Shown piece by piece: positions 1-64,000 of a stretch of DNA of 64,000 bases. The stretch lies in NCBI GenBank assembly GCA_026388495.1, contig JAPLJQ010000408.1, positions 1,939 to 65,938 of the forward strand, given 5' to 3'. The translations under genes were made by a program, and so were the position numbers. How positions within the stretch are numbered: position 1 is the stretch's first letter; every line of letters starts with the position of its first letter. The notes under the pieces were generated by a model. It was given only the letters and a program-made list of their open reading frames with translations, made no database searches and was not told the origin of the DNA. Source of the stretch: Deltaproteobacteria bacterium (lineage in GTDB: Bacteria > Desulfobacterota > Syntrophia > Syntrophales > UBA2185).

Positions 1-139
1 GGGGGAGCAGCGGATGGGGGAAAATCTTCATATATTTCTTGACAGGTGAGGTACGGCGTGAGAGTAAAAAACGCTTTTTTTACAAGGTCTGTGATAACGC
101 GGGCAGGGTAGGGTGAGACCCGATAGAAAGGTGTGAGCT

Positions 140-1321
140 ATGGCGATCGCAAAAAAAATCCACGGGTTTATGACGCAGGCCTCCTTTATCCGGAAGATGT
201 TCGAGGAAGGGGTCCGGCTTAAACAGAAATACGGTGCGGAGAATGTCTTCGATTTCAGTCTCGGGAATCCCAACATCGATCCCCCGGAGGCCGTCAAGGC
301 GCGGCTGCGTGAGCTGGTTTCCGCCGAGATTCCGGGGAAACACATGTACATGCCGAACGCCGGATATCCGGAGACCCGTGAGGCCGTTGCGGCGGAGGTG
401 AGCGTTTCCCGTGGGGTGGCGCTCACGGCCGACCAGATCGTGATGACCTGCGGCGCCGGCGGCGCATTGAACGTCATTCTGAAAACGATCCTCGATCCGG
501 GGGATGAGGTGATCATCCCGGCCCCCTTTTTCGTAGAGTACCGCTTCTATGTGGACAATGCCGGCGGCGCGACCCGAATCGTCCCGCTGCGGGAGGATTT
601 TTCCCTCGATCTCAATGCGATCCGGGAAGCCGTGACCGAAAAAACCAGGGCCGTCCTGATCAACTCTCCGAACAACCCGACGGGGAAGGTCTATGACGGG
701 GCGTCCATCCGCGGTCTTGCGACGCTCCTGGCCGAGAGGGGAAAGGAACTCAACCGCGAGATCTACCTGATCTCCGACGAACCCTACAGCGAAATCGTTT
801 ATGACGGGGTGGCGGTTCCGAGCGTGATGAAGGCTTATCCCCACAGCTTCGTTGCCTCCTCCTACTCCAAAACGCTTTCCCTTCCCGGCGAGCGGATCGG
901 CTATATTGCCGTGAATCCCGCAATGGCAGATCTTGAGGAGGTTATGGACGGGCTCACGCTCTGCAACCGGATCCTCGGTTTTGTGAATGCCCCCGCCCTG
1001 ATGCAGCGGGCGATCGCCGGCCTCCGGGGGGTGAGGGTGGATGTGGAGACCTACTGCAAAAAACGGGATCTTCTATGCGACGGCCTCGCCTCGGTCGGAT
1101 ACCGGGTTAGCAAACCGGAAGGGGCCTTTTATTTATTCCCCCGGACGCCCATTGCCGACGATGTCCGGTTTGCAGAAGCGCTCCGGAAGCGGCGGATCCT
1201 CACCGTCCCCGGGAGCGGCTTCTGCGGTCCCGGCCATATCCGGATTGCCTACTGTGTGGACGATGCCACGATTCTGGGCGCCATCGAAGGCTTCGGGGAG
1301 GTCTGGAAGGAATTCAAATAG
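140..1321 (+). CDS. PLP-dependent class I/II aminotransferase (AspC/AlaT-like)
   Basis: 393-aa ORF, ATG preceded by AAAGGTG; motifs FDFSLGNPN, NSPNNPTG and SYSKTLSLPGERIGY (PLP-lysine region) typical of fold-type I aminotransferases. Confidence 0.9.
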   Translation: MAIAKKIHGFMTQASFIRKMFEEGVRLKQKYGAENVFDFSLGNPNIDPPEAVKARLRELVSAEIPGKHMYMPNAGYPETREAVAAEVSVSRGVALTADQIVMTCGAGGALNVILKTILDPGDEVIIPAPFFVEYRFYVDNAGGATRIVPLREDFSLDLNAIREAVTEKTRAVLINSPNNPTGKVYDGASIRGLATLLAERGKELNREIYLISDEPYSEIVYDGVAVPSVMKAYPHSFVASSYSKTLSLPGERIGYIAVNPAMADLEEVMDGLTLCNRILGFVNAPALMQRAIAGLRGVRVDVETYCKKRDLLCDGLASVGYRVSKPEGAFYLFPRTPIADDVRFAEALRKRRILTVPGSGFCGPGHIRIAYCVDDATILGAIEGFGEVWKEFK

Positions 1322-1330
1322 GGGAGGGCG

Positions 1331-3657
<2,327 letters not shown>

Positions 3658-3724
3658 TCACCCTGTTGAAGTTCAGCGTTTTTCAAAACGAGACCTTTGA
3701 ATTTCTGCCAAAACTTGGTAAATT

Positions 3725-3859
3725 GTCATTTGTGCCCCGTATCAAATACGGGGTAAACTCCAGTAGGAATCCAGTCCTTGTCTGGTTCCCGGCCTTCGCC
3801 GGGACGACGTCTGGATTCCCGCCGGAGTTTACCCTCGCGAAAGCGGGGGTGGGAATGAC
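3725..3859. repeat. MITE-like intergenic repeat, family A (copy 1, composite)
   Basis: Begins GTCATT, ends GGAATGAC; contains hairpin CCCCGTATCAAATACGGGG and CTGGxTxCCGGCxTTCGCCGG core shared with 7416-7504 and 21419-21519. Confidence 0.75.
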
Positions 3860-3937
3860 AAACTGGGGGTATTTTTCAATAAGCTCTCAAAACAGCCGCC
3901 TGTGTGCGAGGGGGTTTTCCCCAGCCATCTTAGGCTA

Positions 3938-4204
3938 TCACGATTTGACCAGTCGCAGCTCCGGTTTTCCCCTCGGGGGTTTTTCCGGTCCGGTCTCTTG
4001 CTGCCGCAGGAGCTGTTCGTTGAAGATGTGGTTTTTGGCCCGGACCGCGTTGATGATGAAAAAAATGATGACCGCTTTTTCCCATTCTTTTGAGGGTTCG
4101 AAATGCTCCATCCGCTTCTTGTATTTTTCCCAGAGGGAGGAGAGGGAGGCCTCGTCGAGGCCGAGGATCTGTTGCGCCAGTCTGTCAAGTGAGGATTCAA
4201 GCAT
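3938..4204 (-). CDS. small hypothetical protein (88 aa from MLESSLDRLAQQILG...)
   Basis: ORF in otherwise non-coding gap; protein-like composition; internal ATG at 4204 preferred over the upstream in-frame start at 4267 that runs into repeat-rich DNA; no family recognised. Confidence 0.5.
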   Translation of the reverse strand: MLESSLDRLAQQILGLDEASLSSLWEKYKKRMEHFEPSKEWEKAVIIFFIINAVRAKNHIFNEQLLRQQETGPEKPPRGKPELRLVKS

Positions 4205-4339
4205 CGTGTTTGACCCCGGGATCCATTTTTTCGAGCCCATCCTAACTTCAGCCGTGCGGAAAGTCAAACCGAAACAGGATCCGAAACAGGATCGGGCGAC
4301 GCCGCGACGAAATAATCCTGTGCAAAAAATCGATCAAAA

Positions 4340-4379
4340 AATAGGACATTTCTACTTTGGTAGGAATAGGACATTTCTA
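4340..4379 (+). repeat. two copies of 15-bp direct repeat AATAGGACATTTCTA spaced 25 bp
   Basis: Exact 15-mers at 4340-4354 and 4365-4379 in the divergent intergenic region, just upstream of a consensus promoter. Confidence 0.8.
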
Positions 4380-4407
4380 TTGTGGCTTGACACGATCAAA
4401 AATTCAA

Positions 4408-4436
4408 TTGACACGCAAGATCATTCTTCATATACT
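4408..4436 (+). promoter_or_regulatory. sigma70-type promoter for the dsbC-like gene
   Basis: TTGACA (4408-4413), 17-nt spacer, TATACT (4431-4436); about 100 nt upstream of the ATG at 4539. Confidence 0.6.
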
Positions 4437-4538
4437 CCCGCCACGAAAAGGCAATGCCTTGTCAGTCCATCTTTCTGGGGCCATGCGGAAAGGTCATCAT
4501 AACGATGGTTCACAAAAAATAGAAATGGAGAACAGATC

Positions 4539-5261
4539 ATGAATATTCGCCTGAAAGCTTTCCTCAGCCTCTGCGTCCTGATGGTCATTATGACCGGCGC
4601 CCCTCTTTTGGCGGCCACGCCTGAGGAATCCTTCAAGAAGAGTTACCCAAAATACCCTCTGGACAGCATCACCCCCACCGCCGTCCCCGGAGTTTACGAA
4701 ATCGTTGTCTCAGGCAAGATCGCCTATTACGCCCCGGGGGCGGAGTACATCTTCACCGGGGTGATCATAACCCCGGACGGGAAAAACCTGACGCAAGAAC
4801 GAAGCAGTGAGATCCAGGGAAGGAAGTTCAAGGACCTCCCGCTCGAAAAGGCTCTGAAGATCGGCAGCGGTCCCCACAAGGTGATCGAAATCACCGATCC
4901 GGACTGTCCTTTCTGCCGGACGGCCGCCACCTTTTTTTCGGGAAGAAATGACGTGACGCGGTATATCTTCCTCTATCCGCTCGCCTCGCTCCATCCGAAC
5001 GCCGAGGCAAAGGTCCGTCAGATTTTTTGCGCCGAAGACCAAGCCCGGGCATATGAGGAGGCGATGACCGGAAAACTCGATGACATGAAATTCACACCCT
5101 GCAAGAACGACAAGGTGGACAACCTTCTGAAGGCCCACAAGGAGATCGGTGACCGGATCGGGGTGGCGGGTGCGGGTACGCCCCTATTTCTCATCGACGG
5201 GGAGGTCGTCAACGGTGCGAACATTCCGCAGATAGAGAAGATCCTCGGCGCCAAGAAGTAG
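4539..5261 (+). CDS. periplasmic thiol:disulfide interchange protein (DsbC/DsbG-like thioredoxin fold)
   Basis: 240 aa; N-terminal signal peptide MNIRLKAFLSLCVLMVIMTGAPLLAA; redox motif DPDCPFCR; GGAGA RBS 9 nt upstream. Confidence 0.8.
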   Translation: MNIRLKAFLSLCVLMVIMTGAPLLAATPEESFKKSYPKYPLDSITPTAVPGVYEIVVSGKIAYYAPGAEYIFTGVIITPDGKNLTQERSSEIQGRKFKDLPLEKALKIGSGPHKVIEITDPDCPFCRTAATFFSGRNDVTRYIFLYPLASLHPNAEAKVRQIFCAEDQARAYEEAMTGKLDDMKFTPCKNDKVDNLLKAHKEIGDRIGVAGAGTPLFLIDGEVVNGANIPQIEKILGAKK

Positions 5262-5376
5262 AGAGAGTAACCGATATCCGGCAGGCAATTGCGCAATTGC
5301 GCCCCCCTCCCGGGCATCGCCCCGATGGCGGACGATCCCTATCGATTTTAAACAGCGACTATCAACCAGTCACCGA

Positions 5377-6354
5377 TCAGTATTTGTGACGCCCCAGGAG
5401 GCGTTCCAGCAACCTGGGACGATCAAACAGGCTCCAGAGGTACCCGTCGTCCACCACTTTCCCGCTTTGAATCCGTTGACGTTTTTTTAATGCCCGCTTC
5501 AAACCTTTCAGGGCGTCTTTCTTTGCCCTGAAAAAATCCTTTCCCCGACCGCTGATGACAAAATAGGTCAAGGCAGCGAGGTCATAAAGGAAGTGCGGAA
5601 TGATCGTTTTGAGCAGTAGCCGGGAAGGCATATTCTGAATGTAGACCCACTCCAGGTTCCGGTGGCCGTAATAAACCGAACGTGAGGAATCATGAACAAT
5701 ACTTGAACTGCCCTTGTGATAAACAAGCGCCTCCGGAACATAAAGGCACTTATAACCTTTCAATTGCGCTCGGAAACTCAGATCCACATCTTCGTACAGT
5801 AAAAAAAAATCTTCATCAAAGAAACCAATGTCGCGAAGCATTGCCATGCGGTAAAGCGCAGCCGCCGCGCAGGCGCCGAACACCCATTCGCGGATCTCAT
5901 AGCGGTCCGCTGATAATCCCCTGCCTCGCAGCAGGGCCGCTCCGGCTCTTGTGTATCCGTCTCCGGCGCGATCGATCATCTCCCGCCTGTTGTTGAGAAG
6001 CATCTTCGATGCCGCCAGCCCGGCCTGCGGGTGCTCTTCCATCGCCTCGACAAGAGATTTCAGCCATAAGGGGTCGGGAACCGCATCGTTATTCAGCAGT
6101 GCGACAAATTCGGTCTCAACCGTGTGAAGCGCAATATTGTTCGCCGCGGCAAATCCCCTGTTGTCCTGCAAGGCCACAATGCTGACTTCCGGGTAATTTT
6201 CGGAGACGAACGCCGTTGAACCATCTTGAGAACCGTTATCAATCAGTATGACCGAAAAAGCCCGGTAAACCTGCCGGCGCAGGCCCTCCAGACATTCCGG
6301 AAGAAATTCCCTGCCGTTCCAGTTGATGATGACAATGGATACCATAGGATCCAT
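5377..6354 (-). CDS. glycosyltransferase family 2
   Basis: 325 aa; VSIVIINWNG, LIDNGSQDGS, LNNDA, YEDVDLSFR motifs of GT-A/GT2 (rhamnosyltransferase-like). Confidence 0.85.
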   Translation of the reverse strand: MDPMVSIVIINWNGREFLPECLEGLRRQVYRAFSVILIDNGSQDGSTAFVSENYPEVSIVALQDNRGFAAANNIALHTVETEFVALLNNDAVPDPLWLKSLVEAMEEHPQAGLAASKMLLNNRREMIDRAGDGYTRAGAALLRGRGLSADRYEIREWVFGACAAAALYRMAMLRDIGFFDEDFFLLYEDVDLSFRAQLKGYKCLYVPEALVYHKGSSSIVHDSSRSVYYGHRNLEWVYIQNMPSRLLLKTIIPHFLYDLAALTYFVISGRGKDFFRAKKDALKGLKRALKKRQRIQSGKVVDDGYLWSLFDRPRLLERLLGRHKY

Positions 6355-6422
6355 GCTCTAACCCTTGCCGCTCGATTCATGCCAAAGATGCACCGCCGGA
6401 TCAGCGCCTGAAGCACAGAGAG

Positions 6423-7358
6423 TCATTCACGTTCCTTTGACTTTTGCAACCATTCCCAGGTTCGCGCAATACCCTCTTCCCAGGATACTTCAGGCTGCCA
6501 GCCGAGCTCCTTCCGTGCCAACTGAATATCCAGACAATTTACCGGGACATCCAATCTTCTCGCCGGCGTATACCGCACGATCGGCTCCACGCCGGTTACT
6601 ACACGGATGATCGATAAAATATCGTTCAGCGAACGGGCCCGGCCACCGGCAATATTATAGATTTTCGACGGAGGATCGGACTCGATCACCCGTATGAAGG
6701 CGTCGACGAGATCACCGATGTAAAAATAGTCTCTTGCCACCGAGCCATCACCCCAGATCGTGATCGGCTGCCGTAAAAGTGTTTCTCCCAAGAAAACGGC
6801 AACCGCCCCCTGGACACTGTCAATGCGTTGTCTTTCGCCATAAGGGTTTGCAAGACGCAGTACCGTATAATCGAGGTTGTGAAGATGATGGAAGAGTGCA
6901 AGATACTTTTCGATAGCCAGCTTGGTAATGCCATAGGAACAAACGGGATTCGTTTCATGGGTTTCCGGAATGGGCACTGAACGAGGAATGCCGTAAACCG
7001 TCCCACCGGAGGAGGAAAATATAATTTTCCTGACCCCTTTTGCCACTGCCTGCTTCAAAAGGTTCAAGGTCCCTATAACATTGCTTTCCACATCATAAGC
7101 CGGGTTTTCATTTGAAGGCCCTGGCAACGTTGTGCACACCAGATAGACAACCACGTCAACATCTTCCAGGGCGAGTGAAATATCATTCACATTGTTGAAA
7201 TCACCGCCCAAGATCTCCACGGAGTCAATACTCTGTTTCAGATTGACCGTGCTGATATTGGGAAGGTCAAAAATTCTTACCCTGTGGCCCCTCGCAACCA
7301 AGGCATCCACGATGTGTGAACCCATAAAGCCGGCTCCGCCCAGAACGAGGCAATGCAT
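6423..7358 (-). CDS. NAD-dependent epimerase/dehydratase (extended SDR, GalE-like)
   Basis: 311 aa; GGAGFMGSH Rossmann motif; catalytic SYGITK (YxxxK); GGGGAG RBS. Confidence 0.85.
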   Translation of the reverse strand: MHCLVLGGAGFMGSHIVDALVARGHRVRIFDLPNISTVNLKQSIDSVEILGGDFNNVNDISLALEDVDVVVYLVCTTLPGPSNENPAYDVESNVIGTLNLLKQAVAKGVRKIIFSSSGGTVYGIPRSVPIPETHETNPVCSYGITKLAIEKYLALFHHLHNLDYTVLRLANPYGERQRIDSVQGAVAVFLGETLLRQPITIWGDGSVARDYFYIGDLVDAFIRVIESDPPSKIYNIAGGRARSLNDILSIIRVVTGVEPIVRYTPARRLDVPVNCLDIQLARKELGWQPEVSWEEGIARTWEWLQKSKERE

Positions 7359-7415
7359 ATCAATTATCTCCCCATACAGAGTGTTATTACCATGGCAATA
7401 GTATATGTCAAAGTC

Positions 7416-7504
7416 GTCATTCCGGCGAAAGCCGGAATCCAGAATTAATTTGTCTGGATGCCGGATCTGGCCTGCCCCGTACCTGATACGGGGTCCGGCA
7501 TGAC
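7416..7504. repeat. MITE-like intergenic repeat, family A (copy 2, inverted relative to copies 1 and 3)
   Basis: GTCATTCCGGCGAAAGCCGGAATCCAG ... CCCCGTACCTGATACGGGG ... GGCATGAC; terminal GTCAT/ATGAC inverted repeats. Confidence 0.8.
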
Positions 7505-7547
7505 ATTTTACCTGTTTTGTCGCCGGAGTATTAAGACGGCCGAGACC

Positions 7548-8915
7548 TCATGCCACTGTCCGGCAGTGAACAACATCATCATAAATCCGTTCCAGTTCGT
7601 CAACATAAGAGGAGATCGATTTCGGCTGTCTGGCGTGATCGGACAAATGTTTGACCACTGATCGGTCATTGCAGAGCATCCGGATGATATCTGCAAGCCT
7701 TTTCACATCCCCTCTTTCAAACCGAAAGCCGTTTTCTCCGTTGGCAATCACCTCATTCATCCCCTCTGAATCCGTAGCCACGACAGGCACCCGCGCCGCC
7801 TGCGCAAAAGAGAGCACTAAGGGACTGTTTTCATACCATAACGATGGAATAATCAACACATCTAATCGATTAAAAATGTCTCCAATCGAATGATTAGGGA
7901 AGGTGCCGCAAAATGCTATACGATGGTCATTTCCGGCTACTGATCGCAAGGTCTTGGCATATTCGGGAAACTGCTCAAGTTCGCCGTATATTTTTACCTC
8001 CAGAGGCATTTCTGTTGGCAAGGAACGCACCGCTTCGAGCAACACATGGGCGCCCTTATGGGAGTATAGGGTCCCGATGAAACCGATCCGGAGATGCTTT
8101 GCTGTTCCTTTTGTCGAAACGCTCATGATATGGGTGCGGTCGATTCCAAAAGGAACATGCCGGATTTTCTTTTCTTCCAGGCCATAACGATGCAGCATTT
8201 CTCCCATGAATCGGGTGGCCACCAACACCAAGCCTATCCGGTTCATCCGCTTTTCCATGTACGCAGGTCTGGAGGCCAGGGCATGTACAAGGGGAACAAT
8301 GCCCTTCTCAGGCCGGAAGGCAGCGCATTTGACCCATCGTATCAAAACGGCCATCAGTCCGTTTGGCAACCGATCCAGGATGGATCGGATCCTTTGCCCT
8401 TGTGAAATGGCAGCAAGGTGGCGCACGCAATTTACCATTCCCTTGTCAGGGCCCAAACACCGGGAGTGATCGGGCAGGAGCAATTGATTGGTCGGGCAAA
8501 TCAGCCAGAAATCCGTCGCCGTAAAAACAGTCGGAATCTTTAATTCATGACAGACATCAATGGCTGCTGCAGAAAGCCGCTGCAGGTGGTAAAAATGGAC
8601 CAGATCCGGTTTCAGCTCCTGAATCCGTCTGCGAAAGAAATCTGCAAAGAACAGGTTGTTATATTCCGCTTCCATCGGATTCCGGGGTCGAATCGATGAG
8701 GTATTGGAATAAAAAAAACGATCGACGGATATCCCGTCATGTTCGTAGCGGTCAAAGGCATGAGATGCTGCGACAGCCCCCTTCACAGGATATCCCGTAA
8801 AGATACAGACCTCATGCCCGCGCCTGGCTATTTCTTTCGCCGTACTGTATGTGAGGATTTCAGTACCCGCAGCATAGTCGGGAAGAAACTGATGGGTTGT
8901 ATAGAGTATTTTCAT
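7548..8915 (-). CDS. glycosyltransferase family 4 (GT-B)
   Basis: 455 aa; N-terminal KILYTTHQFLPDYAAGTE and C-terminal YENSPLVLSFAQAARVPVVATDSEGMNEVI (E-x7-E region). Confidence 0.8.
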   Translation of the reverse strand: MKILYTTHQFLPDYAAGTEILTYSTAKEIARRGHEVCIFTGYPVKGAVAASHAFDRYEHDGISVDRFFYSNTSSIRPRNPMEAEYNNLFFADFFRRRIQELKPDLVHFYHLQRLSAAAIDVCHELKIPTVFTATDFWLICPTNQLLLPDHSRCLGPDKGMVNCVRHLAAISQGQRIRSILDRLPNGLMAVLIRWVKCAAFRPEKGIVPLVHALASRPAYMEKRMNRIGLVLVATRFMGEMLHRYGLEEKKIRHVPFGIDRTHIMSVSTKGTAKHLRIGFIGTLYSHKGAHVLLEAVRSLPTEMPLEVKIYGELEQFPEYAKTLRSVAGNDHRIAFCGTFPNHSIGDIFNRLDVLIIPSLWYENSPLVLSFAQAARVPVVATDSEGMNEVIANGENGFRFERGDVKRLADIIRMLCNDRSVVKHLSDHARQPKSISSYVDELERIYDDVVHCRTVA

Positions 8916-8957
8916 GGGTTTTGCAGCCCATCATTTTGTCCACCCAAGTTGTTGAGC

Positions 8958-11246
8958 TTATGCAACACCTTGATATTCCAGCCTTTTCAGGAGTTTTTTT
9001 CCAATGGCCTTCAGAAACCGGTTATGAATAACGATTCGACCAAGCCAGGTTCGGCTCAAAAGAATAGCAAACCTTGCAACCGCCTGCACCTCCGGAGGCG
9101 TGGTCAGCAACGCAGTATCGGCAGTTGACGAAGGAGGTTTGGTATTCCATAGCCAATCCGCTGTCTCCCCAAGACGTTTGCATTCAAGCGACAGGGTTGC
9201 CAATTCCCGCCCAAAGCCCTGGCTGATCGGATATCGCGGATGGTCAATCCTGAGCTGATGGGCTTCGTCCAGGAGTGCAAGAAAATTATCAATCATACCC
9301 TCCCATGATAATTTTAACGCGGCAAGCGCCTTGCCCTGTTTCGACATCTGTTGCAATTTTGCAGAATGGGAAAGCAAGCGGCGAATTGCATCCAAATATT
9401 CTCGAAGCTCGTTGTCCCCCTGCGGGATCAACACGCCCGCATCCCGGGTCACAATCTCGTCATGTCCGCCAACATCGGCCACGACAGGCACGACACCGGC
9501 AGCCATTGATTCCAGGAGTGCGATCGAAATGCCCTCATATTGGGAAGGCATCAGGAAAATATCCGAGGCGATCAGAATATCAAGCCATCTTTGATGCGGA
9601 ACCGAGGCCAGCATCTGGACATGGTCAGCCAAATGATACTGGCCCAGCAGGTCTTTCAGTTGCGCCTTCAGCTCACCATCGCCGATGATGAGCGCCCGGA
9701 ATATAAGACCCTGATCGCGTGCCGCCCTGAGGATATCCGCCAGCAGGAACGGGCGTTTTTGTTCACAAATCCGTCCGGCAAAGACAATCAACGGCGTGTC
9801 TTCCGGGATATTCAGCTCCGACCGCACCGAGCTTCGCACTTCATCGGGCTGACCGGATTGGGAAACCCTTACGCCTGTATACATCACCCTGATTCGCCCG
9901 CCGTCGGCGCCACGGTTCTTCATCCATCTGGCCAGATGCCTGTTGGTTACAATATTCAACTCAAGTGCATCCTGATAGCCCACACCGAACCTGGGATGCC
10001 CCCCGTTCAACCAGTGAGGTTCCTCGGCATGGCACATGTCAACAAACGCCACCCCCGGCGAGACAGCCCTCAGATAGGGCAGGAAGTAGTATCCGATGGT
10101 GCTGCCTGTAATGACGACCGTATCGATTTTCCGGGACTGGATCAGGTATGCCAGGAATCGCGGATAGTCCGACGCATGGAGGATATTCGGCAAGATGAAG
10201 ATATCGGGCGTAAAGCGACTGAACTGATGCTCCCAGTGGTGATCGGCCGGCAGGGTCGCGCAGATGGTTATATCATGCCCCTTAGCCGTCAATCCCTCGA
10301 TCAGGTCAAGATTGACGCGGTCGGCTCCGCCCGTTGTCATCCAGGGGAGGATGAACATGATCCGTCTCCCCGACGGATTCGCCGACAGAGAATTGGACAC
10401 AGCGGAATTTGTCTCGATCGTCTCGTATGGCGCCGGATGACGTCGCACAGGCTCCGGGAAGTGTTTGTCCAGGCCTTCATATTTCCGGTGCATCCTTCTT
10501 TCGAATTCCTCGTTGACATTTCCGGACCGCATGATCTTTTCAAAACGACCGTCGCCGCGTTTACGATACCATAGCAGAAATTCACGGATCGTGTAGCCCC
10601 AGTGCCCCGCTTTTGCCATGGCCAGCCAGAAATCCCAGTCCTCATGGCCAAACCGGATGGACTCGTCAAAACCGCCGCAGCCTTCATACGCGGAACGTCG
10701 TACCACGGCAAAAGAGGGGCCGCTGTTGGCCTGCAAGTGCGTTTTGCCCCTTTCAAATCCAGTCGTCCAAAGATATTCCTGATTGCCAAACACGACGCTG
10801 CAAGCATTGCAGAAAGCAAACTCCGGGTTGGAATCGAGGAACCAGACACATTTCTCAAGGTACGTCGGTTCCACCATGTCGTCGCTGTCCAGGAGGCAAA
10901 CGTAGCGGCCTGACGTGTTGCGAAAGGCATTGTTGCGCGCTGCGCCGGGCCCGGCATTTTCTTGTCGGATGACCTTGATGCGCTTGTCTTTTGCTGTTAC
11001 ACCGACAAGTCGCTTTACAGATTCCTCGTCCGTAGAACCATCGTCAACAATCACCCATTCCCAGTTCTGTAAGGATTGTGCCTGCAGCGATACAAACGTC
11101 TCAACAAAGAGTTCCTCCGTGTTGTAGTAAGGGGTAATAACCGACACGTCAATGTGCTCAAAAACGGAATCTCCCCTCTTGTAATTGCGCGGGAGTGCCC
11201 TGCGGCCAGGCAAATCGGAAAAGTCAGGTTCCAGGCAATTGATCAT
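8958..11246 (-). CDS. two-domain glycosyltransferase (N-terminal GT2 + C-terminal GT4)
   Basis: 762 aa; GT2 motifs VSVITPYYNTEE, VIVDDGSTD, LDSDDM; GT4 motifs ILPWMTTGGADR and PSQYEGISIALLESMAAGVVPVV. Confidence 0.85.
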   Translation of the reverse strand: MINCLEPDFSDLPGRRALPRNYKRGDSVFEHIDVSVITPYYNTEELFVETFVSLQAQSLQNWEWVIVDDGSTDEESVKRLVGVTAKDKRIKVIRQENAGPGAARNNAFRNTSGRYVCLLDSDDMVEPTYLEKCVWFLDSNPEFAFCNACSVVFGNQEYLWTTGFERGKTHLQANSGPSFAVVRRSAYEGCGGFDESIRFGHEDWDFWLAMAKAGHWGYTIREFLLWYRKRGDGRFEKIMRSGNVNEEFERRMHRKYEGLDKHFPEPVRRHPAPYETIETNSAVSNSLSANPSGRRIMFILPWMTTGGADRVNLDLIEGLTAKGHDITICATLPADHHWEHQFSRFTPDIFILPNILHASDYPRFLAYLIQSRKIDTVVITGSTIGYYFLPYLRAVSPGVAFVDMCHAEEPHWLNGGHPRFGVGYQDALELNIVTNRHLARWMKNRGADGGRIRVMYTGVRVSQSGQPDEVRSSVRSELNIPEDTPLIVFAGRICEQKRPFLLADILRAARDQGLIFRALIIGDGELKAQLKDLLGQYHLADHVQMLASVPHQRWLDILIASDIFLMPSQYEGISIALLESMAAGVVPVVADVGGHDEIVTRDAGVLIPQGDNELREYLDAIRRLLSHSAKLQQMSKQGKALAALKLSWEGMIDNFLALLDEAHQLRIDHPRYPISQGFGRELATLSLECKRLGETADWLWNTKPPSSTADTALLTTPPEVQAVARFAILLSRTWLGRIVIHNRFLKAIGKKLLKRLEYQGVA

Positions 11247-11439
11247 GATAACCTATCCTATGTTACTATCATTCGGTCGCCACAAACCAGACCCGGGCGC
11301 CTGCAAGATGACCTTGGATGGTCACCTTTGGATTTGATGGATTGCGGCTTTGCGCGCAACTGTAAAAACCATTCCTTATCGAATCCTTTAAGAAATACCT
11401 TTTCTCTGTGGGACATTTGAATTCTTCCTTTTGGTCTGA

Positions 11440-12627
11440 TTAGTTAGTTTCCGGATTTGTGCCCAGCACCACTTTCGGCCGAGACAAGATGCGCTTTTTC
11501 GCTAAAGACATGCAGGGCTTCTCGACAAGATGATGGAGCCCCGCAGAAAGCGCTAATGTAACGATGACAAACATGATGACCTGCACGGCAACCGGCAACG
11601 AAGAGAACCAGGGGGCATGATAACTAAAGTAGAAGATGACCGGCTGATGGACGAGATAAAGCGCGAAGCTGATCTCGCCCAGATAGACGACCGGCGCACA
11701 AGCGACTAAACGACTGATCCTTCCGCGCTCATGGAAAAAGACGACAATCAAGGCAACAAAGGCGCCGGCCGAGAAACTGGCCTTCATCCAGTTTGATAAA
11801 ACGATAGATCCTTGAGCCTCTGCGAAGCTTACCGCAATGGACGTCAAAACGACACATGCCGCAACCAACACAACACAAGCTACCTCCGAGAGGTTGTTTG
11901 CAATCGCCATTCGATAACGGGTGACTGCCTCGTATGCGCTGACGCCGATTGTGAACTCAAAAATGCGGGCGAGCGGGTTGCATATAGTAAGGACAGCCAC
12001 GTCGGCATCCGGCTTATAGAGCCATAACCCACAGAGCCATGCGAAAGTCATGAGTGTGCCGATAACAACGGGCCGCCAAGGCGAGACAATCGCTTGCCGA
12101 CTGAGAAACGGAAACATGGCATAAAAGAACATTTCCGCGGAAAGTGACCATGCGGGGCCATTAAGTGCCCCGAGTCCCTTGGTGTCAGGGCTCCATGCCT
12201 GAAACAGGAATGTGGCCGAAACGATTTGCGCAGGCGTGTAGGTTGCGGCAAAATATTTTACCACGTCCCAGCCCCCACTCAGGATGATAAGCAGGATAAC
12301 GGCTATATGGCAGGGCCATAATCGCCAGAACCGCAGCGCCATAAATTTGAAATCGGTCATGCCTCCCAGCCTCTCCCTATAGGCATGCTGGAGAATGAAA
12401 CCCGAAAGCACATAGAAGAAGCTCACACCCTGGTGAAGGGGAATCGGCCCGTATGCGTGGGGCGGCAACCATAGAAGTCCCGGCAAATGGTGCATCACGA
12501 TTGCTGTTGCCGCGAAAAAACGGAGGCCGGTAAGCGCCGCGATGCGGTCCGGGGAGGCGGGGGCTGCCGAGACTCTCCAAAATACGAGGCCTCCCATCAA
12601 TCTTTCTATCCCGTTTGATAACCGCAT
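11440..12627 (-). CDS. acyltransferase family 3 (membrane O-acyltransferase)
   Basis: 395 aa, about 10 predicted TM segments; N-terminal LTGLRFFAATAIVMHH typical of Acyl_transf_3. Confidence 0.8.
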   Translation of the reverse strand: MRLSNGIERLMGGLVFWRVSAAPASPDRIAALTGLRFFAATAIVMHHLPGLLWLPPHAYGPIPLHQGVSFFYVLSGFILQHAYRERLGGMTDFKFMALRFWRLWPCHIAVILLIILSGGWDVVKYFAATYTPAQIVSATFLFQAWSPDTKGLGALNGPAWSLSAEMFFYAMFPFLSRQAIVSPWRPVVIGTLMTFAWLCGLWLYKPDADVAVLTICNPLARIFEFTIGVSAYEAVTRYRMAIANNLSEVACVVLVAACVVLTSIAVSFAEAQGSIVLSNWMKASFSAGAFVALIVVFFHERGRISRLVACAPVVYLGEISFALYLVHQPVIFYFSYHAPWFSSLPVAVQVIMFVIVTLALSAGLHHLVEKPCMSLAKKRILSRPKVVLGTNPETN

Positions 12628-12673
12628 TACTCGTTAGCCCCGGCAATCATCAGGAGAAGCAGATTTTCTGTAA

Positions 12674-13936
12674 TCAAAACAATTTCCTTCCGGACAATCT
12701 ATTGAGCAATCGCACTCCTCTGTGAGATTGAATCTTTTCGAGCCTTTCAGCGAGTTGCCGGGCATTGCCGTCATTGAGAACGGCAGCGGCTTCCCATGCC
12801 GCTCGCTGGGACTCCAGCCAGGCATTGCCGGTCAGCAGGCCTTGCACTTGCGCTTGCAGCGCGGCGATGGACTGCTCGCGCTCGGCAACAACCTTCTGCC
12901 ATGCCTCGCATTGCGACGACAGCCAGGCTTTGCCGGTCAGCAGGTCTTGTACATGGGTCTGCAGATCTTGAACCTGGGCCTGCAGATCTTGAACCTGGGC
13001 CTGCAATGCAAAGAAGGTGGTTATGCTAACCCCGGATTGCAGCAATTGTAACAATTGAATCGTTTGAGGATGATTAAAATCAATAAGATCGTAAAACGCC
13101 GGTTGATCTTTCATCAGCGATAAAAAGAGCATCGTTTCCAAAGAAAGATCATGGTTATTTTTAAGCAATTCTAATATTTCAGAAAAAGGAACATTCGCAT
13201 TCAACTCTTTCAAATTGTCAACAATCAGCCAATTAACTTCAAATTGAACTTTTAAACCACCCTCTCTCTCATGAACCGTATTTTCTGGATGCATCCGGTA
13301 CTTGAGCAGGTCTTCCTTTATAAGATGAATCTGATATCTTCTTGAGAATCTAAGCAGCATATCCCAATCATGCGCGTATCTCAAACCTTTAAAGCCGCCG
13401 CATTCCTGAAAGCACTTTCGCCTGACAAAAAGGTTCGATGTGGTGATCATTATATTCTTCGCAAATGCATTGGGATAAAATTTATCTTCATTAAAAAAAA
13501 GAAGGGCGCTTCTGTACCAGTCCAGCCAGGCCTTCACTTTCGGTGTAATGCTTTCCTTTACCGGCGTTCCGCTTTGGTCAATACCTTCAACCATGGACAT
13601 GACAACCGAATAGCGTGCATTGCTTTCCAGATAATCTAAACACGTCTCCAAGCGTTTCGGCCCATAGACATCATCAGAATTAAGGATGGAAATATATTCC
13701 CCCTGAGCCAGAGAAATCCCCCTGTTTATGGCCGAATGTGCGCCACTGTTCTCTTGGCTGACATATTGAACCCTTTGATCGTGAACTGATAATATTCTCT
13801 GCTCGGTGGAATCGGTGGACCCATCATTGATAATAATTATTTCGAAATCCTGATAGCTCTGGTTTAAGACGCTGTTGATTGCTTCCGTGATATATTTTTC
13901 ATGATTATATGCGGGTATAATTACACTAATTTTCAT
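12674..13936 (-). CDS. glycosyltransferase family 2 with C-terminal coiled-coil extension
   Basis: KISVIIPAYNHEKY, IIINDGSTD, LNSDD; C-terminal LQAQVQDLQAQVQDLQTHVQDLLTGKAW...LQAQVQGLLTGNAW heptad repeats; ATG at 13936 has GGAAAG RBS (alternative ATG at 13954). Confidence 0.85.
   Translation of the reverse strand: MKISVIIPAYNHEKYITEAINSVLNQSYQDFEIIIINDGSTDSTEQRILSVHDQRVQYVSQENSGAHSAINRGISLAQGEYISILNSDDVYGPKRLETCLDYLESNARYSVVMSMVEGIDQSGTPVKESITPKVKAWLDWYRSALLFFNEDKFYPNAFAKNIMITTSNLFVRRKCFQECGGFKGLRYAHDWDMLLRFSRRYQIHLIKEDLLKYRMHPENTVHEREGGLKVQFEVNWLIVDNLKELNANVPFSEILELLKNNHDLSLETMLFLSLMKDQPAFYDLIDFNHPQTIQLLQLLQSGVSITTFFALQAQVQDLQAQVQDLQTHVQDLLTGKAWLSSQCEAWQKVVAEREQSIAALQAQVQGLLTGNAWLESQRAAWEAAAVLNDGNARQLAERLEKIQSHRGVRLLNRLSGRKLF
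12938..13006. repeat. 21-bp tandem repeat (about 3.3 units) inside the GT2 coiled-coil region
   Basis: CTGCAGATCTTGAACCTGGGC exact at 12959-12979 and 12980-13000, degenerate unit before and partial unit after; each unit encodes one heptad AQVQDLQ; also a roughly 105-bp-period repeat (12814-12859 vs 12920-12964). Confidence 0.9.
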
Positions 13937-13999
13937 ATACTTTCCATTCTGCAATACTCTGAGAGTATTGCGTGGGAAACGTTATGATGTTTATTGTCG

Positions 14000-14365
14000 C
14001 TACCATGGATGCTCCAATGAGTTTCTTTCCGGAACACCGGCTTTGTGAAATGTTGATGGAGAGGATCGGTCGAAGAAGTAATTCCTCATATCTCGGTTAA
14101 ACAGACGGTAAAGCATCGCAATGGGTGTCAGTAAAAGAAAAAAGATGATTGACAGCAGTATTTTCGACATGAAGTTGCCGATACGTTCCGATAGCTTCAG
14201 CCAAAGCCTCGCAATGAGGTCCGCTAACGGATTTTGCTTGAGAGATATCACGAGAAATCCGATCGCAAGCCATAGCAACCACTTCACCTCAAATATGAGG
14301 TGGCATAAGATCGCCGCAAGGGATAGGACGAGAAGCGTTCTCAGGACATCTATCTGTTTAATCAT
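14000..14365 (-). CDS. SxtJ-like small membrane protein
   Basis: 121 aa, 3-4 TM; block RIGNFMSKILLSIIFFLLLTPIAMLYRLFNRD matches my memory of SxtJ-family proteins; sits downstream of carbamoyltransferase + DUF5989. Confidence 0.6.
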   Translation of the reverse strand: MIKQIDVLRTLLVLSLAAILCHLIFEVKWLLWLAIGFLVISLKQNPLADLIARLWLKLSERIGNFMSKILLSIIFFLLLTPIAMLYRLFNRDMRNYFFDRSSPSTFHKAGVPERNSLEHPW

Positions 14366-14374
14366 AATGATCCC

Positions 14375-14524
14375 TTAGAAGAGTGTGTAAATAAACGGGG
14401 CGACTGCCGATCCGCTCGACATCATAATCAAAACTCCGATAAACAACAGAACGATGATTACCGGTAAAAGCCACCACTTTTTTCTTTCTTTCATAAAACC
14501 CCAAAGATCTTTTAGAAATTCCAT
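14375..14524 (-). CDS. DUF5989-like (SxtK-like) small membrane protein
   Basis: 49 aa from MEFLKDLWGFMKERKKWWLLPVIIVLLFIGVLIMMS; single TM; conserved partner of carbamoyltransferases. Confidence 0.65.
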   Translation of the reverse strand: MEFLKDLWGFMKERKKWWLLPVIIVLLFIGVLIMMSSGSAVAPFIYTLF

Positions 14525-14532
14525 TGTGACCC

Positions 14533-16401
14533 CTAATCGAGCGCGAAGGTTCGCTTCCATTTATCCTTATTATTCCATTCAGGCTGCTCTTCCTTGATAA
14601 AGAGAATATTGCCAATGACAAGCACATCAATTTCCGTTGCCATGAAACAGGAGAAGGAATCTTCGGGCGTGCAGACGATCGGTTCACCCCGCACATTAAA
14701 TGAAGTATTCACGATGACACCGTATCCTGTTTTCTCTTTGAATCTCTTTATAAGCCTGTGGTATCGGGGATTGGTATCTTTATGAACAGTCTGAATACGG
14801 GCAGAAAAGTCAAGGTGGGTGATTGATTGAACATCACTGCGCGGTGTATACAGTCGGTCGAAGAGCGGGAGAGCATAATAATCGACAGGCAAAGATTTTC
14901 GACGGTTTTCTACCACATCAGCAATAAGAAGCATGTAGGGGGAGTCAGTCTTGAGATCGAAGAATGATTGGGTATCTTCTGCAATCACGGAAGGAGCGAA
15001 AGGACGGAATCCTTCGCGATATTTTATTTTCAGGTTGAGCTTTTGCTGCATTTCTTTATTACGAGCATCCCCCAGTATCGAGCGGTTGCCAAGCGCACGA
15101 GGCCCCCACTCCATTCGTCCCTGGTGCCATCCGATAACTTTACCGTCATTCAGATGATCCGTGACGATATCTATCATTTTTTCAAAATCATCGATACGAT
15201 GGAATATAGCCTTGTATTTTCGGGCCATGAGTTCCGTATCGAGATCACTAAATTCTGGACCTATATAGGCGCCCTGCATTGTATCGTGCTGATTATCGGC
15301 AGCGGCACGTTCGGCGCCATAATAGTGATGGTATGAGGCAAGCGCCGCTCCGAGCGCCCCTCCGGCATCGCCGGCCGCCGGCTGTATCCAGATGTTCTCG
15401 AAAATCCCCCTTTTCAGCAGGTTCCCGTTGGAAACACTGTTGAGTGCGGAACCGCCCGCAAGGCAAAGATACTTCGCACCGGTCATCTTTTTTGCGGTAA
15501 CGGCCATTTTAAAAACGATCTCATCATGCAGGAGCTGTATCGTATACGCAAGATCACAGTGGTGTTGCTCAATATTGCTTTCAAAACGTCTGGTTTCAAA
15601 CCCGAAAAGTTCCTTCCATTTCTTTTCGTTGATCATTCTGAGACCCGTTGCATACTGAAAATAATCCTGATTCATCCAAATCGAGCCATCGTCTTTGATA
15701 TCAAGCAAAGAGGAAAGGATTGTTTCACGATATTCTTTGATTTTCGGCGAATTCGGGTTCCCATAAGGCGCCATGCCCATTAACTTATATTCACCGGAAT
15801 TAACCTTAAAGCCGAGAAAATAGGTAAATGCCGAATAAAGCAGCCCCAGCGAGTGGGGAAATCTCATTTCTTTAAGGGGCCTGATGACATTGCCCCGGCC
15901 ATGCATAATGGTCGCAGTCGACCATTCGCCAACACCATCAACGGTGAGGATTGCCGCTTCATCAAAGGGTGATGGGAAAAATGCACTGGCCGCGTGACTA
16001 ATATGATGTTCGGTGAAAAGCAGCTTCAGCTTTGTAACATCAAGCGATGGCTCGATCACTTGCAGCTCGTCCCTGATGAGCTTTTTTAGGAATAATTTCT
16101 CCTTTATCCACACCGGAACGAAAGAGAGGAATTGTTTAAGACCCTTGGGTGCATTCACGTAATATGTCTCAAGCAAACGCTCGAACTTGAGCAGCGGCTT
16201 ATCATAGAAAACCACGGCATCGAGTTCTGCAATCCTGAAACCGCTCTGCATCAGGCAAAACTTCACCGCTTCGACAGGGAACCTGCTGTCCTGTTTGATT
16301 CGGGTAAAACGCTCTTCCTGAGCTGCGGCAACGATGCGGCCATCTTCAATCAACGCAGCGGCAGAATCATGGTAGAAAGCTGAAATGCCAAGTATTTTCA
16401 T
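14533..16401 (-). CDS. carbamoyltransferase (NodU/CmcH/SxtI family)
   Basis: 622 aa; N-terminal KILGISAFYHDSAAALIEDGRIVAAAQEERFTRIK hallmark; size typical of the family. Confidence 0.9.
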   Translation of the reverse strand: MKILGISAFYHDSAAALIEDGRIVAAAQEERFTRIKQDSRFPVEAVKFCLMQSGFRIAELDAVVFYDKPLLKFERLLETYYVNAPKGLKQFLSFVPVWIKEKLFLKKLIRDELQVIEPSLDVTKLKLLFTEHHISHAASAFFPSPFDEAAILTVDGVGEWSTATIMHGRGNVIRPLKEMRFPHSLGLLYSAFTYFLGFKVNSGEYKLMGMAPYGNPNSPKIKEYRETILSSLLDIKDDGSIWMNQDYFQYATGLRMINEKKWKELFGFETRRFESNIEQHHCDLAYTIQLLHDEIVFKMAVTAKKMTGAKYLCLAGGSALNSVSNGNLLKRGIFENIWIQPAAGDAGGALGAALASYHHYYGAERAAADNQHDTMQGAYIGPEFSDLDTELMARKYKAIFHRIDDFEKMIDIVTDHLNDGKVIGWHQGRMEWGPRALGNRSILGDARNKEMQQKLNLKIKYREGFRPFAPSVIAEDTQSFFDLKTDSPYMLLIADVVENRRKSLPVDYYALPLFDRLYTPRSDVQSITHLDFSARIQTVHKDTNPRYHRLIKRFKEKTGYGVIVNTSFNVRGEPIVCTPEDSFSCFMATEIDVLVIGNILFIKEEQPEWNNKDKWKRTFALD

Positions 16402-16458
16402 ATATTTTGATTAGGAATTCTTTGGTAGGAAGTATAGGAGAACCGCCCTTGTATGTCA

Positions 16459-16498
16459 ATGATTAATCTGGCCACATGATTAATCTGGCCACCAGATT
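16459..16498. promoter_or_regulatory. 17-bp perfect tandem duplication plus hairpin upstream of the carbamoyltransferase gene (candidate operator)
   Basis: ATGATTAATCTGGCCAC at 16459-16475 and 16476-16492; AATCTGG-CCA-CCAGATT inverted repeat 16482-16498; 58-100 bp upstream of the start at 16401. Confidence 0.5.
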
Positions 16499-16540
16499 GT
16501 GGGGTGTGGCGCTGATCATCGTGGCAGAGATGTGTAACGG

Positions 16541-17575
16541 CTACCGGAGTGCCTGTTGCCCGAGCCATGCGCCCAGCTTTTCCGCCCACCACGCGTGAAT
16601 CCGGGTTCCCGGATGACCCTTTCCGCCGACCAGGAGCTTCTCCGGGCGTTTTTCCTCTCCGCGGTAAACCACTTCCAACTCCTCGATTCCTGAGGTTCGC
16701 ATCCCGTCGCTCATGAGCCGATACTCTTCCGGCCCGGGCGGTCCCCAATCTGAAAGGGTTGCGACCAGAAGACGTGCGTTCTTTTCTGCAAGGAACTCCT
16801 GCATCTGGCGAAGCAGAAGAACGGTGACCTGCATCTGATCCTTTTCGCGGTCCGCCAGCCGGTATTGCAGTTCCGTCCGATGGAGAAGTGAGACCAGCGC
16901 AGAGGATTCTTCAAACGGCCAATTGGAGACGACAAACGGAGGAAATGCCTCAAGCCGTCCGTCGCGCAATGCCACATGAGGAGGTGAAAATCGCTGACCG
17001 CCAAACGAGCGAAATGCGTCGAGCATGTAATACGTAAGGACATTGCGTCCGGCATGGAAGGGCACAAATCCATAGATGACCAAAGCCGGCCGGATGCGAC
17101 GCTGGTCGACAACCTCGCGGAGCAACTGTAAGGACTGGTATGTGCCATATCCCGGTGTGCCGAAGTTCAGGAACCGCACATGGGGAAATTTTTGCTGCAG
17201 TAACCATCCGAACGTTTCGTCATCGCGCACTCCATAGCCCTCGGCGAACGAGCAGCCGATAATGATGACTATCGGGCCGTTGGCGGTGGCCGGAGTCCCG
17301 GTTGCGCGCGAACCGCCGGGAAGAATGGTCATCGGTTCATGCGTTCCTTCGTGCGCAGGGTGGACTCCGGGGTTGTTCCGCCATCCCAGGGCGGGATCCC
17401 GCAAGGCCCATCCCGTGGACTGCTCCGACTGTTGGACGCTAAATACCGGCACGTCGGCCAGTCGCGCCATAACCTCCCCGATCCCGAGGCACAGCGCAAG
17501 CGTGAAGATGACTCCCGCAGTCCATAGTTTTACTATTCTCGACAACCGCTCGTGGACCTCCCTCCATGTTTTCAA
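16541..17575 (-). CDS. membrane-anchored hypothetical protein (possible SGNH/GDSL-like hydrolase or acyl-esterase fold)
   Basis: 344 aa; N-terminal TM anchor LWTAGVIFTLALCLGIGEV; block IVIIIGCSFAEGYGV loosely like SGNH block I; the track start is a TTG codon, so the start is uncertain. Confidence 0.45.
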   Translation of the reverse strand: MKTWREVHERLSRIVKLWTAGVIFTLALCLGIGEVMARLADVPVFSVQQSEQSTGWALRDPALGWRNNPGVHPAHEGTHEPMTILPGGSRATGTPATANGPIVIIIGCSFAEGYGVRDDETFGWLLQQKFPHVRFLNFGTPGYGTYQSLQLLREVVDQRRIRPALVIYGFVPFHAGRNVLTYYMLDAFRSFGGQRFSPPHVALRDGRLEAFPPFVVSNWPFEESSALVSLLHRTELQYRLADREKDQMQVTVLLLRQMQEFLAEKNARLLVATLSDWGPPGPEEYRLMSDGMRTSGIEELEVVYRGEEKRPEKLLVGGKGHPGTRIHAWWAEKLGAWLGQQALR

Positions 17576-17600
17576 AGGTATTGTTTTTGAGCAGACCTCG

Positions 17601-18593
17601 CTACTCGAGTAAGGCTTTCCATTTTCTATAACGCGTCAACCATCGCCATCCTTGTGAGGCATGAATTTCATCCAACTGACGACTTTTCTCTGCAATTTGT
17701 CCCTGGAATGCCTGAATTTGCTGCAATTGCATATCTCTTTCTTGTTTCAGTCCTGTTAATTGAAGCTCCTTTTCTTTCAGTGCCGTTTGATGCTCCCTTA
17801 ACCACTCATCGGCCTGCTGCAGCCTTTTGTCACGGTCCGACAACGTGTTCTCCAATTGACATACTTGTTCAGAAAGTTTCTCCTTTTGATGGTCCAGTTC
17901 AATGTTTATTCCCAGATGATAAAAAAAATCGGAGACACAGGTTTCATTGTCTCTTCCCTGTTCCAAAAATGCCCGCACCTCTTCCTCGATTTGCTCGCCA
18001 ACGGCAAGAACACCCAAACCATTGCCAAACTTGAACTCAAAACTTGGATAGTTAATTGAAATCTCTTCCCATAGCCGCCAAACACCAAACTCCCGTTCCC
18101 GCACATGGGAATCATGAAACAGCACGACCCCTCTTTCACTCATCTTGGGTAACCACGATTCAAAATCATGCTTGACGGAATCATAGGTGTGGTGGCCATC
18201 AATGTGCAGGAGATCAATGGAGCCCTCAGGAAAATTATCCAGGGCATCATCGAAAAGGCATTTCATCAGGCTTGAAAAGCCGCCATATAAAGGGTCATGA
18301 TAAGCGCGCAGCTCTTCCAAGACCTCTTCGCCGTAAAATCCGGCCTGTTCATCGCCCTGCCAGCTATCCACGGCATAACAGAGGGTATTCAAGGCAATCT
18401 CACCCACAGCCTGGCAGAATGCGCAATAGGAATCCCCTTTGTGGGTTCCCAACTCAACAAATGTTTTCGGCTTGCACATTGCCGTAATCACGAAGGCAAA
18501 GGGAATATGCAGATGCCACGAGGCGACATCCGTGAGTCTCCGCGGCCTACGAAAAGCGATGCCGTAATCAAGCAAATTGAAAGGCATTTTCAT
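17601..18593 (-). CDS. class I SAM-dependent methyltransferase (Methyltransf_24/TylF-like) with C-terminal coiled coil
   Basis: 330 aa; FVELGTHKGDS, LLHIDGHHTYDSV, VVLFHD; last ~100 aa heptad-rich (EKLSEQVCQLENTLSDRDKRLQQADEWLREHQTALKEKELQLTGLKQERDMQLQQIQAFQGQIAEKSRQL). Confidence 0.8.
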   Translation of the reverse strand: MKMPFNLLDYGIAFRRPRRLTDVASWHLHIPFAFVITAMCKPKTFVELGTHKGDSYCAFCQAVGEIALNTLCYAVDSWQGDEQAGFYGEEVLEELRAYHDPLYGGFSSLMKCLFDDALDNFPEGSIDLLHIDGHHTYDSVKHDFESWLPKMSERGVVLFHDSHVREREFGVWRLWEEISINYPSFEFKFGNGLGVLAVGEQIEEEVRAFLEQGRDNETCVSDFFYHLGINIELDHQKEKLSEQVCQLENTLSDRDKRLQQADEWLREHQTALKEKELQLTGLKQERDMQLQQIQAFQGQIAEKSRQLDEIHASQGWRWLTRYRKWKALLE

Positions 18594-19183
18594 ATAAACT
18601 TACGCAGCAGGTAATGTCTGAACCCCGCTTTCCACAAAGATACTGTTGATGAAGCGGTTTTCCGGCACACCAAAACGGTATCCTGCCACCTGTCGCTTTC
18701 ATCGGGATAACCGGTCGTTCCATTTTGTGAATAAACCTCTAAAACTTCCAGAGAAGCGAAACGGGCAAGCGCCGTGAATCCGTCAGGATAAAAACGCCAA
18801 CAGTCAACCGGATAACGATGCTCGGGGCCGCCTGAGGGAGCAATGAGACAGCATAATCCCCCCGGTTTTAAGACCCTCGCAATTTCGAGCATGGTCAGCC
18901 AAAAGAATTCGATATGTTCGAACGCTTGCCCCGAGACCACGACATCGGCCGAGTCTGATTTGATTTCCCGCCAGTGATAGGGATCTTGAAGAACAATGTC
19001 CACATTCTTGCCGGCTGCCATATCGATCCCGCGGTATGTCCAGTAGGAATCCTCAAAACACCCCCTGTAAGAACCGTTCACATCCAGGCTTCCCAGATCG
19101 AGTATAAATAATGGCTCGTTGTTCTTGCCCCCTAGATACTTCATTCTGAACGCCAGCATTTTATCCAGGGAACTTTGATGCAC
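18590..19183 (-). CDS. class I SAM-dependent methyltransferase (Methyltransf_11-like)
   Basis: ILDLGSLDVNG and VVSGQAFEHIEFFWLTMLEIARVLKPGGL; likely GTG start at 19183 with AGGAGG 9 nt upstream (alternative ATG at 19159); the long track ORF to 19333 overlaps wzt. Confidence 0.7.
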   Translation of the reverse strand: MHQSSLDKMLAFRMKYLGGKNNEPLFILDLGSLDVNGSYRGCFEDSYWTYRGIDMAAGKNVDIVLQDPYHWREIKSDSADVVVSGQAFEHIEFFWLTMLEIARVLKPGGLCCLIAPSGGPEHRYPVDCWRFYPDGFTALARFASLEVLEVYSQNGTTGYPDESDRWQDTVLVCRKTASSTVSLWKAGFRHYLLRKFI

Positions 19184-19184
19184 T

Positions 19185-20465
19185 TTAATTGTCCTCCTGA
19201 AAAAATCCGACCTTTGTATTTGGGACAGAAAATATCCCGGCGGGCATCCGAACGGGAACACTTTTGAAAATAACCGCATCATGCAGATAGTGGCATTGCA
19301 TATGATCTGACTGAGTGCCGTCGGCGACGGCAACAGTCAGGGTATATTCCCCCTCGGCGAGATTGGGCCATGCATCCATCTCAAAGGTGATCACATATCT
19401 GCGGCCGCTCAATAAAGATTGGAGTTCTTTTTTGATCAATTGCGTGTTGTCGCCGAGTATCTCCCGGCCGAGACGATCCCTGACGATAAAGCCGACGATG
19501 GGGTTTGCTATGTCCTGATGGGCATGCAGCGCCATGCCGATCTCGCACGCCTGCCCGGAATAGGCGACGCCGTTGCCGCCCCCCCGGGAAACAAGACGCA
19601 CCGCCTCGATGGTCACGCGGCGGTCTCCAAACTGCCTGATATGGTCCCCGACCGGTGTAAATCCACCCGTATTGAAATCACGCCGGGATGCCCCCTCGCA
19701 CTTCAGTACCGGCGCCGCAAAACTGCCGTTCTCTTCATACATAAACTGCAGGTATTTCTCCACAACAAGCTTCGGCAGCCCGTCCATGACGATCTTTCCC
19801 GATTCGATCCAGATCGCCCGGGAACACAGCTCCGTCACGGCAGCCGTATCATGGGAGACAAAAATCACCGTGCCGGCCTGACAAAACGCCCGGATCCGGG
19901 CCATGCATTTTTGCTGGAAACGAGCGTCACCCACGGCCAGCGCCTCATCCACCACGAGGATATCCGGCGACACGTGGATCGCGACAGCGAAGGCCAGCCG
20001 GACATACATTCCGTTGGAATACATCTTTACCGGCTGTTCCATGAAGCCGCCGATACCGGCAAAGGCGGCAATCTCATCGTATTGCGATTCGATCTCCGAC
20101 CTGGAAATCCCCATGATGGCCGCGCTCATATAGACATTTTCGCGCCCCGTGAATTCCGGATTGAATCCCGCGCCCAGCTCTAATAAGGCGGCGATCCGGC
20201 CGCTCACCGCCAGTTCGCCCTCGGTCGGATTCAGTGTGCCGCAGATGATTTGCAGCAGCGTTGATTTCCCGGACCCGTTGGATCCAATGATCCCGACCGT
20301 TTCTCCTTTTTTGATTTCGAACGAGCAATCCCTGAGGGCCCAAAATTCCCGATAGAACCGTCTTCGCGCACGCCAGAGAGATTGTTTCAGCCGGTCCAAC
20401 GGCTGATCATAAATCTGATAGCACTTGCCTAAATTATGGGTGCGAACTGCAAAATCAAGAGACAT
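19185..20465 (-). CDS. wzt: polysaccharide/O-antigen ABC exporter ATP-binding protein with C-terminal Wzt-type glycan-binding domain
   Basis: 426 aa; Walker A GSNGSGKST, signature YSNGMYVRLAFA, Walker B ILVVDEALAVGD; ~170-aa C-terminal beta-rich extension as in Wzt/TagH. Confidence 0.9.
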   Translation of the reverse strand: MSLDFAVRTHNLGKCYQIYDQPLDRLKQSLWRARRRFYREFWALRDCSFEIKKGETVGIIGSNGSGKSTLLQIICGTLNPTEGELAVSGRIAALLELGAGFNPEFTGRENVYMSAAIMGISRSEIESQYDEIAAFAGIGGFMEQPVKMYSNGMYVRLAFAVAIHVSPDILVVDEALAVGDARFQQKCMARIRAFCQAGTVIFVSHDTAAVTELCSRAIWIESGKIVMDGLPKLVVEKYLQFMYEENGSFAAPVLKCEGASRRDFNTGGFTPVGDHIRQFGDRRVTIEAVRLVSRGGGNGVAYSGQACEIGMALHAHQDIANPIVGFIVRDRLGREILGDNTQLIKKELQSLLSGRRYVITFEMDAWPNLAEGEYTLTVAVADGTQSDHMQCHYLHDAVIFKSVPVRMPAGIFSVPNTKVGFFQEDN

Positions 20466-20492
20466 ATATTTTCCAGGAATAATACATCTTTG

Positions 20493-21353
20493 CTAGAGGA
20501 CGTCTGCAAAGGCCTTTTTGCTTTTCATGAACCACACGAACCCAAAAATCAACACTACCCCGGACAAGCCCATGCTGAAAAAAAACCAGGGCCAGTCCGG
20601 GGAAAGGCCCCACAGCACCGCCCTGCGGGCATCCTCCACAAACAGGGCAAACGGATTGATCCGGAAAAAAAAACGAAACTGTACGGGTACGGCGCTTATG
20701 GGGTAAAAGATCGGGGTCAGAAAGAAAAGAATTGTGGTCAAGACCCCGATAACGGTTCCTATGTCTCTTACAAATACCCCCAGAGAGGCCAGAAAATAGC
20801 CACAGCCCAGCGTGAACAACATCATCGGCAACCATACGAGCGGCAGCATGAGCACGGTCCAGTGGATAAAATGGTTGATGATAAAGATTCCCGCTAACAG
20901 CACCCCCAGACTGAAAACAGCATTGATCAAGGCGCTCAGGAGTCGCACAAGCGGAAGAATCTCCAGAGGGAAAACCACCTTCTTGACATAATTGGCGTTG
21001 CCCAGCACCAACGAGGGGGCCGAATTGACCACCTCTGAGAAAACGCTGAAGGTGATCAATCCCATAAACAGGGCCAGGGCGAAAGCGGCTTTGCCTTCTC
21101 CGGCCTCGACACCCCACCGGGCCTTGAAGATGACGGAAAATACAAAGGTGTAAACGCACAGCATGACCAGCGGCTGAATGAACGACCATCCCAGCCCGAT
21201 AAACGATCCCTTGTAGCGTCCCACAACCTCGCGCCACGTCAACTGCCGGATCAGGTCCCGGTATTGCCAGAGGTGCGCTGCGATCCGGACCGGATTGAAA
21301 AACCCGCCGACGCGCTCACCCCCGGGGGTTATGATTTTGATGTTGTCAGCCAT
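20493..21353 (-). CDS. wzm: ABC-2 type polysaccharide exporter permease
   Basis: 286 aa, 6 predicted TM; directly upstream of wzt; typical Wzm size and topology. Confidence 0.85.
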   Translation of the reverse strand: MADNIKIITPGGERVGGFFNPVRIAAHLWQYRDLIRQLTWREVVGRYKGSFIGLGWSFIQPLVMLCVYTFVFSVIFKARWGVEAGEGKAAFALALFMGLITFSVFSEVVNSAPSLVLGNANYVKKVVFPLEILPLVRLLSALINAVFSLGVLLAGIFIINHFIHWTVLMLPLVWLPMMLFTLGCGYFLASLGVFVRDIGTVIGVLTTILFFLTPIFYPISAVPVQFRFFFRINPFALFVEDARRAVLWGLSPDWPWFFFSMGLSGVVLIFGFVWFMKSKKAFADVL

Positions 21354-21418
21354 TGTTTAAATGAGGGTCAGGATAATAACACATGAGCCAATTGCGAAAC
21401 CAGTGTATTCCGTCACCT

Positions 21419-21519
21419 GTTCATTCCGTTACCCCGGCGAACCCCGGATCGGGTCCGGGGCAGGCGCCGGGGTCCAGAACGCACTGAAAAGACTGGATTC
21501 CGGCTTCCGCCGGAATGAC
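21419..21519. repeat. MITE-like intergenic repeat, family A (copy 3)
   Basis: GTTCATTCC ... GGGGCAGGC ... CTGGATTCCGGCTTCCGCCGGAATGAC; the last 27 nt are the reverse complement of 7416-7442 with one mismatch. Confidence 0.8.
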
Positions 21520-21564
21520 ACAGAAGGACTTTTGCAATGGGCTCACATAAAACTGGTCATTCGA

Positions 21565-21951
21565 TTAAACAGCCAGCACGGATTCCTGATATTGGGAGAC
21601 GGAAGGATCAACCGTCAGCAGCAGCATCCCTTCCGTGCGGGCCTGGGCCAGCAGCAGGCGGTCGAAAGGGTCTTTGTGAAGCAAAGGCAACGTCTCGATT
21701 GCAAAGGCGTGCTCCGTGGTTACCGGCAGCTCGGTGTATCCATGCACGATGAGCATCTTTCTCAAGCGGCGCGGATCCACCTTGAAATCCTCCCGTCCCA
21801 GTCCCCGTTTGATCACAATCTCCCAGATACTGGCCGCACTGAAAAACAATACGTTCTCGGCCGTCGTCAAAAGGGTGCGGGCTGATTCGGAGAGCTTTTC
21901 CGGCTGCCCTGCGGCCCACAGGAGAATGTGCGTATCCAGCAGCAGTTTCAC
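21565..21951 (-). CDS. vapC: type II toxin, PIN-domain ribonuclease VapC
   Basis: 128 aa; (V)KLLLDTHILLW with acidic PIN residue, HKDPFDRLLLAQA; GTG start overlaps the antitoxin stop (GTGA). Confidence 0.85.
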   Translation of the reverse strand: MKLLLDTHILLWAAGQPEKLSESARTLLTTAENVLFFSAASIWEIVIKRGLGREDFKVDPRRLRKMLIVHGYTELPVTTEHAFAIETLPLLHKDPFDRLLLAQARTEGMLLLTVDPSVSQYQESVLAV

Positions 21952-22196
21952 GAGGATTTTCCTTCAAAAAGTCCGATCATCTCCGTTGCCGCAAGAGAAT
22001 CAAAGTCGTCCGGCACCGAAATCTCACCCGACATGAACCCCAGCTTTTCAGCCCCTTTCAACTCCCCTTCGGATAGCGGCATAACCTTGACCATCGGCTT
22101 TCCTGCCTTGGCAATGATAAAAACATTTCCTTTTGCAGCCTCATCGACCAGGCGCGAAAGGTGCGTCTTCGCTTCGTGGATATTGACGGTTTGCAT
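21948..22196 (-). CDS. type II antitoxin (Phd/YefM-type N-terminus)
   Basis: 82 aa; MQTVNIHEAKTHLSRLVDEAAKGNVFIIAKAGKP typical of the Phd/YefM family; translationally coupled to vapC. Confidence 0.8.
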   Translation of the reverse strand: MQTVNIHEAKTHLSRLVDEAAKGNVFIIAKAGKPMVKVMPLSEGELKGAEKLGFMSGEISVPDDFDSLAATEMIGLFEGKSS

Positions 22197-22229
22197 GTGC
22201 TACCTCATCGGGTTTAGTTCTATGGACTT

Positions 22230-22294
22230 AGTTTACGTGCACGATCAGGGCTTGTCAAGAGAAATGCTCGGAGAAATGCTCGGAGTGTCAAGAG
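22230..22294 (-). promoter_or_regulatory. promoter and nested direct repeats (candidate operator) of the phd-vapC operon
   Basis: Minus strand reads TTGACA (22258-22253), 17 nt, TAAACT (22235-22230); upstream array CTCTTGACA-[CTCCGAGCATTT]x2-CTCTTGACA (22253-22294); GAGGT RBS before the ATG at 22196. Confidence 0.6.
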
Positions 22295-22296
22295 GA

Positions 22297-22351
22297 GAAT
22301 TGGGGACAGCCACTAATTCTTCAGGGAAGAATTAGTGGCTGTCCCCAATTC
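22297..22351. repeat. 55-bp perfect palindrome (26-bp stem, 3-nt loop)
   Basis: GAATTGGGGACAGCCACTAATTCTTC-AGG-GAAGAATTAGTGGCTGTCCCCAATTC; lies between the DUF1566 gene stop (22370) and the TA promoter; possible bidirectional terminator or insulator. Confidence 0.85.
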
Positions 22352-22369
22352 TTTCAATTCTTCAATTCT

Positions 22370-22852
22370 TTATTTGCCAGAACGGACCGGGAGTATCCGA
22401 GCGCCGGAGTCGGCCGACTGGGGAGTCATGCGCCGTCCACCATTGGTGAAATTCACGCGTGTAGCATTGGAACGGATCGCGTCTGACGTCCAGGGACAGC
22501 AAGCAGTCAGGGTGATCAGGGTGGTCAGATTATATCCATTATGGCCCTTAACCGAATCGTCATACAAATTCCCCAGCTCAACCTGCGTCGGCATCCGCCA
22601 GTCTGTATAGCCGCCCCCGCGATAATTCTGGCAATAGGACTTGGCGTTCGTCCAGTTAATGTCGCTCCCGTTGTCCTTTGCCGCCCACATCAGATTCGAG
22701 CTTGTATCCAGGACAGTACCATTGTCATAGGCGATGAAACGACCGTCCCTGCCAGTCTCCCCTGCTGTGGCACACTTCGCCGCAATAAAAGTCCCTACTA
22801 AAATAGCCCACACCGCTATCACGACCATTGTTCCTAATGTCGTCTTTTTCAT
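22370..22852 (-). CDS. DUF1566 (Lcl C-terminal-like) domain protein, secreted or membrane-anchored
   Basis: 160 aa; N-terminal hydrophobic segment; LMWAAKDNG...NWTNAKSYCQNYRGGGYTDWRMPTQVELGNLY hallmark of DUF1566. Confidence 0.8.
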   Translation of the reverse strand: MKKTTLGTMVVIAVWAILVGTFIAAKCATAGETGRDGRFIAYDNGTVLDTSSNLMWAAKDNGSDINWTNAKSYCQNYRGGGYTDWRMPTQVELGNLYDDSVKGHNGYNLTTLITLTACCPWTSDAIRSNATRVNFTNGGRRMTPQSADSGARILPVRSGK

Positions 22853-22882
22853 TAGCGGTGACCTCTGCTTCTATTGATTGGT

Positions 22883-23026
22883 AATTGGGGTCAGAGTAAC
22901 ATTAATTCCTACACTGTGGGATTTCTGCCAAGTCTATCCGGGGTATGCGCGCCAACGGGTTAGCCGTTTATCAAAGTGGAAGTGAAAAACCGATCATATC
23001 GAATCAATCTTACTCTGACCCCAATT
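22883..23026. repeat. 144-bp element with perfect 17-bp terminal inverted repeats (family B, copy 1)
   Basis: AATTGGGGTCAGAGTAA (22883-22899) and TTACTCTGACCCCAATT (23010-23026); core GGGGTCAGAGTAACATTAA recurs at about 25440 and 31788; followed by three CCAATTT repeats. Confidence 0.8.
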
Positions 23027-23167
23027 TAACTCCAATTTAACCAGACCCCAATTTCACCGCCCATCGAGTGGCCCTTCGTAAACTGACTCAGATCCACGGC
23101 GCGGCAAATCTGGAATTTCTTCGCATTCCTCCGGGAAGCCGGCTGGAAACGTTGCCTATCATTACAT

Positions 23168-23956
23168 TTATGACTTGTTACGTATCTTTGACCAAGCCAT
23201 GCAGAGATATTCATATATCGCAGTTTCTGCTTTACTGAGACCGCCTGTTGATGGGAAAAAATCTCCGGGGCTTCCGTTCTGTCTATGCAATACCCGATAA
23301 TTTGTGGGGGCAGGAACAGGATTCAGGCCGACTTTCTTAAAAAGGGCAACCGAACGAGGCGTATGAGATGCGGAAGTTACCAAGATAAACCGGTCATTCC
23401 CGACAATATTCTTGATAAATTTCGCCTGCTCCTCTGTATCTTTTGACATCTTTTCGAGGATCAGATCATTGGGATTTACGTTCATGATCTCGGCAATTTT
23501 TGCTGTAATTTCCACTTCAGGCACAGTATCAAAAACAGCCCCCCCCATGAGAACAATCCTGCTTCCCGGTAGTTTTCTGTATAAGCGCACCCCTTCCGTG
23601 AGACGCACCAGCGATGCTGTAGAAACCTGACTCGTTAAGGGAACGTTTGGATCCGATACGTGACCGCCGCCAAGCACAACAATCCACTTTATCCCAGGCT
23701 CATTCTGACGATCCTGCTTATTCCCGGCTGAATCAAGCATCAGAGGTGAGTATTGATACTCGAGTGGTCTTAAAAGCTTCGAGGAAACGGCGTTGAAGCT
23801 CAGCGGCAAAACAATGAATATTCCCAAAGTTACTATTATCTTGCCCAATATCTGTCTCCGGGTAAACCACAATAAAAATATTCCCATCAATATCAATATG
23901 AAAGAAATGGGAACCGGAGACAATAAGAGGGAACCTGCTTTTTCCAAGAAGAACAT
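23168..23956 (-). CDS. ElyC/YdcF/SanA family (DUF218) envelope biogenesis protein
   Basis: 262 aa; N-terminal TM segments; VVLGGGH..., LVTSASHTPRS resembling the DUF218 SxxHMxR motif. Confidence 0.8.
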   Translation of the reverse strand: MFFLEKAGSLLLSPVPISFILILMGIFLLWFTRRQILGKIIVTLGIFIVLPLSFNAVSSKLLRPLEYQYSPLMLDSAGNKQDRQNEPGIKWIVVLGGGHVSDPNVPLTSQVSTASLVRLTEGVRLYRKLPGSRIVLMGGAVFDTVPEVEITAKIAEIMNVNPNDLILEKMSKDTEEQAKFIKNIVGNDRFILVTSASHTPRSVALFKKVGLNPVPAPTNYRVLHRQNGSPGDFFPSTGGLSKAETAIYEYLCMAWSKIRNKS

Positions 23957-23959
23957 CTA

Positions 23960-25381
23960 TTACCTTTTTTTAACGACTTTCAGCAGCACGAGAAAACCTT
24001 TAAACATATACCAGAAAAGACGAGGATTCGAAATCACATCAATAAATTTTCTAATCAACACCGATGGTCTGAAATAAAATGCCCCTAACATTTCTGCCCT
24101 GGCCTTTTCCATATCCTTGCTGGTAAAGCCGTGAGGTACAAAAACGGTGCTCAGGGTATTCATCTTGCGCCAATCCTTTTCAAAAGCGCCATATTCCGAT
24201 GCATTTTCATAGAGGGCCGTTCCAGGAAAAGGCGTAAGCTGCATAACGGAGATGTCATCGAGGGGCAGTTTTAATACCAGCTCTTTTGTAAGTCTCAGCG
24301 ACTCTAATGTTTCTCCGGGAAAACCGACCATGAAGAAACCTTTTGTTTTCAGTCCCGCCTCTCGACTCCAACGAACGGCATCTTCCATGCGGGAAAGGTC
24401 TTCCCCCTTCTGCATGGCGTCGAGGATTCGTTGGTCTCCACTCTCTATGCCGTATGAGATATGCCAGCACCCGGCCTTTCTCATGAGGGCCAGCAACGCA
24501 GGCGTAACCCGATCAGCGCGGCCCAAACAGGACCAGGTCACATCAATTTTCGCTGCAATCAAGCGTTCACAGAATTCCGTGACCCATTTCCAGGCGATAA
24601 TAAACGTGTCGTCTTCAATCAGTATTTCTCTGACCCCATAATGAGACGCCAGATCCTTTATCAGGTTGACGGCATACGTGGGGCTGTACGAACGTACCTT
24701 GTTCCCGAAAACAGAACGGTCGCAGAACTGGCACTGATTGGGACATCCCCGGGTTAAAACAACAGAGGCACAGGGAAATCGATTCATCCTGGCCGGTGAC
24801 GGGTAGAAATCACCCGGGAATCCCCGAAAGAGGTTCCATGCCGGCAAAGGTAATTCATCAAGATTGTTAAGAAACGGGCGGCGAGGGTTTACAACGATGC
24901 GCTCTTTGACCTTCACTGCAGTGCCTGCAATAGATTCGGGCGCTGCCCCCGTTTCATCAACACCCCGGAGGATCTCGGCAAAGGTCACTTCCCCTTCGCC
25001 AATGACCGCCATGTCAAAATGGCTAAACTCGGACAGCGTCTCTTCAGGAAGTGCCGTTACATGGCAACCGCCGATGATGGTTATCGCCTTGTCATTCATC
25101 GCCTTGATGCGCTTGGCCAGTTCAGAGGATGCGACAATGCCGGATGTGGTCGAAGTGATACCCACGATATGGGGGTGATAATCAGCTATTTCGGCTACCG
25201 TCTGATCCACCGTCAGACAATGCGCGGCCGCATCAATAACGCGGACGTCCATCTTTTCCCATTTGGCAACAGCGCCCAGACACGCTAATGCATAAGAGGG
25301 TTCCGTATTCGCGGCACCGGAAAAATTTCCATATCTTTCCTGCAGCGTCAGGGGAGATGAAATGAGGGCAACGCGAAGCAT
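23960..25381 (-). CDS. B12-binding domain radical SAM protein
   Basis: 473 aa; N-terminal cobalamin-binding-like domain (HPHIVGITSTTS), cluster motif LTRGCPNQCQFCD (CxxxCxxC). Confidence 0.9.
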   Translation of the reverse strand: MLRVALISSPLTLQERYGNFSGAANTEPSYALACLGAVAKWEKMDVRVIDAAAHCLTVDQTVAEIADYHPHIVGITSTTSGIVASSELAKRIKAMNDKAITIIGGCHVTALPEETLSEFSHFDMAVIGEGEVTFAEILRGVDETGAAPESIAGTAVKVKERIVVNPRRPFLNNLDELPLPAWNLFRGFPGDFYPSPARMNRFPCASVVLTRGCPNQCQFCDRSVFGNKVRSYSPTYAVNLIKDLASHYGVREILIEDDTFIIAWKWVTEFCERLIAAKIDVTWSCLGRADRVTPALLALMRKAGCWHISYGIESGDQRILDAMQKGEDLSRMEDAVRWSREAGLKTKGFFMVGFPGETLESLRLTKELVLKLPLDDISVMQLTPFPGTALYENASEYGAFEKDWRKMNTLSTVFVPHGFTSKDMEKARAEMLGAFYFRPSVLIRKFIDVISNPRLFWYMFKGFLVLLKVVKKR

Positions 25382-25430
25382 GATTATTTCTCTTCCAGGC
25401 GCATCGCAATCTGCTGCGTAAGTTTTTTTA
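25382..25430 (-). repeat. 49-bp remnant/duplicate of the 3' end of the DUF2304 gene
   Basis: 41/49 identical to 26277-26325; still reads KKLTQQIAMRLEEK-stop vs KRLTQQIAMRMEEK-stop of the intact gene; abuts the radical SAM start codon. Confidence 0.8.
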
Positions 25431-25434
25431 GTGA

Positions 25435-25503
25435 AATAGGGGGTCAGAGCAACATTAACGTTACTCTTTTACGAGAGCATCAATATTACTCTACCCCCTA
25501 TTA
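25435..25503. repeat. family B repeat, copy 2 (short inverted-repeat element)
   Basis: AATAGGGGGTCAGAGCAACATTAA ... TTACTCTACCCCCTATT; imperfect terminal inverted repeats. Confidence 0.7.
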
Positions 25504-25532
25504 ATCCCGCTATTAATCACGAGAAGGTTGCC

Positions 25533-25850
25533 CTATGCGATCACTTGCAGCCCCTTTTTTTGAATAACCGTCAACAAACGCAGAGCAGGGCCACCCGGTT
25601 TTTTTACACCACGTTCCCAATCAGACACAAGATTTTTCGACACATTCAGGTATCGCGCAAATACAGGCTGAGAGATGCTCTCACGCTTCCGGATGAGCTT
25701 GATCTCTTCGGACGAAAGAACCCGCACCGGCGTCAGGCAAGCCTCATCGAACTCGCGCATTGTCTTCTTTTCGATAGCGCCGATCTCGTGCAGTGCCTCC
25801 ATAGTGCTGTGTATAGCGGCAAAAGCTTCACTTCGATATTTTTTCGCCAT
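25533..25850 (-). CDS. HTH (XRE-type) antitoxin/transcriptional regulator
   Basis: 105 aa; C-terminal HTH SQPVFARYLNVSKNLVSDWERGVKKPGGPALRLL; start overlaps the end of the upstream toxin reading frame. Confidence 0.8.
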   Translation of the reverse strand: MAKKYRSEAFAAIHSTMEALHEIGAIEKKTMREFDEACLTPVRVLSSEEIKLIRKRESISQPVFARYLNVSKNLVSDWERGVKKPGGPALRLLTVIQKKGLQVIA

Positions 25851-26217
25851 CGTTTTTTACCTCCTCAAGCCGGCTATTGTCTATGAGAACAGATGATTGG
25901 GAATCGGAAAGTGCCAAGACGTGCTTAGCCATTTTCTTGAACTGCTCCTCTTCATCTTCACGGATATTGGCCTAATCTCCTTTGGCAAACCCGTATACAA
26001 AAAACGCTTCCTCACCTCTGCGGAGCAGAATAATCGCCCGGTAGCCTTTCGATTTTCCCTGACCGGGCCGTGCGATGCGCTGTTTGATTACGCCACCGCC
26101 CAAATCGGCATCCACCTGAGAATTTTCAGCTCTTTGAACGGCCTCCCGAAGCACCTCATCGGAAATCTTTTCCTTTCGGGCAAAACGTGTGAACCAACTG
26201 TTCTTGAAAATTCTCAT
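25828..26217 (-). pseudogene. RelE/ParE-superfamily toxin interrupted by an in-frame TAG
   Basis: MRIFKNSWFTRFARKEKISDE...GQGKSKGYRAIILLRRGEEAFFVYGFAKGD-TAG(25971-25969)-ANIREDEEEQFKKMAKHVLALSDSQ... continues in the same frame to TGA at 25830-25828, overlapping the antitoxin ATG. Confidence 0.75.
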
Positions 26218-26276
26218 TCAACACACCATTTCATGGCGGCTTAATATATCACACTATGTATTATATCGCAAGTCAA

Positions 26277-26609
26277 TTATTTTTCTTCCATTCGCATGGC
26301 AATCTGCTGCGTCAGCCTTTTTATCTGTCGGCGCTGTATGGAAATGATGATGGAGAATTGCAGGCACATCAAGAACAATATCAGGATCGAAAAAAGAAAA
26401 AGCGTCGTAATGGGTGTCGCCACGTCTATTTGCCGTGAAAACCAGAGGAGCCAGTCATACTTGACAACGATCAGCGGGGCCATGATACCAACCGACAGCC
26501 AGAGCCAACAATATGAAATGTCAAGCCTCCCTTTCTGAATCAATCTTACAATCAACAAGAATAGAGCAAGACTGATCAACAGCATAATAAAATACTGCTT
26601 AGGGTACAT
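26277..26609 (-). CDS. DUF2304 family small membrane protein
   Basis: 110 aa, 3-4 TM, charged C-terminal tail; overlaps the stop of the upstream GT2, the usual GT2-DUF2304 pairing. Confidence 0.7.
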   Translation of the reverse strand: MYPKQYFIMLLISLALFLLIVRLIQKGRLDISYCWLWLSVGIMAPLIVVKYDWLLWFSRQIDVATPITTLFLFSILILFLMCLQFSIIISIQRRQIKRLTQQIAMRMEEK

Positions 26610-27333
26610 ACTGTTTCCACCTCCTTTGACTTAAAAAAACCATCACGATGGAAAGGATCATTTTGATGACATAATACAGCGGTTTTAATCCGGCATGCAT
26701 GGATTCGCCGCCGGAGCGCCCAAGCATGACCACGGGGACCTCCTTCACACGAAAACCTGCGTAATGCGCCATCAGTAAAACATCGGCATCCGGAAAGTCA
26801 TTGGGGAACTGGCCCCGCGAAAAAAGTTCAAAGGCTTTCCTGTTCAGACACTGAAAGCCCGATGTCGGATCGGTAATTTTATATCCAATAATCAAAGATA
26901 ATATCATTCCAAAAATTTTCTGCCCTGCTTTACGGACAAAGGATGTTTTGTAAGTACTAACTGAAGATAGATAGCGGCTTCCTATGACGATATCTGCCCT
27001 TCCGTCTAAAACAGGAGCAAGAATTTGCGGCACTTCATCGGGAAGATGCTGGCCATCGCCATCCATTTGGACAATGAATTCATACCCGTATTTTAAAGCA
27101 TAGAAATAACCCGTTTCCAAAGCGGCGCCGTAACCCAAATTTATCAGATGCGTAACGACATCGGCCCCGGCCCCAACGGATTCATTGCCCGTATCATCGG
27201 ATGAGCAGTCATTCACGACGAGTACCTTGGCTGACGGCAAGATGAGCTTTGCCGCCCTAATAATGTCTCCTACCCGTCCATGTTCATTATAGGCCGGGAT
27301 CACTACCAGAACTTTTTGATTGTCCCTGATCAT
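26599..27333 (-). CDS. glycosyltransferase family 2 (DPM1/polyprenyl-phosphate glycosyltransferase-like)
   Basis: 244 aa; VLVVIPAYNEHGRV, VVNDCSSDDT, MDGDGQH (DxD). Confidence 0.85.
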   Translation of the reverse strand: MIRDNQKVLVVIPAYNEHGRVGDIIRAAKLILPSAKVLVVNDCSSDDTGNESVGAGADVVTHLINLGYGAALETGYFYALKYGYEFIVQMDGDGQHLPDEVPQILAPVLDGRADIVIGSRYLSSVSTYKTSFVRKAGQKIFGMILSLIIGYKITDPTSGFQCLNRKAFELFSRGQFPNDFPDADVLLMAHYAGFRVKEVPVVMLGRSGGESMHAGLKPLYYVIKMILSIVMVFLSQRRWKQYVP

Positions 27334-27376
27334 GACGGAAGGGCTTTCTCCTGCAATCTGATGTCCGAAACAGCGG

Positions 27377-28558
27377 TCAATTCTTCACACCCTCAATCCT
27401 CCTGAGAAGCATGGATGCAATCTCCTTAAGCGAGGGGTTGACATCCTTCTTCCTATTTTTATCTATTCTTTTAAGCAGATGAAAGAACTCTTCCGGTTTA
27501 TTTAAATCAAAATAGTAAACGTTATTCTCGCCGCCATTATCGGTGAAAATGTCAATTAACCCTGGCAACCTCGTAGCAATAACCGGTTTTTCACAAGCCA
27601 TGTATTGATATAATTTGCTAGGAAAAATGATGTCGGTAATTTTATTAGTGGCAAATGGGTTTATACATACATCGGCCAGATTTATATATTTAGGCAATTC
27701 GGAATAATTGATAAATCCTGTTAAGATTACAACATCGCTCAAATCGTTTTTTTCGATCATTTTTCTCAATAAATTCATCTGTTCACCATGCCCGACGATG
27801 ATGAACTTTATTTTTTTACGCTCCAGTGGATTATTGATCAGAAATCGAATTAAAACATCCAGACCGGAGAAATTATAAAGTGTGCCCGCAAACAGAACCA
27901 CTCGGTCGTTCTCTGCGATGCTGAATTTTCGAACAAGCTCCAAGTCCTTTGGCTGCGGGTGGAAAAGGTCTATATCGGAACCCGTAGGCAAGTATGAGGT
28001 GGTATTCGGGTTACCTCCCATCTCAACAACATATTTAGTCAGTTTGGGGGTAATGGCAGTTATTGATGAAACTTTTTTATAAACCAATCGTTCCATGACG
28101 TACGTCGGCAACGAAAGGATCTTGGATGGTACCAACTGGTGCGATACATCCAATGAACGAAAGTGAACCGGAATTTTATGTTTTTTTGCCCAATAAAGTG
28201 TTTGCAGACCATTGGTTGGGACCGAATACAGAACGATCCTCTCAATATTGTATTGCCTGATTATCTTGCCAATAATGAAGAAATACGAGAAAAAAGCCAG
28301 GAGGCGACTGATTCCAAAGATTTTAACGATCCCTGGCCTGATCAATGTTATGCCTTTTTCTTTATTGGATTTTCTGACATTTTGCAGACATTGAGTCTTC
28401 AGCGATCCTATATCAAAAATATTCTTTTTCTTCCAGTCCATAGGATAATCAACCACATAAACATTATGGCCCTGTGAAGCATAAATCTCCGGTATGATTT
28501 GAAACTCGAAAACAACCTTATTAATGTATTCGGTTTCGTGTACAAAAAGAATATTCAT
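27377..28558 (-). CDS. glycosyltransferase family 4 (GT-B)
   Basis: 393 aa; MNILFVHETEY N-terminus; C-terminal NPFATNKITDIIFPSKLYQYMACEKPVIAT. Confidence 0.8.
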   Translation of the reverse strand: MNILFVHETEYINKVVFEFQIIPEIYASQGHNVYVVDYPMDWKKKNIFDIGSLKTQCLQNVRKSNKEKGITLIRPGIVKIFGISRLLAFFSYFFIIGKIIRQYNIERIVLYSVPTNGLQTLYWAKKHKIPVHFRSLDVSHQLVPSKILSLPTYVMERLVYKKVSSITAITPKLTKYVVEMGGNPNTTSYLPTGSDIDLFHPQPKDLELVRKFSIAENDRVVLFAGTLYNFSGLDVLIRFLINNPLERKKIKFIIVGHGEQMNLLRKMIEKNDLSDVVILTGFINYSELPKYINLADVCINPFATNKITDIIFPSKLYQYMACEKPVIATRLPGLIDIFTDNGGENNVYYFDLNKPEEFFHLLKRIDKNRKKDVNPSLKEIASMLLRRIEGVKN

Positions 28559-28607
28559 AGGTATTTACCCGATTAACTTCAAAGTTGAAAAACACGTCTT
28601 AAACTGG

Positions 28608-29741
28608 TCAATCGGGCTTTCGCCATACCGTGCGGTTAATATAATCCGTGTAGCTGACAATTATTCGCAGGACTTTTTTAGAGACGTTGTCCGTGTCATA
28701 ATCCTGCACCAATCTAAACTGGCGTTTATCACTGGAATGTTGTTTGACCACTATATCAACAGACTCAAGGACCCTTTCGGCTTTAAGGCCGCACATAATT
28801 AGCGTGCCCTCATCCATACCCTCCGGCCTTTCATGCGCCTGCCGTATGGTAACCGCCGGAAAATTTAAGATGCTGGATTCTTCCGTTATTGTACCGCTGT
28901 CGGAGACCACGCAAAAAGCGTTCTGTTGGAGTTTGACATATTCGTAAAATCCCAGCGGTTTAAGAAAACTTATTCTCGGATCAAGATGGGCGACGTTCGT
29001 CTCTTCCAGCCTTTTCCTTGTCCTGGGATGCGTAGAGACGATAACCGGCTTATCGTACTTTTTCGCCAGGGCATTCACCGAGTCAAGAATGTCCCGGAAA
29101 TTCTCCTCGCTGTCCACGTTTTCCTCCCGGTGAGTACTCAGGACCAAATATCCCCCTTTTTTAAGCCCCAATCTCGACAGCACATCGGATTTCACTATCG
29201 CAGGCATATAGTGGTTCAGGACCTCTTTCATTGGGGAGCCCGTCTTGATGACTGTTTCAGGTCTCAATCCTTCGCTCAGGAGATACCTGCGGGCGTGCTC
29301 TGTCAGCGTCATGTTTATATCGCTTAGATGGTCCACTATCTTGCGGTTGAGCTCTTCGGGCACCCGCTGGTCAAACGAGCGGTTTCCGGCCTCCATGTGG
29401 AAAATTGGTATCTTGCGCCGTTTGGCGGGTATGACGGACAGACAGCTATTCGTGTCGCCGTAAAGCAAAACGGCGTCGGGTTTTTCTTTTTCCATGACTT
29501 CGTCGGCCTTCGCTATTATATTGCCGATAGTCTGTGCCAGCGAGTCGCCCACTGAATTAAGAAAATGGTCCGGCTTGCGGATCTCCATCTCCTTGAAAAA
29601 TAACTCATTAAGTTCATAGTCGTAATTCTGCCCTGTATGCACCAGCACGTGATTAAGGTGTTTTTCCAACTCGTACATCACACGGCTCAGCTTTATTATC
29701 TCCGGTCGAGTACCGACGATAGTCATCACTTTCAAAGGCAT
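28608..29741 (-). CDS. UDP-N-acetylglucosamine-type 2-epimerase, non-hydrolysing (WecB/FnlC/WbvD/CapG class)
   Basis: MTIVGTRPEIIKL, STHREEN, VSDSGTITEES; ATG at 29741 has AAGGAG 7 nt upstream (the track ORF starts 21 nt further up). Confidence 0.9.
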   Translation of the reverse strand: MPLKVMTIVGTRPEIIKLSRVMYELEKHLNHVLVHTGQNYDYELNELFFKEMEIRKPDHFLNSVGDSLAQTIGNIIAKADEVMEKEKPDAVLLYGDTNSCLSVIPAKRRKIPIFHMEAGNRSFDQRVPEELNRKIVDHLSDINMTLTEHARRYLLSEGLRPETVIKTGSPMKEVLNHYMPAIVKSDVLSRLGLKKGGYLVLSTHREENVDSEENFRDILDSVNALAKKYDKPVIVSTHPRTRKRLEETNVAHLDPRISFLKPLGFYEYVKLQQNAFCVVSDSGTITEESSILNFPAVTIRQAHERPEGMDEGTLIMCGLKAERVLESVDIVVKQHSSDKRQFRLVQDYDTDNVSKKVLRIIVSYTDYINRTVWRKPD

Positions 29742-29791
29742 GTCCGTTCTCCTTATATCCAATTATTCCAATTATTTCAGCAGTTCGCCCT

Positions 29792-30688
29792 TTACCTCCA
29801 TTGGTCGTAGGGTGTATGATCGGCAGCAATATCAAACATCATTTGCCGCCACGATGGGCACTTAAATCCCGTGGCGTCTATGAACTTGTCACCATTCAGG
29901 TTTCGCCTACATTCAAATGTATCGTCCGGCTCTATCTCGACGTCCATTTTATAGGCCTCTTTCATCAGGTTAAGCAATTCGTATTTGGAACACGTCTCAC
30001 TGGCAACATGGTAAAGCCCGTTCAAACCTGGAAATTTTTCTATCAGTTCGCACACCAGCGCGGCAAGGCGGTTCGTTGTAAGACCAGTGAAAAGCGCTTT
30101 GCAGAAGCCCTGCACATGTTTGCCGTTATGTGCCAGGAACCATTCCAGGAGTTCTGTGCCGTCGATGATCTCCCGACCTATAAAAGAAGACCTGAGAGTC
30201 AATGCACAAGGCGCCTCCACGTCACCAAGCATTTTTGTTATCCCATAAAGATCCTGAGCGTCAGGAGGGCTGTCCTCGTCGTAATTCCCTATCCTGCCGT
30301 CAAAAACGCAGACCGTACTGAAATGAATAAGACGGGCGCTGTTTTTAGTGCACCACGCCACAAGTATATGAGGGAGCAAGGCGTTGATGGCGATGTTGGA
30401 TAGTTTGTCTTCCGCTTCCCGGCTCCGTAGCGTCACGCCTGCACAATTTACGATAATCGAAGGGTGTATTTCCTCCAGGATAATTTTAAGCTGCCCGAAA
30501 TCCCGGAGATCAAGGTTGTCCACCACCGTTGGACCCTTAAAAAGGCCGCATTTTTCATAGTAGGATTTAGATTTTCTTATGGTGACATAGGTATCGGGAA
30601 ATTTCGCCGGCATAAGCTGCCAGAGCTTATGCCCCAGTGTGCCACCCCCCCCTAAGATAAGTATACGTTCTGCTTTATGCCCATTCAT
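29792..30688 (-). CDS. RmlD-like SDR reductase (WbvR-like 4-reductase candidate)
   Basis: 298 aa; ILILGGGGTLGHKL Rossmann; RmlD-sized rather than CapF/FnlB-sized (~370 aa); sits between the CapE-like and 2-epimerase genes. Confidence 0.7.
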   Translation of the reverse strand: MNGHKAERILILGGGGTLGHKLWQLMPAKFPDTYVTIRKSKSYYEKCGLFKGPTVVDNLDLRDFGQLKIILEEIHPSIIVNCAGVTLRSREAEDKLSNIAINALLPHILVAWCTKNSARLIHFSTVCVFDGRIGNYDEDSPPDAQDLYGITKMLGDVEAPCALTLRSSFIGREIIDGTELLEWFLAHNGKHVQGFCKALFTGLTTNRLAALVCELIEKFPGLNGLYHVASETCSKYELLNLMKEAYKMDVEIEPDDTFECRRNLNGDKFIDATGFKCPSWRQMMFDIAADHTPYDQWR

Positions 30689-30718
30689 TGAGTTGGAACA
30701 TTCCTCTTAAATCTGTAG

Positions 30719-31762
30719 TTATAAACGAGACGGTACATTTAAAATTATCTTACGCGTATCCAGAGCAGCCCTGACAAAGTCAAGTTTCAGCAGCAATGCA
30801 ATCAGACTATCCTCGGCAAGGCGGCGGGTATTATGAGAGTTGTAATCTTCCTGGCTGGAAACCTTGGTTTCACCCTCATTAAAATATAAGGAATAATTCA
30901 GATCCCGCACATCTGAAGAAATCCGGTAATATTTACCCATATCCTCGGCCTTTGCCATTTCTTCGCGGGTTAAAAGGGTTTCATATAACTTTTCCCCATG
31001 TCTGGTACCGATGATCCGGACCTCAGTCTTTGCATTAAAGATCCGTTTCAGTGCATTGGCCAGGGTCCCGATGGTTGCCGCCGGCGCCTTCTGGACAAAT
31101 ATATCCCCGGGATTTCCATGTTGAAACGCATAGACCACCAAATCCAGGGCGTCATCGATAGACATCATGAAGCGCGTCATATTCGGATCGGTCACCGTAA
31201 TGGGGGACTCGGATAGGATCTGGTTGATGAAGAACGGGATCACAGAGCCGCGCGAGCCCATGACATTCCCGTAACGGGTTCCACAGAAGATGGTACTTGA
31301 ATCCCCGTGAGCCCGTGCTTTGGCAATCATCATCTTTTCCATAAGCGCCTTGGACATGCCCATGGCATTGATGGGATAGACAGCCTTGTCCGTACTCAAG
31401 GCAATCATGTTTCTGACTCCGCATGCCAACGCTGCATTCATTACGTTTTCCGCACCCAGGCTATTCGTACGGACAGCTTCCAAGGGAAAGAACTCACAGG
31501 AGGGTACCTGTTTGAGTGCAGCGGCATTAAAAACCAGATCGACATTGATCATGGCCGCCAGAATGCTGTCGTAATCCCGGACATTCCCCAGGTAGAACTT
31601 CACCTTCGGATTCCGCAGTGCATTGCGCATCTCATCCTGTTTCTTTTCATCACGGGAAAAGATACGGATCTCTTTGATATCTGTTTCCAGAAAGCGGTTT
31701 AAAATAGCATTACCAAATGTGCCGGTGCCGCCTGTTATTAAAAGGATTTTGTTGTTAAACAT
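30719..31762 (-). CDS. UDP-GlcNAc 4,6-dehydratase/5-epimerase/3-epimerase (CapE/FnlA/WbvB type)
   Basis: 347 aa; ILLITGGTGTFGNAIL, AAALKQVPSCEFFP, INAMGMSKALMEK (Met-x3-Lys in place of Tyr-x3-Lys, CapE hallmark), RYGNVMGSRGSVIP. Confidence 0.9.
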   Translation of the reverse strand: MFNNKILLITGGTGTFGNAILNRFLETDIKEIRIFSRDEKKQDEMRNALRNPKVKFYLGNVRDYDSILAAMINVDLVFNAAALKQVPSCEFFPLEAVRTNSLGAENVMNAALACGVRNMIALSTDKAVYPINAMGMSKALMEKMMIAKARAHGDSSTIFCGTRYGNVMGSRGSVIPFFINQILSESPITVTDPNMTRFMMSIDDALDLVVYAFQHGNPGDIFVQKAPAATIGTLANALKRIFNAKTEVRIIGTRHGEKLYETLLTREEMAKAEDMGKYYRISSDVRDLNYSLYFNEGETKVSSQEDYNSHNTRRLAEDSLIALLLKLDFVRAALDTRKIILNVPSRL

Positions 31763-31787
31763 GAATGACTCCTTAAAGGTGTCAAAT

Positions 31788-31815
31788 GGGCTCAGAGTAA
31801 CATTAACCCCGACCC
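31788..31815. repeat. family B repeat core, copy 3
   Basis: GGGCTCAGAGTAACATTAACCCCGACCC; 18/19 match to 22887-22905; 26 bp upstream of the capE-like start codon. Confidence 0.65.
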
Positions 31816-31878
31816 TGCTATACTTGTGTCTCTCTGGGACGCCCCGCTTTACCCGGCCTGATCCCTATTATCATATAC

Positions 31879-33021
31879 TTATCTCATAATCCTTGCGAAT
31901 AATTCAAGATGGCGGTTCGCCATTTGATCCCACAGGAAGTGCTCACGGGTAAGTTTTTCCAGGTTTTGCCCCATGATCTTCAATTGGGAAGGATTGCCGG
32001 CCATGGCAAGCAATCCTTCCTGCAGCCCATCCACAGAAGCCTCGACGACCATCCCGCCCGCCACCGCGGCGACGTCATCAAAGCCGCACTGGTCTGTTAA
32101 TAAGACAGGCGTACCGGTAATGCCGGCTTCAAGAACCACGATAGACATTGCCTCCTGCCGCGAAGGTATAGCCAGAAAATCCGCTGCCCGGTAAGCATCC
32201 GCTTTTTCATCTCCACCGATGTAGCCTGTAAAATGAACCCGGTCATTTATACCGGATGCCTCAACCATTTGTTTTAATTCACGGAGCATTCCATCGTCAG
32301 GTCCTGCAAAGACGAGATGGTACGCTTTTAATTGTTCATCTTGAGAGCACCTGCAGAACGCGTCTAAAAGTATATCCGGTCCCTTAATGAGGTTCAAGCG
32401 CCCCAGAAAGAGGATCAGTGGGGCATTGCCAATGCCGTAACGCATACGGAACTTTTTCCCGTCGCTTTCAGGAAAGTCATCGGGGTTGATGCCGTTGGGA
32501 ATCACCGACACCTGGCTTGGCTGGATGTCGTATGATTTAAAATGTTCGATTTCATTTGGCGAAATGGCGATACAGCCATCAGCTTGAAGTATGATTTTCC
32601 GGCCGATGAAATGATTATAGAGCTTCTTTAAAACCTTATATCTGCCGAAGATGGGAAGACAACCGGCGGGACATACGACATAAGACTTTGCGAGCTGCTT
32701 TACGGCCCGATAGACCATGATGTTGATCAATGTCCAGTGACTCATCATGTGAACCACATCTGCATCGGCAACGAGCTTATTAATCAACCGTTGCGAGGGC
32801 TTCGGTATGTAGAAGGGCTTCCAGAGGGATGGCAAGGCGACTAAACGCACACCCCCGTTTTCGCAATGCTGTACATAATCCGAAGATAATCCCCTATCGG
32901 TTGTCAGAATCGTGCATTGATGACCCGCACGGGCAAGAGATCGGCTGATTTGAAGGGTTCTTTCCGCGGTCCCTCCCCCCGTTACGGGGTCCAGAGACAT
33001 GTTGACATTCAATATGTTCAT
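31879..33021 (-). CDS. glycosyltransferase family 4
   Basis: Start MNILNVNMSLDPVTGGGTAERT at 33021 in ATGA overlap with the upstream stop; SRQEAMSIVVLEAGITGTPVLLTDQCGF (E-x7-E). Confidence 0.85.
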   Translation of the reverse strand: MNILNVNMSLDPVTGGGTAERTLQISRSLARAGHQCTILTTDRGLSSDYVQHCENGGVRLVALPSLWKPFYIPKPSQRLINKLVADADVVHMMSHWTLINIMVYRAVKQLAKSYVVCPAGCLPIFGRYKVLKKLYNHFIGRKIILQADGCIAISPNEIEHFKSYDIQPSQVSVIPNGINPDDFPESDGKKFRMRYGIGNAPLILFLGRLNLIKGPDILLDAFCRCSQDEQLKAYHLVFAGPDDGMLRELKQMVEASGINDRVHFTGYIGGDEKADAYRAADFLAIPSRQEAMSIVVLEAGITGTPVLLTDQCGFDDVAAVAGGMVVEASVDGLQEGLLAMAGNPSQLKIMGQNLEKLTREHFLWDQMANRHLELFARIMR

Positions 33022-33959
33022 GAAGCCACAGGGCGTCTTGATGCAACTATCTGTCGAACAGCCCCTTCGACACCGAGATGGTAATGAAATCCCGTTGCCA
33101 ATAATTTTTCTGAAGAATAGCGGACATTGCCATAATTGCAGGAACCTCTCCACAGCCGTCGCAAAAAATATGGAACGATGACAGGCAGATGAGCCACAGA
33201 CGAAATTCCCTCGATGGATCGTCCTTGTTGAATCGCCTTACAAAGGGACCATAAGCCACTGAATGTGTTGAATGGCTCATAATCGCAAGAGACGATAAAG
33301 TGTGACGGTTTTTCAAAATGGGTATTCATAAAATACATAGCGGCATCAGCGACATCTTCAGCATGAACAATATGCGCACATTCACCACCTTTCAAAAAAA
33401 CAATTAACCTATCACGCCATTTGCCCCTGATCGGTAGCGCTAAAACGCCTGGCCGCCGCTCATCGATGACGTTGGTTGGTCTCAGTATCGCGATATTACA
33501 ATTATCAATTCCTTTAGCTACTAATTGTTCGGCGGCCCACTTCGATTTTTCATAAGTATTTTGGGGGTTACACTTACTTCTTTCATCGATCAACTGCTTA
33601 TCGGTTAATCCTATTACCCCGACACTGCTTAAATAACAGAAATAGGCGATTTTCGATGAAGGAATTAAATTCAATATCCTTTCGGTACCTAATACATTGA
33701 TATCCCACATTTTTGATTCGTTATGAAGTTCGGCGGCACAGTGAAAAAGATGTGATACATTGTTTAAAAATAATCGCAATACTCGCTCATCCGCAACATC
33801 ACCGACGAATGCCTGCGTATTGTCGATATGAAATGATTTCTTTCTTGTTAAAATTCTTACTTCATAGCCTTCTTGCAACAATTTCTGAGTTATCTTACTT
33901 CCGACCATGCCAGAAGCGCCTGTAATTGCCGCTATACCCTTAGACTTGCCATGTATCAT
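33018..33959 (-). CDS. NAD-dependent epimerase/dehydratase (SDR)
   Basis: AAITGASGMVGSKI Rossmann; YEKSKWAAEQ (YxxxK); ATG at 33959 (GTG at 33965 also possible). Confidence 0.8.
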   Translation of the reverse strand: MIHGKSKGIAAITGASGMVGSKITQKLLQEGYEVRILTRKKSFHIDNTQAFVGDVADERVLRLFLNNVSHLFHCAAELHNESKMWDINVLGTERILNLIPSSKIAYFCYLSSVGVIGLTDKQLIDERSKCNPQNTYEKSKWAAEQLVAKGIDNCNIAILRPTNVIDERRPGVLALPIRGKWRDRLIVFLKGGECAHIVHAEDVADAAMYFMNTHFEKPSHFIVSCDYEPFNTFSGLWSLCKAIQQGRSIEGISSVAHLPVIVPYFLRRLWRGSCNYGNVRYSSEKLLATGFHYHLGVEGAVRQIVASRRPVAS

Positions 33960-33988
33960 TTTCACATTTAGGAACGCCGATATTTTGA

Positions 33989-35044
33989 TTATTTTAAAGC
34001 CGTTATCACTTCGTTAGCTCTATGCACCCATGTATGTTCACTTAATACTCTTTTCTTGCCGCGCTCGGATATGGTTTTACGTAAATCATCATTCTTTAAA
34101 TAGAAATCTGTTTTACTTTTGAGTTCATTAATATTTCTAAATGTGACCATTTCTTTGTCTATCTCGAAATGCTTCTCAACATTCTTTTTATAATCAACTA
34201 TTTCAAAAGCACCACAAGCCGGAATATCAAATGTCCGTGTATTTAAACCCTCTATAGAGTGAGGATGATGAATATTAAGAACTATCTTTGAAGAAAGATA
34301 GATTTTATTTACAGTTTCACCCGTTGCTTTACCTTTATAATAGGCTGGGGTTTTCATTCCCTTAAGCATAAAATACTTTGCCCAATGATCACCAAAGACA
34401 CCTATCTTGTAGTTACGGAGATTTTCAAAAATTTCTACCCTGTTCTCGAAGGGGAGTCCTATAAAACAAACATCATAAGCATAGACATGCCTATCTTGAT
34501 CTGTCACCGTAATTTCACTATATCGATTTGGATTTGTCGCCAATGGTAAATATCTTACATTTTTTGCCCCTTGTCTTTTAATCTCATCTATGTAGAAGGT
34601 ATCAAATACAAAAATAAAATCATACCAAAGTACGCAATTTTTAAAATTAGACTTCCTATAATCATCCTGATTATTATTATGCGTATAAAAAGGTTCATCC
34701 CAAACATAACCCACAACAGGACATGACAATACTTCCTTTATTTTTTCCAAAGTTGCGGGGAAAACAAAGTCGCCTTTTATTATAAATAATAAATCTGGCC
34801 TCTCTTTAGATACTACGGAAAGAAATTCCTTATTTTCTTTAATTAAACTCGCCTTAAGAATTGGATTAAAAATCGGCTTCAGCATCGGAAGTTTTGTTCC
34901 AATTTTACTGGCAACGCTTTCTAATATTGTGAACGGTACGTGATTTATCAATAGGGTCTTAAAACCCAAAGCCTCAAATGCGTCCTTGATATCGGTGTCA
35001 ATTCCATAATATTTTGGAGCGCTAATCAGGACGCTTTTATTCAT
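33989..35044 (-). CDS. CgeB-like / DUF3880-type glycosyltransferase
   Basis: 351 aa; C-terminal IVLNIHHPHSIEGLNTRTFDIPACGAFEIVDYKKNVEKHFE resembles the CgeB/Glyco_trans_1_2 family. Confidence 0.6.
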   Translation of the reverse strand: MNKSVLISAPKYYGIDTDIKDAFEALGFKTLLINHVPFTILESVASKIGTKLPMLKPIFNPILKASLIKENKEFLSVVSKERPDLLFIIKGDFVFPATLEKIKEVLSCPVVGYVWDEPFYTHNNNQDDYRKSNFKNCVLWYDFIFVFDTFYIDEIKRQGAKNVRYLPLATNPNRYSEITVTDQDRHVYAYDVCFIGLPFENRVEIFENLRNYKIGVFGDHWAKYFMLKGMKTPAYYKGKATGETVNKIYLSSKIVLNIHHPHSIEGLNTRTFDIPACGAFEIVDYKKNVEKHFEIDKEMVTFRNINELKSKTDFYLKNDDLRKTISERGKKRVLSEHTWVHRANEVITALK

Positions 35045-35973
35045 TGATGTGTTGCTCTGATGACAGACCGCTCAGATTTCATATGGACGAGTCCAACTTT
35101 AACACCGATAGTTTTCAAGCCCAGCTCATTTTCCATTTTTAATGTATCGAAAGAGGTATCTCTGGGACGAGGCGCAAGCCCAGGAAAATAAGAATCCGGA
35201 ACCGGAGTGATTAATTTTGTATCCAGGTCAAAAACTTCCGCGACCTTTAAGGCAAACTGGTAAAGGGATAAATGATCTCTACCAGCCACATGGTATATGC
35301 CAGTTCTATGTTGGCGAATCACTTCCCATACGCTTTCTGCACACGACCAAGCGAGAAGCGGTTTGGTAAATACATTATCTACAACCTTTATAGGCTTGCC
35401 ATCTTCCAGGGAACGCACCCACCATACTACGGGGTTATCACGTTCACCTGGGTATGGCCAACCATACATCAAGATGGGCCGCACGATGGCCCAAGGGATG
35501 CTACTTTCACGAACAATATTTTCGGCTTCGACCTTAAGTTGCCCATAGTAGTTGATCGGGTTTACTGGCGCAGTTTCGGAGTAAAACGGGGTACGACCGT
35601 CAAATACAGCATTTGAGGATATATAAATGAGTCGAGATTTGAAAATTTGGCACAGTGCAGCAACGACCTCCGTACCACCTACATTGACTTTTCTAGTCTC
35701 TTCGCGATTCCTTTCAGCAAAATCAACGCTTCCGATAGCGGCCGTATGAATAACAACATCCGGCTTGGCCCATTCAAAAACTGATTGCATCTGCATCATA
35801 TCTGTCACATCAGCGGCAAGAATAGGAAAGGGCAGTGCTATTGGCAAAGAACGTTCAGGAAAATAAATTGAGAATCCTTGTATGTCCGTAGGCGCCGACT
35901 GCTGGATGGCAACACCGAGCAACCCAGTTCCGCCGGTAATAAGAACCCGTTTGACTGCCTTTAAATTTGCCAA
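35041..35973 (-). CDS. RmlD-like NAD(P)-dependent sugar reductase (dTDP-4-dehydrorhamnose reductase family)
   Basis: 310 aa; VLITGGTGLLGVAI; YGQLKVEAE (YxxxK); TTG start with AAGGTGG RBS 7 nt upstream. Confidence 0.75.
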   Translation of the reverse strand: MANLKAVKRVLITGGTGLLGVAIQQSAPTDIQGFSIYFPERSLPIALPFPILAADVTDMMQMQSVFEWAKPDVVIHTAAIGSVDFAERNREETRKVNVGGTEVVAALCQIFKSRLIYISSNAVFDGRTPFYSETAPVNPINYYGQLKVEAENIVRESSIPWAIVRPILMYGWPYPGERDNPVVWWVRSLEDGKPIKVVDNVFTKPLLAWSCAESVWEVIRQHRTGIYHVAGRDHLSLYQFALKVAEVFDLDTKLITPVPDSYFPGLAPRPRDTSFDTLKMENELGLKTIGVKVGLVHMKSERSVIRATHQ

Positions 35974-36240
35974 AATATTACCACCTTTTCTTTAGCTTGA
36001 GAACTTTGCAAAAGTTCCTTGGACTAACCGTTATGTTAACGTGCGAGATAGCCATTTGGATTGTGTGAAAACTGTAGTGGACTGGTTAAACATGATCTAT
36101 CATCGCAAAAGTTCTTGCTCCAGACGATCGGCTGACCAAGTTGAAAAAACAAGCAGTAAGAATTATTGGACATTTCTGTTGCCATAAGCCATTCGGGATA
36201 GCCGTTTTAAAAACTGAGCAATTAACCGAAAATTCAGGTC

Positions 36241-37989
36241 TCAAGAGAATGAGATTTGATTATTGTATTCTTCTTCCGGAACCTCTTGTTTTAGAACCTT
36301 TCCATTAATAAATCTCAACGCATCTTCGGTAGCTTCAATTTCCATTTTGGCTCTACAATCATTGGTCATAGAGCCCATGTGACAGCTTAAAAAACAATTA
36401 TCTAATTCAACGAGATTACCCGTATATGGTTCATCCTCAAAAACATCTATTGCCGCACCGGTAATTCTGTTGTTTTTCAAGGCATCAAAAAGGTCTTTCT
36501 CATTGATGATTCCCCCCCTTGACGTATTAATAATTACAGATTGGTGTTTCATAATTTCAATTTCATTTTTTGTTATAAGATTCTTTGAGAGAGGAGATAA
36601 TGGGATATGAAGCGAAATAATGTCTGCTGTTGCATAAATAGTTTCTTTATCAACGTGTTGAGCATGATACATTTCGTAGAGATTATTGTTTGGCTTCAGG
36701 TCGTTGACCAAAATTTTGCGAGGATCAAAACCCTGCAAATGACGCAAAACAATGCTTCCTATTCTACCGGTGCCAATGATTCCGATGGTTTTTGTAGCAA
36801 TTCGTTCTCCGTTAATTCGTTGCCAAATACCTGAACGTAGTTTACGGTCGATTAGCGGCAAGTAACGCATAAGGTTAAGCATGTGGGCTATAGTGAGTTC
36901 GCCTACAGCGGCAGAGGGTGCATCGGGCGTGTAAGTTACCCTTATGCCCAAATCACGAGCGGCCTGTAGGTCAACGCCGTCTACCCCTATACCCACACGC
37001 GCAATTAGTTTCAGGCGTTTCGAATTTTCCATGACCTTGCGAGTGATTTTTTCAGTACCTGCAATAACCACGTCATAATCTTTATATAAATCTTTACATT
37101 CTTCTTCTTTTAATCTGCGTCCGATGGGATTAATAACATATTTAAGATTAAGTTGATCATTAAGAAGATGAATTGGTTTGGGATCGATATTGCCGAATGG
37201 CACGGTACTAATAAAAACTCGTTTCTCCCCTTTTTTGATAATTCCAATTTGGCTTGATGAATTCTCAACATTTTTTTTTTCAATTTCTTTATAGGATAAA
37301 TGTTGGTCGTCAAATCCATTTTGCTTCAACCATCTTTCTACAATCGGAACTTGCCAGATGTAATCTATATCCCAAATTCCATCCTGTTGAATTACAGGAT
37401 AAATGTTTGACCCCAACACGCTTTCAAAAGAATCATCTTTCGTTATTGAGTTTAAAATTACATCTGTTTTTACAGTCATTATTCGACGGTCAAGAAAGTA
37501 CACATTATCAGTAGAATGTGTTGTTGTTCGTCGTATTAAATGATTCTCTTTAAGGTCAAAAATACTGTCGGGGCTAAATTCGGCTCTATGCATAGCCGAA
37601 GCCACCGAATGATAAGATGGGTTTTTTTCCAACTGACTAATGTTGTTGTCAATCATAGTAGGGAGAATGCAGGGTGAATTGCCAAGCAAAATTGTTACGG
37701 TACGAGGCGTATCACCTAATAGTTTGACACTTTGATGAACAGCATTTCGGACTTCTTCGGTAAGAGTGGGTTGTGAATGCTCACGAATCAGCAGGTTCAG
37801 TCCATTCATATTTTTTCCTATTTCTGCCACTTGATTAGAATCGGTGGATAAGAAAACCGATTGAATTTCGATGGAGTTTAAGGCCGCCAAAATTGGGTAT
37901 TTGATGATTGGTCTTCCTAAAATTGGAAATGTGAATCGGTTGAAACTTAAATTTTCTTCTTTCGCAAAAATTATTGCAATATGTTTCAT
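36241..37989 (-). CDS. fusion protein: CMP-type cytidylyltransferase-like N-domain + D-isomer-specific 2-hydroxyacid dehydrogenase C-domain
   Basis: N-term HIAIIFAKEENLSFNRFTFPILGRPIIKYPILAA (CTP_transf_3-like); C-term IGIIGTGRIGSIVLRHL (GxGxxG), SRGGIINEKDL, DVFEDEP (SerA/GyaR-like); ATG at 37989 with GGAGGA RBS. Confidence 0.75.
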   Translation of the reverse strand: MKHIAIIFAKEENLSFNRFTFPILGRPIIKYPILAALNSIEIQSVFLSTDSNQVAEIGKNMNGLNLLIREHSQPTLTEEVRNAVHQSVKLLGDTPRTVTILLGNSPCILPTMIDNNISQLEKNPSYHSVASAMHRAEFSPDSIFDLKENHLIRRTTTHSTDNVYFLDRRIMTVKTDVILNSITKDDSFESVLGSNIYPVIQQDGIWDIDYIWQVPIVERWLKQNGFDDQHLSYKEIEKKNVENSSSQIGIIKKGEKRVFISTVPFGNIDPKPIHLLNDQLNLKYVINPIGRRLKEEECKDLYKDYDVVIAGTEKITRKVMENSKRLKLIARVGIGVDGVDLQAARDLGIRVTYTPDAPSAAVGELTIAHMLNLMRYLPLIDRKLRSGIWQRINGERIATKTIGIIGTGRIGSIVLRHLQGFDPRKILVNDLKPNNNLYEMYHAQHVDKETIYATADIISLHIPLSPLSKNLITKNEIEIMKHQSVIINTSRGGIINEKDLFDALKNNRITGAAIDVFEDEPYTGNLVELDNCFLSCHMGSMTNDCRAKMEIEATEDALRFINGKVLKQEVPEEEYNNQISFS

Positions 37990-38110
37990 CTTATCCTCCA
38001 TTTGTCACATCACAGAAATCATGTTTGTTCGCAGGGATATAAAAAAAGGCTACCTAAGAACCCCCCAAAAACAGCGACTTTCAAAATTCTTTTCCTTACT
38101 ATTTACGTTG

Positions 38111-39901
38111 TCACGGATTTGCTAATGACATTAGACATTCCCTAAAGCGATTTATGCTAATTTTATCTGTTTTCTCAAAGTATTTTTCATGTAATTTTTG
38201 GCCATGATATACGAAACGGGCACGTCTCTCTTCACTAACAGTTTTATAGAACAGTATGTTTTTCAAAAGATCTTCAGCAGTATAGCAAATTTTTAGCATA
38301 TCATCTGGCACAGATGATATTGCCGGATTATGAGTCAACTCTGTAAGACTACCAACTATGATTACGGGAATTCCTTTAGATAGTGATTCTAAAACTACAC
38401 TTGAGGATGAAGAGACAAATACACAGGCATTTCTCAGGGCCGAGCTAAGATCGCCTTCATGATAATAAAATCTTTCTTTAATATTTTTAGAGTCAAGGTA
38501 TTCAAAGATTTCTTCACGATCAGAAGAAGGATGAAACTTTATGAGACACATAATTTCCTTATCAGATATTTTTATTGTTTCTTGAGCAATATTGAGAATT
38601 TCAAATGCCTTGTTTGTGACTAAAGGTAATGCAAACACTACATACTCTCTCTTATCTGCGTCATCATCAAGGACATCCCACAAATGTTGATATCCTAATG
38701 CTGGAACAACACATGTTTTTAGACCCTTATTGTAATACTTCACATATTCTTCTGCTTCCTTCCCAATAACTCCCACAACATCCGGTATTATACCTGCGGC
38801 ATCTTCCATTTTTGTCGGCTGCAAATGCATACCATATTCTGAGAAATATGGTACTTCATAACCAAAGATCGGGACAGACGGATATGCGCGGCGGAATCCC
38901 ATATTCTGCGCTTTATCCACAATCTGATTTTCGAACCAATCGATGATGCCTTGAATTTCTATTGAACATTCTTTTAATCTCTTTGGTAATCTATAATTGA
39001 GCAACGCATTGATACGTCCGTCAATATTTTCAAATAAGTGTTCATTCCATATTGATGAAATATCGATTGCACGAAAGGTAACACTTTTGCGTTTGAAAGT
39101 TACTATCCTAAATATATGACCGATAGACCATATGTAATCATAAAATCTCAAGAAATCTTCTCTAATGATAAAGGGCGGATCATTTTGCCGCATCAATCGA
39201 TAGGTCTTGGTAAAATCATGGATATCAATAAACGTAGGCAAATAAACCCAATCAGCCTTGATCAGATCCGTGAAATTGACATAATGCCTACTTTCAAAGT
39301 TCCCATCATTAAAACTATATGGAAAAACAAATTCATCAATGATCCATTCCCCCCCTTCCGAATTGAAGGTTAATTTAAGGTTGTGTGTCTTTTTGGCTGC
39401 TTGATGTTTCTTGAAGGCTTCGAATAATCCATAAACAATAGAACCCACCATTTTAATCTGTCGTTGCCCCATGATCAGGGACTTTACACACTCGTTTTTA
39501 TCAATTCTCGTTTTCCAAAGTTCAGTGATAGATATCTTTACCTGGATGCCAAGTGGAATTAACGATTTGATGACCTTGCCTAAGCCCCGGCTACAGCATA
39601 CAATCTCTGTAGGTAAATCTTCTTTGATAATTTCTCGCGCATACAAGGCATAACATACCTCCTGAAAAAAGAAATAGCCGAACGTATCGCGACTTGCTAT
39701 TGGAGTCACCCACCAATCAATATTATCTCTGAATAAAGCACTTATTTCATCAATAAAAAAGGTGAACTCGTCTTTTACTTCCTTGGCAAGGGCGTTAAAA
39801 TGATACGGATTGAACAATAGACGCTTTCCTGGGACTGAAGCATACTGTTGATGAACAAGATAGCTGGGATGCAGAATTAAAATGCTTGAGGGTTTTGTCA
39901 C
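38111..39901 (-). CDS. large hypothetical protein, putative GT-B-like transferase with HP motif
   Basis: 596 aa; no family recognised with certainty; C-terminal LIKFHPSSDREE...LSSALRNACVFVSSSSSVVLESLSKGIPVIIVG resembles the acceptor/CMP-sugar region of capsule and sialyl-type transferases; GTG start. Confidence 0.5.
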   Translation of the reverse strand: MTKPSSILILHPSYLVHQQYASVPGKRLLFNPYHFNALAKEVKDEFTFFIDEISALFRDNIDWWVTPIASRDTFGYFFFQEVCYALYAREIIKEDLPTEIVCCSRGLGKVIKSLIPLGIQVKISITELWKTRIDKNECVKSLIMGQRQIKMVGSIVYGLFEAFKKHQAAKKTHNLKLTFNSEGGEWIIDEFVFPYSFNDGNFESRHYVNFTDLIKADWVYLPTFIDIHDFTKTYRLMRQNDPPFIIREDFLRFYDYIWSIGHIFRIVTFKRKSVTFRAIDISSIWNEHLFENIDGRINALLNYRLPKRLKECSIEIQGIIDWFENQIVDKAQNMGFRRAYPSVPIFGYEVPYFSEYGMHLQPTKMEDAAGIIPDVVGVIGKEAEEYVKYYNKGLKTCVVPALGYQHLWDVLDDDADKREYVVFALPLVTNKAFEILNIAQETIKISDKEIMCLIKFHPSSDREEIFEYLDSKNIKERFYYHEGDLSSALRNACVFVSSSSSVVLESLSKGIPVIIVGSLTELTHNPAISSVPDDMLKICYTAEDLLKNILFYKTVSEERRARFVYHGQKLHEKYFEKTDKISINRFRECLMSLANP

Positions 39902-39903
39902 AA

Positions 39904-40668
39904 TTAAAAAAGCAAACTTATGGGCAAGCTAAGTTCCACCCTAATGTCATCGTTTCTAATATTAGGCGCCTTTTGTAAATAGAAAACAGCAAAAACTAAA
40001 TCATGATAGGGCGTCCTTGCTGTTTCCGATGGCTTTCCCCAATAGCCATAAGCACCAATTAAAAGTGGCTGAGGCAATAGATTTTTAAAAAGTTTAAACG
40101 CATCTCGTATATTAAATACCACGTAATTAGCTCGTTCTGGTTTTTCTTCATTACAAAAGAATTGTATATATTGGTAACTCCTATCTATGTCATTTAAACC
40201 TTCGCGGTCTGTCAGACGGAGAGATATTACTAAATGACCACCTTCGTTGACTCCATGCCAGCATGCCGCCACGATTTTTTCTGTTTCGATATTCCAATCC
40301 GCGCAACCTAGTGAAGCTACAATGTCATATTCGGATTGGGTATTGATATTTAAAATATCATCGTTAATCAGTGTTACCGGCTGTTCAAAATTAATGTTGC
40401 GTTTCGCGAAAGTAATTGCATCAGAATTGATATCTACCCCAGTATATGATTGGAAAGAATATTTTTCACCCAAAGCCTTACCAAGTCCACCACAGGCACA
40501 GCCAACATCTAAAATCTTTCCCAACGATTCTTTTTCGCCAGCGATTCTTTCAAAAACCCATTTTTCTGACTTATAGAGGTCGTCCCATCTTTGACGGTTG
40601 TTACCATAATATTCACTAATTTGGGAGGATTGATACACTATATTTTTTTTCGCTACTTTACTTGCCAT
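39904..40668 (-). CDS. class I SAM-dependent methyltransferase
   Basis: ILDVGCACGGLGKAL motif I; ATG at 40668 has GGGAGGA 7 nt upstream (the track start at 40719 would overlap the upstream gene by 22 nt). Confidence 0.8.
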   Translation of the reverse strand: MASKVAKKNIVYQSSQISEYYGNNRQRWDDLYKSEKWVFERIAGEKESLGKILDVGCACGGLGKALGEKYSFQSYTGVDINSDAITFAKRNINFEQPVTLINDDILNINTQSEYDIVASLGCADWNIETEKIVAACWHGVNEGGHLVISLRLTDREGLNDIDRSYQYIQFFCNEEKPERANYVVFNIRDAFKLFKNLLPQPLLIGAYGYWGKPSETARTPYHDLVFAVFYLQKAPNIRNDDIRVELSLPISLLF

Positions 40669-40697
40669 AAGATAGTCCTCCCAATCTATGTCTTTGT

Positions 40698-41633
40698 CTA
40701 TGGCAGAAAACGCCGACATAAGGCCTTTACCAAAAACATGAGGTTATCAAACCTTGACTCTGCCTTCGCCCACCGAAATACATGATTAATTCGTTCTCGA
40801 AAATCTTCTCCTTCGCCCGCGACAATTATTTCTAACATTTCGGCCTGGTCAATAGCATCGTATGCAAGACCTGGGGACTCCGCAGCAATATAAATTGCAA
40901 CGGCTTTCATCAACTCCTCACGTGCGGGACTGATTCCGATTTCCTTGAGTTTACTTAAGTGTGCTCGGTACCGTATTAGATCTGGTACATAAAGCGCCTT
41001 ACCCCAAATAGGCTCGCCGTCATAGTGTAGATGACTAACCTTGGAAGGTCGCGCGTTGTCGATTTGAAGATGGACAAGTCTAAAATCCCGAGTTCGAAGG
41101 AAAGCATCAATATCCGAGAAATAGCCCTGTCCAACCCACACAGGCACCAACTCGAACTCTACTTTAATAAGTTTTAGATTCCCCACCTCAAGCAGTGCGG
41201 AGGCGCCTTGTAGAACTTGATAATCGTGCCCCTCCACATTTATGTCAAGGGCATCGACCGCTTCGTAATGACCTGCTAAATGCTGATCCAATGAAGTACA
41301 GGCTACCTTAACTTCCTTTACGATCAACATGCTATCAAACCCGAAGCGATGGACAAAATCCGATACGGGCTTGTGGAAAGACGATGCACGCTCGTCACTC
41401 GCTACAAAGAAGGGAGCAGTTCCTGTTTCGTTCGAGATGCAAAGTGGAAGTTTTCCCTCATCGGAACGGGTCGGTTCGAAATCGCAGATCTTTAACCGAT
41501 CAGAGGGAAGATGTTTCCAAGGATGCTTCAGGTCACCGCCCGAACCTACATCTACAAAGCCAATATCTGACTCCACCTGATTCAATACATAACGACAGAA
41601 ATATCTTATCCTTTTTTCGGTGACAATTGCCAT
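40698..41633 (-). CDS. FkbM-family methyltransferase (tentative)
   Basis: 311 aa; FVDVGSGGD glycine-rich motif and INVEGHDYQVLQGA block typical of Methyltransf_21/FkbM. Confidence 0.55.
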   Translation of the reverse strand: MAIVTEKRIRYFCRYVLNQVESDIGFVDVGSGGDLKHPWKHLPSDRLKICDFEPTRSDEGKLPLCISNETGTAPFFVASDERASSFHKPVSDFVHRFGFDSMLIVKEVKVACTSLDQHLAGHYEAVDALDINVEGHDYQVLQGASALLEVGNLKLIKVEFELVPVWVGQGYFSDIDAFLRTRDFRLVHLQIDNARPSKVSHLHYDGEPIWGKALYVPDLIRYRAHLSKLKEIGISPAREELMKAVAIYIAAESPGLAYDAIDQAEMLEIIVAGEGEDFRERINHVFRWAKAESRFDNLMFLVKALCRRFLP

Positions 41634-41649
41634 ATCATGGGATTAAAGC

Positions 41650-42735
41650 TTATGAATTGAAATCAAAACGAGCAAAACTCTGCCAGAACTGCTTCATAAT
41701 TTCTGGCCCGGCCACGGTAACACGCAGATATTTTTTGAGAAAAGGTTGGCTAAAACCTGCGCCAACCAGGATATTGTCTTTTTTAAGCATCTCTGCGACT
41801 TCTGTGCAGCGCTCACCGCAGTCGATCAACACGAAATTGGCGTGGCCGGCCACGCAAGAAATCCCTCTGGCATCGAGTTTCTCAAGAAGCCATCTCTTTC
41901 CCTCGCCCACGGAGGCGAGCTGATCCCGCAGAATTTCCGGCCGGGCCAGAAGTGCCGTGGCCATAACCACCGCCAAACAGTTAACATCAAAGGTAGACTT
42001 GACCTTGCCCATGGCAGAAATCACCTCTGCATGGGCCAGAGCGTAACCGATACGCAGGCCCGCCAAACCGCTGAGCTTGGAAAACGTCCGCAGAATAACC
42101 ACGTTGTCAAACTCTGGAACCAAAGCCACAGCCGTCTCCTCCAAGTAATGGAAGTAGGCCTCGTCCACCACGAGGAGGCTGTCTTGTTTACGGCAGGCTA
42201 CGGCCAAACTCCTGATGGCGGTCTGTTCCAACTTCGATCCCGTTGGGTTGTTCGGATTTACCACTACCGCCAACTTTGGACGGGAGTGTTCAATGGCATG
42301 CCGGAAGGCATCAAAGGGAAAGGAAAGGTCATCGTTATACGGCACCGCGACCTCCCTAGCCCGAACAATTTTGGAATAGACCGGGTACATGGCAAACGTG
42401 GGGTCGGTGAGCAAAACATTATCGTCAACATCCACATAGGCCTCGAATAGGTGTTTGATAGCCGCATCAGAACCGTTAGACACCAAGACATTCTCCGGGG
42501 CAAGACCAAAGGAAGCGGCTATCATGGCGGTGATCTCGTCGTATTCCGGATAGGATGCAATGTTCTCTGGCTTGATGTTATCAAGCACCTCGCGAACAAA
42601 GGACTCCGGCAGTCCTTCCACACTTTCATTCATATCCAGGCGCAGGAAACCCTTTCGAGTGTGGGTTGTTGCCATGCCACGATACAGAGTTTTCAAGTGG
42701 TTTTTGGGTGATGAGTTGTTATGTCGGTAATCCAT
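41650..42735 (-). CDS. HisC/CobD-like class II PLP aminotransferase or decarboxylase
   Basis: 361 aa; LDMNESVEGLP, VNPNNPTGS, LRTFSKLSGLAGLRIGY (PLP lysine) as in histidinol-phosphate aminotransferase relatives. Confidence 0.85.
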   Translation of the reverse strand: MDYRHNNSSPKNHLKTLYRGMATTHTRKGFLRLDMNESVEGLPESFVREVLDNIKPENIASYPEYDEITAMIAASFGLAPENVLVSNGSDAAIKHLFEAYVDVDDNVLLTDPTFAMYPVYSKIVRAREVAVPYNDDLSFPFDAFRHAIEHSRPKLAVVVNPNNPTGSKLEQTAIRSLAVACRKQDSLLVVDEAYFHYLEETAVALVPEFDNVVILRTFSKLSGLAGLRIGYALAHAEVISAMGKVKSTFDVNCLAVVMATALLARPEILRDQLASVGEGKRWLLEKLDARGISCVAGHANFVLIDCGERCTEVAEMLKKDNILVGAGFSQPFLKKYLRVTVAGPEIMKQFWQSFARFDFNS

Positions 42736-42739
42736 ATAA

Positions 42740-43807
42740 TTACTCGTTTATTTGTATTTTTTTACCTGTTTGGCACGTCTGGCATGCTGCTTCAAGAAGC
42801 TTGAGGGACTTCAGGCTGTCAGCCGCCGGACAGGTTGAGGGCATGCCCTCCTGAATGGCGGCACGGAAGTTTTCCAGCAGGTAGATGTCCGCCGCGTCGT
42901 ACTGGGCGCGCACGGAACGATCCCGAACGTCGTAGGTGAGATCAATCGGTTCCTTTTTGCCTTTTTCATAGAACAAGAGCGGGGGCTCCATCCAGTCGGT
43001 GTTGTTGATAAGCGTACCGTTAGCCCCTTCGATGACCAGCGATTCCTGGGGCAAGGCACCGTTTTGAGATGAGATTGTGCCGGTGTAGGAAATGGCGACG
43101 CCGTTCTTTGTTTCCATGAAAAGGTTGTGACCCGTCGCGGAGCGGTACATGCTCCACGGCGGTTTGAAGCTCTGGCCGGCAATCGAAACAACCTCGTCTC
43201 CCAGAATGTAACGAAAGAGGTCGAAATGGTGGATGCCCATAGCGTAAAGGAGTGGAAAATCTTCTTCAAAAATGTATGCCGGATAATTAGGATTTTCACG
43301 GTTGCGCACGTAGCGGAAGATTATATGACCCACTGGGCCAAGGGCGCCTGAGGCGATGAAATCTCGGATGCGCCGTCCCACGTCTTTGTAACGCCAATTC
43401 TGTACCACAAGAGATACTTTACCCGCGGTCTCGATTTTTTTAACTATCTCTTCACCTTCTGCTATGTTGGCGACAAAAGGTTTTTCCACCATGAGATGGA
43501 GGTTCCGCTCGACGCCAAGGAGTAAATTCGTAGCGTGAAATTCAGCGGGTGTAGTCACAAGAAGGGCTTCAGGTTGGATGGCATCAAGCATGGTTTCCGG
43601 ACTTTTAAACGCCTTTTCCCGGGTGATGTAGCCGCGTTCGACAGCACGAGCAAGCGCTTCGTCAGCGACGTCTTGCACACCCACGAGCTCAAATGCCGGG
43701 TGGCGATGAATGAGGTCCATCCATCCGAACCAGTTGGATGTTTCTGGTTTCTTGGGAAGCGTCCTGTTGCCGGCGCCGCAAATGGCGATACGAATTATTT
43801 CGGCCAT
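42740..43807 (-). CDS. Gfo/Idh/MocA family oxidoreductase
   Basis: 355 aa; N-terminal IRIAICGAGN Rossmann, MVEKPF (EKP motif). Confidence 0.8.
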   Translation of the reverse strand: MAEIIRIAICGAGNRTLPKKPETSNWFGWMDLIHRHPAFELVGVQDVADEALARAVERGYITREKAFKSPETMLDAIQPEALLVTTPAEFHATNLLLGVERNLHLMVEKPFVANIAEGEEIVKKIETAGKVSLVVQNWRYKDVGRRIRDFIASGALGPVGHIIFRYVRNRENPNYPAYIFEEDFPLLYAMGIHHFDLFRYILGDEVVSIAGQSFKPPWSMYRSATGHNLFMETKNGVAISYTGTISSQNGALPQESLVIEGANGTLINNTDWMEPPLLFYEKGKKEPIDLTYDVRDRSVRAQYDAADIYLLENFRAAIQEGMPSTCPAADSLKSLKLLEAACQTCQTGKKIQINE

Positions 43808-43816
43808 GTTTCCTCT

Positions 43817-44752
43817 CTATCCTACGACGGCCCAGAGACGGTCCCCGTATCCGTGATTGTACAGGAAAGTCTTATACACTTCGTTGATATCGCGCCAGAG
43901 CTGTTCCCAGTCTGTGTGCGGTACACCAAGAGCGAGGTCAACGCCAGGCACGCCACGGCGGGCGGCGAGCGTGTCGGCAGGCTTTCGTGTGTATGCCCAA
44001 TTCAGATGGTTGGCCAGAGGATACTCCTGAAGCACTTGCACCTCGCCTGCGAGGCCACACTGGGCGAAAAGGTCGTTCATGGTCTTCTGGTTGTAGTAGT
44101 ACAGGTGTTCAATGCAGTAATAGAACGTACGGAATTCGGGGATGTCGAATAAGTTGACCAGCGGGTCCTGAATATTGGGTACGAGGATGACCATCTTGCC
44201 GCCGGGCTTGAGGAACTTCCGCAGATACGCAAGAAAGCTCTTAGGGTCGGCGATATGTTCGAGAACGTATATCATGGTGATGTAGTCGAATGACCCTTCC
44301 CCAAAGCGCTGGTTGAGTTCAATGTTGTCCACATTGAGTCCTAACACGTCACGAGCAAACTCCACTTCCTTTACATTGAGATCGTGCCCGTATACTTCGG
44401 CGCACTTGTCCTTGATAAGCTCAATGAAGTGGCCGGTGGAGCAGCCAACATCAAGCACCTTTTCCTTGCCGGTGAGCAGCGCACGAAACCGTTCCGCCCA
44501 AGGTGCAGTGGCCCTGAGCATCTTGTCGTAGTAGGACTTGGGATCAAAGGAGGCGGGCTCGACGTGGGTTAGGTAGGTCTGATGATATTCGGCTTCGTAA
44601 AAGTCCTTTGGGTACTGGAATGAATCCTGATCCAAGAAATTTAATGTACACGTATTACAGCGATCTACATTCGCTTTTAGGCCAAACCTCACTTCAGAGG
44701 TAACCTTACTTATGTCCAGGGCACCACATAAGGGACATTTAACTTTTTCCAC
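43817..44752 (-). CDS. class I SAM-dependent methyltransferase with N-terminal zinc ribbon
   Basis: CPLCG...CNTC then VLDVGCSTGHFI; the track start is TTG at 44773; GTG at 44752 has GAAGGAGA 7 nt upstream. Confidence 0.8.
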   Translation of the reverse strand: MEKVKCPLCGALDISKVTSEVRFGLKANVDRCNTCTLNFLDQDSFQYPKDFYEAEYHQTYLTHVEPASFDPKSYYDKMLRATAPWAERFRALLTGKEKVLDVGCSTGHFIELIKDKCAEVYGHDLNVKEVEFARDVLGLNVDNIELNQRFGEGSFDYITMIYVLEHIADPKSFLAYLRKFLKPGGKMVILVPNIQDPLVNLFDIPEFRTFYYCIEHLYYYNQKTMNDLFAQCGLAGEVQVLQEYPLANHLNWAYTRKPADTLAARRGVPGVDLALGVPHTDWEQLWRDINEVYKTFLYNHGYGDRLWAVVG

Positions 44753-45692
44753 TATTCCATCTCCTTCTCTCAAATTCTACAGTTTTCTTGATTCCTATTT
44801 TTAGATCAATTTCAGGATTCCAATTCAGATCTTCGGATATTCTTGAGATATCGCAGACCATACCGGTTTGATCACCGGGCGTCCCACAATCATAGACAAT
44901 TGGATATTGAGGTATATCAAATGCACTGACCAGTTCCTTTAAAATATCTTCAACTAATGATTTTTCCCCGCTCGCAAGATTGTATATTTTTCCATAAGCC
45001 TCAGCCGCTTTCTGAGCCTTCATCCAAGCATTGATCACGTCATCAATATATATGAAATCTCTGAATCGAGTAGGCAAACCTTTTACAACAATTGGGCTAT
45101 TTCCCAGCATGTACGAAAGGTATATACTTACCATGCCTTGATTTTTGTTTTCCAAGTTTTGACCGGGGCCATAAACATTCGGCATTCTCAATATGGTCGT
45201 ATTGACGCCCAATGAATTAAATAAATTGACATACGCCTCTGACGCTATTTTCCCGGCTGCATAATATGTTTTTGGATTCTTAGGATGATTCTCATCAACT
45301 GGTAAATAGAGCGGATCACCATAAACCGTTGCTGAACTGGCATAGAGAAACCTATTGACTTTAAATTTAAGGCAATATTGTAATAAATTGAATGTACTGT
45401 AGATATGACTTCTTAAATCTGCATGTGGATCCACAAAAGAGAGTGCTCCTGAAGACTGCGCTGCCAAATGAAAGATTGCATCTAAATGAAGATCTTGAAG
45501 TTCATCAAGGCTATTTGTCAGGCTTAAATCCAATTCAATAAATTCGGCAGCCTCAGGAATATTACTCCGTCGACCGGTAGATAGATTATCAATAACAAAT
45601 ACATGGTATCCTGCTTGGATTAACTTCTTGGCCAAATGTGATCCTATAAAACCAGCACCACCTGTTACAAGTACCCTACCTTTTTCTGTCAT
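44739..45692 (-). CDS. NAD-dependent epimerase/dehydratase (UDP-sugar epimerase/decarboxylase-like SDR)
   Basis: 317 aa; VLVTGGAGFIGSHLAKKL; YAAGKIASE (YxxxK). Confidence 0.85.
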   Translation of the reverse strand: MTEKGRVLVTGGAGFIGSHLAKKLIQAGYHVFVIDNLSTGRRSNIPEAAEFIELDLSLTNSLDELQDLHLDAIFHLAAQSSGALSFVDPHADLRSHIYSTFNLLQYCLKFKVNRFLYASSATVYGDPLYLPVDENHPKNPKTYYAAGKIASEAYVNLFNSLGVNTTILRMPNVYGPGQNLENKNQGMVSIYLSYMLGNSPIVVKGLPTRFRDFIYIDDVINAWMKAQKAAEAYGKIYNLASGEKSLVEDILKELVSAFDIPQYPIVYDCGTPGDQTGMVCDISRISEDLNWNPEIDLKIGIKKTVEFERRRWNSGKS

Positions 45693-45728
45693 TTGTTAAA
45701 CTCCATCATTCGAAACGATTTTAGAGTA

Positions 45729-46508
45729 TTATGCTCGTTCATATGGTGTCCTATTTTCCGTGAAACCGTTTTTAATAAGCCAATATTCAACTCCCGGAAT
45801 CTGGCCTTCATAATCAACATCACACCCACCCCATTGCTTTAATGGATAAATCTTTTGCCCCATCCATTTTTGGGGCAACAAACCCCTTTCAAGATGTTCA
45901 AGGCAACTTGGTCTTACGATAGAGACGCCCATGTCTGCAAACCACACATCCCCTTGAGAATCCCGATCGCAATTCAATGTTGCCGGGTCGCCAAAGACTT
46001 CAAAGGGCACAAAGGGGTGCAATAGCCCGTCATCGCCAATCTTTCTCGCTCTCAATGGGCTCCACATGTTGTAACTAGAAGCGGTGACGGCCGAATCGTA
46101 CTCTTGGTTCTCCCGTAGTATTTCTATCCCCCTGTCGATCGTATCAGCCAGGATCGTAGCCGCGTTACAGAAAAGCAGCACCATTAACTCTATCTCTTCT
46201 CTTTTGAGCTTTGAGCTTTGAGCTTTCAGCTTCTCACTTATCACACGATAGCCGTGGACGTAGGCATGTTCTCCAAGGGCCGTTTTAGATGCAAGTTCGG
46301 GCGGGCGCACGATTATTTCCGCACCGCAACGTCGTCCAATGTCCATGATTTGTTCATCATCTGTGGATACGTAAACGCTATCCACTTTTTTTGCGGAAAC
46401 TGCGGCCAACAAAGGATATTCCATCAATGGACGCCCCAGAATCGGATACAGATTCTTCCCCGGGAATCCGACACTCCCCTTTCGTCCCAATAACAAGGCT
46501 GCTATCAT
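45729..46508 (-). CDS. cytidylyltransferase (acylneuraminate cytidylyltransferase/CTP_transf_3 family)
   Basis: 259 aa; MIAALLLGRKGSVGFPGKNLYPILGRPLMEYPLLAA N-terminal signature. Confidence 0.8.
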   Translation of the reverse strand: MIAALLLGRKGSVGFPGKNLYPILGRPLMEYPLLAAVSAKKVDSVYVSTDDEQIMDIGRRCGAEIIVRPPELASKTALGEHAYVHGYRVISEKLKAQSSKLKREEIELMVLLFCNAATILADTIDRGIEILRENQEYDSAVTASSYNMWSPLRARKIGDDGLLHPFVPFEVFGDPATLNCDRDSQGDVWFADMGVSIVRPSCLEHLERGLLPQKWMGQKIYPLKQWGGCDVDYEGQIPGVEYWLIKNGFTENRTPYERA

Positions 46509-46590
46509 TTTTTTCTCCCTTCAACTGCTCAGTCCCATAATGTTTACCGGTTCAATTATATTAGCCTATTGATTATCTTTGCAACGACGA

Positions 46591-48429
46591 TCATTTATAT
46601 TGCCCAGGAAGTAACGCCCTGTATAGAATATCCCAGCCCAAAACGTTTTGCAGTCTGGGAATAGGTTTGGGACTGAGATTCTTATAAATAACGAGACCGT
46701 CTTCCTCATAGAGAAGCTTATTGTTTTTGTCACTCTCCACTTTGATCAGATATTCTCGCCAAGGCGGCAGGTTTTTATCAATGTAAAGCACTTCCTTGGT
46801 CTGAATGAAATAGTATTCGACGCCTTCCGGGTGGTATCCCAAATACCATGCCTTTTGACGGTTTGTTATGTATGCCTGTATGGATGCATCAATCCGATAG
46901 GCAACAGAAGCATCATAGGGCACATATTCCCTCATTTTTGACAATATATGATTGTATTGATTATTGACTGGTGGCGCCTTGATATAATTCAGGTTTATAT
47001 TATTTAGGGACACTATCCCATTCCCCAAAACTGCCCAGGGATAGTGGTAGGAAAACCATAAATTCATGGATGCAAAACCAGAAAAAAGAAGAAAAATAAT
47101 TACTGCGGTTTTCTCTTTGAACGTCCTATCGTTCTTCTTCCCATTTACCCATGGACTCCATATGCTTGTGAGAACCATAAAAGTACTGAGATATATGGGC
47201 ACAACCATATTTGCATTTCTGTGGGACGCAACATCATAGCTTCTGAACATGCCCATCACTGCGCCGACAACAGCAAATAGAAGAACGCCAATGAGAGGCC
47301 AATTCCACTTTTTATCCCTTTTTATTCCTAATATGGGAATAAAAGCGACAGTCAGCAGCAGTAGGAATATATATACCACGTGATGTAGGGCGGCCTGGAT
47401 AAATGATGAGAAATCAAGATCGAAAAAAATCTGCCTCATTGTACCTGTGGGCTGCCTCGACAGATCCCAAATACCTCGTAGGCTTTCCCTAATGATGGCC
47501 TTATCCCACAACATAACTAAAAGACCGATAACCGACGTTATTATGCCCTGCTTGGGAGCCCTAAAGAAAATGGCGATTATCACGCCAAGTGCCATTACGG
47601 AATATGTGTAAGGCATGTTGATAATTGCCAACAGGAACACAAAAATATAAAATAACATCCATCGTCGTGAAAATAATGAAGCAAAGACATAAGGATAAAT
47701 GGCATACGATATGACGTCAAAATGACCGTGCATTAGAATGGGTCGTTCAACCCAAGGCAATAGACAGAAGCCCATTGCTGCCACAAGAGCCATCGTTTTT
47801 GATCCATCGAGAGTGCGTGCTGCTAAATATATTCCAAATGATCCACACACAAGAACCAATATGACAACGGCAAATACATGCATTGGAGGGTTAGGGTATA
47901 GCCAATAAAGGGGAGGCAGCAACAGGTATGGCAGAATGTGTGGTACCGCAGAGAATGCCGACGCATAATAGTAAGGGTTACTGTGATAAAAAAGGACGTC
48001 GTTATATTTAACGGTATTTTCAGGTCCGAGTCCATTGCATATATTGTGCAGCAACTGGGCACAGTAAGCACCATTTCCATGGTTGTAATCATAAAGATAG
48101 GGATTCAAAAAAATATCCATCCCCAGCCAACCAATGACCAGCATGACAAACACACCCAAAATTAATTCGGCATGTGATTCAATAAACATGCGCCAAGGAT
48201 TCAATCTATCAAAGATAAACCGCCACCTGACCAGTACATAGTCTTTACAAAAATAGAAGCTCCAGAAAATTATAATAAAGGTAATCGCTGCCCCGATGAA
48301 TCTTATTCTGTCTATGAGGATCCAGGGAAGGATGAGAAAAAATAGAATCAGCGAAACAAAAAACAGTAAAATTGATATTCTCAGGAGAATTTTTTTTGTC
48401 AATATTTTTTGTATATGATCATCGTCCAT
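46591..48429 (-). CDS. polytopic membrane protein with C-terminal soluble domain (GT-C-like / DUF2079-like; possible polymerase or periplasmic glycosyltransferase)
   Basis: 612 aa; at least 12 hydrophobic segments over ~470 aa, then a ~130-aa hydrophilic tail; no motif recognised with certainty. Confidence 0.6.
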   Translation of the reverse strand: MDDDHIQKILTKKILLRISILLFFVSLILFFLILPWILIDRIRFIGAAITFIIIFWSFYFCKDYVLVRWRFIFDRLNPWRMFIESHAELILGVFVMLVIGWLGMDIFLNPYLYDYNHGNGAYCAQLLHNICNGLGPENTVKYNDVLFYHSNPYYYASAFSAVPHILPYLLLPPLYWLYPNPPMHVFAVVILVLVCGSFGIYLAARTLDGSKTMALVAAMGFCLLPWVERPILMHGHFDVISYAIYPYVFASLFSRRWMLFYIFVFLLAIINMPYTYSVMALGVIIAIFFRAPKQGIITSVIGLLVMLWDKAIIRESLRGIWDLSRQPTGTMRQIFFDLDFSSFIQAALHHVVYIFLLLLTVAFIPILGIKRDKKWNWPLIGVLLFAVVGAVMGMFRSYDVASHRNANMVVPIYLSTFMVLTSIWSPWVNGKKNDRTFKEKTAVIIFLLFSGFASMNLWFSYHYPWAVLGNGIVSLNNINLNYIKAPPVNNQYNHILSKMREYVPYDASVAYRIDASIQAYITNRQKAWYLGYHPEGVEYYFIQTKEVLYIDKNLPPWREYLIKVESDKNNKLLYEEDGLVIYKNLSPKPIPRLQNVLGWDILYRALLPGQYK

Positions 48430-48441
48430 TAGATGGTTGCC

Positions 48442-49065
48442 TTAAATACTATTTTTTGAACGGCATAATACCATTGTCCAAGGAGTGGGAGTAAGTACGT
48501 CCATAATGTCAAAATATGATGATAGCAACTTTAATAAACTTTTTTTTGACCAATGTTGAACGTGACCCGGCGTATTGCCAATGCTTGATACATATTTAAA
48601 ACGAATTAAATTTAGCATTCTCCAAAGTGGTTCTCGGGGTACGCTGACAATTAGAAACGGATTAGCTAATTGTTCCAAAATAGCCATTGCATTGTTCGGT
48701 TTTTGGAGATGTTCAAGAACTTCGGAACATAAAATCAATTTTGCCGAATCGCTCGGAGTCAAATCATAAATACTGGCAATCTTAAATTTAATATCTACCT
48801 TGGCTCTTCTCGCATTTTCTGATGCAATTTTGATGATTTTTTCCGAAAAGTCGCTGGCAACAACTTTTTTATTCTGTTTTGCCAAAGCAATGCTGAGATT
48901 CCCCTCCCCACATCCAACCTCATGTATCTCAGTTACGCCAGTCTTGGAAATCAAGGTATCAAGACAATCATGAAATCCTTTCATCATATACCTTACGACA
49001 GGATTCACTGATCCATATTTATCGTATACATTACCAGCGATTATACCGTCTTCTATGATGCTCAT
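48442..49065 (-). CDS. class I SAM-dependent methyltransferase
   Basis: 207 aa; IHEVGCGEGNLSIAL motif I; LILCSEVLEHL. Confidence 0.8.
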   Translation of the reverse strand: MSIIEDGIIAGNVYDKYGSVNPVVRYMMKGFHDCLDTLISKTGVTEIHEVGCGEGNLSIALAKQNKKVVASDFSEKIIKIASENARRAKVDIKFKIASIYDLTPSDSAKLILCSEVLEHLQKPNNAMAILEQLANPFLIVSVPREPLWRMLNLIRFKYVSSIGNTPGHVQHWSKKSLLKLLSSYFDIMDVLTPTPWTMVLCRSKNSI

Positions 49066-49116
49066 TGCTTATATCCGTCTTCAATGGCAAGGATTATCTC
49101 TTGATTTTGACTCATT

Positions 49117-50112
49117 TTAGCTCGCTTGCTTCCGTGCAATAATTCGCATGTTACTTGTTGGATGAAAAGACTTAGTTAAGACATCGATAACTGTAAAAAA
49201 CATCATGCAGGTTATATTTTTGTAGTTCATACGCTTGGTAATAGAGCGTGGCAATCCTTTCTGAATGAGTAAATTCCTGAATGAACTAGTCCAAAAATTA
49301 GGGCTGGGATTGTATTCAACTTTATCAATTAAAAACCCAAATCTTTGCAATGTTTTTTGAATTGTTTTGAGATTGAAGATTAAGAGATGACGTGGAACAT
49401 GGTATCCGCCCCAATGATGATGCCTAAATAAACTTGCATCCATGCCTTCGTCTGAAGGGGTTTCTATAAAAAGTGTCCCTTTATCTTTTAGTAATTTGTG
49501 GGTTTTTCTTAGTACTCCTGTCACATCAAATAGGTGTTCTATTACTTGGTTCATTACAATAACATCGAAAAATCCTTCTTGCCAATTAACGTTTTCAAAA
49601 TTTCCTTCTATCGCTTTGAAACCTGCTTTGCGAATATCCCTGATAATGTCTGGATTGAAATCATTACCATAAAGATCAATAGGCTTTGAACTTGCATTGC
49701 GAATCAAGGACAAAAGCGCGGGGCTACCACAGCCGACATCTAATATGCTTGGAGATTCCGAAAATTTAGGAATTAATTTTAGAATTCGATGGGCTTTTTG
49801 GGATTGCATGTAATTACGAGCTTTTCTAATGATCGGGTTGCGGATATTACTGAAATGATATGCTGAATACTCTTTGGGATATATTTTTGATATCTCTGAT
49901 AATCTCGGTCGTGGGTTTAAGTATAATAGATCACATGACTGGCAGCGTACCACTGCAAATGGAATATCTGTTGTAAAATAATCGTAATCGAACGTTTTGG
50001 TAACAATAACATAAAATGACTCTCCACAACCCGGACAATTAACGTCCTCGATTTCTATGGCTCGCCTTAAATACATTGCTTGTTTTTCATCACAGAGTGA
50101 TTCGGATTTCAT
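49117..50112 (-). CDS. class I SAM-dependent methyltransferase with N-terminal zinc ribbon
   Basis: 331 aa; CPGCGESF...CQSCDL then ILDVGCGSPALL; VIVMNQVIEHL. Confidence 0.8.
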   Translation of the reverse strand: MKSESLCDEKQAMYLRRAIEIEDVNCPGCGESFYVIVTKTFDYDYFTTDIPFAVVRCQSCDLLYLNPRPRLSEISKIYPKEYSAYHFSNIRNPIIRKARNYMQSQKAHRILKLIPKFSESPSILDVGCGSPALLSLIRNASSKPIDLYGNDFNPDIIRDIRKAGFKAIEGNFENVNWQEGFFDVIVMNQVIEHLFDVTGVLRKTHKLLKDKGTLFIETPSDEGMDASLFRHHHWGGYHVPRHLLIFNLKTIQKTLQRFGFLIDKVEYNPSPNFWTSSFRNLLIQKGLPRSITKRMNYKNITCMMFFTVIDVLTKSFHPTSNMRIIARKQAS

Positions 50113-50117
50113 GGTTT

Positions 50118-51218
50118 CTATTCATTAATTCTTTCTTTATGATATGTATTCAACAAGCTTTGTATATCCGGGTCGTTATAGCTTATAGGAAGTTTCTTAC
50201 CCTTATTTATTGAGATTTCAAGATAGGAGAGAAACTTTCTATCTTCGGCCGCTAAACACACAGGGGCATATTCCGAAAATGCTTTTACCTGACATCCACG
50301 TTTCCATATTATTTCCAATGGTTCTTCCAGTATATTTCCGAAGGATATTTGAATAAAAGGACATGGCAAAACATCACCATAAGGTGATATATAAATTTTC
50401 TCTTTAAGAGCCCCGCATCCTTCAACAAGCCAATTGGTTTGAAAATCTGTTCTGACATGTGGATTCTCGCGCATGATCCAGTTTAAATATTTCCTATCTG
50501 AATCATTTAACATAATATCGTAGTTTAATTCCCACGCGCCTACCGGGACAGCTAACGCACATGTAAGTACGGAATCGCATTCTTTTGCTAGATTGATCAT
50601 GCCACGAAAAACATTTGAGCCGATGTTATGTCTGCCGATCACAACACTCATCATGGGTTTTATACCAGATTCACCTATCATTTTAACAGTTCGAAGAGAT
50701 AGTGAAAAGGCATCTTTTAATTTTCTGCTTATTTTGTCATAGTCGGAAAAATCATATTCGTTAGGGACGGGACCAAATCCTACAGTGATACTATCAACAC
50801 CGATTTTTCTCAATTTATCGAAGAGCTCTTTTGATGCAACTGTACCATTCGTCTTTATAGAGATAAAATTTTCATTGGGATCAAGATTATGGATAACCTC
50901 TTCGAGGTCTTTATAAATTAATGGTTCGCCTCCTTGAACACCGAAAGTTAAAACACCCAAGGCTGAACATTGCTTTGCTACATCCCCCCACTCAGCTGGA
51001 TTAAGCCGTCTTCTCGAATCGTCCTTTAAAGACTCACAAGAACAATGCTCACATTGCATGTTACATCCATAGTGTACAATAATGTCAGCATATCTTAATC
51101 GTGGTTTACGACTAATAATAGTTGCTGCATAGCCCTTTACCGTCCTTGCTATGAGCTTTGGTTTCGGATGGTTCATCATGTATCTGGCATTAGTTAACAA
51201 ACTTTTATACTGAATCAT
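50118..51218 (-). CDS. radical SAM protein with SPASM/twitch-like C-terminal Cys cluster
   Basis: 366 aa; HYGCNMQCEHCS (CxxxCxxC); C-terminal CGALKEKIYISPYGDVLPCPF plus further Cys. Confidence 0.85.
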   Translation of the reverse strand: MIQYKSLLTNARYMMNHPKPKLIARTVKGYAATIISRKPRLRYADIIVHYGCNMQCEHCSCESLKDDSRRRLNPAEWGDVAKQCSALGVLTFGVQGGEPLIYKDLEEVIHNLDPNENFISIKTNGTVASKELFDKLRKIGVDSITVGFGPVPNEYDFSDYDKISRKLKDAFSLSLRTVKMIGESGIKPMMSVVIGRHNIGSNVFRGMINLAKECDSVLTCALAVPVGAWELNYDIMLNDSDRKYLNWIMRENPHVRTDFQTNWLVEGCGALKEKIYISPYGDVLPCPFIQISFGNILEEPLEIIWKRGCQVKAFSEYAPVCLAAEDRKFLSYLEISINKGKKLPISYNDPDIQSLLNTYHKERINE

Positions 51219-51266
51219 TTCTTAACTTCCTGACTGAAAAAGGTAACCTCTGAAAAAGAGTTTGTA

Positions 51267-52697
51267 TCATTTGTCTGGAAATAGTGACGCCTTAATAAAT
51301 CTTACCGCACCTCTGCTTATATCTCTGAACGCTTTATAATTATTTATTCTCCGCATGTATGTCAGTATCACCTGAGGTCTCAAATAGAATGATAAATTTG
51401 CATTACGTTGAAGTTTCGCTAACTCCTTCGGATCTCTCCCTTTCGGTGTATATATGGGAAGTCCCTTAGCATAACCTGACATGAGACTGAATCGCCGCCA
51501 ATCACTCAAATCAAGCGTTCCTTCTTCTTGCGCTATATCCCATAGCTTCGTCCCAGGAAAAGGTGTAGCCAGTGCAAATCTTACCTGATTTATGCCAAGC
51601 TCTTTTGCAAACTTAATTGTGCGCATGCTTTCTTCTCTTGTTTCAGTAGGCACACCCAAAATAAAGCTCGCACGTATGTCTATACCTGCTTTTTTCGTTG
51701 TTGCTATCGTTTCTCTTATTTGTTCAATTGTAATACCTTTATCTATTTTATCTAATAATCTCTGATTACCGGACTCAAGGCCATATGATATTATCTTACA
51801 ACCAGCTTTAGCCATTAGAAAAAGAAGTTCCTCATCAACACAATCGACACGGGCTTCCGCCCACCAGGACAATTTCGTGTTAAACTTTCTGTTTAAGAAT
51901 TCCCGGCAAAGCTCTTTTGCACGTTTCTTGTTCGCTGCAAAGTTGTCGTCTTGAACAAATAATTGCGTTACATTATAGTTTTTTATCAAGTTATCCACTT
52001 CTTCACAGACGCGCTCTATACTATGTGTTCTATACTTTCCTTTTGTTAAAAGGCGATTTGCACAGAAAATACAATTATATGGGCATCCCCGGGAAGTTAG
52101 AATTACTCCTACACGATCACCGGTTCTGGTGTCCGGACTTGTTTGATAACCTTCTTTCATTAAATCTTCTGCCGCAGGTGCAGGAAAATCATCGATGTTC
52201 TGAACTAACTCCCTGGGCATTCCTCCTGAAACCCCACCCTCTCTCGCACACATAATTCCGTTCACCGTCGCAGGATCTTTTCCAAATTTTAAGGCCTGAA
52301 CGAATTCATACATCGTTATTTCGCCTTCTCCAATGGCTACGTAGTCTATCGATTTCTCCTGCAGAAAATCATGCGGTCTAATTGTTGGGTGAATCCCCCC
52401 AACAATAATAACCTTATCCGGGAATTCCTTCTTTAGTAACTTTGACAACTCGATACAACTATGAACCAGAAAGGTAACGCACGTAATTCCAATCACATCT
52501 GGATTATAAGATTTTACAACCTCCTGAATTGATTCCTTTTCTATTTGAGAATCAAATATCTTAACATCAATATTATTACTTCTTAAATAAGACGCAATAT
52601 AAGTAAGTCCTATCGGTTGAAATACAAATGCTATCTTTGAAAGCTTACCCATATATCTTTGAATTTCATATGGTGGATTAATCAGCAAGATTTTCAT
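51267..52697 (-). CDS. B12-binding domain radical SAM protein
   Basis: 476 aa; N-terminal NPDVIGITCVT cobalamin-domain-like; SRGCPYNCIFCA. Confidence 0.9.
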   Translation of the reverse strand: MKILLINPPYEIQRYMGKLSKIAFVFQPIGLTYIASYLRSNNIDVKIFDSQIEKESIQEVVKSYNPDVIGITCVTFLVHSCIELSKLLKKEFPDKVIIVGGIHPTIRPHDFLQEKSIDYVAIGEGEITMYEFVQALKFGKDPATVNGIMCAREGGVSGGMPRELVQNIDDFPAPAAEDLMKEGYQTSPDTRTGDRVGVILTSRGCPYNCIFCANRLLTKGKYRTHSIERVCEEVDNLIKNYNVTQLFVQDDNFAANKKRAKELCREFLNRKFNTKLSWWAEARVDCVDEELLFLMAKAGCKIISYGLESGNQRLLDKIDKGITIEQIRETIATTKKAGIDIRASFILGVPTETREESMRTIKFAKELGINQVRFALATPFPGTKLWDIAQEEGTLDLSDWRRFSLMSGYAKGLPIYTPKGRDPKELAKLQRNANLSFYLRPQVILTYMRRINNYKAFRDISRGAVRFIKASLFPDK

Positions 52698-52712
52698 TCT
52701 GAAAGACTTTCC

Positions 52713-53279
52713 TCACTTACTTGGAGCGATTTTACCAACGGGTTTCAAGATAAAAAGTTGATTTGTGCCAAGAAGAAATCTCTCGTATTTAGAAACGCTG
52801 ACGTCCGCTTGGGACGCGATACCATTCATGTGACTCAGATCAATTAGTTTTTCATGCTGCTCGTTGGCAAGAGCGCTGAATAATCCCATTCGTGCACCCA
52901 GGTAATGTATAATATCTGCCATCGGATGAGGTGTTGTAATGACTATCCAACCATCCGGATTCAACATAACGCTCATCCGCCTAAGTATGTCCACGGGGTT
53001 TTTTATGTGCTCGATAACCGCAAGTAAAACGATGCTATCAAAGTGTTCACCCTCGGGTATGATTGTCTCAAACCTGAATCGGGGATATTTCATCCGTGCG
53101 ATATTAATAGAAGGACCATCGATATCCACACCGATGTAGTAATTCGGCGCACAAATTTCAACCAGAGACCCAATACCGCAACCATAATCCAGAATTTTTC
53201 CCCGTAAATACGGCGAGATCTTTTTTATTCTCTGCGTGCGTAACCACGGAGATAACAAACCAATCGATTGGTCAGCCAT
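52713..53279 (-). CDS. class I SAM-dependent methyltransferase
   Basis: ILDYGCGIGSLV motif I; IVLLAVIEHI; ATG at 53279 (the track start at 53294 is GTG). Confidence 0.8.
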   Translation of the reverse strand: MADQSIGLLSPWLRTQRIKKISPYLRGKILDYGCGIGSLVEICAPNYYIGVDIDGPSINIARMKYPRFRFETIIPEGEHFDSIVLLAVIEHIKNPVDILRRMSVMLNPDGWIVITTPHPMADIIHYLGARMGLFSALANEQHEKLIDLSHMNGIASQADVSVSKYERFLLGTNQLFILKPVGKIAPSK

Positions 53280-53336
53280 TGTACGATATCTCACCCAACT
53301 TGTTTTTTTCGAACTTCATGTTCCTTAAGAGATAGA

Positions 53337-54311
53337 TTATTCCCCCTTATAGTATCCGGTTTTTCTTAATCGATACTGGATGTCTTCCATCAACTTTCTG
53401 TTTACGGAGAGAAGATCGGCCAGAAATGCCACAAGTATAGTCTGAAAACCAATCCCGATCAGTATGGAGGCCAAAATAAGAGATTGGACATGTGCCGCAA
53501 TATCAGAACCTGTGACAAAGTGATAGATTAAATAATATAAGTATCTAAGTCCTATTAATAGACCAATTGAGAACGATACCAAACCAATGGTCATGAAAAA
53601 GCGAAAGGGTTGATAAACTACAAATATTCTGATGATAGTGAGTATTGAACGTTTCAAATATGCAGGGATGCTTTTTATCAGCCTCGAAGGCCGCAAATAC
53701 TTATTCGTTCTAATAGGCACCGATGTCACGGTCATATTTTTCTGGCCTGCTTGAATGATGGTTTCCAGTGTGTATGTGTATTCGTTAAAAACATTAAGAT
53801 GCATCGCAGCATCTCTACTTATGGCCCTAAATCCACTTGGAGCATCGGCAACATCCGTTTTGCTTACCAGCCTGACCACATAACTTCCAAATTTTTGAAG
53901 AATTCTTTTCATCGCGGAAAAATGCTTAACCTCATTTATAGGCCTGGCACCGATAACTATATCGGCTTTGCCTTCCAATATCGGTTTTACAAGTTTAGAA
54001 ATATCTCTAGCTTCATATTGATTGTCAGCATCTGTGTTCACAATGACATCAGCACCAAGCTTTAGGCATGTTTCCAGACCGACCATGAAAGCTGTTGCCA
54101 ATCCCTTATTTTTCGATAAACTTACCACATGATTCACACCGGAATTCTTGGCTACTGTTACTGTGTCATCGGTACAGCCATCATTAATAATCAACCATTC
54201 AACCGAATTAAATCCTTCTACCTCGCGCGGAAGCTCGCCGAGTGTTAGACTGATTGTTTCAGCCTCATTGTAACACGGTATTTGAATAATTAACTTCAAT
54301 GGTCCCTCCAT
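53337..54311 (-). CDS. GT2 polyprenyl-phosphate glycosyltransferase-like (ArnC/GtrB architecture)
   Basis: 324 aa; LIIQIPCYNEAETI, IINDGCTDDT, NTDADNQY; two C-terminal TM helices (FFMTIGLVSFSIGLLIGL, SLILASILIGIGFQTILVAFLADLL). Confidence 0.85.
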   Translation of the reverse strand: MEGPLKLIIQIPCYNEAETISLTLGELPREVEGFNSVEWLIINDGCTDDTVTVAKNSGVNHVVSLSKNKGLATAFMVGLETCLKLGADVIVNTDADNQYEARDISKLVKPILEGKADIVIGARPINEVKHFSAMKRILQKFGSYVVRLVSKTDVADAPSGFRAISRDAAMHLNVFNEYTYTLETIIQAGQKNMTVTSVPIRTNKYLRPSRLIKSIPAYLKRSILTIIRIFVVYQPFRFFMTIGLVSFSIGLLIGLRYLYYLIYHFVTGSDIAAHVQSLILASILIGIGFQTILVAFLADLLSVNRKLMEDIQYRLRKTGYYKGE

Positions 54312-54332
54312 TTAACAAAAAATCCATAAACT

Positions 54333-55940
54333 TTAGCACCTGCCATGAGATATAGCAGTCAGCCGATTACGGATTATCTGCACCAATAATTGCACATCGT
54401 TGCGTCTCAAGCCCAATATCTCCGGCTTAAAGTATACTGACGCAATAACTATCATCGTATATGTAATACCAGATAAAATAAAATCATATAACCCACCATC
54501 TACCAATAAATAATTCGCAGCAAGCGATGACATTGCAGCAAGACTCGTAAAAAAAAGGAGACATCCGATCTGGTGCACCAGATAATACAAATAGCTGAGA
54601 TGGAGCAATTTTGCATTAAAGTATAATTGCACATTGACAGCTACGACATTTATTACAAGCATTTTGATTGCCAATCCAGTGGCGCCGGCATTTAAACCAT
54701 ACTTATCAACGGGAGCGATCATGAAATAGGTAATAGGCAGGCTAACCAGCGAAAAGATTACGGAGATGTTCCTATATAGTTTGGTTCGCCCCGCGGCGTA
54801 AAAGAGAGAACTCGTCAATTGTCCGTACGTCTGATGAATAGGGTACATCGCCATGATGGCAACGGCCATCATGCTTCCCCGAAAGGGACTGCCCCCGATG
54901 ATGCGCACGACATTCTGCGCCTGAACCATGACGAAGCACGAAAAAAACGCAGCTACAGCATACAACATAGGGATATAACGATTAAAAAGCCGCCCCATTT
55001 CGTTCAGGTCGTTAGTGCCATGAAGGATTGAATATTCTCTCATCAACAGTGGCGTCATGGCACCGGTAAAAAGAAAACAGATGGCTCCTATCTGATAGGA
55101 TAGGCTGTAAAAGCCCTGTTGTACACTTCCTCCGTAGTATTGCAACAACCATCTGTCAAATATACCCTCTACTAATACGACTATAGCAATAACAAAGATC
55201 GGATGGCTATAATTAAAAAAATCCTTCAGGTAATTTTTTGCTTTTTCCCATGATAGCCTCAGGTTCTCTTTGGATAAGTGGATGTTTCTGCTGATTATTC
55301 CTATGAACGCAATTATTAGAAAAAAAAGGATAAAATAATGATAGAAAAAGAATTGGGTTAGGTAAAACTGATGGTATAAATAAAGTATAACAATAACCCC
55401 AAGGCCTAAAATCCTCTGAAGCATTCGCACCTTTTCTGCAGGTACCGTTATGCCATAAGCATCCGCAATATCTCCTAATATCTGAACAAACCAATTGAGA
55501 AGTCCCCAGCCTGCCGCCAGATAAACATAAACCAGACTCTGCCCCAGCCAGATCGTTTCATGTACACCAGAGAAATGTACTAACGCTACGAAACCAATAA
55601 CGAAAAGAAAAACAAAAGCGATATAATACAAATAAAAAGAGATTAAAGGGTATTCTCTGGGGCGGCGCGAAATGTTCGTATAGAAACAGGTGGAGGTTCC
55701 CATATCTAAAAAACCGACGACCTGGGTAAAAAAATTAGTAAGGAAATTAAAATCCCCATACACCTTGGGACCCAATCCCCGCGGAATTATCATTTGTGTG
55801 ATAATACTGATGATAAGACCGAGAAAACTGGAGTAAAGTTTAAAAAAATATCTTTTATTAAGAGAATCATTGTGTCCGAGGTTCCGATGAATATCGGGAT
55901 TATCGAAATTGCTGTCTTCGCCTTTACCGATAAACGTCAT
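54333..55940 (-). CDS. Wzx-like polysaccharide flippase (MOP superfamily)
   Basis: 535 aa, about 14 TM; N-terminal KLYSSFLGLIISIITQMIIPRGLGPKVYGDFNF typical of the polysaccharide biosynthesis protein family. Confidence 0.75.
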   Translation of the reverse strand: MTFIGKGEDSNFDNPDIHRNLGHNDSLNKRYFFKLYSSFLGLIISIITQMIIPRGLGPKVYGDFNFLTNFFTQVVGFLDMGTSTCFYTNISRRPREYPLISFYLYYIAFVFLFVIGFVALVHFSGVHETIWLGQSLVYVYLAAGWGLLNWFVQILGDIADAYGITVPAEKVRMLQRILGLGVIVILYLYHQFYLTQFFFYHYFILFFLIIAFIGIISRNIHLSKENLRLSWEKAKNYLKDFFNYSHPIFVIAIVVLVEGIFDRWLLQYYGGSVQQGFYSLSYQIGAICFLFTGAMTPLLMREYSILHGTNDLNEMGRLFNRYIPMLYAVAAFFSCFVMVQAQNVVRIIGGSPFRGSMMAVAIMAMYPIHQTYGQLTSSLFYAAGRTKLYRNISVIFSLVSLPITYFMIAPVDKYGLNAGATGLAIKMLVINVVAVNVQLYFNAKLLHLSYLYYLVHQIGCLLFFTSLAAMSSLAANYLLVDGGLYDFILSGITYTMIVIASVYFKPEILGLRRNDVQLLVQIIRNRLTAISHGRC

Positions 55941-57124
55941 TTAATATTTTTTATCCTGTTTGCCAGGATTTGCCAGGATTGTAATTCTTCCGTGCCATCT
56001 TTCTTAATATAGTCGTTTCTGTAAGCACGATATTTTTTTACATCCACATACAATTCTTTTTGCAGATTAAACTCAAAGTGATAATCTAGATTATGGACCT
56101 TTTTCCCGAAAAATCCTGCCATCCAGTCAGGCGTCGGATCTTCTGCCCAGCCTTCATTATATTTATCTGTCGTAACGATAATAATAGGTTTTTCATACAG
56201 AACAGCAAAATTGACGGCCGTACTCGTATGCAAAATCACAAAACCAGACGTTCTCACTAACTCCGATGTCTTACCACGTATGACAGGCCTGCCACCAAAA
56301 TAGTCAGGAAGGTCTTCATAGCGGGAACGTGGATGCGCGGCAATGAAGATTTTGAATCTGTTCTTACTTTCAAGATAATCGAAGAATCTGCAAAGCTTCG
56401 GATAATATTCATCCGGGGTTACAGGTGTACTGAGTCCACTGTAAGCATAGTCGGGATGAAAAGGAAGATATTCGTCAATAAAAACTCCCGTATTGATATC
56501 AACGGGTCCCAGCTTATCTGCTTCCGTTAAATAAGTATCGTAATCGTAACTATGCGCCCATACAACATTCGAGGTCGCCGTTACAGCCAATCCCGGCGTC
56601 CCGTATTTCTCGCCGCGAGCTAATATATAATCGGCAGGTTTCACATTTAACATTTGATATGGAATTAAATATAATATGCTATTTATCAAGCCACTCAAAT
56701 TCAATTGTTTAAACTTATTAGAAATACTCTCTGAAAACACAACCTTCGAACGGTCAACTCTCGGAAGTGCCATCGCATCAACAGAATATTTAATATTTTG
56801 CTTGGAAAACATTCTGTGAATACTGAGGGAGTAAAAAGCGTAATGAATTAAAGATACAACGAAGCAGGTATCGTCCAACCTCGCAACTGCAGTGATCGCT
56901 TCTTTTTTGGTTTGGAATAAGCGCCAGTTGTCACAATTGAAGACCGGCGGCTTCACTGTGCTTTTATATTCACCCGAAGCAATAAAAGGCGTAAAGTCCC
57001 ATACCTCAACGTCAAATCCATTATCCTTAAAAGTTTTGACACCAAATCGTCGATAGTCGCTTTCGTTGAAATATGCCTCGACGAAATAGACAATCTTGCT
57101 AATGGGGAATGATTTATTAATCAT
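55937..57124 (-). CDS. hypothetical protein, putative GT-B-like transferase with HP motif
   Basis: 395 aa from MINKSFPISKIVYF; C-terminal IFIAAHPRSRYED...TSELVRTSGFVILHTSTAVNFAVLYEKPIIIVT parallels the C-terminus of the 38111-39901 product. Confidence 0.5.
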   Translation of the reverse strand: MINKSFPISKIVYFVEAYFNESDYRRFGVKTFKDNGFDVEVWDFTPFIASGEYKSTVKPPVFNCDNWRLFQTKKEAITAVARLDDTCFVVSLIHYAFYSLSIHRMFSKQNIKYSVDAMALPRVDRSKVVFSESISNKFKQLNLSGLINSILYLIPYQMLNVKPADYILARGEKYGTPGLAVTATSNVVWAHSYDYDTYLTEADKLGPVDINTGVFIDEYLPFHPDYAYSGLSTPVTPDEYYPKLCRFFDYLESKNRFKIFIAAHPRSRYEDLPDYFGGRPVIRGKTSELVRTSGFVILHTSTAVNFAVLYEKPIIIVTTDKYNEGWAEDPTPDWMAGFFGKKVHNLDYHFEFNLQKELYVDVKKYRAYRNDYIKKDGTEELQSWQILANRIKNIK

Positions 57125-58343
57125 TAACCCCATCCATATTGACCGTATGGCGTAATTTCCAATCACCATTCACCCTGGCCCAGAGATGGGGCGAGCGGCC
57201 CTGATCGCAGAGTTCAATGAATCTCTCCGGCTTAATATCTAGGTAGTTTAAAATTTCTACGAAATACCGGTCGGGAAATTCTCCATCGAATTTTTTAACG
57301 AGGGCGCATCCCTCTTCTCTTGTCAAATGATTGTTCCGTATTTCCATGGAAGCATCTTCAGTCGTTCTTCCGATGCCAAATTTGATAAAGGTTGTATAGT
57401 AATGGAGGTCGTCAATTTTATCATCGATACTATTGTACTTGCTGTATGTACCCTGGGTCCGGAACGGCCTTGCCTGATACCCTGTATTTTCAACCGCGTA
57501 ATAGTAGGCCTCCTGAGGCGTCCATTTTAGATAATATCCGAGGTAATGAACATCGATGCTGTGCTTTTCCAGTTCCTCGTAACGCGGTGGCAGGAATACC
57601 ATTAAATCTACCAGATCGATATTATACTTTTCAATCAGATGTGGAATGGAGACACCGCCGAGGAAAACGTCATTCAGATCTCTTATGCTGAAAAAAGATT
57701 TATCTCTAAGGGATGTGGTATTATCAGCAATGGGGTTCCCGTATTCAGCCTCATTTTCTCCATAGAAAATTAATGGGATATCGTATTTTATAGCAATCTT
57801 TGGTGCAATGTTCTTCTGTCCCAGAATAAAGGTATGGAAAGGATGTAGAAGGTTTTCAATCGATAGTTTGGTCATAAGCTTCATAACCCTGCCATTGGGC
57901 TTAAATGAAATGTTGTCAACCCCCCCCACTTCGATCCAGTTGCGGAAGTTACTATAACCATAATCGGTATAAAGAAGAGGTGACCAAGTGACTGTCAAAG
58001 GATGCATGCCATATTTATATTTCAGTACATGTGCTGCATAAGCGCTGTCCTTTCCGCCGCTTCCCGGGACGACACAGTCATAATTTCCGTCATTTTTCCT
58101 GTGTTTATCCAACAGTCTAATCAATTCGCCTTCTCTTTTTTTCCAGTCGATCTTATCCTTAATTTCGGCAAAACGGCATGCATCACAGATACCTTCTTCA
58201 TCAATGTGCATGGTGGTTTTTTTGCTGGCTTGCGTATGCTTGAACTCGACCGTGGAAGCAGGCCTCTGGTTGGAGGTAACGCAACGACCGCAGAATACTA
58301 CTCTCTCAGGCAATCCGTATTTTGCTTCCAATTTTTCTTTCAT
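57117..58343 (-). CDS. N-acetyl sugar amidotransferase (WbuX/PseA/PtmG/WbpG class, PP-loop ATPase)
   Basis: 408 aa; N-terminal Cys4 (CGRC...CDAC); PP-loop VVPGSGGKDS; KWTPQEAYYYAVENTGY; NHLTREEG. Confidence 0.85.
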   Translation of the reverse strand: MKEKLEAKYGLPERVVFCGRCVTSNQRPASTVEFKHTQASKKTTMHIDEEGICDACRFAEIKDKIDWKKREGELIRLLDKHRKNDGNYDCVVPGSGGKDSAYAAHVLKYKYGMHPLTVTWSPLLYTDYGYSNFRNWIEVGGVDNISFKPNGRVMKLMTKLSIENLLHPFHTFILGQKNIAPKIAIKYDIPLIFYGENEAEYGNPIADNTTSLRDKSFFSIRDLNDVFLGGVSIPHLIEKYNIDLVDLMVFLPPRYEELEKHSIDVHYLGYYLKWTPQEAYYYAVENTGYQARPFRTQGTYSKYNSIDDKIDDLHYYTTFIKFGIGRTTEDASMEIRNNHLTREEGCALVKKFDGEFPDRYFVEILNYLDIKPERFIELCDQGRSPHLWARVNGDWKLRHTVNMDGVND

Positions 58344-59003
58344 CTATAGATTTTCTCCGTTTTGTTTTTTTATTGATAAAGCCCAATTTCTGTAAATATT
58401 CAAACCTTTCATCCCGCTTTTTTCAGGGTGATATTGTGCTGCAAATACATTATTTCTAAGCAGGCTCGAACAATACTCTGTGGAATGGTATTTCGTATGA
58501 GACAAGACAACCTTTATATCCGATGGTTCAACATAATATGAATGGATAAAATACATGAACTCCCCACTTTTCAAACCTCTTAATGGAGATGCCGTCCATG
58601 AATCTTCTGAAGCAGGAAAAATCTGGTTCCAGCCTATCTGGGGGACTTTAATACGAATATCGGTATGACCTTGAAATTTTTTCACTGTACCCTCAATAAC
58701 GTTTAATCCCTTGTGCCTTCCGAACTCTTCGCTTTCGCTCAAAAGAAGCTGCATGCCGAGACAGATCCCCATGAATTTTCGGCCACTGGCGATAAAATCC
58801 TTGATTGGTTCGATCAGATCAAGAATCCGTAAATTCACCATCGCTTCCCCAAAAGCGCCGACACCAGGCAGTATCATTGCACCCGCACATAGAAGTTGTT
58901 TTTTATCGGACGTAATTATCGCATTCAGGCCAACCGAACAGCAGGCATGATGAACACTAAAGAGGTTGCACATACCATAATCGACAATCGCAACTGTCTT
59001 CAT
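58344..59003 (-). CDS. HisH-like glutamine amidotransferase subunit (WbuY-like)
   Basis: MKTVAIVDYGMCNLFSV; nucleophile elbow GICLGMQLL; QYHPEKS (His/Glu of the triad). Confidence 0.9.
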   Translation of the reverse strand: MKTVAIVDYGMCNLFSVHHACCSVGLNAIITSDKKQLLCAGAMILPGVGAFGEAMVNLRILDLIEPIKDFIASGRKFMGICLGMQLLLSESEEFGRHKGLNVIEGTVKKFQGHTDIRIKVPQIGWNQIFPASEDSWTASPLRGLKSGEFMYFIHSYYVEPSDIKVVLSHTKYHSTEYCSSLLRNNVFAAQYHPEKSGMKGLNIYRNWALSIKKQNGENL

Positions 59004-59013
59004 CTGTATGTCT

Positions 59014-59874
59014 TTATTCAAAGTCATACCGGCAAGATATACCATTACTATTCAAATAGTCTTTTATTATCTTTAGATTTAAAGCATTTACGACATTATA
59101 CCTTTTCCCGCTCTTCAGAAATTCAACATTCCCCTCTTCACCGGATTCGACCTTAACAGGGTTGTGTTTAATGAAGTCGTAGTGCAGTATACTGGAAACA
59201 GCAACGGCATCGGCTTCACCCTCAAGAATTACCTGCTTCAGGTGTTCGAGATTACCGGCGCCTCCATGAGCGATCACCGGAATGGAAACCATTCTAGAGA
59301 TCGCCTGCGTCAGCTCGATATCGAATCCGAGACCGGTGCCTTCACAGTCCACGGATGTGATAACGATTTCTCCCGCACCGAGCTCTTCAACTTTTTTTGC
59401 CCATTCCGCAACATTTACACCGGTATGCTGGCGTCCATTATCAATATACGCGAGATAAGATCCATCCGGTTGCTTGATGGCCTCGATTGTGACGACGATA
59501 GTTGATGAACCGAAAACTCTCGATGCTTCTCTTATGATCTGCGGATTTTTTATAGCGGCAGTATTTAGAGAAACCTTATCTGCTCCAGCCTTCAAGACGC
59601 TCTTGATATCATCGATCGTCCTCAATCCACCTCCAACGGTAAGGGGGATGAATATTTCTCTTGCCGTAAGGGATATAATGTCATGAAGGCTATTTCTATC
59701 ATACAGACTGGCAACAACATCCATATACATTAATTCATCAGCCCCTGCTTCATAGTAATAACGAGCAAATTGTTCCGGCCTTCCCAGCACTCTAAGGCCT
59801 TCGAGATGGATACCTTTAACCAAGTTTGGCCCTTTAATGTCTAAACGAGGAATTATGCGAATATTTTGTTGCAT
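59014..59874 (-). CDS. HisF-like cyclase/synthase subunit (WbuZ-like)
   Basis: 286 aa; IIPRLDIKG, GADKVSLNTAA, VIAHGGAG; TIM-barrel HisF pattern with a C-terminal extension. Confidence 0.9.
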   Translation of the reverse strand: MQQNIRIIPRLDIKGPNLVKGIHLEGLRVLGRPEQFARYYYEAGADELMYMDVVASLYDRNSLHDIISLTAREIFIPLTVGGGLRTIDDIKSVLKAGADKVSLNTAAIKNPQIIREASRVFGSSTIVVTIEAIKQPDGSYLAYIDNGRQHTGVNVAEWAKKVEELGAGEIVITSVDCEGTGLGFDIELTQAISRMVSIPVIAHGGAGNLEHLKQVILEGEADAVAVSSILHYDFIKHNPVKVESGEEGNVEFLKSGKRYNVVNALNLKIIKDYLNSNGISCRYDFE

Positions 59875-59902
59875 ATTGGATGATTAAAAGGGAAGGGGGC
59901 CA

Positions 59903-61291
59903 TCAGGTTTGCCTGAACCCCCTGAAGCTGCTGTCTCTTTCCAAGTATAACCGCTTCATTTGCTCTTCATATGACGAAAACTTTCTTTTCAAATAGTTTT
60001 GCAGGAGAATGGAATTTGCCTCAAAAAGACACTGGTGCACATCATCATCAGTAATGTCTGTGAAATTAATCGATATCAAGTCGGAGTTGATGTGTTTTGT
60101 TTCATAGAAATCTTCACAATCTTTCAACAAACCTCTTTCGATTGCATAATAATACAGGGGTGATCCGGGATAAGGCGTAACCGGACGAATGGTGCGCAGA
60201 TGTGTCCCATCATCGTATTTCAGCAGAAAATCGACTCCTTTTTTTAAGATTTCTTTATCTTCTCCTATATTTCCGAAAATGATATTGTATCCGGGACTGA
60301 TACCGGCAGTGATCGTCTCCTCAATTCCGCGAATAATTTGTTTGGTTGTCAATGCCTTATTCATGTTCTTCAATATTCGATCATCAAGTGATTCGATACC
60401 GTAGTTAATAAAAACGCACCCGGCCTGTTTCATCAAGTGAAGTACATTTTTTCGCGCGTAATTCAGTCTTCCATTGCAATCCCATTTAATACTTATTTTA
60501 TGCCTGATAAAATCATTGCAAAGGCTGATGGTCCTTTCCTTAGAAGACATAAGGAGTTCATCGCCAAATGTGATATGGGTGATACCATAATCCAACTTTA
60601 GGAGTTTGATTTCTTCAATAATGCTATCATTGCTTCGAGGGCGGAAACCTTCATCCATCCGGTAACAGAAGTTACATCTGAACGTACAGCCTCTACCCGA
60701 AAGCATTGGCATAACAAAATCAGAATTTGTACAGTGTGGCATTCGAAAGAGTCGATAATAATTAATGGGGAATAATTCGTAAGCGGGGAGCGGGATGGTG
60801 TCTATGTCTTCGATTAATGGCCGGCGCTCATTTATTATGCACCGCTCGCCTTCTCTATAAGAAATACCTTTAACTTGATCCAGGCTACGCCTGCTTTTCA
60901 ATGCCTCCAGCAATTCAATAACCGTAACTTCTCCTTCTCCCATTACGATCGCATCTGCACCGGTCTTCTTGAGGAAATATTCTGGTTCAGGTGTTGGACC
61001 GTGGCCACCGATAAGGTAAAAGGGTCGTTCTTTTGAGTGATTGATCGCTTCAGATATCTGAAGTGCCTTATGATATTGATAGTACCCTCCTATAAAGCTT
61101 AGGCCGACAATATCAAAAAAATTTTTATCAAGATAGTTTTTTAAGTGGCTTTCGGGATAATGGTGCACATCCTGATTGTAAATCTCAACATCGTATCCTT
61201 CTTTTCGGAGAATCGCAGCGATATAAGCCAATCCCTGCGGAAACCAATGGATGTAAGAATCATTATCATAGACTATTAGCAATACCTTCAT
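59903..61291 (-). CDS. B12-binding domain radical SAM protein
   Basis: 462 aa; N-terminal FDIVGLSFIGG cobalamin-domain-like; SGRGCTFRCNFC. Confidence 0.9.
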   Translation of the reverse strand: MKVLLIVYDNDSYIHWFPQGLAYIAAILRKEGYDVEIYNQDVHHYPESHLKNYLDKNFFDIVGLSFIGGYYQYHKALQISEAINHSKERPFYLIGGHGPTPEPEYFLKKTGADAIVMGEGEVTVIELLEALKSRRSLDQVKGISYREGERCIINERRPLIEDIDTIPLPAYELFPINYYRLFRMPHCTNSDFVMPMLSGRGCTFRCNFCYRMDEGFRPRSNDSIIEEIKLLKLDYGITHITFGDELLMSSKERTISLCNDFIRHKISIKWDCNGRLNYARKNVLHLMKQAGCVFINYGIESLDDRILKNMNKALTTKQIIRGIEETITAGISPGYNIIFGNIGEDKEILKKGVDFLLKYDDGTHLRTIRPVTPYPGSPLYYYAIERGLLKDCEDFYETKHINSDLISINFTDITDDDVHQCLFEANSILLQNYLKRKFSSYEEQMKRLYLERDSSFRGFRQT

Positions 61292-61348
61292 TTTGAAACC
61301 TATTTAGGAAACGATAAATTTTCAGAAGGAGGATTCCTTACTGTTTTT

Positions 61349-61597
61349 TTACTTGAATATCTGATTAAATCGGAACCTGCATCGTATGAATTTATCGATA
61401 TTCTTTTCAGGAATGATTAGTTTCATTTCAATGATTTCATCAGAATCACAATTTGGGCAATGCTCTTCGTGGCAAAGACAAATCTCCTGACATACTGAGC
61501 AAACACGGTAGATCCCTTGTTGGGAGATCATCGGTGAACTTTTTAATATTTTTATCCTGAATTTTCTTTCTCTTTCTATCCAATCATCATAATTCAT
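61349..61597 (-). CDS. small Cys/His-rich (zinc-ribbon-like) hypothetical protein
   Basis: 82 aa; CSVCQEICLCHEEHCPNCDSDE; wedged between an amidotransferase and a B12-radical SAM gene. Confidence 0.45.
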   Translation of the reverse strand: MNYDDWIERERKFRIKILKSSPMISQQGIYRVCSVCQEICLCHEEHCPNCDSDEIIEMKLIIPEKNIDKFIRCRFRFNQIFK

Positions 61598-61621
61598 TTG
61601 AGAATTCAGAATAATGGGTAT

Positions 61622-62782
61622 TCAGGAAACCTGATATTTCAGCTTCCATTCCCCTTCCACTTTCTCCCACAGATGCTTTGACCGCCAGCTATCAATGACC
61701 TCCCAGAAATAATCCTCAGATATATCGCAATACGCCAAGAATTCCTGAAAATGCTTTATGGGAAATTCAGCGTCATATTTATGCACCAATCTTACTCCCT
61801 CTTCCCTTGTGAGGTGCCCGTCGCGAATCTCATGTGCCGTATCGGAGGTCGCTCTGCCTATGCCAAATTTTATTAAAGCCAAATAGTAATGAAAGCCATC
61901 AAGCCTATCATCAAAGGAGGCATATTTAGAGTAAGTACCCTCATTTCGGTTGGGAAGAGCTTTGAAACCCGTGTTCTCAACACAATAATAATAATTTTCC
62001 TGAGGGGTCCACTTTTCATAATAGCTGAAAAAATGAACCTCAACGCCCATAGCATCAAGTTTATCAACCGGCGGGGCCATGTATGGAACAAGTTCTCGTT
62101 TATCAATGCCATACTGGACGAGATCCTCGGGTGCAATACCCGAAAAATAATGCTTTTTATGGTCAGTTCGATAATCTCTCGTTGGCATAAATGCGTTTTT
62201 CATATCACCTCCATATTCCACTTCACCGTTTTCACCATACACGAGGAGAGGTATTTTGAAATTAGCTGCAATGGTCAGTGGAAAATTCGTCTGTCCATAA
62301 ATAAATGGTTGGAAAGGATCTCCCAGAATTTCAAAAGCAATTTTTGTTAATTTTCGGTGGGTATGTCCATTGGGCGATCCGAGAATATTATCCAATCCCC
62401 CCACATGGATTCCTGCCTGTAAATTCATCCATCCGGCATCGGTATAAAGGTGGGGTGACCAAGTAACAGTCAATGGGTTCATACCATATTTCGCCTTTAG
62501 TTTATGTGCTACTGAACCACTGTCTTTGCCTCCACTAAAAGGAACAATAACATCGAAGGATCCGTCATTTCTTTTGAATCGGTCACAAAGATCTCTCAAT
62601 TCTTTTTCCCTGAGATTCCAATCAACTTTGGAATCCTTGTACTCGGCAAATCTGCATGCTGAGCATACACCCTCTCCATCAAAAACAATTCTCGGTCGCT
62701 GATTGGAAATCGTACATTTCTTACAATATTTCACTTCGGAAGGTAAGTTATACATTTTTACCGTATCGTTAGGTTGAATCAT
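61622..62782 (-). CDS. N-acetyl sugar amidotransferase, second paralogue (WbuX/PseA class)
   Basis: 386 aa; CKKC...CSAC; PP-loop VPFSGGKDS; KWTPQENYYYCVENTGF; GHLTREEG. Confidence 0.85.
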   Translation of the reverse strand: MIQPNDTVKMYNLPSEVKYCKKCTISNQRPRIVFDGEGVCSACRFAEYKDSKVDWNLREKELRDLCDRFKRNDGSFDVIVPFSGGKDSGSVAHKLKAKYGMNPLTVTWSPHLYTDAGWMNLQAGIHVGGLDNILGSPNGHTHRKLTKIAFEILGDPFQPFIYGQTNFPLTIAANFKIPLLVYGENGEVEYGGDMKNAFMPTRDYRTDHKKHYFSGIAPEDLVQYGIDKRELVPYMAPPVDKLDAMGVEVHFFSYYEKWTPQENYYYCVENTGFKALPNRNEGTYSKYASFDDRLDGFHYYLALIKFGIGRATSDTAHEIRDGHLTREEGVRLVHKYDAEFPIKHFQEFLAYCDISEDYFWEVIDSWRSKHLWEKVEGEWKLKYQVS

Positions 62783-62862
62783 GTATGCTACTCCTTTTAA
62801 GGGTTTTACATGCTTTAATCATCAAAACTCACCTATTCTTCTTAATGCAAAAACCATCCAAC

Positions 62863-63552
62863 TTATTTGTCGGATAGCAGAATCTCACAGATTTTCATAT
62901 CCAGCTCTGTATCCAAATCCATGGATTTCTTTCTAGGCATTTCATATGTGACTGTTTCATTTGTGATAAAGGACCTGTGTCGTCGTATAAAGTCGACTTC
63001 TGCTACATAGATAGCTCCATTCAGGATATATACTTTGGGAATGTCCTGGCGACGAGAAAACTTGGTTTTAGATTTCAGAAGAGGCAAAAGATGGCCCGTT
63101 TCGTCGAGCTGGTACATCCAGTAGGGGTTTTTATCCACCTCAGTTATGGAAACACATGCAGGCGCTTGATTCCTATGACATAATTCGATACAATCGTCTA
63201 TATCGGTGATGTTTCTTAGCGGTGATGTCGGTTGCAGTAAGACAATGTAAAAGAAATTATCTTTCAGCGTATCCAAGGCATGTAATATTGGTTCGATCAT
63301 GGGCGTTTCGTCCTGTGCCAACTCGACGGGCCTTACAAAAGGAATATCGCATCCCCATTCGGATGCAATATTGATGATTTCCTCATCTTCCGATGAGAGG
63401 ATCAATCGATCTATGTATTTTGATTTTCTTGCTGCCTCGATAGACCAAGCGATGAGGGGCTTCCCAGCGAGAGGCACAATGTTTTTACGAGGGATTCCTT
63501 TTGAACCTCCACGAGCAGGAATGATAGCGAGAACAGTTTTACCTTGGATCAT
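62863..63552 (-). CDS. CMP-nonulosonate (acylneuraminate-type) cytidylyltransferase, NeuA/LegF/PseF-like
   Basis: 229 aa; AIIPARGGSKGIPRKNI hallmark; LLQPTSPLR. Confidence 0.9.
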   Translation of the reverse strand: MIQGKTVLAIIPARGGSKGIPRKNIVPLAGKPLIAWSIEAARKSKYIDRLILSSEDEEIINIASEWGCDIPFVRPVELAQDETPMIEPILHALDTLKDNFFYIVLLQPTSPLRNITDIDDCIELCHRNQAPACVSITEVDKNPYWMYQLDETGHLLPLLKSKTKFSRRQDIPKVYILNGAIYVAEVDFIRRHRSFITNETVTYEMPRKKSMDLDTELDMKICEILLSDK

Positions 63553-64000
63553 CTAAGAAAACCTTCGGATATTCGCCATTAGCCTTTTCCAGATCATCGA
63601 GCCTACCAATATCAATCCAATACTCGCGGACAGGAAAAGCCACTGTTTCATATTCAAGCTCAATAAGCTTCTCGAATAATGATGTCATATTAAACGTAAT
63701 GTTTTTGGGGATAAATTGAAGGACATCCGGCTCCAGCACATATATGCCTGCATTGACGTAGAAACGATGTTCAGGTTTTTCATTAATACTTGTTAATCTG
63801 TGTTGATCTGTTTTAACGACACCGAAAGGAACCTTGAAGAAATAATCCTGAATGCACATCGTTGCCTTGGCCTTTTGGGATGTATGAAAATCAAGCAGAT
63901 GTTGCATACTGATTTTTGTGAGGACATCTCCATTTATGACAATAAGTGGATGATTTGGGCTCTCGGGAAGAAGGCTTAATGAGCCTGCAGTGCCCATGAA
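63539..64000 (-). CDS. sugar-phosphate nucleotidyltransferase (PtmE-like C-terminal domain), N-terminus outside the window
   Basis: Reading frame open to the window edge; GTAGSL, VINGDVL, INEKPE, YWIDIGRLDDLEKAN typical of the NTP_transferase fold. Confidence 0.8.
   Translation of the reverse strand, partial: FMGTAGSLSLLPESPNHPLIVINGDVLTKISMQHLLDFHTSQKAKATMCIQDYFFKVPFGVVKTDQHRLTSINEKPEHRFYVNAGIYVLEPDVLQFIPKNITFNMTSLFEKLIELEYETVAFPVREYWIDIGRLDDLEKANGEYPKVFLDDPR

Follow-up and report, generated by a model that had tools for sequence, protein, structure and literature searches.

A family 2 glycosyltransferase on a predicted coiled-coil stalk whose length differs in heptad steps among relatives, encoded in an ABC-transporter polysaccharide locus

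What would a glycosyltransferase gain from a long helical tail that is built partly from in-frame DNA repeats, and what would follow if the length of that tail changed? The question is raised by a gene within a 64,000-nucleotide stretch of deltaproteobacterial DNA, which was analysed as a whole and is called the window here. The source organism is known from metagenomes only. The original prediction, made from the letters of the DNA, was of a family 2 glycosyltransferase (GT2) with a coiled-coil tail encoded by 21-bp tandem repeats. Gain or loss of one repeat was expected to change the coil by exactly one heptad, and so to retune a ruler or scaffold, as WbdD-type and WbbB-type enzymes were said to use coiled-coil length to set the length of a polysaccharide chain.

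That precedent is correct. Coiled-coil rulers are an accepted means of fixing polysaccharide length in ABC-transporter-dependent pathways. The coiled coil of WbdD sets O-antigen chain length, and engineered insertions or truncations in the coil shift the modal chain length (PMC5082667). WbbB has been described as an established coiled-coil ruler as well (PMC11231755). Terminator proteins are marked by an extended coiled coil with the terminating module at its distal end, and the cap is bound by the carbohydrate-binding module of Wzt (PMC11231755).

Is the tail of the present enzyme another such ruler, retuned by changes in repeat number? Or, is it an assembly handle, one part of a heteromeric ruler, or a contingency locus? 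Here we consider the stalked GT2, its relatives and its locus, the features of which are collected in Table 1.

Table 1. Features of the stalked GT2 gene and its locus, in window positions (strand "." for the DNA repeats)
Feature	Position	Strand	Details and evidence
GT2+GT4 two-module glycosyltransferase, 762 aa, ends in basic motif	8961..11246	-	Pfam; conserved downstream partner
Stalked GT2 glycosyltransferase CDS, 420 aa	12677..13936	-	ATG at 13936, stop 12674-12676; ORF list and sequence
Basic end IQSHRGVRLLNRLSGRKLF, conserved at the C-terminus (aa 402-420; net charge of +5)	12677..12733	-	Homologue alignment, AF2
Stalk, aa 305-387, predicted single continuous alpha-helix with heptad a/d pattern	12776..13024	-	AF2, heptad composition, register conservation
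Older 105-bp (35-codon) direct duplication	12794..12964	.	12794-12859 vs 12899-12964, 66 nt, 79% identity; repeat search
21-bp in-frame tandem array	12935..13005	.	TRF; perfect units 12959-12979 and 12980-13000
Catalytic part, aa 1-301, GT-A fold and small helical domain	13034..13936	-	Pfam, AF2, Foldseek
Second stalked enzyme, Methyltransf_24 O-methyltransferase, 330 aa	17604..18593	-	PF13578, E = 7.6e-26
Methyltransf_11 protein	18593..19333	-	Pfam; synteny, member of Wzt-MT11-MT24-GT2 order
ABC exporter, Wzt with C-terminal carbohydrate-binding domain and Wzm	19188..21353	-	Wzt 19188-20465, Wzm 20496-21353; Pfam

The catalytic part, the stalk and the basic end

The stalked GT2 begins with MKISVIIPAYN, and its homologues share the same start. 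Residues 4-141 match Glycos_transf_2 (PF00535; E = 1.4e-35, 123 bits against a cut-off of 23.3), and an NCBIfam search with the protein gave no match above cut-off, all being far below it. In the AF2 model the GT-A core has a pLDDT of 80-96, and the best Foldseek matches of the catalytic part are WrtF, SpsA, K4CP and TarS/TarP (E = 1e-15 to 1e-16 for WrtF, SpsA, K4CP and TarS). Across 30 homologues N37, D38, G39 and S40 (NDGS) and D88 and D89 (SDD) are invariant. The enzyme belongs to glycosyltransferase family 2 and has a GT-A fold with a nucleotide-binding motif and a DxD-type acidic one. Its closest solved fold, WrtF (PDB 9omh-9omn; Foldseek E = 4e-16), is the O-antigen fucosyltransferase of Rhizobium tropici; it has the same combination of GT-A and helical domains, and its locus also encodes a Wzt with a carbohydrate-binding module (PMC12595478). 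However, WrtF is a polymerising enzyme with about 20% identity to the stalked GT2, is without a coiled coil, and is without the DxD metal site where the stalked GT2 keeps SDD. At its C-terminus a modelled amphipathic membrane helix of about 20 residues is found (PMC12595478).

Behind the catalytic part, the AF2 monomer has an uninterrupted 83-residue helix (H305-387; pLDDT 55-78) that runs through both TGK/TGN sites. Over 267 heptads from 16 homologues, hydrophobic residues make up 70% of the d positions (Leu 50%) and 64% of the a positions, against 19-25% at e, f and g, and Asn occupies 14% of the a positions. The register is conserved across length variants of the homologues. In addition, the stalked GT2 is one of the two proteins ranked top for coiled coil among all open reading frames of the window, the other being the Methyltransf_24 protein. 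With Pfam, the tail gave just a sub-threshold match to the coiled-coil-like DUF3450 (17 bits against a cut-off of 32.6), and neither a PDB sequence search nor a fold search with the tail returned anything. As modelled, and as had been proposed for this GT2, the tail is an extended coiled coil, which presumably oligomerises. The pattern of V, I or N at a and L at d suggests a dimer.

The tail had also been described as a run of heptad repeats. This holds for the heptad phase, which is unbroken along the entire tail, but recognisable LQAQVQD repeats number only three plus one, and the remainder is a 35-residue module and the basic end. Much of the tail is this module, which spans five heptads (LQxxVQxLLTGxAWLxSQxxAWxxxxAEREQSIAA) and contains G-N/K-A-W-L-x-S-Q-x-x-A-W, with G, W, L, Q, R, W and A as its conserved positions.

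The basic end is kept in all tailed homologues and is helical at H406-415 in the AF2 model. Similar basic ends are found on the neighbouring methyltransferase (ASQGWRWLTRYRK) and on stalked enzymes of other loci (SxSWRLTRPLR). It is proposed to be a membrane or complex docking element; in an amphipathic-helix test its hydrophobic moment did not exceed the values of shuffled sequences (p about 0.3). The topology of the stalked GT2 is that of a catalytic head at the N-terminus and the conserved +5 end at the C-terminus, with the head distal to the basic end.

Repeats in the stalk DNA and stalk length among relatives

The 21-bp unit CTGCAGATCTTGAACCTGGGC, which encodes one heptad in frame, is present as an exact tandem pair in the stalked GT2 gene. 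TRF reports for the stalk DNA a period of 21, 3.4 copies, 90% matches and no indels (score 100), and with up to three mismatches allowed the unit had zero matches across 100 dinucleotide-preserving shuffles. Two perfect and two degenerate copies had been claimed between 12938 and 13006. The perfect copies stand; the degenerate ones are a single unit at 12938-12958, which has about five to six mismatches by eye and was missed by the search allowing up to three, and a partial copy of 6 nt at 13001-13006. A related 21-bp unit is found 105 bp from the array. The older duplication of 105 bp, also part of the original prediction, was recovered and is longer than first described.

Tandem DNA repeats of 21 or 105 bp are present in six homologues, the 105-bp arrays having 2.1-2.7 copies at 77-90% identity. 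Because the repeats of the homologues are 75-91% identical, they must be old. In four other, independent assemblies, which come from two projects, the stalked GT2 is 100% identical in protein and in DNA, the repeats among it, and rapid switching is therefore without any sign.

The GC3 of the gene is 0.42 in the catalytic part and 0.63 in the tail. This jump had suggested that the two domains were joined at their boundary by recent recombination, a reading that was rejected, since GC3 is higher in the tail by 0.04-0.26 in all eight homologous genes with DNA. The jump is thus either characteristic of the family or caused by the codons of the repeats.

Tail length ranges from 62 to 216 residues in about 20 close relatives. 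Measured from anchor to anchor, 16 of 21 tails fall in one modulo-7 class (62, 76, 83, 90, 97, 104, 118, 125, 132, 195 and 216 residues, all 6 mod 7). The remaining five are all 3 mod 7, an offset of 3 or 4 residues that matches a coiled-coil stutter in size. Beyond the obvious repeats, too, indels measure 7n residues or a stutter, and the number of LQxxVQD-type heptads is one to four. In one pair with catalytic domains that are 96.6% identical, the tails differ by 11 residues, that is, by one heptad and a 4-residue stutter. The expectation that the coil would change by whole heptads is largely borne out, the tails of relatives differing almost only in 7-residue steps. Repeat number likewise varies between relatives, but it is invariant in the four assemblies, all of the same lineage, so that stalk variation is visible between related lineages only. 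The 7-residue steps could result from repeat slippage alone, without selection for register, and the broad spread in close relatives could mean that absolute length is only weakly constrained.

Tail-less GT2 orthologues also exist. They have 80-87% identity over the aligned catalytic part, and one is 89.7% identical to a tailed orthologue. The tail is therefore dispensable for the catalytic fold, and the stalk is optional in the enzyme family. Artefact was considered for two of the tail-less genes and rejected. In L169, a gene-calling or frameshift error does not account for the missing tail: a real stop lies directly 3' of QLLQLLQ, with no tail in any frame. In L087, a further 800 bases are without a tail match.

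The export locus and its second stalked enzyme

The exporter genes of the window are identified by Pfam matches of Wzt to ABC_tran and Wzt_C (E = 3.8e-31) and of Wzm to ABC2_membrane (E = 3.4e-26). Related loci likewise encode Wzm and a Wzt with a carbohydrate-binding module, and the gene order Wzm-Wzt-MT11-MT24-GT2-...-GT2/GT4 is conserved. Only three close loci (L006, L086 and L087) came out of scans through collections of genome and metagenome contigs, and locus context is drawn mainly from exact-protein look-ups.

The second stalked enzyme has a 96-residue helix in its AF2 model (H217-312, window 17658-17945; pLDDT about 90), and its best Foldseek match is the sugar O-methyltransferase MeT1. 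The stalks of its homologues measure 66, 80, 87 or 143 residues and are 3 mod 7 in 24 of 27. Paired methyltransferase and GT2 stalk lengths in five loci (80/104, 87/104, 80/129, 66/132 and 80/118) have no positive trend, a sample too small for a conclusion on covariation. Other loci have as stalked partner a sulfotransferase-like or a pyruvyltransferase protein, the coil of which is unrelated. The GT2+GT4 protein, likely the polymerase, adjoins the stalked GT2 in L005, L166, L168, L171, L172 and L173 and, according to its gene list, on the P0005 contig. A locus with Wzm, a Wzt_C-bearing Wzt and a methyltransferase on a heptad-stepped stalk of its own is the published signature of chain termination by a coiled-coil ruler (WbdD, WbbB and Klebsiella O4 ORF7).

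An exhaustive protein search found the tail on GT2 enzymes, methyltransferases, GT4 enzymes, sulfotransferases and pyruvyltransferases (57 representatives). The exhaustive search was needed: a word-indexed search with the tail as sole query returned three contig-edge fragments and a piece from L005 only. In L005 a double methyltransferase carries the same tail at the same position in the locus. A stand-alone tail gene in this locus (P0122) was rejected as an artefact of an N run, the upstream double-methyltransferase frame continuing into the tail. The presence of the tail on classes of enzyme that make known caps, together with the L005 double methyltransferase, hints indirectly that the GT2 head may add a terminating group.

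What the stalk may do

Because the stalk sits in a polysaccharide-export locus of known-ruler type, it would be a new example of a known design. WbdD of Escherichia coli O8/O9a and Klebsiella O3/O5 has the same arrangement of N-terminal head, extended coiled coil and C-terminal membrane-interacting end (the last being proposed for the stalked GT2), and its locus likewise has Wzm, a carbohydrate-binding Wzt and a separate multi-module polymerase nearby. However, the head of WbdD is a methyltransferase-kinase and not a GT2 glycosyltransferase, WbdD is a trimer (PMC5082667) where the a/d pattern suggests a dimer for the stalked GT2, and it is the one stalked enzyme of its system where the GT2 locus has two. 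As an analogue of WbdD, the neighbouring stalked methyltransferase comes closer. A PDB sequence search with the stalked GT2 listed 29 matches, none of them a chain under the name of WbdD or WbbB.

Klebsiella O4 ORF7 (GT137) and WbbB of O12 (a GT99 beta-Kdo transferase) are also glycosyltransferase heads on a coiled coil, encoded in ABC-transporter loci with a carbohydrate-binding Wzt. ORF7 is membrane-associated, and its coiled coil is C-terminal, as in the stalked GT2 (PMC11231755). Both differ from it in fold and family, the stalked GT2 being an ordinary GT-A GT2 without a Kdo-transferase signature, and WbbB differs further in that its own polypeptide also bears polymerase modules.

In its presumed working the stalked GT2 resembles FutA/FutB of Helicobacter pylori, the 'enzymatic ruler'; with its GT2/GT-A catalytic domain it is not a member of that group. 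FutA/FutB are alpha-1,3/4-fucosyltransferases of family GT10, and their C-terminus is basic and membrane-anchoring. In both cases the glycosyltransferase is followed by a number of C-terminal tandem heptads that differs between relatives. [quoted passage not shown] Unlike the stalked GT2, FutA/FutB have DD/NLRV/INY as their repeat unit (PMC4205683), unrelated to LQAQVQD and the 35-residue WLxSQxxAW module; they decorate the polymer and do not cap it, and their published variation is found within strains and during infection. This closest precedent for a glycosyltransferase with variable heptads was absent from the original prediction, as were the second stalked enzyme and the 35-residue module.

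On balance we lean towards a GT2 that acts at chain ends from a coiled-coil stalk, the length of which is retuned by in-frame repeat changes. The enzyme would be held on a parallel coiled coil, the short basic end of which would dock it to the membrane or the polymerase complex. With its active site set about 12-15 nm from the anchor by the stalk, the GT2 would act solely on chain ends long enough to reach it. The sugar that it adds may be a terminal one, which may then be methylated by the neighbouring stalked O-methyltransferase. The glycan pathway served would be ABC-transporter-dependent, with the carbohydrate-binding domain of the exporter recognising the capped chain end. Stalk length would evolve as units of 21 bp (one heptad) and 105 bp (five heptads) were duplicated or lost in frame, which would retune the distance and leave the coiled-coil register intact. 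By analogy with the known systems we infer the ruler function, and with it the oligomeric state, the anchoring, the action at chain ends and any effect on chain length.

A possible, less probable explanation is that the tail serves as a handle for assembly or oligomerisation: it dimerises the GT2 and recruits it into a polymerase-terminator complex, while its absolute length is irrelevant and drifts by 21- and 105-bp slippage. The near relationship of tail-less to tailed orthologues, the 3.5-fold length range among relatives and the lack of covariation with the methyltransferase stalk are consistent with a handle. The 7-residue steps would be automatic from slippage on the two repeats, and the conserved residues of the module suggest a binding surface and not a plain spacer. 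However, 60-200 residues are more than a handle needs, the indels that lie outside the obvious repeats are of 7n or stutter size too, and the order of head, coil and basic end, like the type of locus, matches proven rulers (PMC11231755, PMC5082667).

The stalk might also be more than a passive spacer, its conserved, W-rich 35-residue module (G-N-A-W-L-x-S-Q-R-x-A-W-E) offering the growing glycan or partner enzymes a surface to bind at each repeat. Two rulers would then operate in the locus, with a glycosyltransferase and a cap modifier (methyl-, sulfo- or pyruvyl-transferase) on independently tuned stalks that determine in which order, and within which window of chain length, terminal modifications are made. 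We regard this as speculative and rather improbable.

It is unlikelier still that the GT2 is a third polymerase module alongside the GT2+GT4 protein, its coil pairing with that of the methyltransferase as a heteromeric ruler, as if Klebsiella O7 ORF6 were divided over separate proteins. The gene of the stalked GT2 is always adjacent to that of the GT2+GT4 protein, the basic motifs at the ends of the GT2 and the methyltransferase are related, and published systems vary in whether a polymerase module is part of a coiled-coil protein or stands alone (PMC11231755). Against this, the coils of the GT2 and the methyltransferase differ in length, both here (about 83 against 96 helical residues) and elsewhere (104-132 against 66-87 between anchors), vary independently, and differ in composition, Q/A/W-rich in the one and charged in the other. 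Published polymerase modules are membrane-proximal, whereas here the GT2 and the conserved C-terminus lie at opposite ends, and the pairing of other loci with a protein of unrelated coil also argues against a shared ruler.

That the 21-bp repeat is a contingency locus, in which fast slipped-strand gain and loss of units gives glycan variants within a population, is very improbable: perfect tandem units are present, and heptad number in H. pylori futA/futB does change during infection (PMC5358919), but the perfect units number only two, the repeats of homologues are old, and the gene is identical in the four assemblies.

The family offers a natural series in which one catalytic domain is carried on stalks ranging from 0 to about 30 heptads, in loci that often hold a second stalked enzyme of independently varying length. 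Were the locus reconstitutable, this series would allow a direct test of stalk length against chain length or against the position of terminal modifications. Additionally, the 35-residue module is common to glycosyltransferases, methyltransferases, sulfotransferases and pyruvyltransferases, and could aid the annotation of terminator-type enzymes in uncultured bacteria.

Repeats and predicted fold of the stalked GT2

The GT2 protein matches Pfam Glycos_transf_2 at residues 4-141 (E = 1.4e-35), and its helical tail, or stalk, is encoded by repetitive DNA. The original prediction placed in-frame 21-bp tandem repeats in this tail, which Tandem Repeats Finder confirmed. The repeat unit, CTGCAGATCTTGAACCTGGGC, is present as two exact tandem copies (12959-12979 and 12980-13000) and had zero matches in 100 dinucleotide-preserving shuffles. 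The perfect pair stands as described; of the two degenerate copies flanking it, one is a diverged unit and the other a stub of 6 nt. An approximately 105-bp duplication had also been described, and is real and longer than claimed. The tail is not heptad repeats of a single kind. Only four LQAQVQD-type units are recognisable, the remainder being a 35-residue module (five heptads) with G-N/K-A-W-L-x-S-Q-x-x-A-W, followed by the conserved basic C-terminal end, IQSHRGVRLLNRLSGRKLF.

On the opposite strand, several ORFs of 63-109 aa run across the tail-coding DNA. These look like by-products of its GC-rich repeats, support for them as genes being absent. In every homologue examined, GC3 of the tail exceeds that of the gene's catalytic part (e.g. 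0.63 vs 0.42 in the window GT2, 0.59 vs 0.33 in related locus L167), which may reflect either codon bias within the repeats or a separate origin of the tail.

The AlphaFold2 model (30 homologues as input, mean pLDDT 76.6) has a GT-A fold and small helical domain as far as residue 301. A single unbroken helix, 305-387, then runs straight across both T-G-K/N sites; beyond it, after a brief interruption, come two short helices. Monomer confidence along the stalk helix is moderate; at 0.148 nm per residue these 83 residues would be about 12 nm long. When the tails of 16 homologues were cut into 7-mers from the C-terminal anchor, hydrophobic residues made up 70% of position d (Leu 50%, Trp 15%), 64% of position a (with Asn at 14%) and 19-25% of positions e, f and g. 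By general coiled-coil rules, a parallel dimer is favoured when Leu occupies d and a holds beta-branched residues or Asn, from which we infer that the stalk is probably such a dimer.

The Foldseek neighbours of the catalytic part are ordinary GT2 enzymes (WrtF, SpsA, K4CP, TarS, TarP); the tail has no Foldseek match, and a PDB sequence search agrees. The closest solved fold is that of the O-antigen GT-A enzyme WrtF, whose model includes an amphipathic membrane helix at the C-terminus and whose locus encodes a Wzt with a carbohydrate-binding module (PMC12595478). The GT2 C-terminal end is basic; amphipathicity is not demonstrable.

Features of the window and of related loci
Feature	Position	Strand	Details
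Stalked GT2 CDS	ATG at 13936, stop 12674-12676	minus	420 aa, ORF call
21-bp tandem array	12935-13005		Tandem Repeats Finder: 3.4 copies, 90% matches, 0 indels
105-bp duplication	12794-12859 vs 12899-12964		79% identity
ORFs overlapping GT2 tail	12722-13051	plus	
GT2+GT4 C-terminus	8961-9100	minus	
Four-gene cassette	14003-17575	minus	between MT24 and GT2
Methyltransf_24 O-methyltransferase (MT24)	17604-18593	minus	Pfam; same operon as GT2
Wzt with Wzt_C carbohydrate-binding domain	19188-20465	minus	E = 3.8e-31; upstream of GT2
Wzm	20496-21353	minus	upstream of GT2
Small ORF	21565-21951	minus	
Lcl_C-domain protein	22370-22852	minus	160 aa; Pfam E = 8.8e-16
Glycan-biosynthesis region	5377-64000	minus	nearly whole window
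Double methyltransferase with GT2-type tail	L005 5139-7438		
Sulfotransferase-like stalked protein	L169 8782-10011		~18 tandem copies of 14-residue unit SLSQAVSERDGQIA
Sulfotransferase-like stalked protein	L171 2797-4071		upstream of GT2
Stalked protein with pyruvyltransferase domain	L172 1409-3961		850 aa; upstream of GT2

Stalk length and distribution

Close homologues (70-87% identical in the catalytic domain; Syntrophales, Deltaproteobacteria or Desulfobacteraceae MAG proteins) divide into tail-less proteins of 299-302 aa that end in QLLQLLQ and tailed ones of 392-532 aa. Could the tail-less forms be artefacts? We rejected this, as in L169 a stop codon directly follows QLLQLLQ and the tail is absent in all frames; in L087, 800 further bases gave zero tail match.

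Measured in tailed homologues from a catalytic-domain anchor to a C-terminal anchor, the tail is 62, 76, 83, 90, 97, 104, 118, 125, 132, 195 or 216 residues long, and each of these values is 6 modulo 7. Five tails depart from this class (lengths of 87, 115, 129 and 143, plus one fragment); each of them is 3 modulo 7, equivalent to local 3-residue deletions or 4-residue insertions, the classical size of a coiled-coil stutter. Copy number varies across relatives, with one to four LQxxVQD heptads and one to five 35-residue modules per tailed homologue. In one pair the catalytic domains are 96.6% identical, yet the tails differ by one heptad and a 4-residue insertion; in one pair of a tail-less and a tailed protein, identity is 89.7%. 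The homologues' DNA carries 21-bp or 105-bp tandem arrays (75-91% identity). Heptad-stepped lengths, near-identical pairs with unlike tails and the DNA arrays together show that tail length evolves fast and in heptad units, bearing out the idea that unit gain or loss alters the coil by heptads.

A second stalked enzyme, MT24, shares the top two ranks with GT2 in a crude heptad scan of all window ORFs of at least 150 aa. The MT24 stalk is predicted as one 96-residue helix (aa 217-312; AlphaFold2, pLDDT 85.7) followed by a basic end, ASQGWRWLTRYRKWK, and its head is most like the sugar O-methyltransferase MeT1. Stalks in 27 MT24 homologues are 66, 80, 87 or 143 residues, 3 modulo 7 in 24 of them. 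One homologue, P0153, bears LQSQVQN heptad repeats resembling those of GT2.

Directly upstream of GT2 in L169, L171 and L172 is a different stalked enzyme, ending in each case in an S-x-S-W-R-L-T-R-P-L-R-type motif. In L005 the GT2-type tail is carried by two methyltransferase domains instead of GT2, and this fusion keeps the GT2-tail end, the downstream genes and the position relative to Wzt and GT2+GT4. A 127-aa 'tail-only' protein from L005 (P0122) was rejected as a run-of-N artefact of this gene. An exhaustive search with the tail only gave 88 representative proteins. Pfam scans of 57 identified GT2 (12), class I methyltransferases (11), GT1/GT4 (5), sulfotransferases (about six) and pyruvyltransferases (2). 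The module positions kept in the alignment consensus are G, W, L, Q, R, W and A; the tail itself corresponds to no Pfam family. Its presence on such varied classes identifies it as a portable stalk for glycan-modifying enzymes.

The glycan locus

Between about 5.4 and 64 kb, all genes are on the minus strand and glycan-related. Besides many glycosyltransferases and sugar-nucleotide enzymes, they encode at least eight further methyltransferases and three radical SAM enzymes, of which two have B12-binding domains; for two large proteins, of 596 and 612 aa, Pfam gave no match. Wzm and Wzt are followed by a Methyltransf_11 protein (MT11), then MT24. The order Wzm-Wzt-MT11-MT24-GT2-(variable gene)-GT2+GT4 recurs in L006, L086, L166, L168 and L173. 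The exporter genes are separated from the next set of glycan genes by a small ORF (start LLDTHILLW), which we take to be a candidate PIN/VapC-type toxin, and by an Lcl_C-domain protein beside it.

The cassette encodes an uncharacterised 344-aa protein, a carbamoyltransferase (Carbam_trans_N/C), DUF5989 and SxtJ. Only the window and an identical copy, L001, have this cassette; MT24 and GT2 are adjacent in five related loci. GC3 is 0.48-0.56 in carbamoyltransferase-DUF5989-SxtJ vs 0.53-0.71 in Wzm/Wzt and the downstream glycosyltransferase and acyltransferase genes, and is not lowered in the 344-aa gene (0.66). These patterns suggest that an O-carbamoylation module was acquired.

The 762-aa GT2+GT4 protein has a conserved, strongly basic C-terminus, SRTWLGRIVIHNRFLKAIGKKLLKRL (net +8). 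Although the protein lacks a stalk, this end resembles those of the stalked enzymes and may represent a docking or membrane element common to them.

Possible roles of the stalk

In ABC-transporter-dependent O-antigen assembly a terminator caps the chains, export is limited to capped chains and the Wzt carbohydrate-binding module recognises the cap (PMC11231755). Terminators include the methyltransferase-kinases WbdD and O7 ORF6 and the glycosyltransferases WbbB and O4 ORF7, the last with a C-terminal coil (PMC11231755, which also cites Mann, Kimber and Whitfield's bioinformatic survey of these loci from 2019). Terminators are recognisable by a long coiled coil and have the terminating module at its distal end (PMC11231755). 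In the trimeric WbdD coil, insertions raise and truncations lower modal chain length (PMC5082667). [quoted passage not shown] The stalked-enzyme design is already known from WbdD, WbbB, O4 ORF7 and FutA/FutB.

We lean towards a model in which a coiled-coil stalk carries GT2 and, docked through its basic end at the membrane or on the polymerase complex, would hold the active site at a set distance from the site of chain growth. The head-distal topology, the locus type and the conserved partnership with a stalked cap enzyme that varies in type (methyl-, sulfo- or pyruvyl-transferase) suggest that GT2 acts on the non-reducing end, where it may add a sugar later capped by its partner.

The main rival is that the tail is a mere assembly handle of drifting length. 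In its favour, tail-less orthologues exist, the length range is wide, GT2 and MT24 stalk lengths do not covary across five loci, and 7-residue steps could be a by-product of slippage on the 21- and 105-bp repeats; we nevertheless regard this reading as rather doubtful. That GT2 and the methyltransferase, their stalks varying separately, form a heteromeric ruler is improbable. A contingency locus at the 21-bp repeat is very improbable, the gene showing 100% DNA identity in four assemblies made independently in two sequencing projects, with no sign of high-frequency switching in them and only two perfect units.

That the stalk serves as a ruler or scaffold, as originally proposed, is plausible. 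Three features give the family its value: one catalytic domain occurs naturally on stalks of many lengths, two stalks within one locus vary independently, and a 35-residue stalk module is common to several enzymes.

Follow-up and report, generated by a model that had tools for sequence, protein, structure and literature searches.

What marks a finished sugar chain for export in an organism that encodes two methyltransferases immediately after its glycan exporter? We address this question for one window, a stretch of 64,000 nucleotides from a Deltaproteobacteria bacterium (contig JAPLJQ010000408.1), whose minus strand carries, in gene order, wzm, wzt, a 197-aa methyltransferase and a 330-aa Methyltransf_24 enzyme (window ORFs and Pfam scan; Table 1). 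A first-pass annotation had read the methyltransferase pair as a kinase-less, WbdD-like chain terminator and ruler split over two genes. Its gene order and families agree in every detail with the Pfam scan and ORF positions, and most likely the two methyltransferases jointly label completed sugar chains for export, which is an established strategy, here in the hands of unstudied enzyme families. Our main reading, to which we assign a probability of roughly 0.55, is cap-dependent Wzm/Wzt glycan export in which the terminator is a stand-alone Methyltransf_24 O-methyltransferase carried on a parallel coiled-coil stalk. Both the chemistry of the cap and the role of the stalked enzyme as a ruler are what we infer.

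The junctions between the genes are as the first reading described them. The small methyltransferase starts one base after the TAA stop of wzt, with a GTG at 19183 and AGGAGG 9 nt upstream, and the two methyltransferase genes overlap in the sequence ATGA. A longer frame, opening with TTG and reaching 19333, was rejected as the small methyltransferase gene because the relatives recovered share the GTG start point, reading MH.S wherever the N-terminus was recovered.

Table 1. Features of the exporter locus and the surrounding strand block (positions in the window).
Feature	Position	Strand	Basis
wzm, ABC-2 permease of glycan exporter, 286 aa	20493..21353	-	PF01061 ABC2_membrane 92.5 bits
wzt, 426 aa: ATPase (residues 1-245) and C-terminal carbohydrate-binding domain	19185..20465	-	ABC_tran 83.9 bits, Wzt_C 108.5 bits
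Predicted Wzt_C cap-binding domain, Wzt residues 278-404	19254..19634	-	PF14524
Small class I SAM methyltransferase, 197 aa, GTG start	18590..19183	-	PF08241 34.8 bits
Methyltransf_24 enzyme, whole gene, 330 aa	17601..18593	-	PF13578 91.5 bits
Methyltransf_24 catalytic domain, residues 1-215	17949..18593	-	PF13578 91.5 bits
Predicted coiled-coil stalk, residues 217-311, single unbroken helix	17661..17945	-	Heptad test, AF2 helix, dimer model
Predicted terminal Trp/Arg/Lys-rich helix, residues 314-329, S-x-G-W-R motif just before	17607..17654	-	AF2 model
344-aa protein, N-terminal hydrophobic segment (read from translation), weak SGNH/GDSL signature	16541..17575	-	NCBIfam LA_2486 GDSL
NodU-like carbamoyltransferase	14533..16401	-	Carbam_trans_N 314.5 bits, Carbam_trans_C 235.7 bits
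Candidate polymerase/tailoring genes, same strand block	5377..13954	-	Pfam matches
GT2	12674-13954	-	Pfam
Acyltransferase_3	11440-12627	-	Pfam
GT2+GT4 fusion	8958-11246	-	Pfam
GT4	7548-8915	-	Pfam
Epimerase	6423-7358	-	Pfam
GT2	5377-6354	-	Pfam

The permease and ATPase of the exporter lie in adjacent genes (PF01061, 92.5 bits; PF00005, 83.9 bits), and Wzt continues for about 180 aa past its ATPase domain (ABC_tran match, residues 44-176). The suggestion that this extension is a Wzt_C domain is borne out by an HMM search, in which residues 278-404 match PF14524 with 108.5 bits (cut-off 30.4), the single match genome-wide. The isolated domain matches the Aquifex aeolicus binding-domain structures 8dky (E 1.3e-14) and 6o14 (E 1.8e-14), and the closest solved structure for the whole protein is full-length A. 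aeolicus Wzt, 8dku, aligned in two stretches (E 2.6e-86). Judged by these matches, Wzt has a genuine cap-binding domain and the exporter is probably of the cap-dependent type. The A. aeolicus domain binds a 3-O-methyl-mannose/rhamnose cap, and its Trp362, a residue whose loss abolishes binding there, forms a lid over the methyl group (excerpt of PMC9445017). In the HMMER pairwise alignment, the window protein retains three of the four methyl-pocket residues or has a conservative substitute for them (Leu300 to Ile, Thr346, Ala348), and the trap-loop residues Asp354 and His355 are retained as well. Trp362 itself aligns with a Leu, a Tyr standing one position before it, and His350 aligns with an Ala.

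Relatives of the stalked enzyme occur in similar company. A Wzt ATPase was found in 49 of 80 related genome loci, strongly in 47, and in 40 of these 47 it lies upstream of the family member on the same strand, within 800 nt in 30 cases. The neighbouring Wzt protein has at least 120 aa past its ATPase domain in 36 of the 47; the other 11 have no extension of the size of a binding domain, and the Methyltransf_24 family is therefore not strictly tied to cap-reading exporters.

These 11 proteins, and the missing lid Trp of the nearest solved binding domain, speak for a different arrangement, in which one or both methyltransferases would modify internal sugars of the repeat unit and the cap would come from a carbamoyltransferase, an acyltransferase or a glycosyltransferase that ends the chain with a unique sugar. 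Kdo and similar terminal sugars are known caps (excerpt of PMC11231755), and the same strand block encodes an acyltransferase_3 and a NodU-like carbamoyltransferase (136 bits against NodU, below cut-off), the latter a candidate rival source of the chain-end mark. The common polysaccharide antigen cluster of Pseudomonas aeruginosa, a Wzm/Wzt cluster that likewise contains two methyltransferase genes, offers a precedent of sorts, since its methyltransferases are not clear terminators: PA5457 and PA5459 are partly redundant and jointly required for polymer production, do not act as WbdD-like length regulators and can be overexpressed without strong chain shortening (PMC3560663). They differ from the window pair in being described as devoid of the domains with which WbdD contacts the membrane and the glycosyltransferase (PMC3560663). 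We nevertheless consider internal decoration unlikely. Homologues of the carbamoyltransferase were found in none of the 80 related loci, whereas the Methyltransf_24 gene has a conserved place behind wzt, and the N-terminal tip of the coil, opposite the polymerase modules that are fused on in many relatives, is the position of the terminator in characterised cases (excerpt of PMC11231755).

The catalytic core of the stalked enzyme is intact. It scores 91.5 bits against PF13578 (cut-off 26.3) and keeps all 33 columns that are invariant in a 61-sequence alignment, including E47, G49, D127, D132, H135, H160 and D161, which argues that the protein is not a mere ruler. In Foldseek, the top match of its catalytic domain is the sugar O-methyltransferase MeT1 of Mycobacterium hassiacum (6g80, E 4.1e-11), followed by cation-dependent O-methyltransferases. 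The family is very large, with some ten thousand database members from many phyla: 5916 matches have a length similar to that of the window enzyme and 4728 are longer.

The small methyltransferase matches PF08241 with 34.8 bits (cut-off 21.2) over the second half of the profile only (positions 44-94 of 95), and its AlphaFold2 model (pLDDT 94.0) has a generic class I methyltransferase fold by Foldseek. Its own family counts 5874 representatives at E<=1e-3. It was found in 11 of the 80 related loci, adjoining the Methyltransf_24 gene in 9 of them, and is absent from the fetched DNA of the remaining 69. Among the best 150 representatives, 6 carry the small methyltransferase, Methyltransf_24 and the coil in one polypeptide, in the order seen in the window. 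On this distribution, it is an accessory second methyltransferase.

Are the two genes, then, the halves of a divided WbdD, with catalysis assigned to the small methyltransferase and the ruler to the Methyltransf_24 protein? The tight coupling of the genes and the existence of the fused proteins would fit such an origin. We find it very improbable, given the complete set of invariant core residues in the stalked protein and the 69 loci in which, within the DNA fetched, Methyltransf_24 plus coil is complete on its own. The descent from WbdD proposed at first is likewise not borne out: WbdD chains are missing from the PDB sequence matches of both methyltransferases at E<=1 (11 and 2 matches) and from the Foldseek matches listed for either model. 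Class I methyltransferases all have a common fold, which leaves room for a distant relation to WbdD. The word "split" holds against the fused small methyltransferase-Methyltransf_24-coil proteins, but not against WbdD. The Pfam scan finds no kinase family in either methyltransferase or in the neighbouring genes, so the label "kinase-less" stands; as a variant it is not new, because methyl-only WbdD is already described from E. coli O8 and Klebsiella pneumoniae O5 (excerpts of PMC3482155 and PMC11231755).

The last part of the stalked enzyme, flagged early on as a heptad-rich tail of about 100 aa, does behave as a coiled coil in three kinds of analysis. First, the heptad register is unbroken over residues 232-312, where the hydrophobic contrast at a/d positions is 0.56 on a custom and crude measure (shuffle mean 0.16; reached by none of 5000 shuffles). 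Second, AlphaFold2 predicts a single helix from 217 to 311, a two-residue break and a further helix from 314 to 329, with a mean pLDDT of 94.9. Third, a multimer check, run as a dimer, gave a median score of 0.52 for the homodimer, against 0.05 in the best control. In calibration, 20 of 30 proteins known from their structures as pairs of one chain reached this mark, and 1 of 23 known as single chains did, counts that are only approximate for the window protein because a custom alignment was fed to the model. The three runs have at least 98% of contacts in common, with a partner pLDDT of at least 87, and the contacts are in register (247-247, 244-244, 303-303), so the coiled coil is predicted to be parallel. 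The modelled stalk has about 95 residues and would be roughly 14 nm long, assuming the usual helix rise.

The protein ends 18 residues past the coil, with no glycosyltransferase modules. Most of its relatives, by their domain content, are fused via the coil to GT2/GT4 polymerase modules, and the window carries this module in unfused form. Tails of at least 280 aa are present in 56 of 81 relatives from the 80 loci, and 11 of 14 Pfam-scanned relatives have GT2, GT4 or WsaF-type domains past the coil. The fused relatives nearest to it, 65-74% identical across all 330 aa, carry on past the same Trp/Arg helix via a linker to a GT4 domain, and the motif S-x-x-W-[RKQ] sits between the coil and this linker of about 30 aa. 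Of 239 relatives, 153 have the motif, and its median distance past the catalytic core is 100 residues (quartiles 83 and 130, range 27 to 393); a literature search on the motif found nothing. The amphipathicity of the terminal helix is unremarkable, since 2267 of 5000 shuffles reach its hydrophobic moment of 0.32, and a WbdD-like membrane helix is therefore not supported by that measure.

The presence of a stalk alone is no proof of a ruler. The stalked enzyme might cap chain ends while its coil only dimerises it and holds it in the assembly complex, with chain length depending on how much terminator there is relative to polymerase. The clustering of core-to-motif distances around the median could mean that the structure requires such a spacing, rather than that the spacing is tuned. 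WsaE of Geobacillus stearothermophilus NRS 2004/3a, the N-terminal O-methyltransferase domain of which caps a rhamnan with 2-O-methyl, methylates independently of chain length in vitro. WsaE resembles the window enzyme in that its gene directly follows wzm-wzt and its capper is an N-terminal O-methyltransferase domain, and differs in having two rhamnosyltransferase domains fused on. A similar layout was seen in one Bacilli locus, where wzm-wzt is followed by a 1168-aa Methyltransf_24 + GT2 + GT2 protein; the name WsaE is on none of the best 120 of its 4658 matches. We regard a purely structural coil as quite unlikely, however. The distances do run from 27 to 393 residues across relatives, chain length is dictated by the length of the coil in WbdD and in proteins of the WbbB type (excerpt of PMC11231755), and the parallel model would group the two catalytic heads at one end and the two Trp/Arg helices at the opposite one, the geometry of a ruler.

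How close is this arrangement to characterised systems? Like WbdD of E. coli O8 and K. pneumoniae O5, the window enzyme stands alone, with an N-terminal methyltransferase, a C-terminal coiled coil and no kinase; in both cases the polymerase (WbdA for WbdD, a putative one for the window enzyme) comes from a separate gene and the exporter ATPase has a cap-binding domain. Unlike WbdD, it has a Methyltransf_24 catalytic domain nearest to MeT1 and the cation-dependent O-methyltransferases, ends in a short Trp/Arg helix that has a conserved motif of its own, and is coupled to a second methyltransferase upstream. WbdD is a trimer (excerpt of PMC3482155), whereas the window stalk was modelled as a dimer only. 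In layout, an N-terminal terminator module on a coiled-coil spacer, fused in most relatives of the window protein, also recalls K. pneumoniae O12 WbbB and O7 ORF6, the latter a terminator-coil-polymerase protein; the window protein differs in stopping past the coil without polymerase modules, and in chemistry too, ORF6 adding a kinase and a methyl-phosphate cap and WbbB adding Kdo (excerpt of PMC11231755).

Termination by methylation, as first proposed, is still the best reading of the gene context and the fused relatives; what the analysis does not support is the WbdD lineage. In our main reading, the stalked enzyme would methylate the non-reducing terminal sugar of an undecaprenyl-linked polymer, which would both stop elongation and provide the mark required by the binding domain of Wzt for export. 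The stalk would keep the catalytic heads off the membrane-proximal end, where the Trp/Arg-rich helix would lie, and its spacing would limit capping to chains of a minimum length. The translationally coupled 197-aa methyltransferase may act at the same chain end, for example by adding a second methyl group. The polymerase would be encoded separately downstream, by the GT2+GT4 fusion and other glycosyltransferases, as WbdA is separate from WbdD. The 344-aa protein encoded directly after the pair has no match in the Pfam scan and scores 23.7 bits, far below cut-off, against the NCBIfam LA_2486 GDSL family; a homologue (640 bits) follows the methyltransferase pair in the closest related locus. More tentatively, and with odds well against the whole, the window may represent the unfused state of a widespread, uncharacterised, non-WbdD terminator family, in which tandem methyltransferases produce a doubly modified (e.g. 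di-O-methyl) end read by Wzt and the conserved S-x-G-W-R helix at the stalk base serves as a shared element for docking or anchoring that couples terminator to polymerase, whether fused or separate.

For the source genome alone, these results are an ordinary annotation gain. To our knowledge, how a cap, a stalk and an exporter that reads the cap control chain length is understood for a few enterobacterial serotypes only. The stalked Methyltransf_24 family appears to apply the same logic with a different methyltransferase and, with its fused and unfused forms, its one- and two-methyltransferase forms and its stalk-base motif, makes a convenient comparative set for the generality of the ruler model.

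The exporter genes wzm and wzt and the two methyltransferase genes lie in a single block of glycan genes on the minus strand, which runs from 21353 down to 5377 (see table). A GT2+GT4 protein (8958-11246) and other glycosyltransferases are encoded in the same block. A perfect palindrome with a 20-bp stem is found directly downstream of an Lcl_C-domain gene, and wzm is preceded, at a distance of about 880 nt, by a promoter-like site (TTGACA, 17 nt, TAAACT). These two elements suggest that the wzm block is a separate transcription unit. Further upstream is another glycan region of far greater size, whose products include three B12-binding radical SAM enzymes and a radical SAM/SPASM enzyme, besides cytidylyltransferases and at least seven additional methyltransferases.

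Features of the glycan locus in window coordinates
Feature	Position	Strand	Length	Assignment
wzm	20493-21353	minus	286 aa	ABC2_membrane, 92.5 bits (Pfam)
wzt	19185-20465	minus	426 aa	ABC_tran, residues 44-176; Wzt_C, residues 278-404, 108.5 bits (cut-off 30.4)
small methyltransferase	18590-19183	minus	197 aa	Methyltransf_11, 34.8 bits (Pfam)
stalked methyltransferase	17601-18593	minus	330 aa	Methyltransf_24, 91.5 bits (Pfam)
344-aa protein	16541-17575	minus	344 aa	no Pfam family; weak GDSL/SGNH match, 23.7 bits
carbamoyltransferase	14533-16401	minus		NodU-like
acyltransferase	11440-12627			
palindrome	22301-22347			
promoter-like site	22258-22230	minus		
second glycan region	22370-64000	minus		

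Only one base separates the wzt stop from the GTG of the small methyltransferase gene, and AGGAGG lies 9 nt upstream of this GTG. The relatives recovered share the same start point, and those whose N-terminus was recovered open with 'MH.S', which rules out a longer TTG frame as the gene. The start chosen in the first-pass annotation was right, and the ATGA overlap that it had described between the two methyltransferase genes is seen in the sequence. For the stalked methyltransferase, the deposited protein has 292 aa, or 88% of the 330-aa frame. Since homologues align from residue 1 and over all 330 residues, translation more likely begins at the ATG at 18593, and the deposited start is probably too far downstream. 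The 344-aa protein has a hydrophobic N-terminal segment, as judged from its translation; a homologue (640 bits) stands directly after the methyltransferase pair in L001, the closest of 80 related genome loci, and the protein is present in 2 of the 80.

The C-terminal extension of Wzt, for which the first-pass annotation had proposed a profile search, proved to be a Wzt_C domain by such a search, with no second Wzt_C match elsewhere in the genome (3.25 Mb, 608 contigs). The complete Wzt matches full-length Aquifex aeolicus Wzt at E 2.6e-86, and its C-terminal 176 residues match structures of the A. aeolicus binding domain (8dky, E 1.3e-14; 6o14, E 1.8e-14), whose ligand is a 3-O-methyl-mannose or -rhamnose cap (PMC9445017). 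By HMMER pairwise alignment, the methyl-pocket residues Leu300, Thr346, and Ala348 of A. aeolicus correspond to Ile, Thr, and Ala in the window Wzt, and the trap-loop residues Asp354 and His355 are retained. The lid residue Trp362 is replaced by Leu, with a Tyr one residue earlier, and His350 by Ala, so the cap specificity of A. aeolicus is not transferable to the window protein. By these profile and structure matches, the window system belongs to the cap-dependent Wzm/Wzt exporters. Our preferred reading is that the stalked methyltransferase would cap the end of the glycan chain by methylation and that Wzt_C would read this cap.

The stalked methyltransferase is a member of PF13578 by profile, and it looks active from its conserved residues, keeping 33 of 33 invariant family columns, including E47/G49 and the cluster D127, D132, H135, H160, and D161. 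A sequence search against solved structures gave only chance-level matches (E 0.08 or weaker), with WbdD absent among the 11 listed. The best fold match in Foldseek is the sugar O-methyltransferase MeT1 of Mycobacterium hassiacum (6g80, E 4.1e-11), followed by cation-dependent O-methyltransferases, and no NCBIfam family was found for either the stalked or the small methyltransferase. Membership of the WbdD family did not hold: WbdD is absent among the sequence and fold matches listed for either methyltransferase, and Pfam finds no kinase domain.

The coiled-coil tail proposed in the first-pass annotation is supported by heptad pattern, predicted fold, and dimer models. One heptad register runs over residues 232-312, with a contrast equaled by 0 of 5000 shuffles, and Leu, Ile, or Val occupies one core position in 9 of the 11 heptads. 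AlphaFold2, given a 61-sequence alignment, predicts a methyltransferase core to about residue 215, a single helix at 217-311, and a last helix at 314-329 (mean pLDDT 94.9). Two-copy models scored 0.53, 0.52, and 0.49 (median 0.52), compared with 0.05, 0.00, and 0.00 in three controls, though solved structures contain many coiled coils, and resemblance to these may account for some of the score. The calibration mark for this score was attained by 20 of 30 proteins solved as same-chain pairs and 1 of 23 solved as single chains, counts that are only rough because the dimer runs used our own alignment. The runs have at least 98% of contacts in common, with partner pLDDT of at least 87. The least-error contacts join like residues (247-247, 244-244, 303-303) and span 212 to 319, which supports, at the level of the models, a parallel coiled coil in register.

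The terminal helix is preceded by a motif at the base of the stalk, S-x-x-W-[RKQ] (S-x-G-W-R in the window), found in the tail of 153 of the 239 relatives with a full core; by tail length, it occurs in 67 of the 108 relatives with short tails and in 83 of the 123 with long ones. In the window it follows the core by 97 residues; across relatives the median spacing is 100 (quartiles 83 and 130, range 27-393). The helix that follows has a net charge of +5, three Trp, and one Tyr. An amphipathic membrane helix at the C-terminus was rejected as stated, its hydrophobic moment of 0.32 being matched by 2267 of 5000 shuffles; the terminal Trp/Arg segment is possibly an interfacial one. A literature search for the motif's spelling and its variants anywhere in the text, mostly outside subscription journals, found none. 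We infer that the motif may serve as a membrane interface, a hinge, or a docking site.

At E<=0.001, the stalked methyltransferase has 5916 relatives that are 181-578 aa long and 4728 of 579-2000 aa. A survey taking one genome per species yielded at least 579 relatives; the 80 best loci, drawn from many phyla, were examined by searching their six-frame ORFs with the window proteins. Within these loci, many of which end at contig ends, a Wzt ATPase is present in 49 and Wzm in 44. Strong Wzt matches lie upstream of the family member on the same strand in 40 of 47 cases, 30 of those 40 within 800 nt, and 36 of the 47 have at least 120 aa past the ATPase domain, while 11 do not. In five loci, Wzt and the Methyltransf_24 gene are 630-679 nt apart with a small-methyltransferase gene filling the gap, which is also the arrangement in the window. 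A different mark on the chain end could be made by the NodU-like carbamoyltransferase or the acyltransferase, both encoded in the same block, but in other genomes neither of them accompanies the methyltransferase. The carbamoyltransferase, rejected as a conserved partner (homologue in 0 of 80 loci), does lie inside a Wzm/Wzt cluster here, and a carbamoylated glycan is thus possible in this organism.

Among 81 relatives, the catalytic core is followed by a tail of 28 to 1572 aa (median 541), being at most 214 aa in 25 and at least 280 aa in 56, and in 73 of them at least 28 tail residues pass a heptad score, albeit a crude, home-made one. Past the coil, Pfam finds GT2, GT4, or WsaF-type domains in 11 of 14 relatives hand-picked for length and spread. 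The closest fused relatives (65-74% identity over 330 residues) carry the same 'GWRWLTRFRK' helix, then a Pro/Lys-rich linker of about 30 aa, and then GT4. In K. pneumoniae O7 ORF6, WbbB, and WsaE, the terminator is fused to a stalk and polymerase (PMC11231755, PMC2943079), whereas the window protein has the terminator-plus-stalk module of such proteins in unfused form. WsaE was absent by name among the best 120 of 4658 matches to the Bacilli protein of locus L049. In one metagenome relative, P0139 (1745 aa), tandem Methyltransf_24 cores (residues 11-228 and 362-567) precede glycosyltransferase domains, another form of double-methyltransferase head.

AlphaFold2 gives the small methyltransferase a generic class I fold (pLDDT 94.0); the top Foldseek matches of this model are uncharacterised methyltransferases, with the sugar O-methyltransferases RebM and AtmM further down. 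Of the 80 loci, 11 encode this protein; its gene immediately precedes the Methyltransf_24 gene in 6, immediately follows it in 2, and is divergently adjacent in 1. A search of 1.84 billion representatives gave 5874 relatives at E<=0.001, of which 405 reach E<=1e-30. Within the best 150 of these 5874, 99 are at least 260 aa long, and in those the small methyltransferase starts within the first 25 residues in 94 and deeper in 5; a heptad stretch is found in the tail of 64, and a Methyltransf_24 domain follows immediately in six. Among 20 hand-picked representatives, Pfam finds a second methyltransferase of PF13578/CmcI type in 10 and of Methyltransf_23/11 type in 7, often with a coil or glycosyltransferases next. 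These fused pairs indicate that tandem methyltransferase heads are a recurrent design, and the window is such a pair encoded as two coupled genes. Thus, the description 'split over two genes' stands relative to the six fused proteins, but not relative to WbdD, which is absent among the matches listed. The small methyltransferase ends in a basic helix in the AlphaFold2 model (residues 180-196; 18590-18643, minus strand), whose Trp, Arg, and Leu pattern recurs in homologues of other phyla; this helix is a possible second element for docking or membrane contact. One Woesearchaeota genome bin (L067, 3106-3678, minus strand) has the homologue as two neighbouring ORFs (3322-3678 and 3106-3318), with a Methyltransf_24 gene beside them on the opposite strand; the gene may be broken, or the split may stem from a sequencing error.

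By analogy, the window system would work like WbdD/WbdA/Wzt of E. coli O8. The stand-alone layout of its terminator parallels WbdD, which recruits a separately encoded polymerase (PMC11231755, PMC3482155). Two points do not fit a ruler and terminator: methylation by WsaE in vitro is independent of chain length (PMC2943079), and the P. aeruginosa PA5457/PA5459 pair is required for polymer production without length regulation of the WbdD type (PMC3560663). As predicted from its genes, the system would stand apart from the known kind in its other methyltransferase family, its coupled second methyltransferase, and its own stalk-base motif. Its distribution is patchy: among 40 related genomes, matches at E<=0.001 occur in 5, the sole strong one being a 1166-aa fused frame (43% identity) and the other four weak and partial, and a genus-mate genome gives none at this threshold. 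This scarcity indicates that the locus is strain-variable, as would be expected for an exchangeable surface-glycan locus.

Follow-up and report, generated by a model that had tools for sequence, protein, structure and literature searches.

Three class-B-type radical SAM enzymes with a cobalamin domain, here called R1, R2 and R3, appear to tailor cell-surface sugars, with C-methylation as the probable reaction. Each appears to be the hallmark of a separate, horizontally mobile module of its own rather than to catalyse one of three steps in a single pathway, an explanation that, taken as a whole, we regard as reasonably probable. All three are encoded in one 64-kb window, i.e. the whole stretch of DNA that was analysed. 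Domain content, fold, orthologue groups and conserved synteny were established directly, and from these we infer substrates, cobalamin use and methylation. That this enzyme class is rarely given O-antigen or capsule roles, as the initial annotation had remarked, agrees with the searchable literature, in which we found no role for such enzymes in O-antigen, capsule, nonulosonic acid (NulO) or polysaccharide loci; the words ‘glycan’ and ‘polysaccharide’ are absent from a 2026 review of the class (PMC12931638).

Domain content and fold of R1, R2 and R3

All three genes are intact open reading frames on the minus strand:

23960-25381, minus strand: R1, B12-binding-domain radical SAM protein, 473 aa (PF02310 and PF04055; AF2; Foldseek)
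51267-52697, minus strand: R2, B12-binding-domain radical SAM protein, 476 aa (PF02310 and PF04055)
59903-61291, minus strand: R3, B12-binding-domain radical SAM protein, 462 aa (PF02310 and PF04055; AF2; Foldseek)

Pfam and alignment confirm what had initially been read from the letters alone, i.e. ORFs of 462-476 aa at these positions with a cobalamin-like N-terminus and the CxxxCxxC motifs GCPNQCQFC (R1), GCPYNCIFC (R2) and GCTFRCNFC (R3), which mutually align. All matches to the N-terminal B12-binding domain PF02310 (E 3.3e-21, 5.9e-25 and 1.8e-17 for R1, R2 and R3, respectively) and to Radical_SAM PF04055 (E 1.3e-25, 4.8e-24 and 3.2e-20) exceed the Pfam gathering scores. With pairwise identities of just 27-30%, the three are not recent paralogues; the term had been applied to them at the outset and holds at the superfamily level only. 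They fall into three different orthologue groups, each of them widespread, and into three different gene modules, each of them conserved. Relatives come almost solely from anaerobic lineages, in keeping with the anaerobic host proposed initially; within the 64-kb window, neither a cobalamin riboswitch nor cob or btu genes were found. Public annotations name these relatives ‘anaerobic Mg-protoporphyrin cyclase’ or ‘YgiQ’.

Structure prediction and alignments support the postulated cobalamin-binding fold of the N-terminal domain. In Foldseek, the AF2 models of R1 and R3 (pLDDT 93.3 and 89.5) give alignments of more than 400 columns with cobalamin-bound TsrM, OxsB, MgmA, CysS and TokK (the R1 model matching AprD4, MgmA, TsrM, OxsB and TokK), and the B12 domain of R2 aligns with TokK, OxsB and CysS. 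The N-terminal motifs show no variation, either within each of the three families or between them, and a profile of these families aligns with all the cobalamin-bound structures throughout the N-terminal domain, including GGxH..P and GEGE. The equivalent of the lower-axial Trp76 of TokK is S80 in R1, F76 in R2 and a G69/Y70 loop in R3, i.e. not uniformly hydrophobic.

The closest solved structure, however, is that of AprD4 (PDB 6fd2), a radical SAM 1,2-diol dehydratase of apramycin biosynthesis that binds no cobalamin. Its substrate is an aminoglycoside sugar, just as those of R1, R2 and R3 would be sugars, and it resembles them in length and has their three-part architecture. Of all PDB sequences it matches each of the three best (profile E 1.6e-51), and it gives the highest TM-scores of the R1 and R3 models (0.75-0.80). 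That one or more of the three is an AprD4-like, cobalamin-independent dehydratase, which would eliminate a hydroxyl (or amino) group from the carbon adjacent to a hydroxyl and thereby create extra deoxy positions, nevertheless seems quite unlikely to us, even though AprD4 itself was formerly mistaken for a B12 enzyme, as stated in a passage of the review (PMC12931638). The match is confined to the radical SAM core, the only part of AprD4 with which the three-family profile aligns (its N-terminal domain scores 2.7 bits), the NCBIfam AprD4 model gives 72-134 bits with a cut-off of 500, the PF02310 matches are strong and the N-terminal motifs show the invariance described above. Moreover, legionaminic acid—the type of sugar associated with R3 (see below)—has, to our knowledge, no vicinal diol left.

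Several juxtaposed units in the glycan region

ORF annotation and a GC scan resolve the glycan region of the window into several juxtaposed units: a Wzm/Wzt ABC-transporter unit of about 50% GC, a low-GC (36-44%) unit representing the Wzx/NulO region, an FnlABC region, and toxin-antitoxin and repeat junk. Of the ‘one glycan locus’ originally described, it holds that glycan genes surround all three radical SAM genes, but these lie in three separate modules, and the idea of a single glycan pathway served by three genes has to be abandoned, since each gene marks its own module. The single SPASM radical SAM gene (50118-51218) and the count of at least eight class I methyltransferases stand, eight of the latter being confirmed by position:

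Positions 17601, 18590, 39904, 40698 (FkbM type), 43817, 48442, 49117 and 52713: class I methyltransferases

More than one B12-radical SAM gene also occurs in other glycan loci (two each in L009, L012 and L176, four in L011); because the same clustering recurs, that in the window is not a chance juxtaposition. Given the mosaic nature of the region, in which toxin-antitoxin pairs and repeats occur and the GC content shifts, as well as the public names of the relatives, R1, R2 and R3 might also be thought of as radical SAM genes for peptides, lipids or cofactors that happen to lie in a variable genomic island and have nothing to do with glycans. This seems extremely improbable: family-specific glycan partners are kept across phyla and are absent from reciprocal controls, the gaps between R1, R2 and R3 and their neighbouring genes are operon-like (3-48 nt), and a Pfam/ORF survey of the window found no hopanoid, bacteriochlorophyll/chlorophyll or precursor-peptide genes. 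The synteny statistics already contradict it. The embedding in glycan genes that had first drawn attention to these genes is an evolutionarily conserved association for each of the three.

R1 and a candidate GacI/GacJ-type pair

The first module comprises, besides R1:

26599-27333, minus strand: GT2, 244 aa, candidate GacI/PpgS-type polyprenyl-phosphate HexNAc synthase (Pfam Glycos_transf_2)
26277-26609, minus strand: DUF2304 small membrane protein (GacJ/Rv3632-like), 110 aa, 3 TM (Pfam, annotation of an identical Logan contig; TM scan)
25533-26217, minus strand: inserted cassette of RelE toxin (25972-26217) and HTH antitoxin (25533-25850) (Pfam RelE, HTH_3)
23168-23956, minus strand: DUF218/ElyC-like envelope protein, 2 N-terminal TM (Pfam DUF218)

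Of the 16 orthologous loci that include DNA upstream of R1, 14 have a GT2 and/or DUF2304 gene there, and DUF2304 occurs in 0 of 82 R3 loci, which served as the reverse control. The RelE/HTH cassette is flanked by a 48-nt direct repeat (25383-25430 and 26276-26323), and in L012 the DUF2304-R1 junction is unbroken (TAA, 2 nt, ATG). As judged from these sequences, the cassette is a later insertion into an ancestral DUF2304-R1 junction, of which TAA-2 nt-ATG survives as a duplicated remnant, and R1 was originally linked with the two genes of a candidate undecaprenyl-phosphate-HexNAc synthase of GacI/GacJ type. On the other side, the DUF218 gene starts 3 nt past the R1 stop, also follows the R1 orthologues of L012, L096 and L097, and its product scores 198 bits with NCBIfam ElyC (cut-off 205).

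The DUF2304 protein GacJ binds to GacI, a GlcNAc-P-Und synthase, and stimulates it (bioRxiv 10.1101/180810). The GT2 encoded next to R1 has PpgS as its best NCBIfam match (95 bits, cut-off 370), followed by AglJ and Dol-P-hexose transferase, with Dol-P-Man synthase (5mlz) and ArnC as the nearest PDB sequences. The pair would thus make undecaprenyl-phosphate-HexNAc with R1 as a partner of the synthase, and R1 probably modifies this lipid-linked sugar or its UDP precursor.

R2 and a candidate lipid-linked sugar block

The genes accompanying R2 are:

53337-54311, minus strand: GT2, 324 aa, 2 C-terminal TM, candidate AglJ/GtrB/ArnC-like polyprenyl-phosphate glycosyltransferase
52713-53294, minus strand: class I SAM methyltransferase (Methyltransf_23), 53% identity in L176, 48% in L009
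50118-51218, minus strand: SPASM-domain radical SAM protein, 366 aa (Pfam Radical_SAM and SPASM)
48442-50112, minus strand: two class I methyltransferases (49117-50112 and 48442-49065)
46591-48429, minus strand: polytopic membrane protein, 612 aa, at least 9 TM and a soluble C-terminus, candidate GT-C-type transferase (TM scan)

This block is syntenic in L176 (44-68% identity) and partially so in L009 and L177, the context of R2 being drawn from six loci only. Its GT2 is homologous to that of the R1 module, both being nearest to Dol-P-Man synthase and ArnC, and is kept beside R2 relatives with 61% identity in L176, 69% in L009 and 26% in L177; the Geobacter locus L007 is without it. The SPASM protein, which reaches no curated family cut-off, has a syntenic counterpart in L176 (62% identity), and the methyltransferases at 49117 and 48442 are 59% identical in L176 and 63% identical in L009, respectively. 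For the 612-aa protein, Pfam and NCBIfam gave no match and no recognisable GT-C family, its L176 homologue (44% identity) has a weak DUF2079 match, and a family-less polytopic protein stands beside every R2 relative examined. R2, the GtrB/AglJ/ArnC-like GT2, the three class I methyltransferases and the SPASM enzyme may together generate a heavily modified lipid-linked sugar, which the GT-C-like protein would then move onto a glycan outside the cytoplasm.

Decoration via a polyprenyl-phosphate-linked monosaccharide is known from GacI/GacJ/GacK/GacL (group A carbohydrate), PpgS/Rv3632, ArnC/ArnD/ArnT and GtrA/B/C, and ArnD exemplifies the editing of such a lipid-linked sugar prior to flipping. 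Like these systems, the R1 and R2 modules have a GT2 synthase, with a DUF2304 partner in the former and a polytopic candidate transferase in the latter; in contrast to them, they include radical SAM enzymes, and their GT2s do not reach the PpgS, AglJ and ArnC models.

R3 in nonulosonic acid loci

R3 is surrounded by:

63539-63997, minus strand: CBS and NTP_transferase protein (PtmE-like), C-terminal part, gene exits the window
62863-63552, minus strand: NulO cytidylyltransferase (CTP_transf_3; Pfam)
61622-62782, minus strand: WbuX-family N-acetyl sugar amidotransferase (TIGR03573, 350 bits, cut-off 203)
61349-61597, minus strand: small 82-aa ORF, CxxC...CxxC (zinc-ribbon-like), directly upstream of R3
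58344-59874, minus strand: HisF-like (59014-59874) and HisH-like (58344-59045) amidotransferase pair (Pfam His_biosynth, GATase)
57117-58343, minus strand: second WbuX-family amidotransferase (TIGR03573, 346 bits)
54333-57169, minus strand: soluble 410-aa family-less protein (55937-57169) and Wzx-like flippase (54333-55940), export/transfer

Contig L179, identical to the end of the window where the two overlap, carries the full PtmE-like gene (353 aa) and, upstream of it, a NeuC-type 2-epimerase gene. The R3 family is tight (about 462 aa, 55-98% identity, median pairwise identity 65%), with 80 orthologues from named genomes at 61-73% identity, whereas the cytidylyltransferases next to R3 orthologues have a median identity of 41% to that of the window, which itself scores 165.6 bits with NCBIfam PseF (cut-off 205.7). 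The R3 loci include 41 that extend for 8 kb or more to either side. In 38 of them R3 lies in a legionaminic-acid-type NulO cluster, as marked by a NulO cytidylyltransferase (35 loci) or NeuB (34 loci), as compared to 1 and 2 of 82 R1-type control loci; the cytidylyltransferase family is present in 64 of all 80 R3 loci, and no NulO genes were found within 10 kb in L011, L042 and L065. NeuC-like, dehydratase, PtmE-like, DegT and PglD genes are also frequent. Since the canonical NulO pathway genes are all present beside it, R3 is an addition rather than a replacement.

In the window, R3 lies within an acetamidino unit (WbuX, HisF-like, HisH-like), and the HisF-like and HisH-like genes co-occur with WbuX in 18-22 R3 loci. 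Homologues of the 82-aa ORF (46-52% identity) occupy the equivalent position in L020 and L056, and both the 410-aa protein and the flippase (weak Wzx and Polysacc_synt matches, 9 TM) are encoded downstream of R3 in L016, L039, L049 and L088. Seven Firmicutes R3 loci contain Maf and flagellins, which suggests that the family serves Wzx-type glycan loci as well as flagellin glycosylation islands.

The CMP-legionaminic acid pathway of Campylobacter consists of LegB/C/H/G/I/F and PtmE, with an acetamidino step by PseA/WbuX and HisH/HisF homologues. The same gene families surround R3 orthologues, and the window has PtmE-like, cytidylyltransferase, WbuX, HisF-like and HisH-like genes with the NeuC-like gene just outside; described pathways, however, are without a radical SAM step, R3 being an extra, highly conserved gene in anaerobes. 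By its gene context, the R3 family accompanies legionaminic-acid-type (sialic-acid-like) sugar pathways in anaerobes, in which it has apparently not been described before. Encoded between the CMP-NulO synthetase and the HisF-like, HisH-like and WbuX members of the acetamidino unit, R3 may be an add-on enzyme of such a pathway that most likely acts before transfer, on the free or nucleotide-linked nine-carbon sugar.

Probable C-methylation and other possible radical chemistry

As glycan-tailoring radical enzymes, R1, R2 and R3 most likely operate as C-methylases. Of the C-methyl or otherwise radical-derived glycan modifications suggested initially, the glycan-tailoring context is conserved and C-methylation is plausible. 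A 5'-deoxyadenosyl radical would take hydrogen from an unactivated sugar carbon, and methylcobalamin would then donate a methyl group to the sugar radical, resulting in C-methyl sugars. According to a passage of the review (PMC12931638), GenK, GenD1 (GntE) and MoeK5 are cobalamin-dependent radical SAM sugar C-methyltransferases of gentamicin and moenomycin biosynthesis. They have the same order of N-terminal B12 domain and radical SAM core as R1, R2 and R3, to which they are likened by description only, and target a carbohydrate carbon beyond ordinary SAM methyltransferases, yet belong to actinomycete antibiotic pathways and not to cell-surface glycan modules of anaerobes. The B12 radical SAM methylase Fom3 (fosfomycin) uses a cytidylylated substrate, and most R3 loci encode a cytidylyltransferase next to R3, as would fit a CMP-linked substrate; the substrate of Fom3, however, is a phosphonate and not a sugar, and the need of R3 for a CMP handle is hypothetical.

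With modules and sugar substrates as described, the enzymes might instead catalyse rearrangement, ring contraction, epimerization, oxidation or cyclization, with cobalamin as an electron sink or unused, which we consider possible but clearly the less likely course. Precedents are OxsB acting on a nucleotide sugar ring, BchE in cyclization, and the radical SAM enzyme HpnJ (TIGR03471), which has a B12 domain and forms a cyclitol ether from hopanoid-linked glucosamine without methylation. BchE and HpnJ are the top NCBIfam matches of all three proteins (130-210 bits), HpnJ being that of R1 (187 bits; cut-off 577.6), but these scores are about one third of the cut-offs (481 and 578), and none of the three reaches any curated family cut-off. 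R1 also adjoins a lipid-sugar-loading GT2, just as HpnJ, which acts on a lipid-anchored amino sugar, has its glycosyltransferase encoded nearby; in contrast, the lipid here would be undecaprenyl phosphate, the window is without hpn genes, and bacteriochlorophyll genes were not found nearby either. Two extra cysteines, potential hydrogen donors, are invariant in 49 of 49 sequences, and 4-epi and 8-epi legionaminic acids exist whose biosynthesis is not fully worked out. In passages of the review (PMC12931638), BchE/HpnJ-type enzymes fall into the largest, unresolved group of the superfamily and methylases cannot be recognized among the B12 radical SAM enzymes by any sequence feature, but C-methyltransferases occur in every group with a characterized member. 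C-methylation is further favoured by the methyltransferases that surround R2 and therefore suggest a methyl-rich product.

Three B12-type radical SAM proteins from separate orthologue groups

Three B12-binding-domain radical SAM genes, here termed R1, R2 and R3, had been claimed for the window by the initial annotation, along with one SPASM radical SAM gene and at least eight class I methyltransferase genes. The three genes, the SPASM radical SAM gene (50118–51218) and eight class I methyltransferase genes are indeed present. The three genes are:

23960–25381, minus strand: R1, 473 aa
51267–52697, minus strand: R2, 476 aa
59903–61291, minus strand: R3, 462 aa

In a Pfam search each protein shows a B12-binding domain (PF02310; E-values of 3.3e-21 for R1, 5.9e-25 for R2 and 1.8e-17 for R3) followed C-terminally by a Radical_SAM domain (PF04055; 1.3e-25, 4.8e-24 and 3.2e-20, respectively), i.e. 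the class I architecture, in which a Rossmann-type B12-binding domain precedes the radical SAM domain (PMC12931638). The latter is of the partial TIM-barrel type, on which AF2 models and Foldseek agree. The CxxxCxxC motifs quoted earlier are real, align with one another across R1, R2 and R3, and are invariant in an alignment of 49 sequences from the three families. Outside this motif, two further cysteines (C271 and C305 of R1) are also invariant in 49/49 aligned sequences.

These proteins had been described as paralogues within one glycan locus. Pairwise alignment supports kinship at the superfamily level, but with an identity of just 27–30% it does not speak for recent duplication; similarly, glycan genes lie all around, but the region is a mosaic containing three separate modules. 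This low identity, the separate orthologue groups and the non-overlapping partner genes together rule out recent paralogy as well as a single shared pathway.

Known families, cobalamin and the type of chemistry

An NCBIfam search with R1, R2 and R3 returned 25–41 matches per protein, none of which reached its curated cut-off. BchE (TIGR02026; 175.5, 211.3 and 131.8 bits for R1, R2 and R3, below the cut-off of 481.35) and HpnJ (TIGR03471; 187.1, 200.5 and 126 bits, below 577.6) ranked best, followed by P- and C-methyltransferase models, the AprD4 family model (NF033070; 98.9, 134.4 and 72.4 bits, below 500) and others. The gene annotation of the window contains neither bacteriochlorophyll (bch) nor hopanoid (hpn) genes. 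Among solved structures compared by sequence, the radical SAM core of AprD4 came first, then MgmA/QCMT (9ccb), TokK, OxsB, TsrM and CysS. In Foldseek, the AF2 models of R1 and R3 (pLDDT 93.3 and 89.5) matched all of these at a probability of 1.0, and the highest TM-scores (0.75–0.80) were those with AprD4.

The N-terminal domain thus has the cobalamin-type fold on which the initial annotation had staked its reading. This proves little, since AprD4 has a related N-terminal domain yet binds no cobalamin; AprD4 and ArsL both show a related fold without the cofactor (PMC12931638). More informative is a profile built from 49 sequences of these families, which spans the N-terminal domain of every cobalamin-bound structure (QCMT, OxsB, TokK, TsrM and CysS), whereas with AprD4 only the radical SAM core aligns and the N-terminus scores 2.7 bits. 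The GGxH..P and GEGE motifs, which are kept in the R1, R2 and R3 families, fall inside the profile alignment with the cobalamin-bound structures. Because of this N-terminal alignment with cobalamin-bound enzymes and core-only alignment with AprD4, R1, R2 and R3 are likely to bind cobalamin, and the same N-terminal motif evidence argues against a cobalamin-free dehydration of the AprD4 type, which we regard as quite improbable. The position matching the lower-axial residue of TokK and TsrM was ambiguous in the three families, at 16–22% identity. No Rfam model matched anywhere in the window, so it holds no cobalamin riboswitch, and no cob or btu genes were found in it.

As to the reaction itself, a 5'-deoxyadenosyl radical would abstract a hydrogen from the substrate, most probably followed by methyl transfer from methylcobalamin. 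C-methylation specifically is nevertheless a tentative assignment, which we place slightly short of an even chance. Its main rival is non-methylating radical chemistry, such as an HpnJ-like ring contraction, an epimerization or an oxidation: the nearest curated families, BchE and HpnJ, are non-methylases, and no sequence feature tells methylases from other members of the class (PMC12931638). We consider this rival unlikely, if far from negligible.

R3 and the nonulosonic acid genes

R3 is embedded in a series of sugar genes, listed here from the window end:

63539 onward, minus strand: PtmE-like CBS and NTP-transferase gene, partial, running off the window end
62863–63552, minus strand: nonulosonic acid cytidylyltransferase gene (PseF model, 165.6 bits; cut-off 205.7)
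61622–62782, minus strand: first WbuX gene (TIGR03573, 350 bits; cut-off 203)
61349–61597, minus strand: zinc-ribbon-like small ORF (82 aa, two CxxC pairs), directly upstream of R3
59014–59874, minus strand: HisF-like gene (His_biosynth match), downstream of R3
58344–59045, minus strand: HisH-like gene (GATase match)
57117–58343, minus strand: second WbuX gene (TIGR03573, 346 bits; cut-off 203)
55937–57169, minus strand: gene for a 410-aa protein, downstream of the second WbuX gene
54333–55940, minus strand: Wzx-like flippase gene, the last in this order

WbuX, HisH-like and HisF-like genes occur together here and form a WbuX/WbuY/WbuZ-type acetamidino-sugar module that flanks R3. A putative gene set for a nonulosonic acid (NulO, a sialic-acid-like nine-carbon sugar) of the legionaminic acid type, or of another isomer, is represented inside the window by the cytidylyltransferase gene and the partial PtmE-like gene; a NeuC-type 2-epimerase gene follows directly past position 64000 on a Logan contig that overlaps the window end without a mismatch. 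Any NeuB-type synthase, 4,6-dehydratase, aminotransferase and N-acetyltransferase genes of this set would likewise lie past position 64000. The full set is seen in the related locus L010 and in most R3 loci. Homologues of the 82-aa ORF (46–52% identity) occupy the same position in L020 and L056 (Nitrospirota/Thermodesulfovibrionales).

The R3 family is compact as well as widespread. The best 120 database clusters are all at least 69% identical to R3 and nearly all 462 aa long, and a genome scan yielded 80 orthologues (61–73% identity) in Desulfobacterota, Nitrospirota, Omnitrophota, Planctomycetota (anammox genera included), Elusimicrobiota, Firmicutes, Campylobacterota, candidate-phyla bacteria and a Woesearchaeote. 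Within the group, pairwise identity is 55–98% with a median of 65%, and the other B12 radical SAM genes of the same loci are no more than 35% identical to group members.

For the analysis of neighbouring genes, ORFs were called in all loci and then clustered, with clusters named via the precomputed Pfam labels of L010, and neighbours of R3 were counted in those 41 loci that are flanked by 8 kb or more on either side. Cytidylyltransferase genes were present in 35 and NeuB genes in 34 of these 41 loci, and one or the other in 38; in R1-type loci, which served as a control, the corresponding numbers were 1/82 and 2/82. NeuC-like epimerase genes (31/41), 4,6-dehydratase or epimerase genes (27/41), PtmE-like and DegT aminotransferase genes (26/41 each) and PglD genes (18/41) were also common in the well-flanked R3 loci, with WbuX, HisH or HisF genes found in 13–15 of the 41. 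Maf glycosyltransferases and flagellins were among the R3 neighbours in seven Firmicutes loci. In three loci (L011, L042 and L065) no NulO genes lie within 10 kb of the R3 orthologue.

Since the canonical NulO pathway genes are all present around R3, R3 represents an extra step rather than a substitute. R3 would edit a legionaminic-acid-type sugar. The NulO neighbours, this status as an extra step, the stronger conservation of R3 in comparison to the cytidylyltransferases of the same loci (which show a median identity of only 41% to that of the window) and the differing acceptors, i.e. Wzx-type glycans and flagellins, together indicate that R3 would act at the stage of the monosaccharide or nucleotide sugar.

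The Firmicutes loci L046, L047, L061, L072, L075, L081 and L085 are flagellin glycosylation islands with Maf genes (MptE-like and Maf_flag10_N) and up to four flagellin genes. In L011, from a Thermodesulfovibrionales MAG, the R3 orthologue is among four B12-domain radical SAM genes at 5103–20954, a stretch that also holds a SPASM radical SAM gene, GT2 genes, a DegT gene and an ABC exporter.

R1, R2 and a proposed role in editing polyprenyl-phosphate-linked sugars

A different set of partners accompanies R1. Of the 16 orthologous loci (identity of 56% or more) that include upstream DNA, 14 have a 244-aa-type GT2 gene and/or a DUF2304 gene upstream of R1, which directly abuts it in nine; an Anaerolineae genome has just a carbamoyltransferase gene, GT2, DUF2304 and R1, beside uppS and cdsA. 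In the R1 module, the GT2 synthase gene adjoins the gene for the three-TM DUF2304 protein in the manner of GacI/GacJ (PpgS/Rv3632). The DUF2304 proteins GacJ and Rv3632 bind and stimulate GacI, a GlcNAc-P-Und synthase, and PpgS, a GalNAc-P-polyprenol synthase, respectively (bioRxiv 10.1101/180810). The GT2 of the R1 module has its closest matches in PpgS, AglJ, Dol-P-Man synthase and ArnC; with 95.4 bits against the PpgS cut-off of 370 it is a family relative below the equivalog level.

In the window, a RelE/HTH toxin–antitoxin pair (25533–26217) separates DUF2304 from R1, bracketed by a 48-nt direct repeat (25383–25430 and 26276–26323; 85% identity). The repeat copy preceding R1 is a leftover of the 3' end of DUF2304 with the same TAA-2 nt-ATG junction as in the Syntrophales locus L012, and DUF2304 and R1 were therefore ancestrally translationally coupled. 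Downstream of R1, a DUF218/ElyC-like gene is found in the window and three other loci, and TPR-tailed polytopic proteins are encoded in nine R1 loci.

The R2 block consists, in this order, of a GT2 gene (53337–54311, two C-terminal TM segments), a methyltransferase gene, R2, the SPASM radical SAM gene, two methyltransferase genes and a gene for a 612-aa polytopic protein. This GT2 is homologous to that of the R1 module, with AglJ, PpgS, Dol-P-Man synthase and ArnC as its closest relatives. The block is syntenic (44–68% identity) in the metagenome locus L176, which also holds an R3 orthologue and WbuX genes, and is kept in part in a Planctomycetes MAG (R2, GT2 and two methyltransferases) and in L177. 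Geobacter sp. AOG2 and L178 have remoter R2 relatives (48–51%), around which glycosyltransferases, a methyltransferase and polytopic proteins are kept. The R2 context comprises six loci, a thinner base than for R1 and R3; a search for further R2 contexts among the R1 and R3 loci yielded none, with a highest identity of 36%.

R1 and R2 may edit a polyprenyl-phosphate-linked monosaccharide supplied by the adjacent GT2, or its nucleotide precursor. The edited lipid-linked sugar would then be flipped and used by a membrane transferase, following the pattern of the Gac, Gtr and Arn systems.

Probable glycan tailoring and its wider meaning

Domain content and fold, discrete orthologue groups and conserved partners specific to each family are observed features of R1, R2 and R3. 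We consider it quite probable that they are glycan-tailoring enzymes which operate in three separate modules. A role outside glycan metabolism is contradicted by the synteny statistics and appears extremely improbable. The combined statement of glycan-tailoring modules with C-methylation chemistry we consider fairly probable. A more far-reaching joint proposal is that R3 defines an unrecognized cobalamin-dependent branch of legionaminic acid biosynthesis, leading to a new C-alkylated or otherwise radical-edited NulO with a wide distribution among anaerobic bacteria, candidate-phyla bacteria and some archaea, displayed on flagellins as well as lipopolysaccharide-like glycans, and that R1 and R2 are the first radical SAM editors of undecaprenyl-phosphate-linked sugars, acting before flipping and transfer; this we regard as doubtful.

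In each of the three families, nearly all relatives belong to anaerobic lineages, and the anaerobic host proposed earlier fits with this pattern. The nearest named relatives of R1 are found in Syntrophales and Syntrophorhabdaceae MAGs (75–77%), with metagenomic relatives reaching up to 87%.

Cobalamin-dependent radical SAM enzymes comprise more than 80,000 sequences, the largest groups of which are without assigned function, and characterized sugar-directed members belong to antibiotic (GenK, GenD1, MoeK5) or nucleoside (OxsB) pathways alone (PMC12931638); the words 'glycan' and 'polysaccharide' are absent from this 2026 review of the enzyme class. A full-text search, which left most subscription journals outside and whose silence is therefore no proof, found no literature linking radical SAM/B12 enzymes with O-antigen, polysaccharide, or legionaminic, pseudaminic or nonulosonic acids. 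Phase-variable genes of the SPASM radical SAM type are listed for Campylobacter fetus in one paper, which gives them no function.

A known enzyme architecture is found in a new setting, i.e. in three uncharacterized but conserved contexts of probable glycan tailoring. Among these, the linkage of R3 to NulO genes stands out most and lends itself best to testing. For three large uncharacterized groups, the window and about 170 related loci provide a testable substrate hypothesis, namely nonulosonic acid for R3 and lipid-linked monosaccharides for R1 and R2. If R3 does edit legionaminic acid, then sulfate reducers, syntrophs, anammox bacteria, Omnitrophota, Elusimicrobia and others would commonly display a new sialic-acid-like sugar on their surfaces and flagella. 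This would be relevant to phage receptors, to immune mimicry and to glycan biomarkers, and in anoxic communities it would tie surface-glycan structure to the availability of cobalamin. Carriers in culture permit a direct test: Desulfoscipio geothermicus DSM 3669, Desulfobacter curvatus DSM 3379, Heliobacterium chlorum DSM 3682, Geomonas sp. Red32 and Wukongibacter baidiensis.

Mosaic organization of the region

GC content steps down along the window from about 60% (1–4 kb) to about 50% (4–34 kb) and 36–44% (34–64 kb), which suggests that glycan regions of differing origin have been set side by side:

5377–21353: Wzm/Wzt ABC-transporter region, GC about 50%, with glycosyltransferases, an acyltransferase, a carbamoyltransferase and two methyltransferases
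21400–23100: PIN toxin–antitoxin pair, hairpin, short repeats and Lcl_C protein
23168–27333: R1 module
27377–35973: FnlA/B/C-like genes and glycosyltransferases
36241–64000: three CTP_transf_3 genes, a Wzx-like flippase gene, R2 and R3, GC 36–44%

The flank of 60% GC contains 561-aa and 298-aa ORFs (1522–4502) without a Pfam or NCBIfam family. The carbamoyltransferase gene is located at 14533–16401. At 17601–21353, a Wzm/Wzt ABC exporter whose Wzt bears the C-terminal glycan-binding domain Wzt_C adjoins two methyltransferase genes (17601–18593 and 18590–19333), a layout typical of chain-terminator-controlled O-polysaccharide export. The PIN-domain toxin gene (21565–21951) overlaps an antitoxin gene (21948–22196), and next comes a perfect hairpin (27-nt arms, 22296–22352). 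Short repeats containing GGGGTCAGAG occur at 22864–23057, 24617–24638 and 25437–25506.

The FnlA/FnlB/FnlC-like trio (28608–31762; Polysacc_synt_2, RmlD-like and UDP-GlcNAc 2-epimerase) predicts synthesis of UDP-L-FucNAc. Because this trio and two WbuX genes share the window, one of the two WbuX proteins might make L-FucNAm instead of an acetamidino NulO.

An unusual 586-aa protein, in which a CTP_transf_3 cytidylyltransferase domain is fused to a D-2-hydroxyacid (phosphoglycerate-type) dehydrogenase, is encoded at 36241–38001. At 41650–46508, a truncated-looking CTP_transf_3 gene (45729–46508) forms a second conserved set with genes for an epimerase, a methyltransferase, a GFO/IDH/MocA oxidoreductase and a HisC/CobD-like aminotransferase (41650–42735), the last of which does not count as evidence for cobalamin; this set may constitute a further cytidylylated-sugar pathway. 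In L176, its cytidylyltransferase (59%) and aminotransferase (48%) are kept at 14139–16949 beside another SPASM radical SAM gene.

The 612-, 596- and 410-aa proteins gave no Pfam or NCBIfam match even at E ≤ 5. The 596-aa (38111–39901) and 410-aa proteins are soluble with weak GT-B-like hints, and the latter is found together with R3 and Wzx in six loci.
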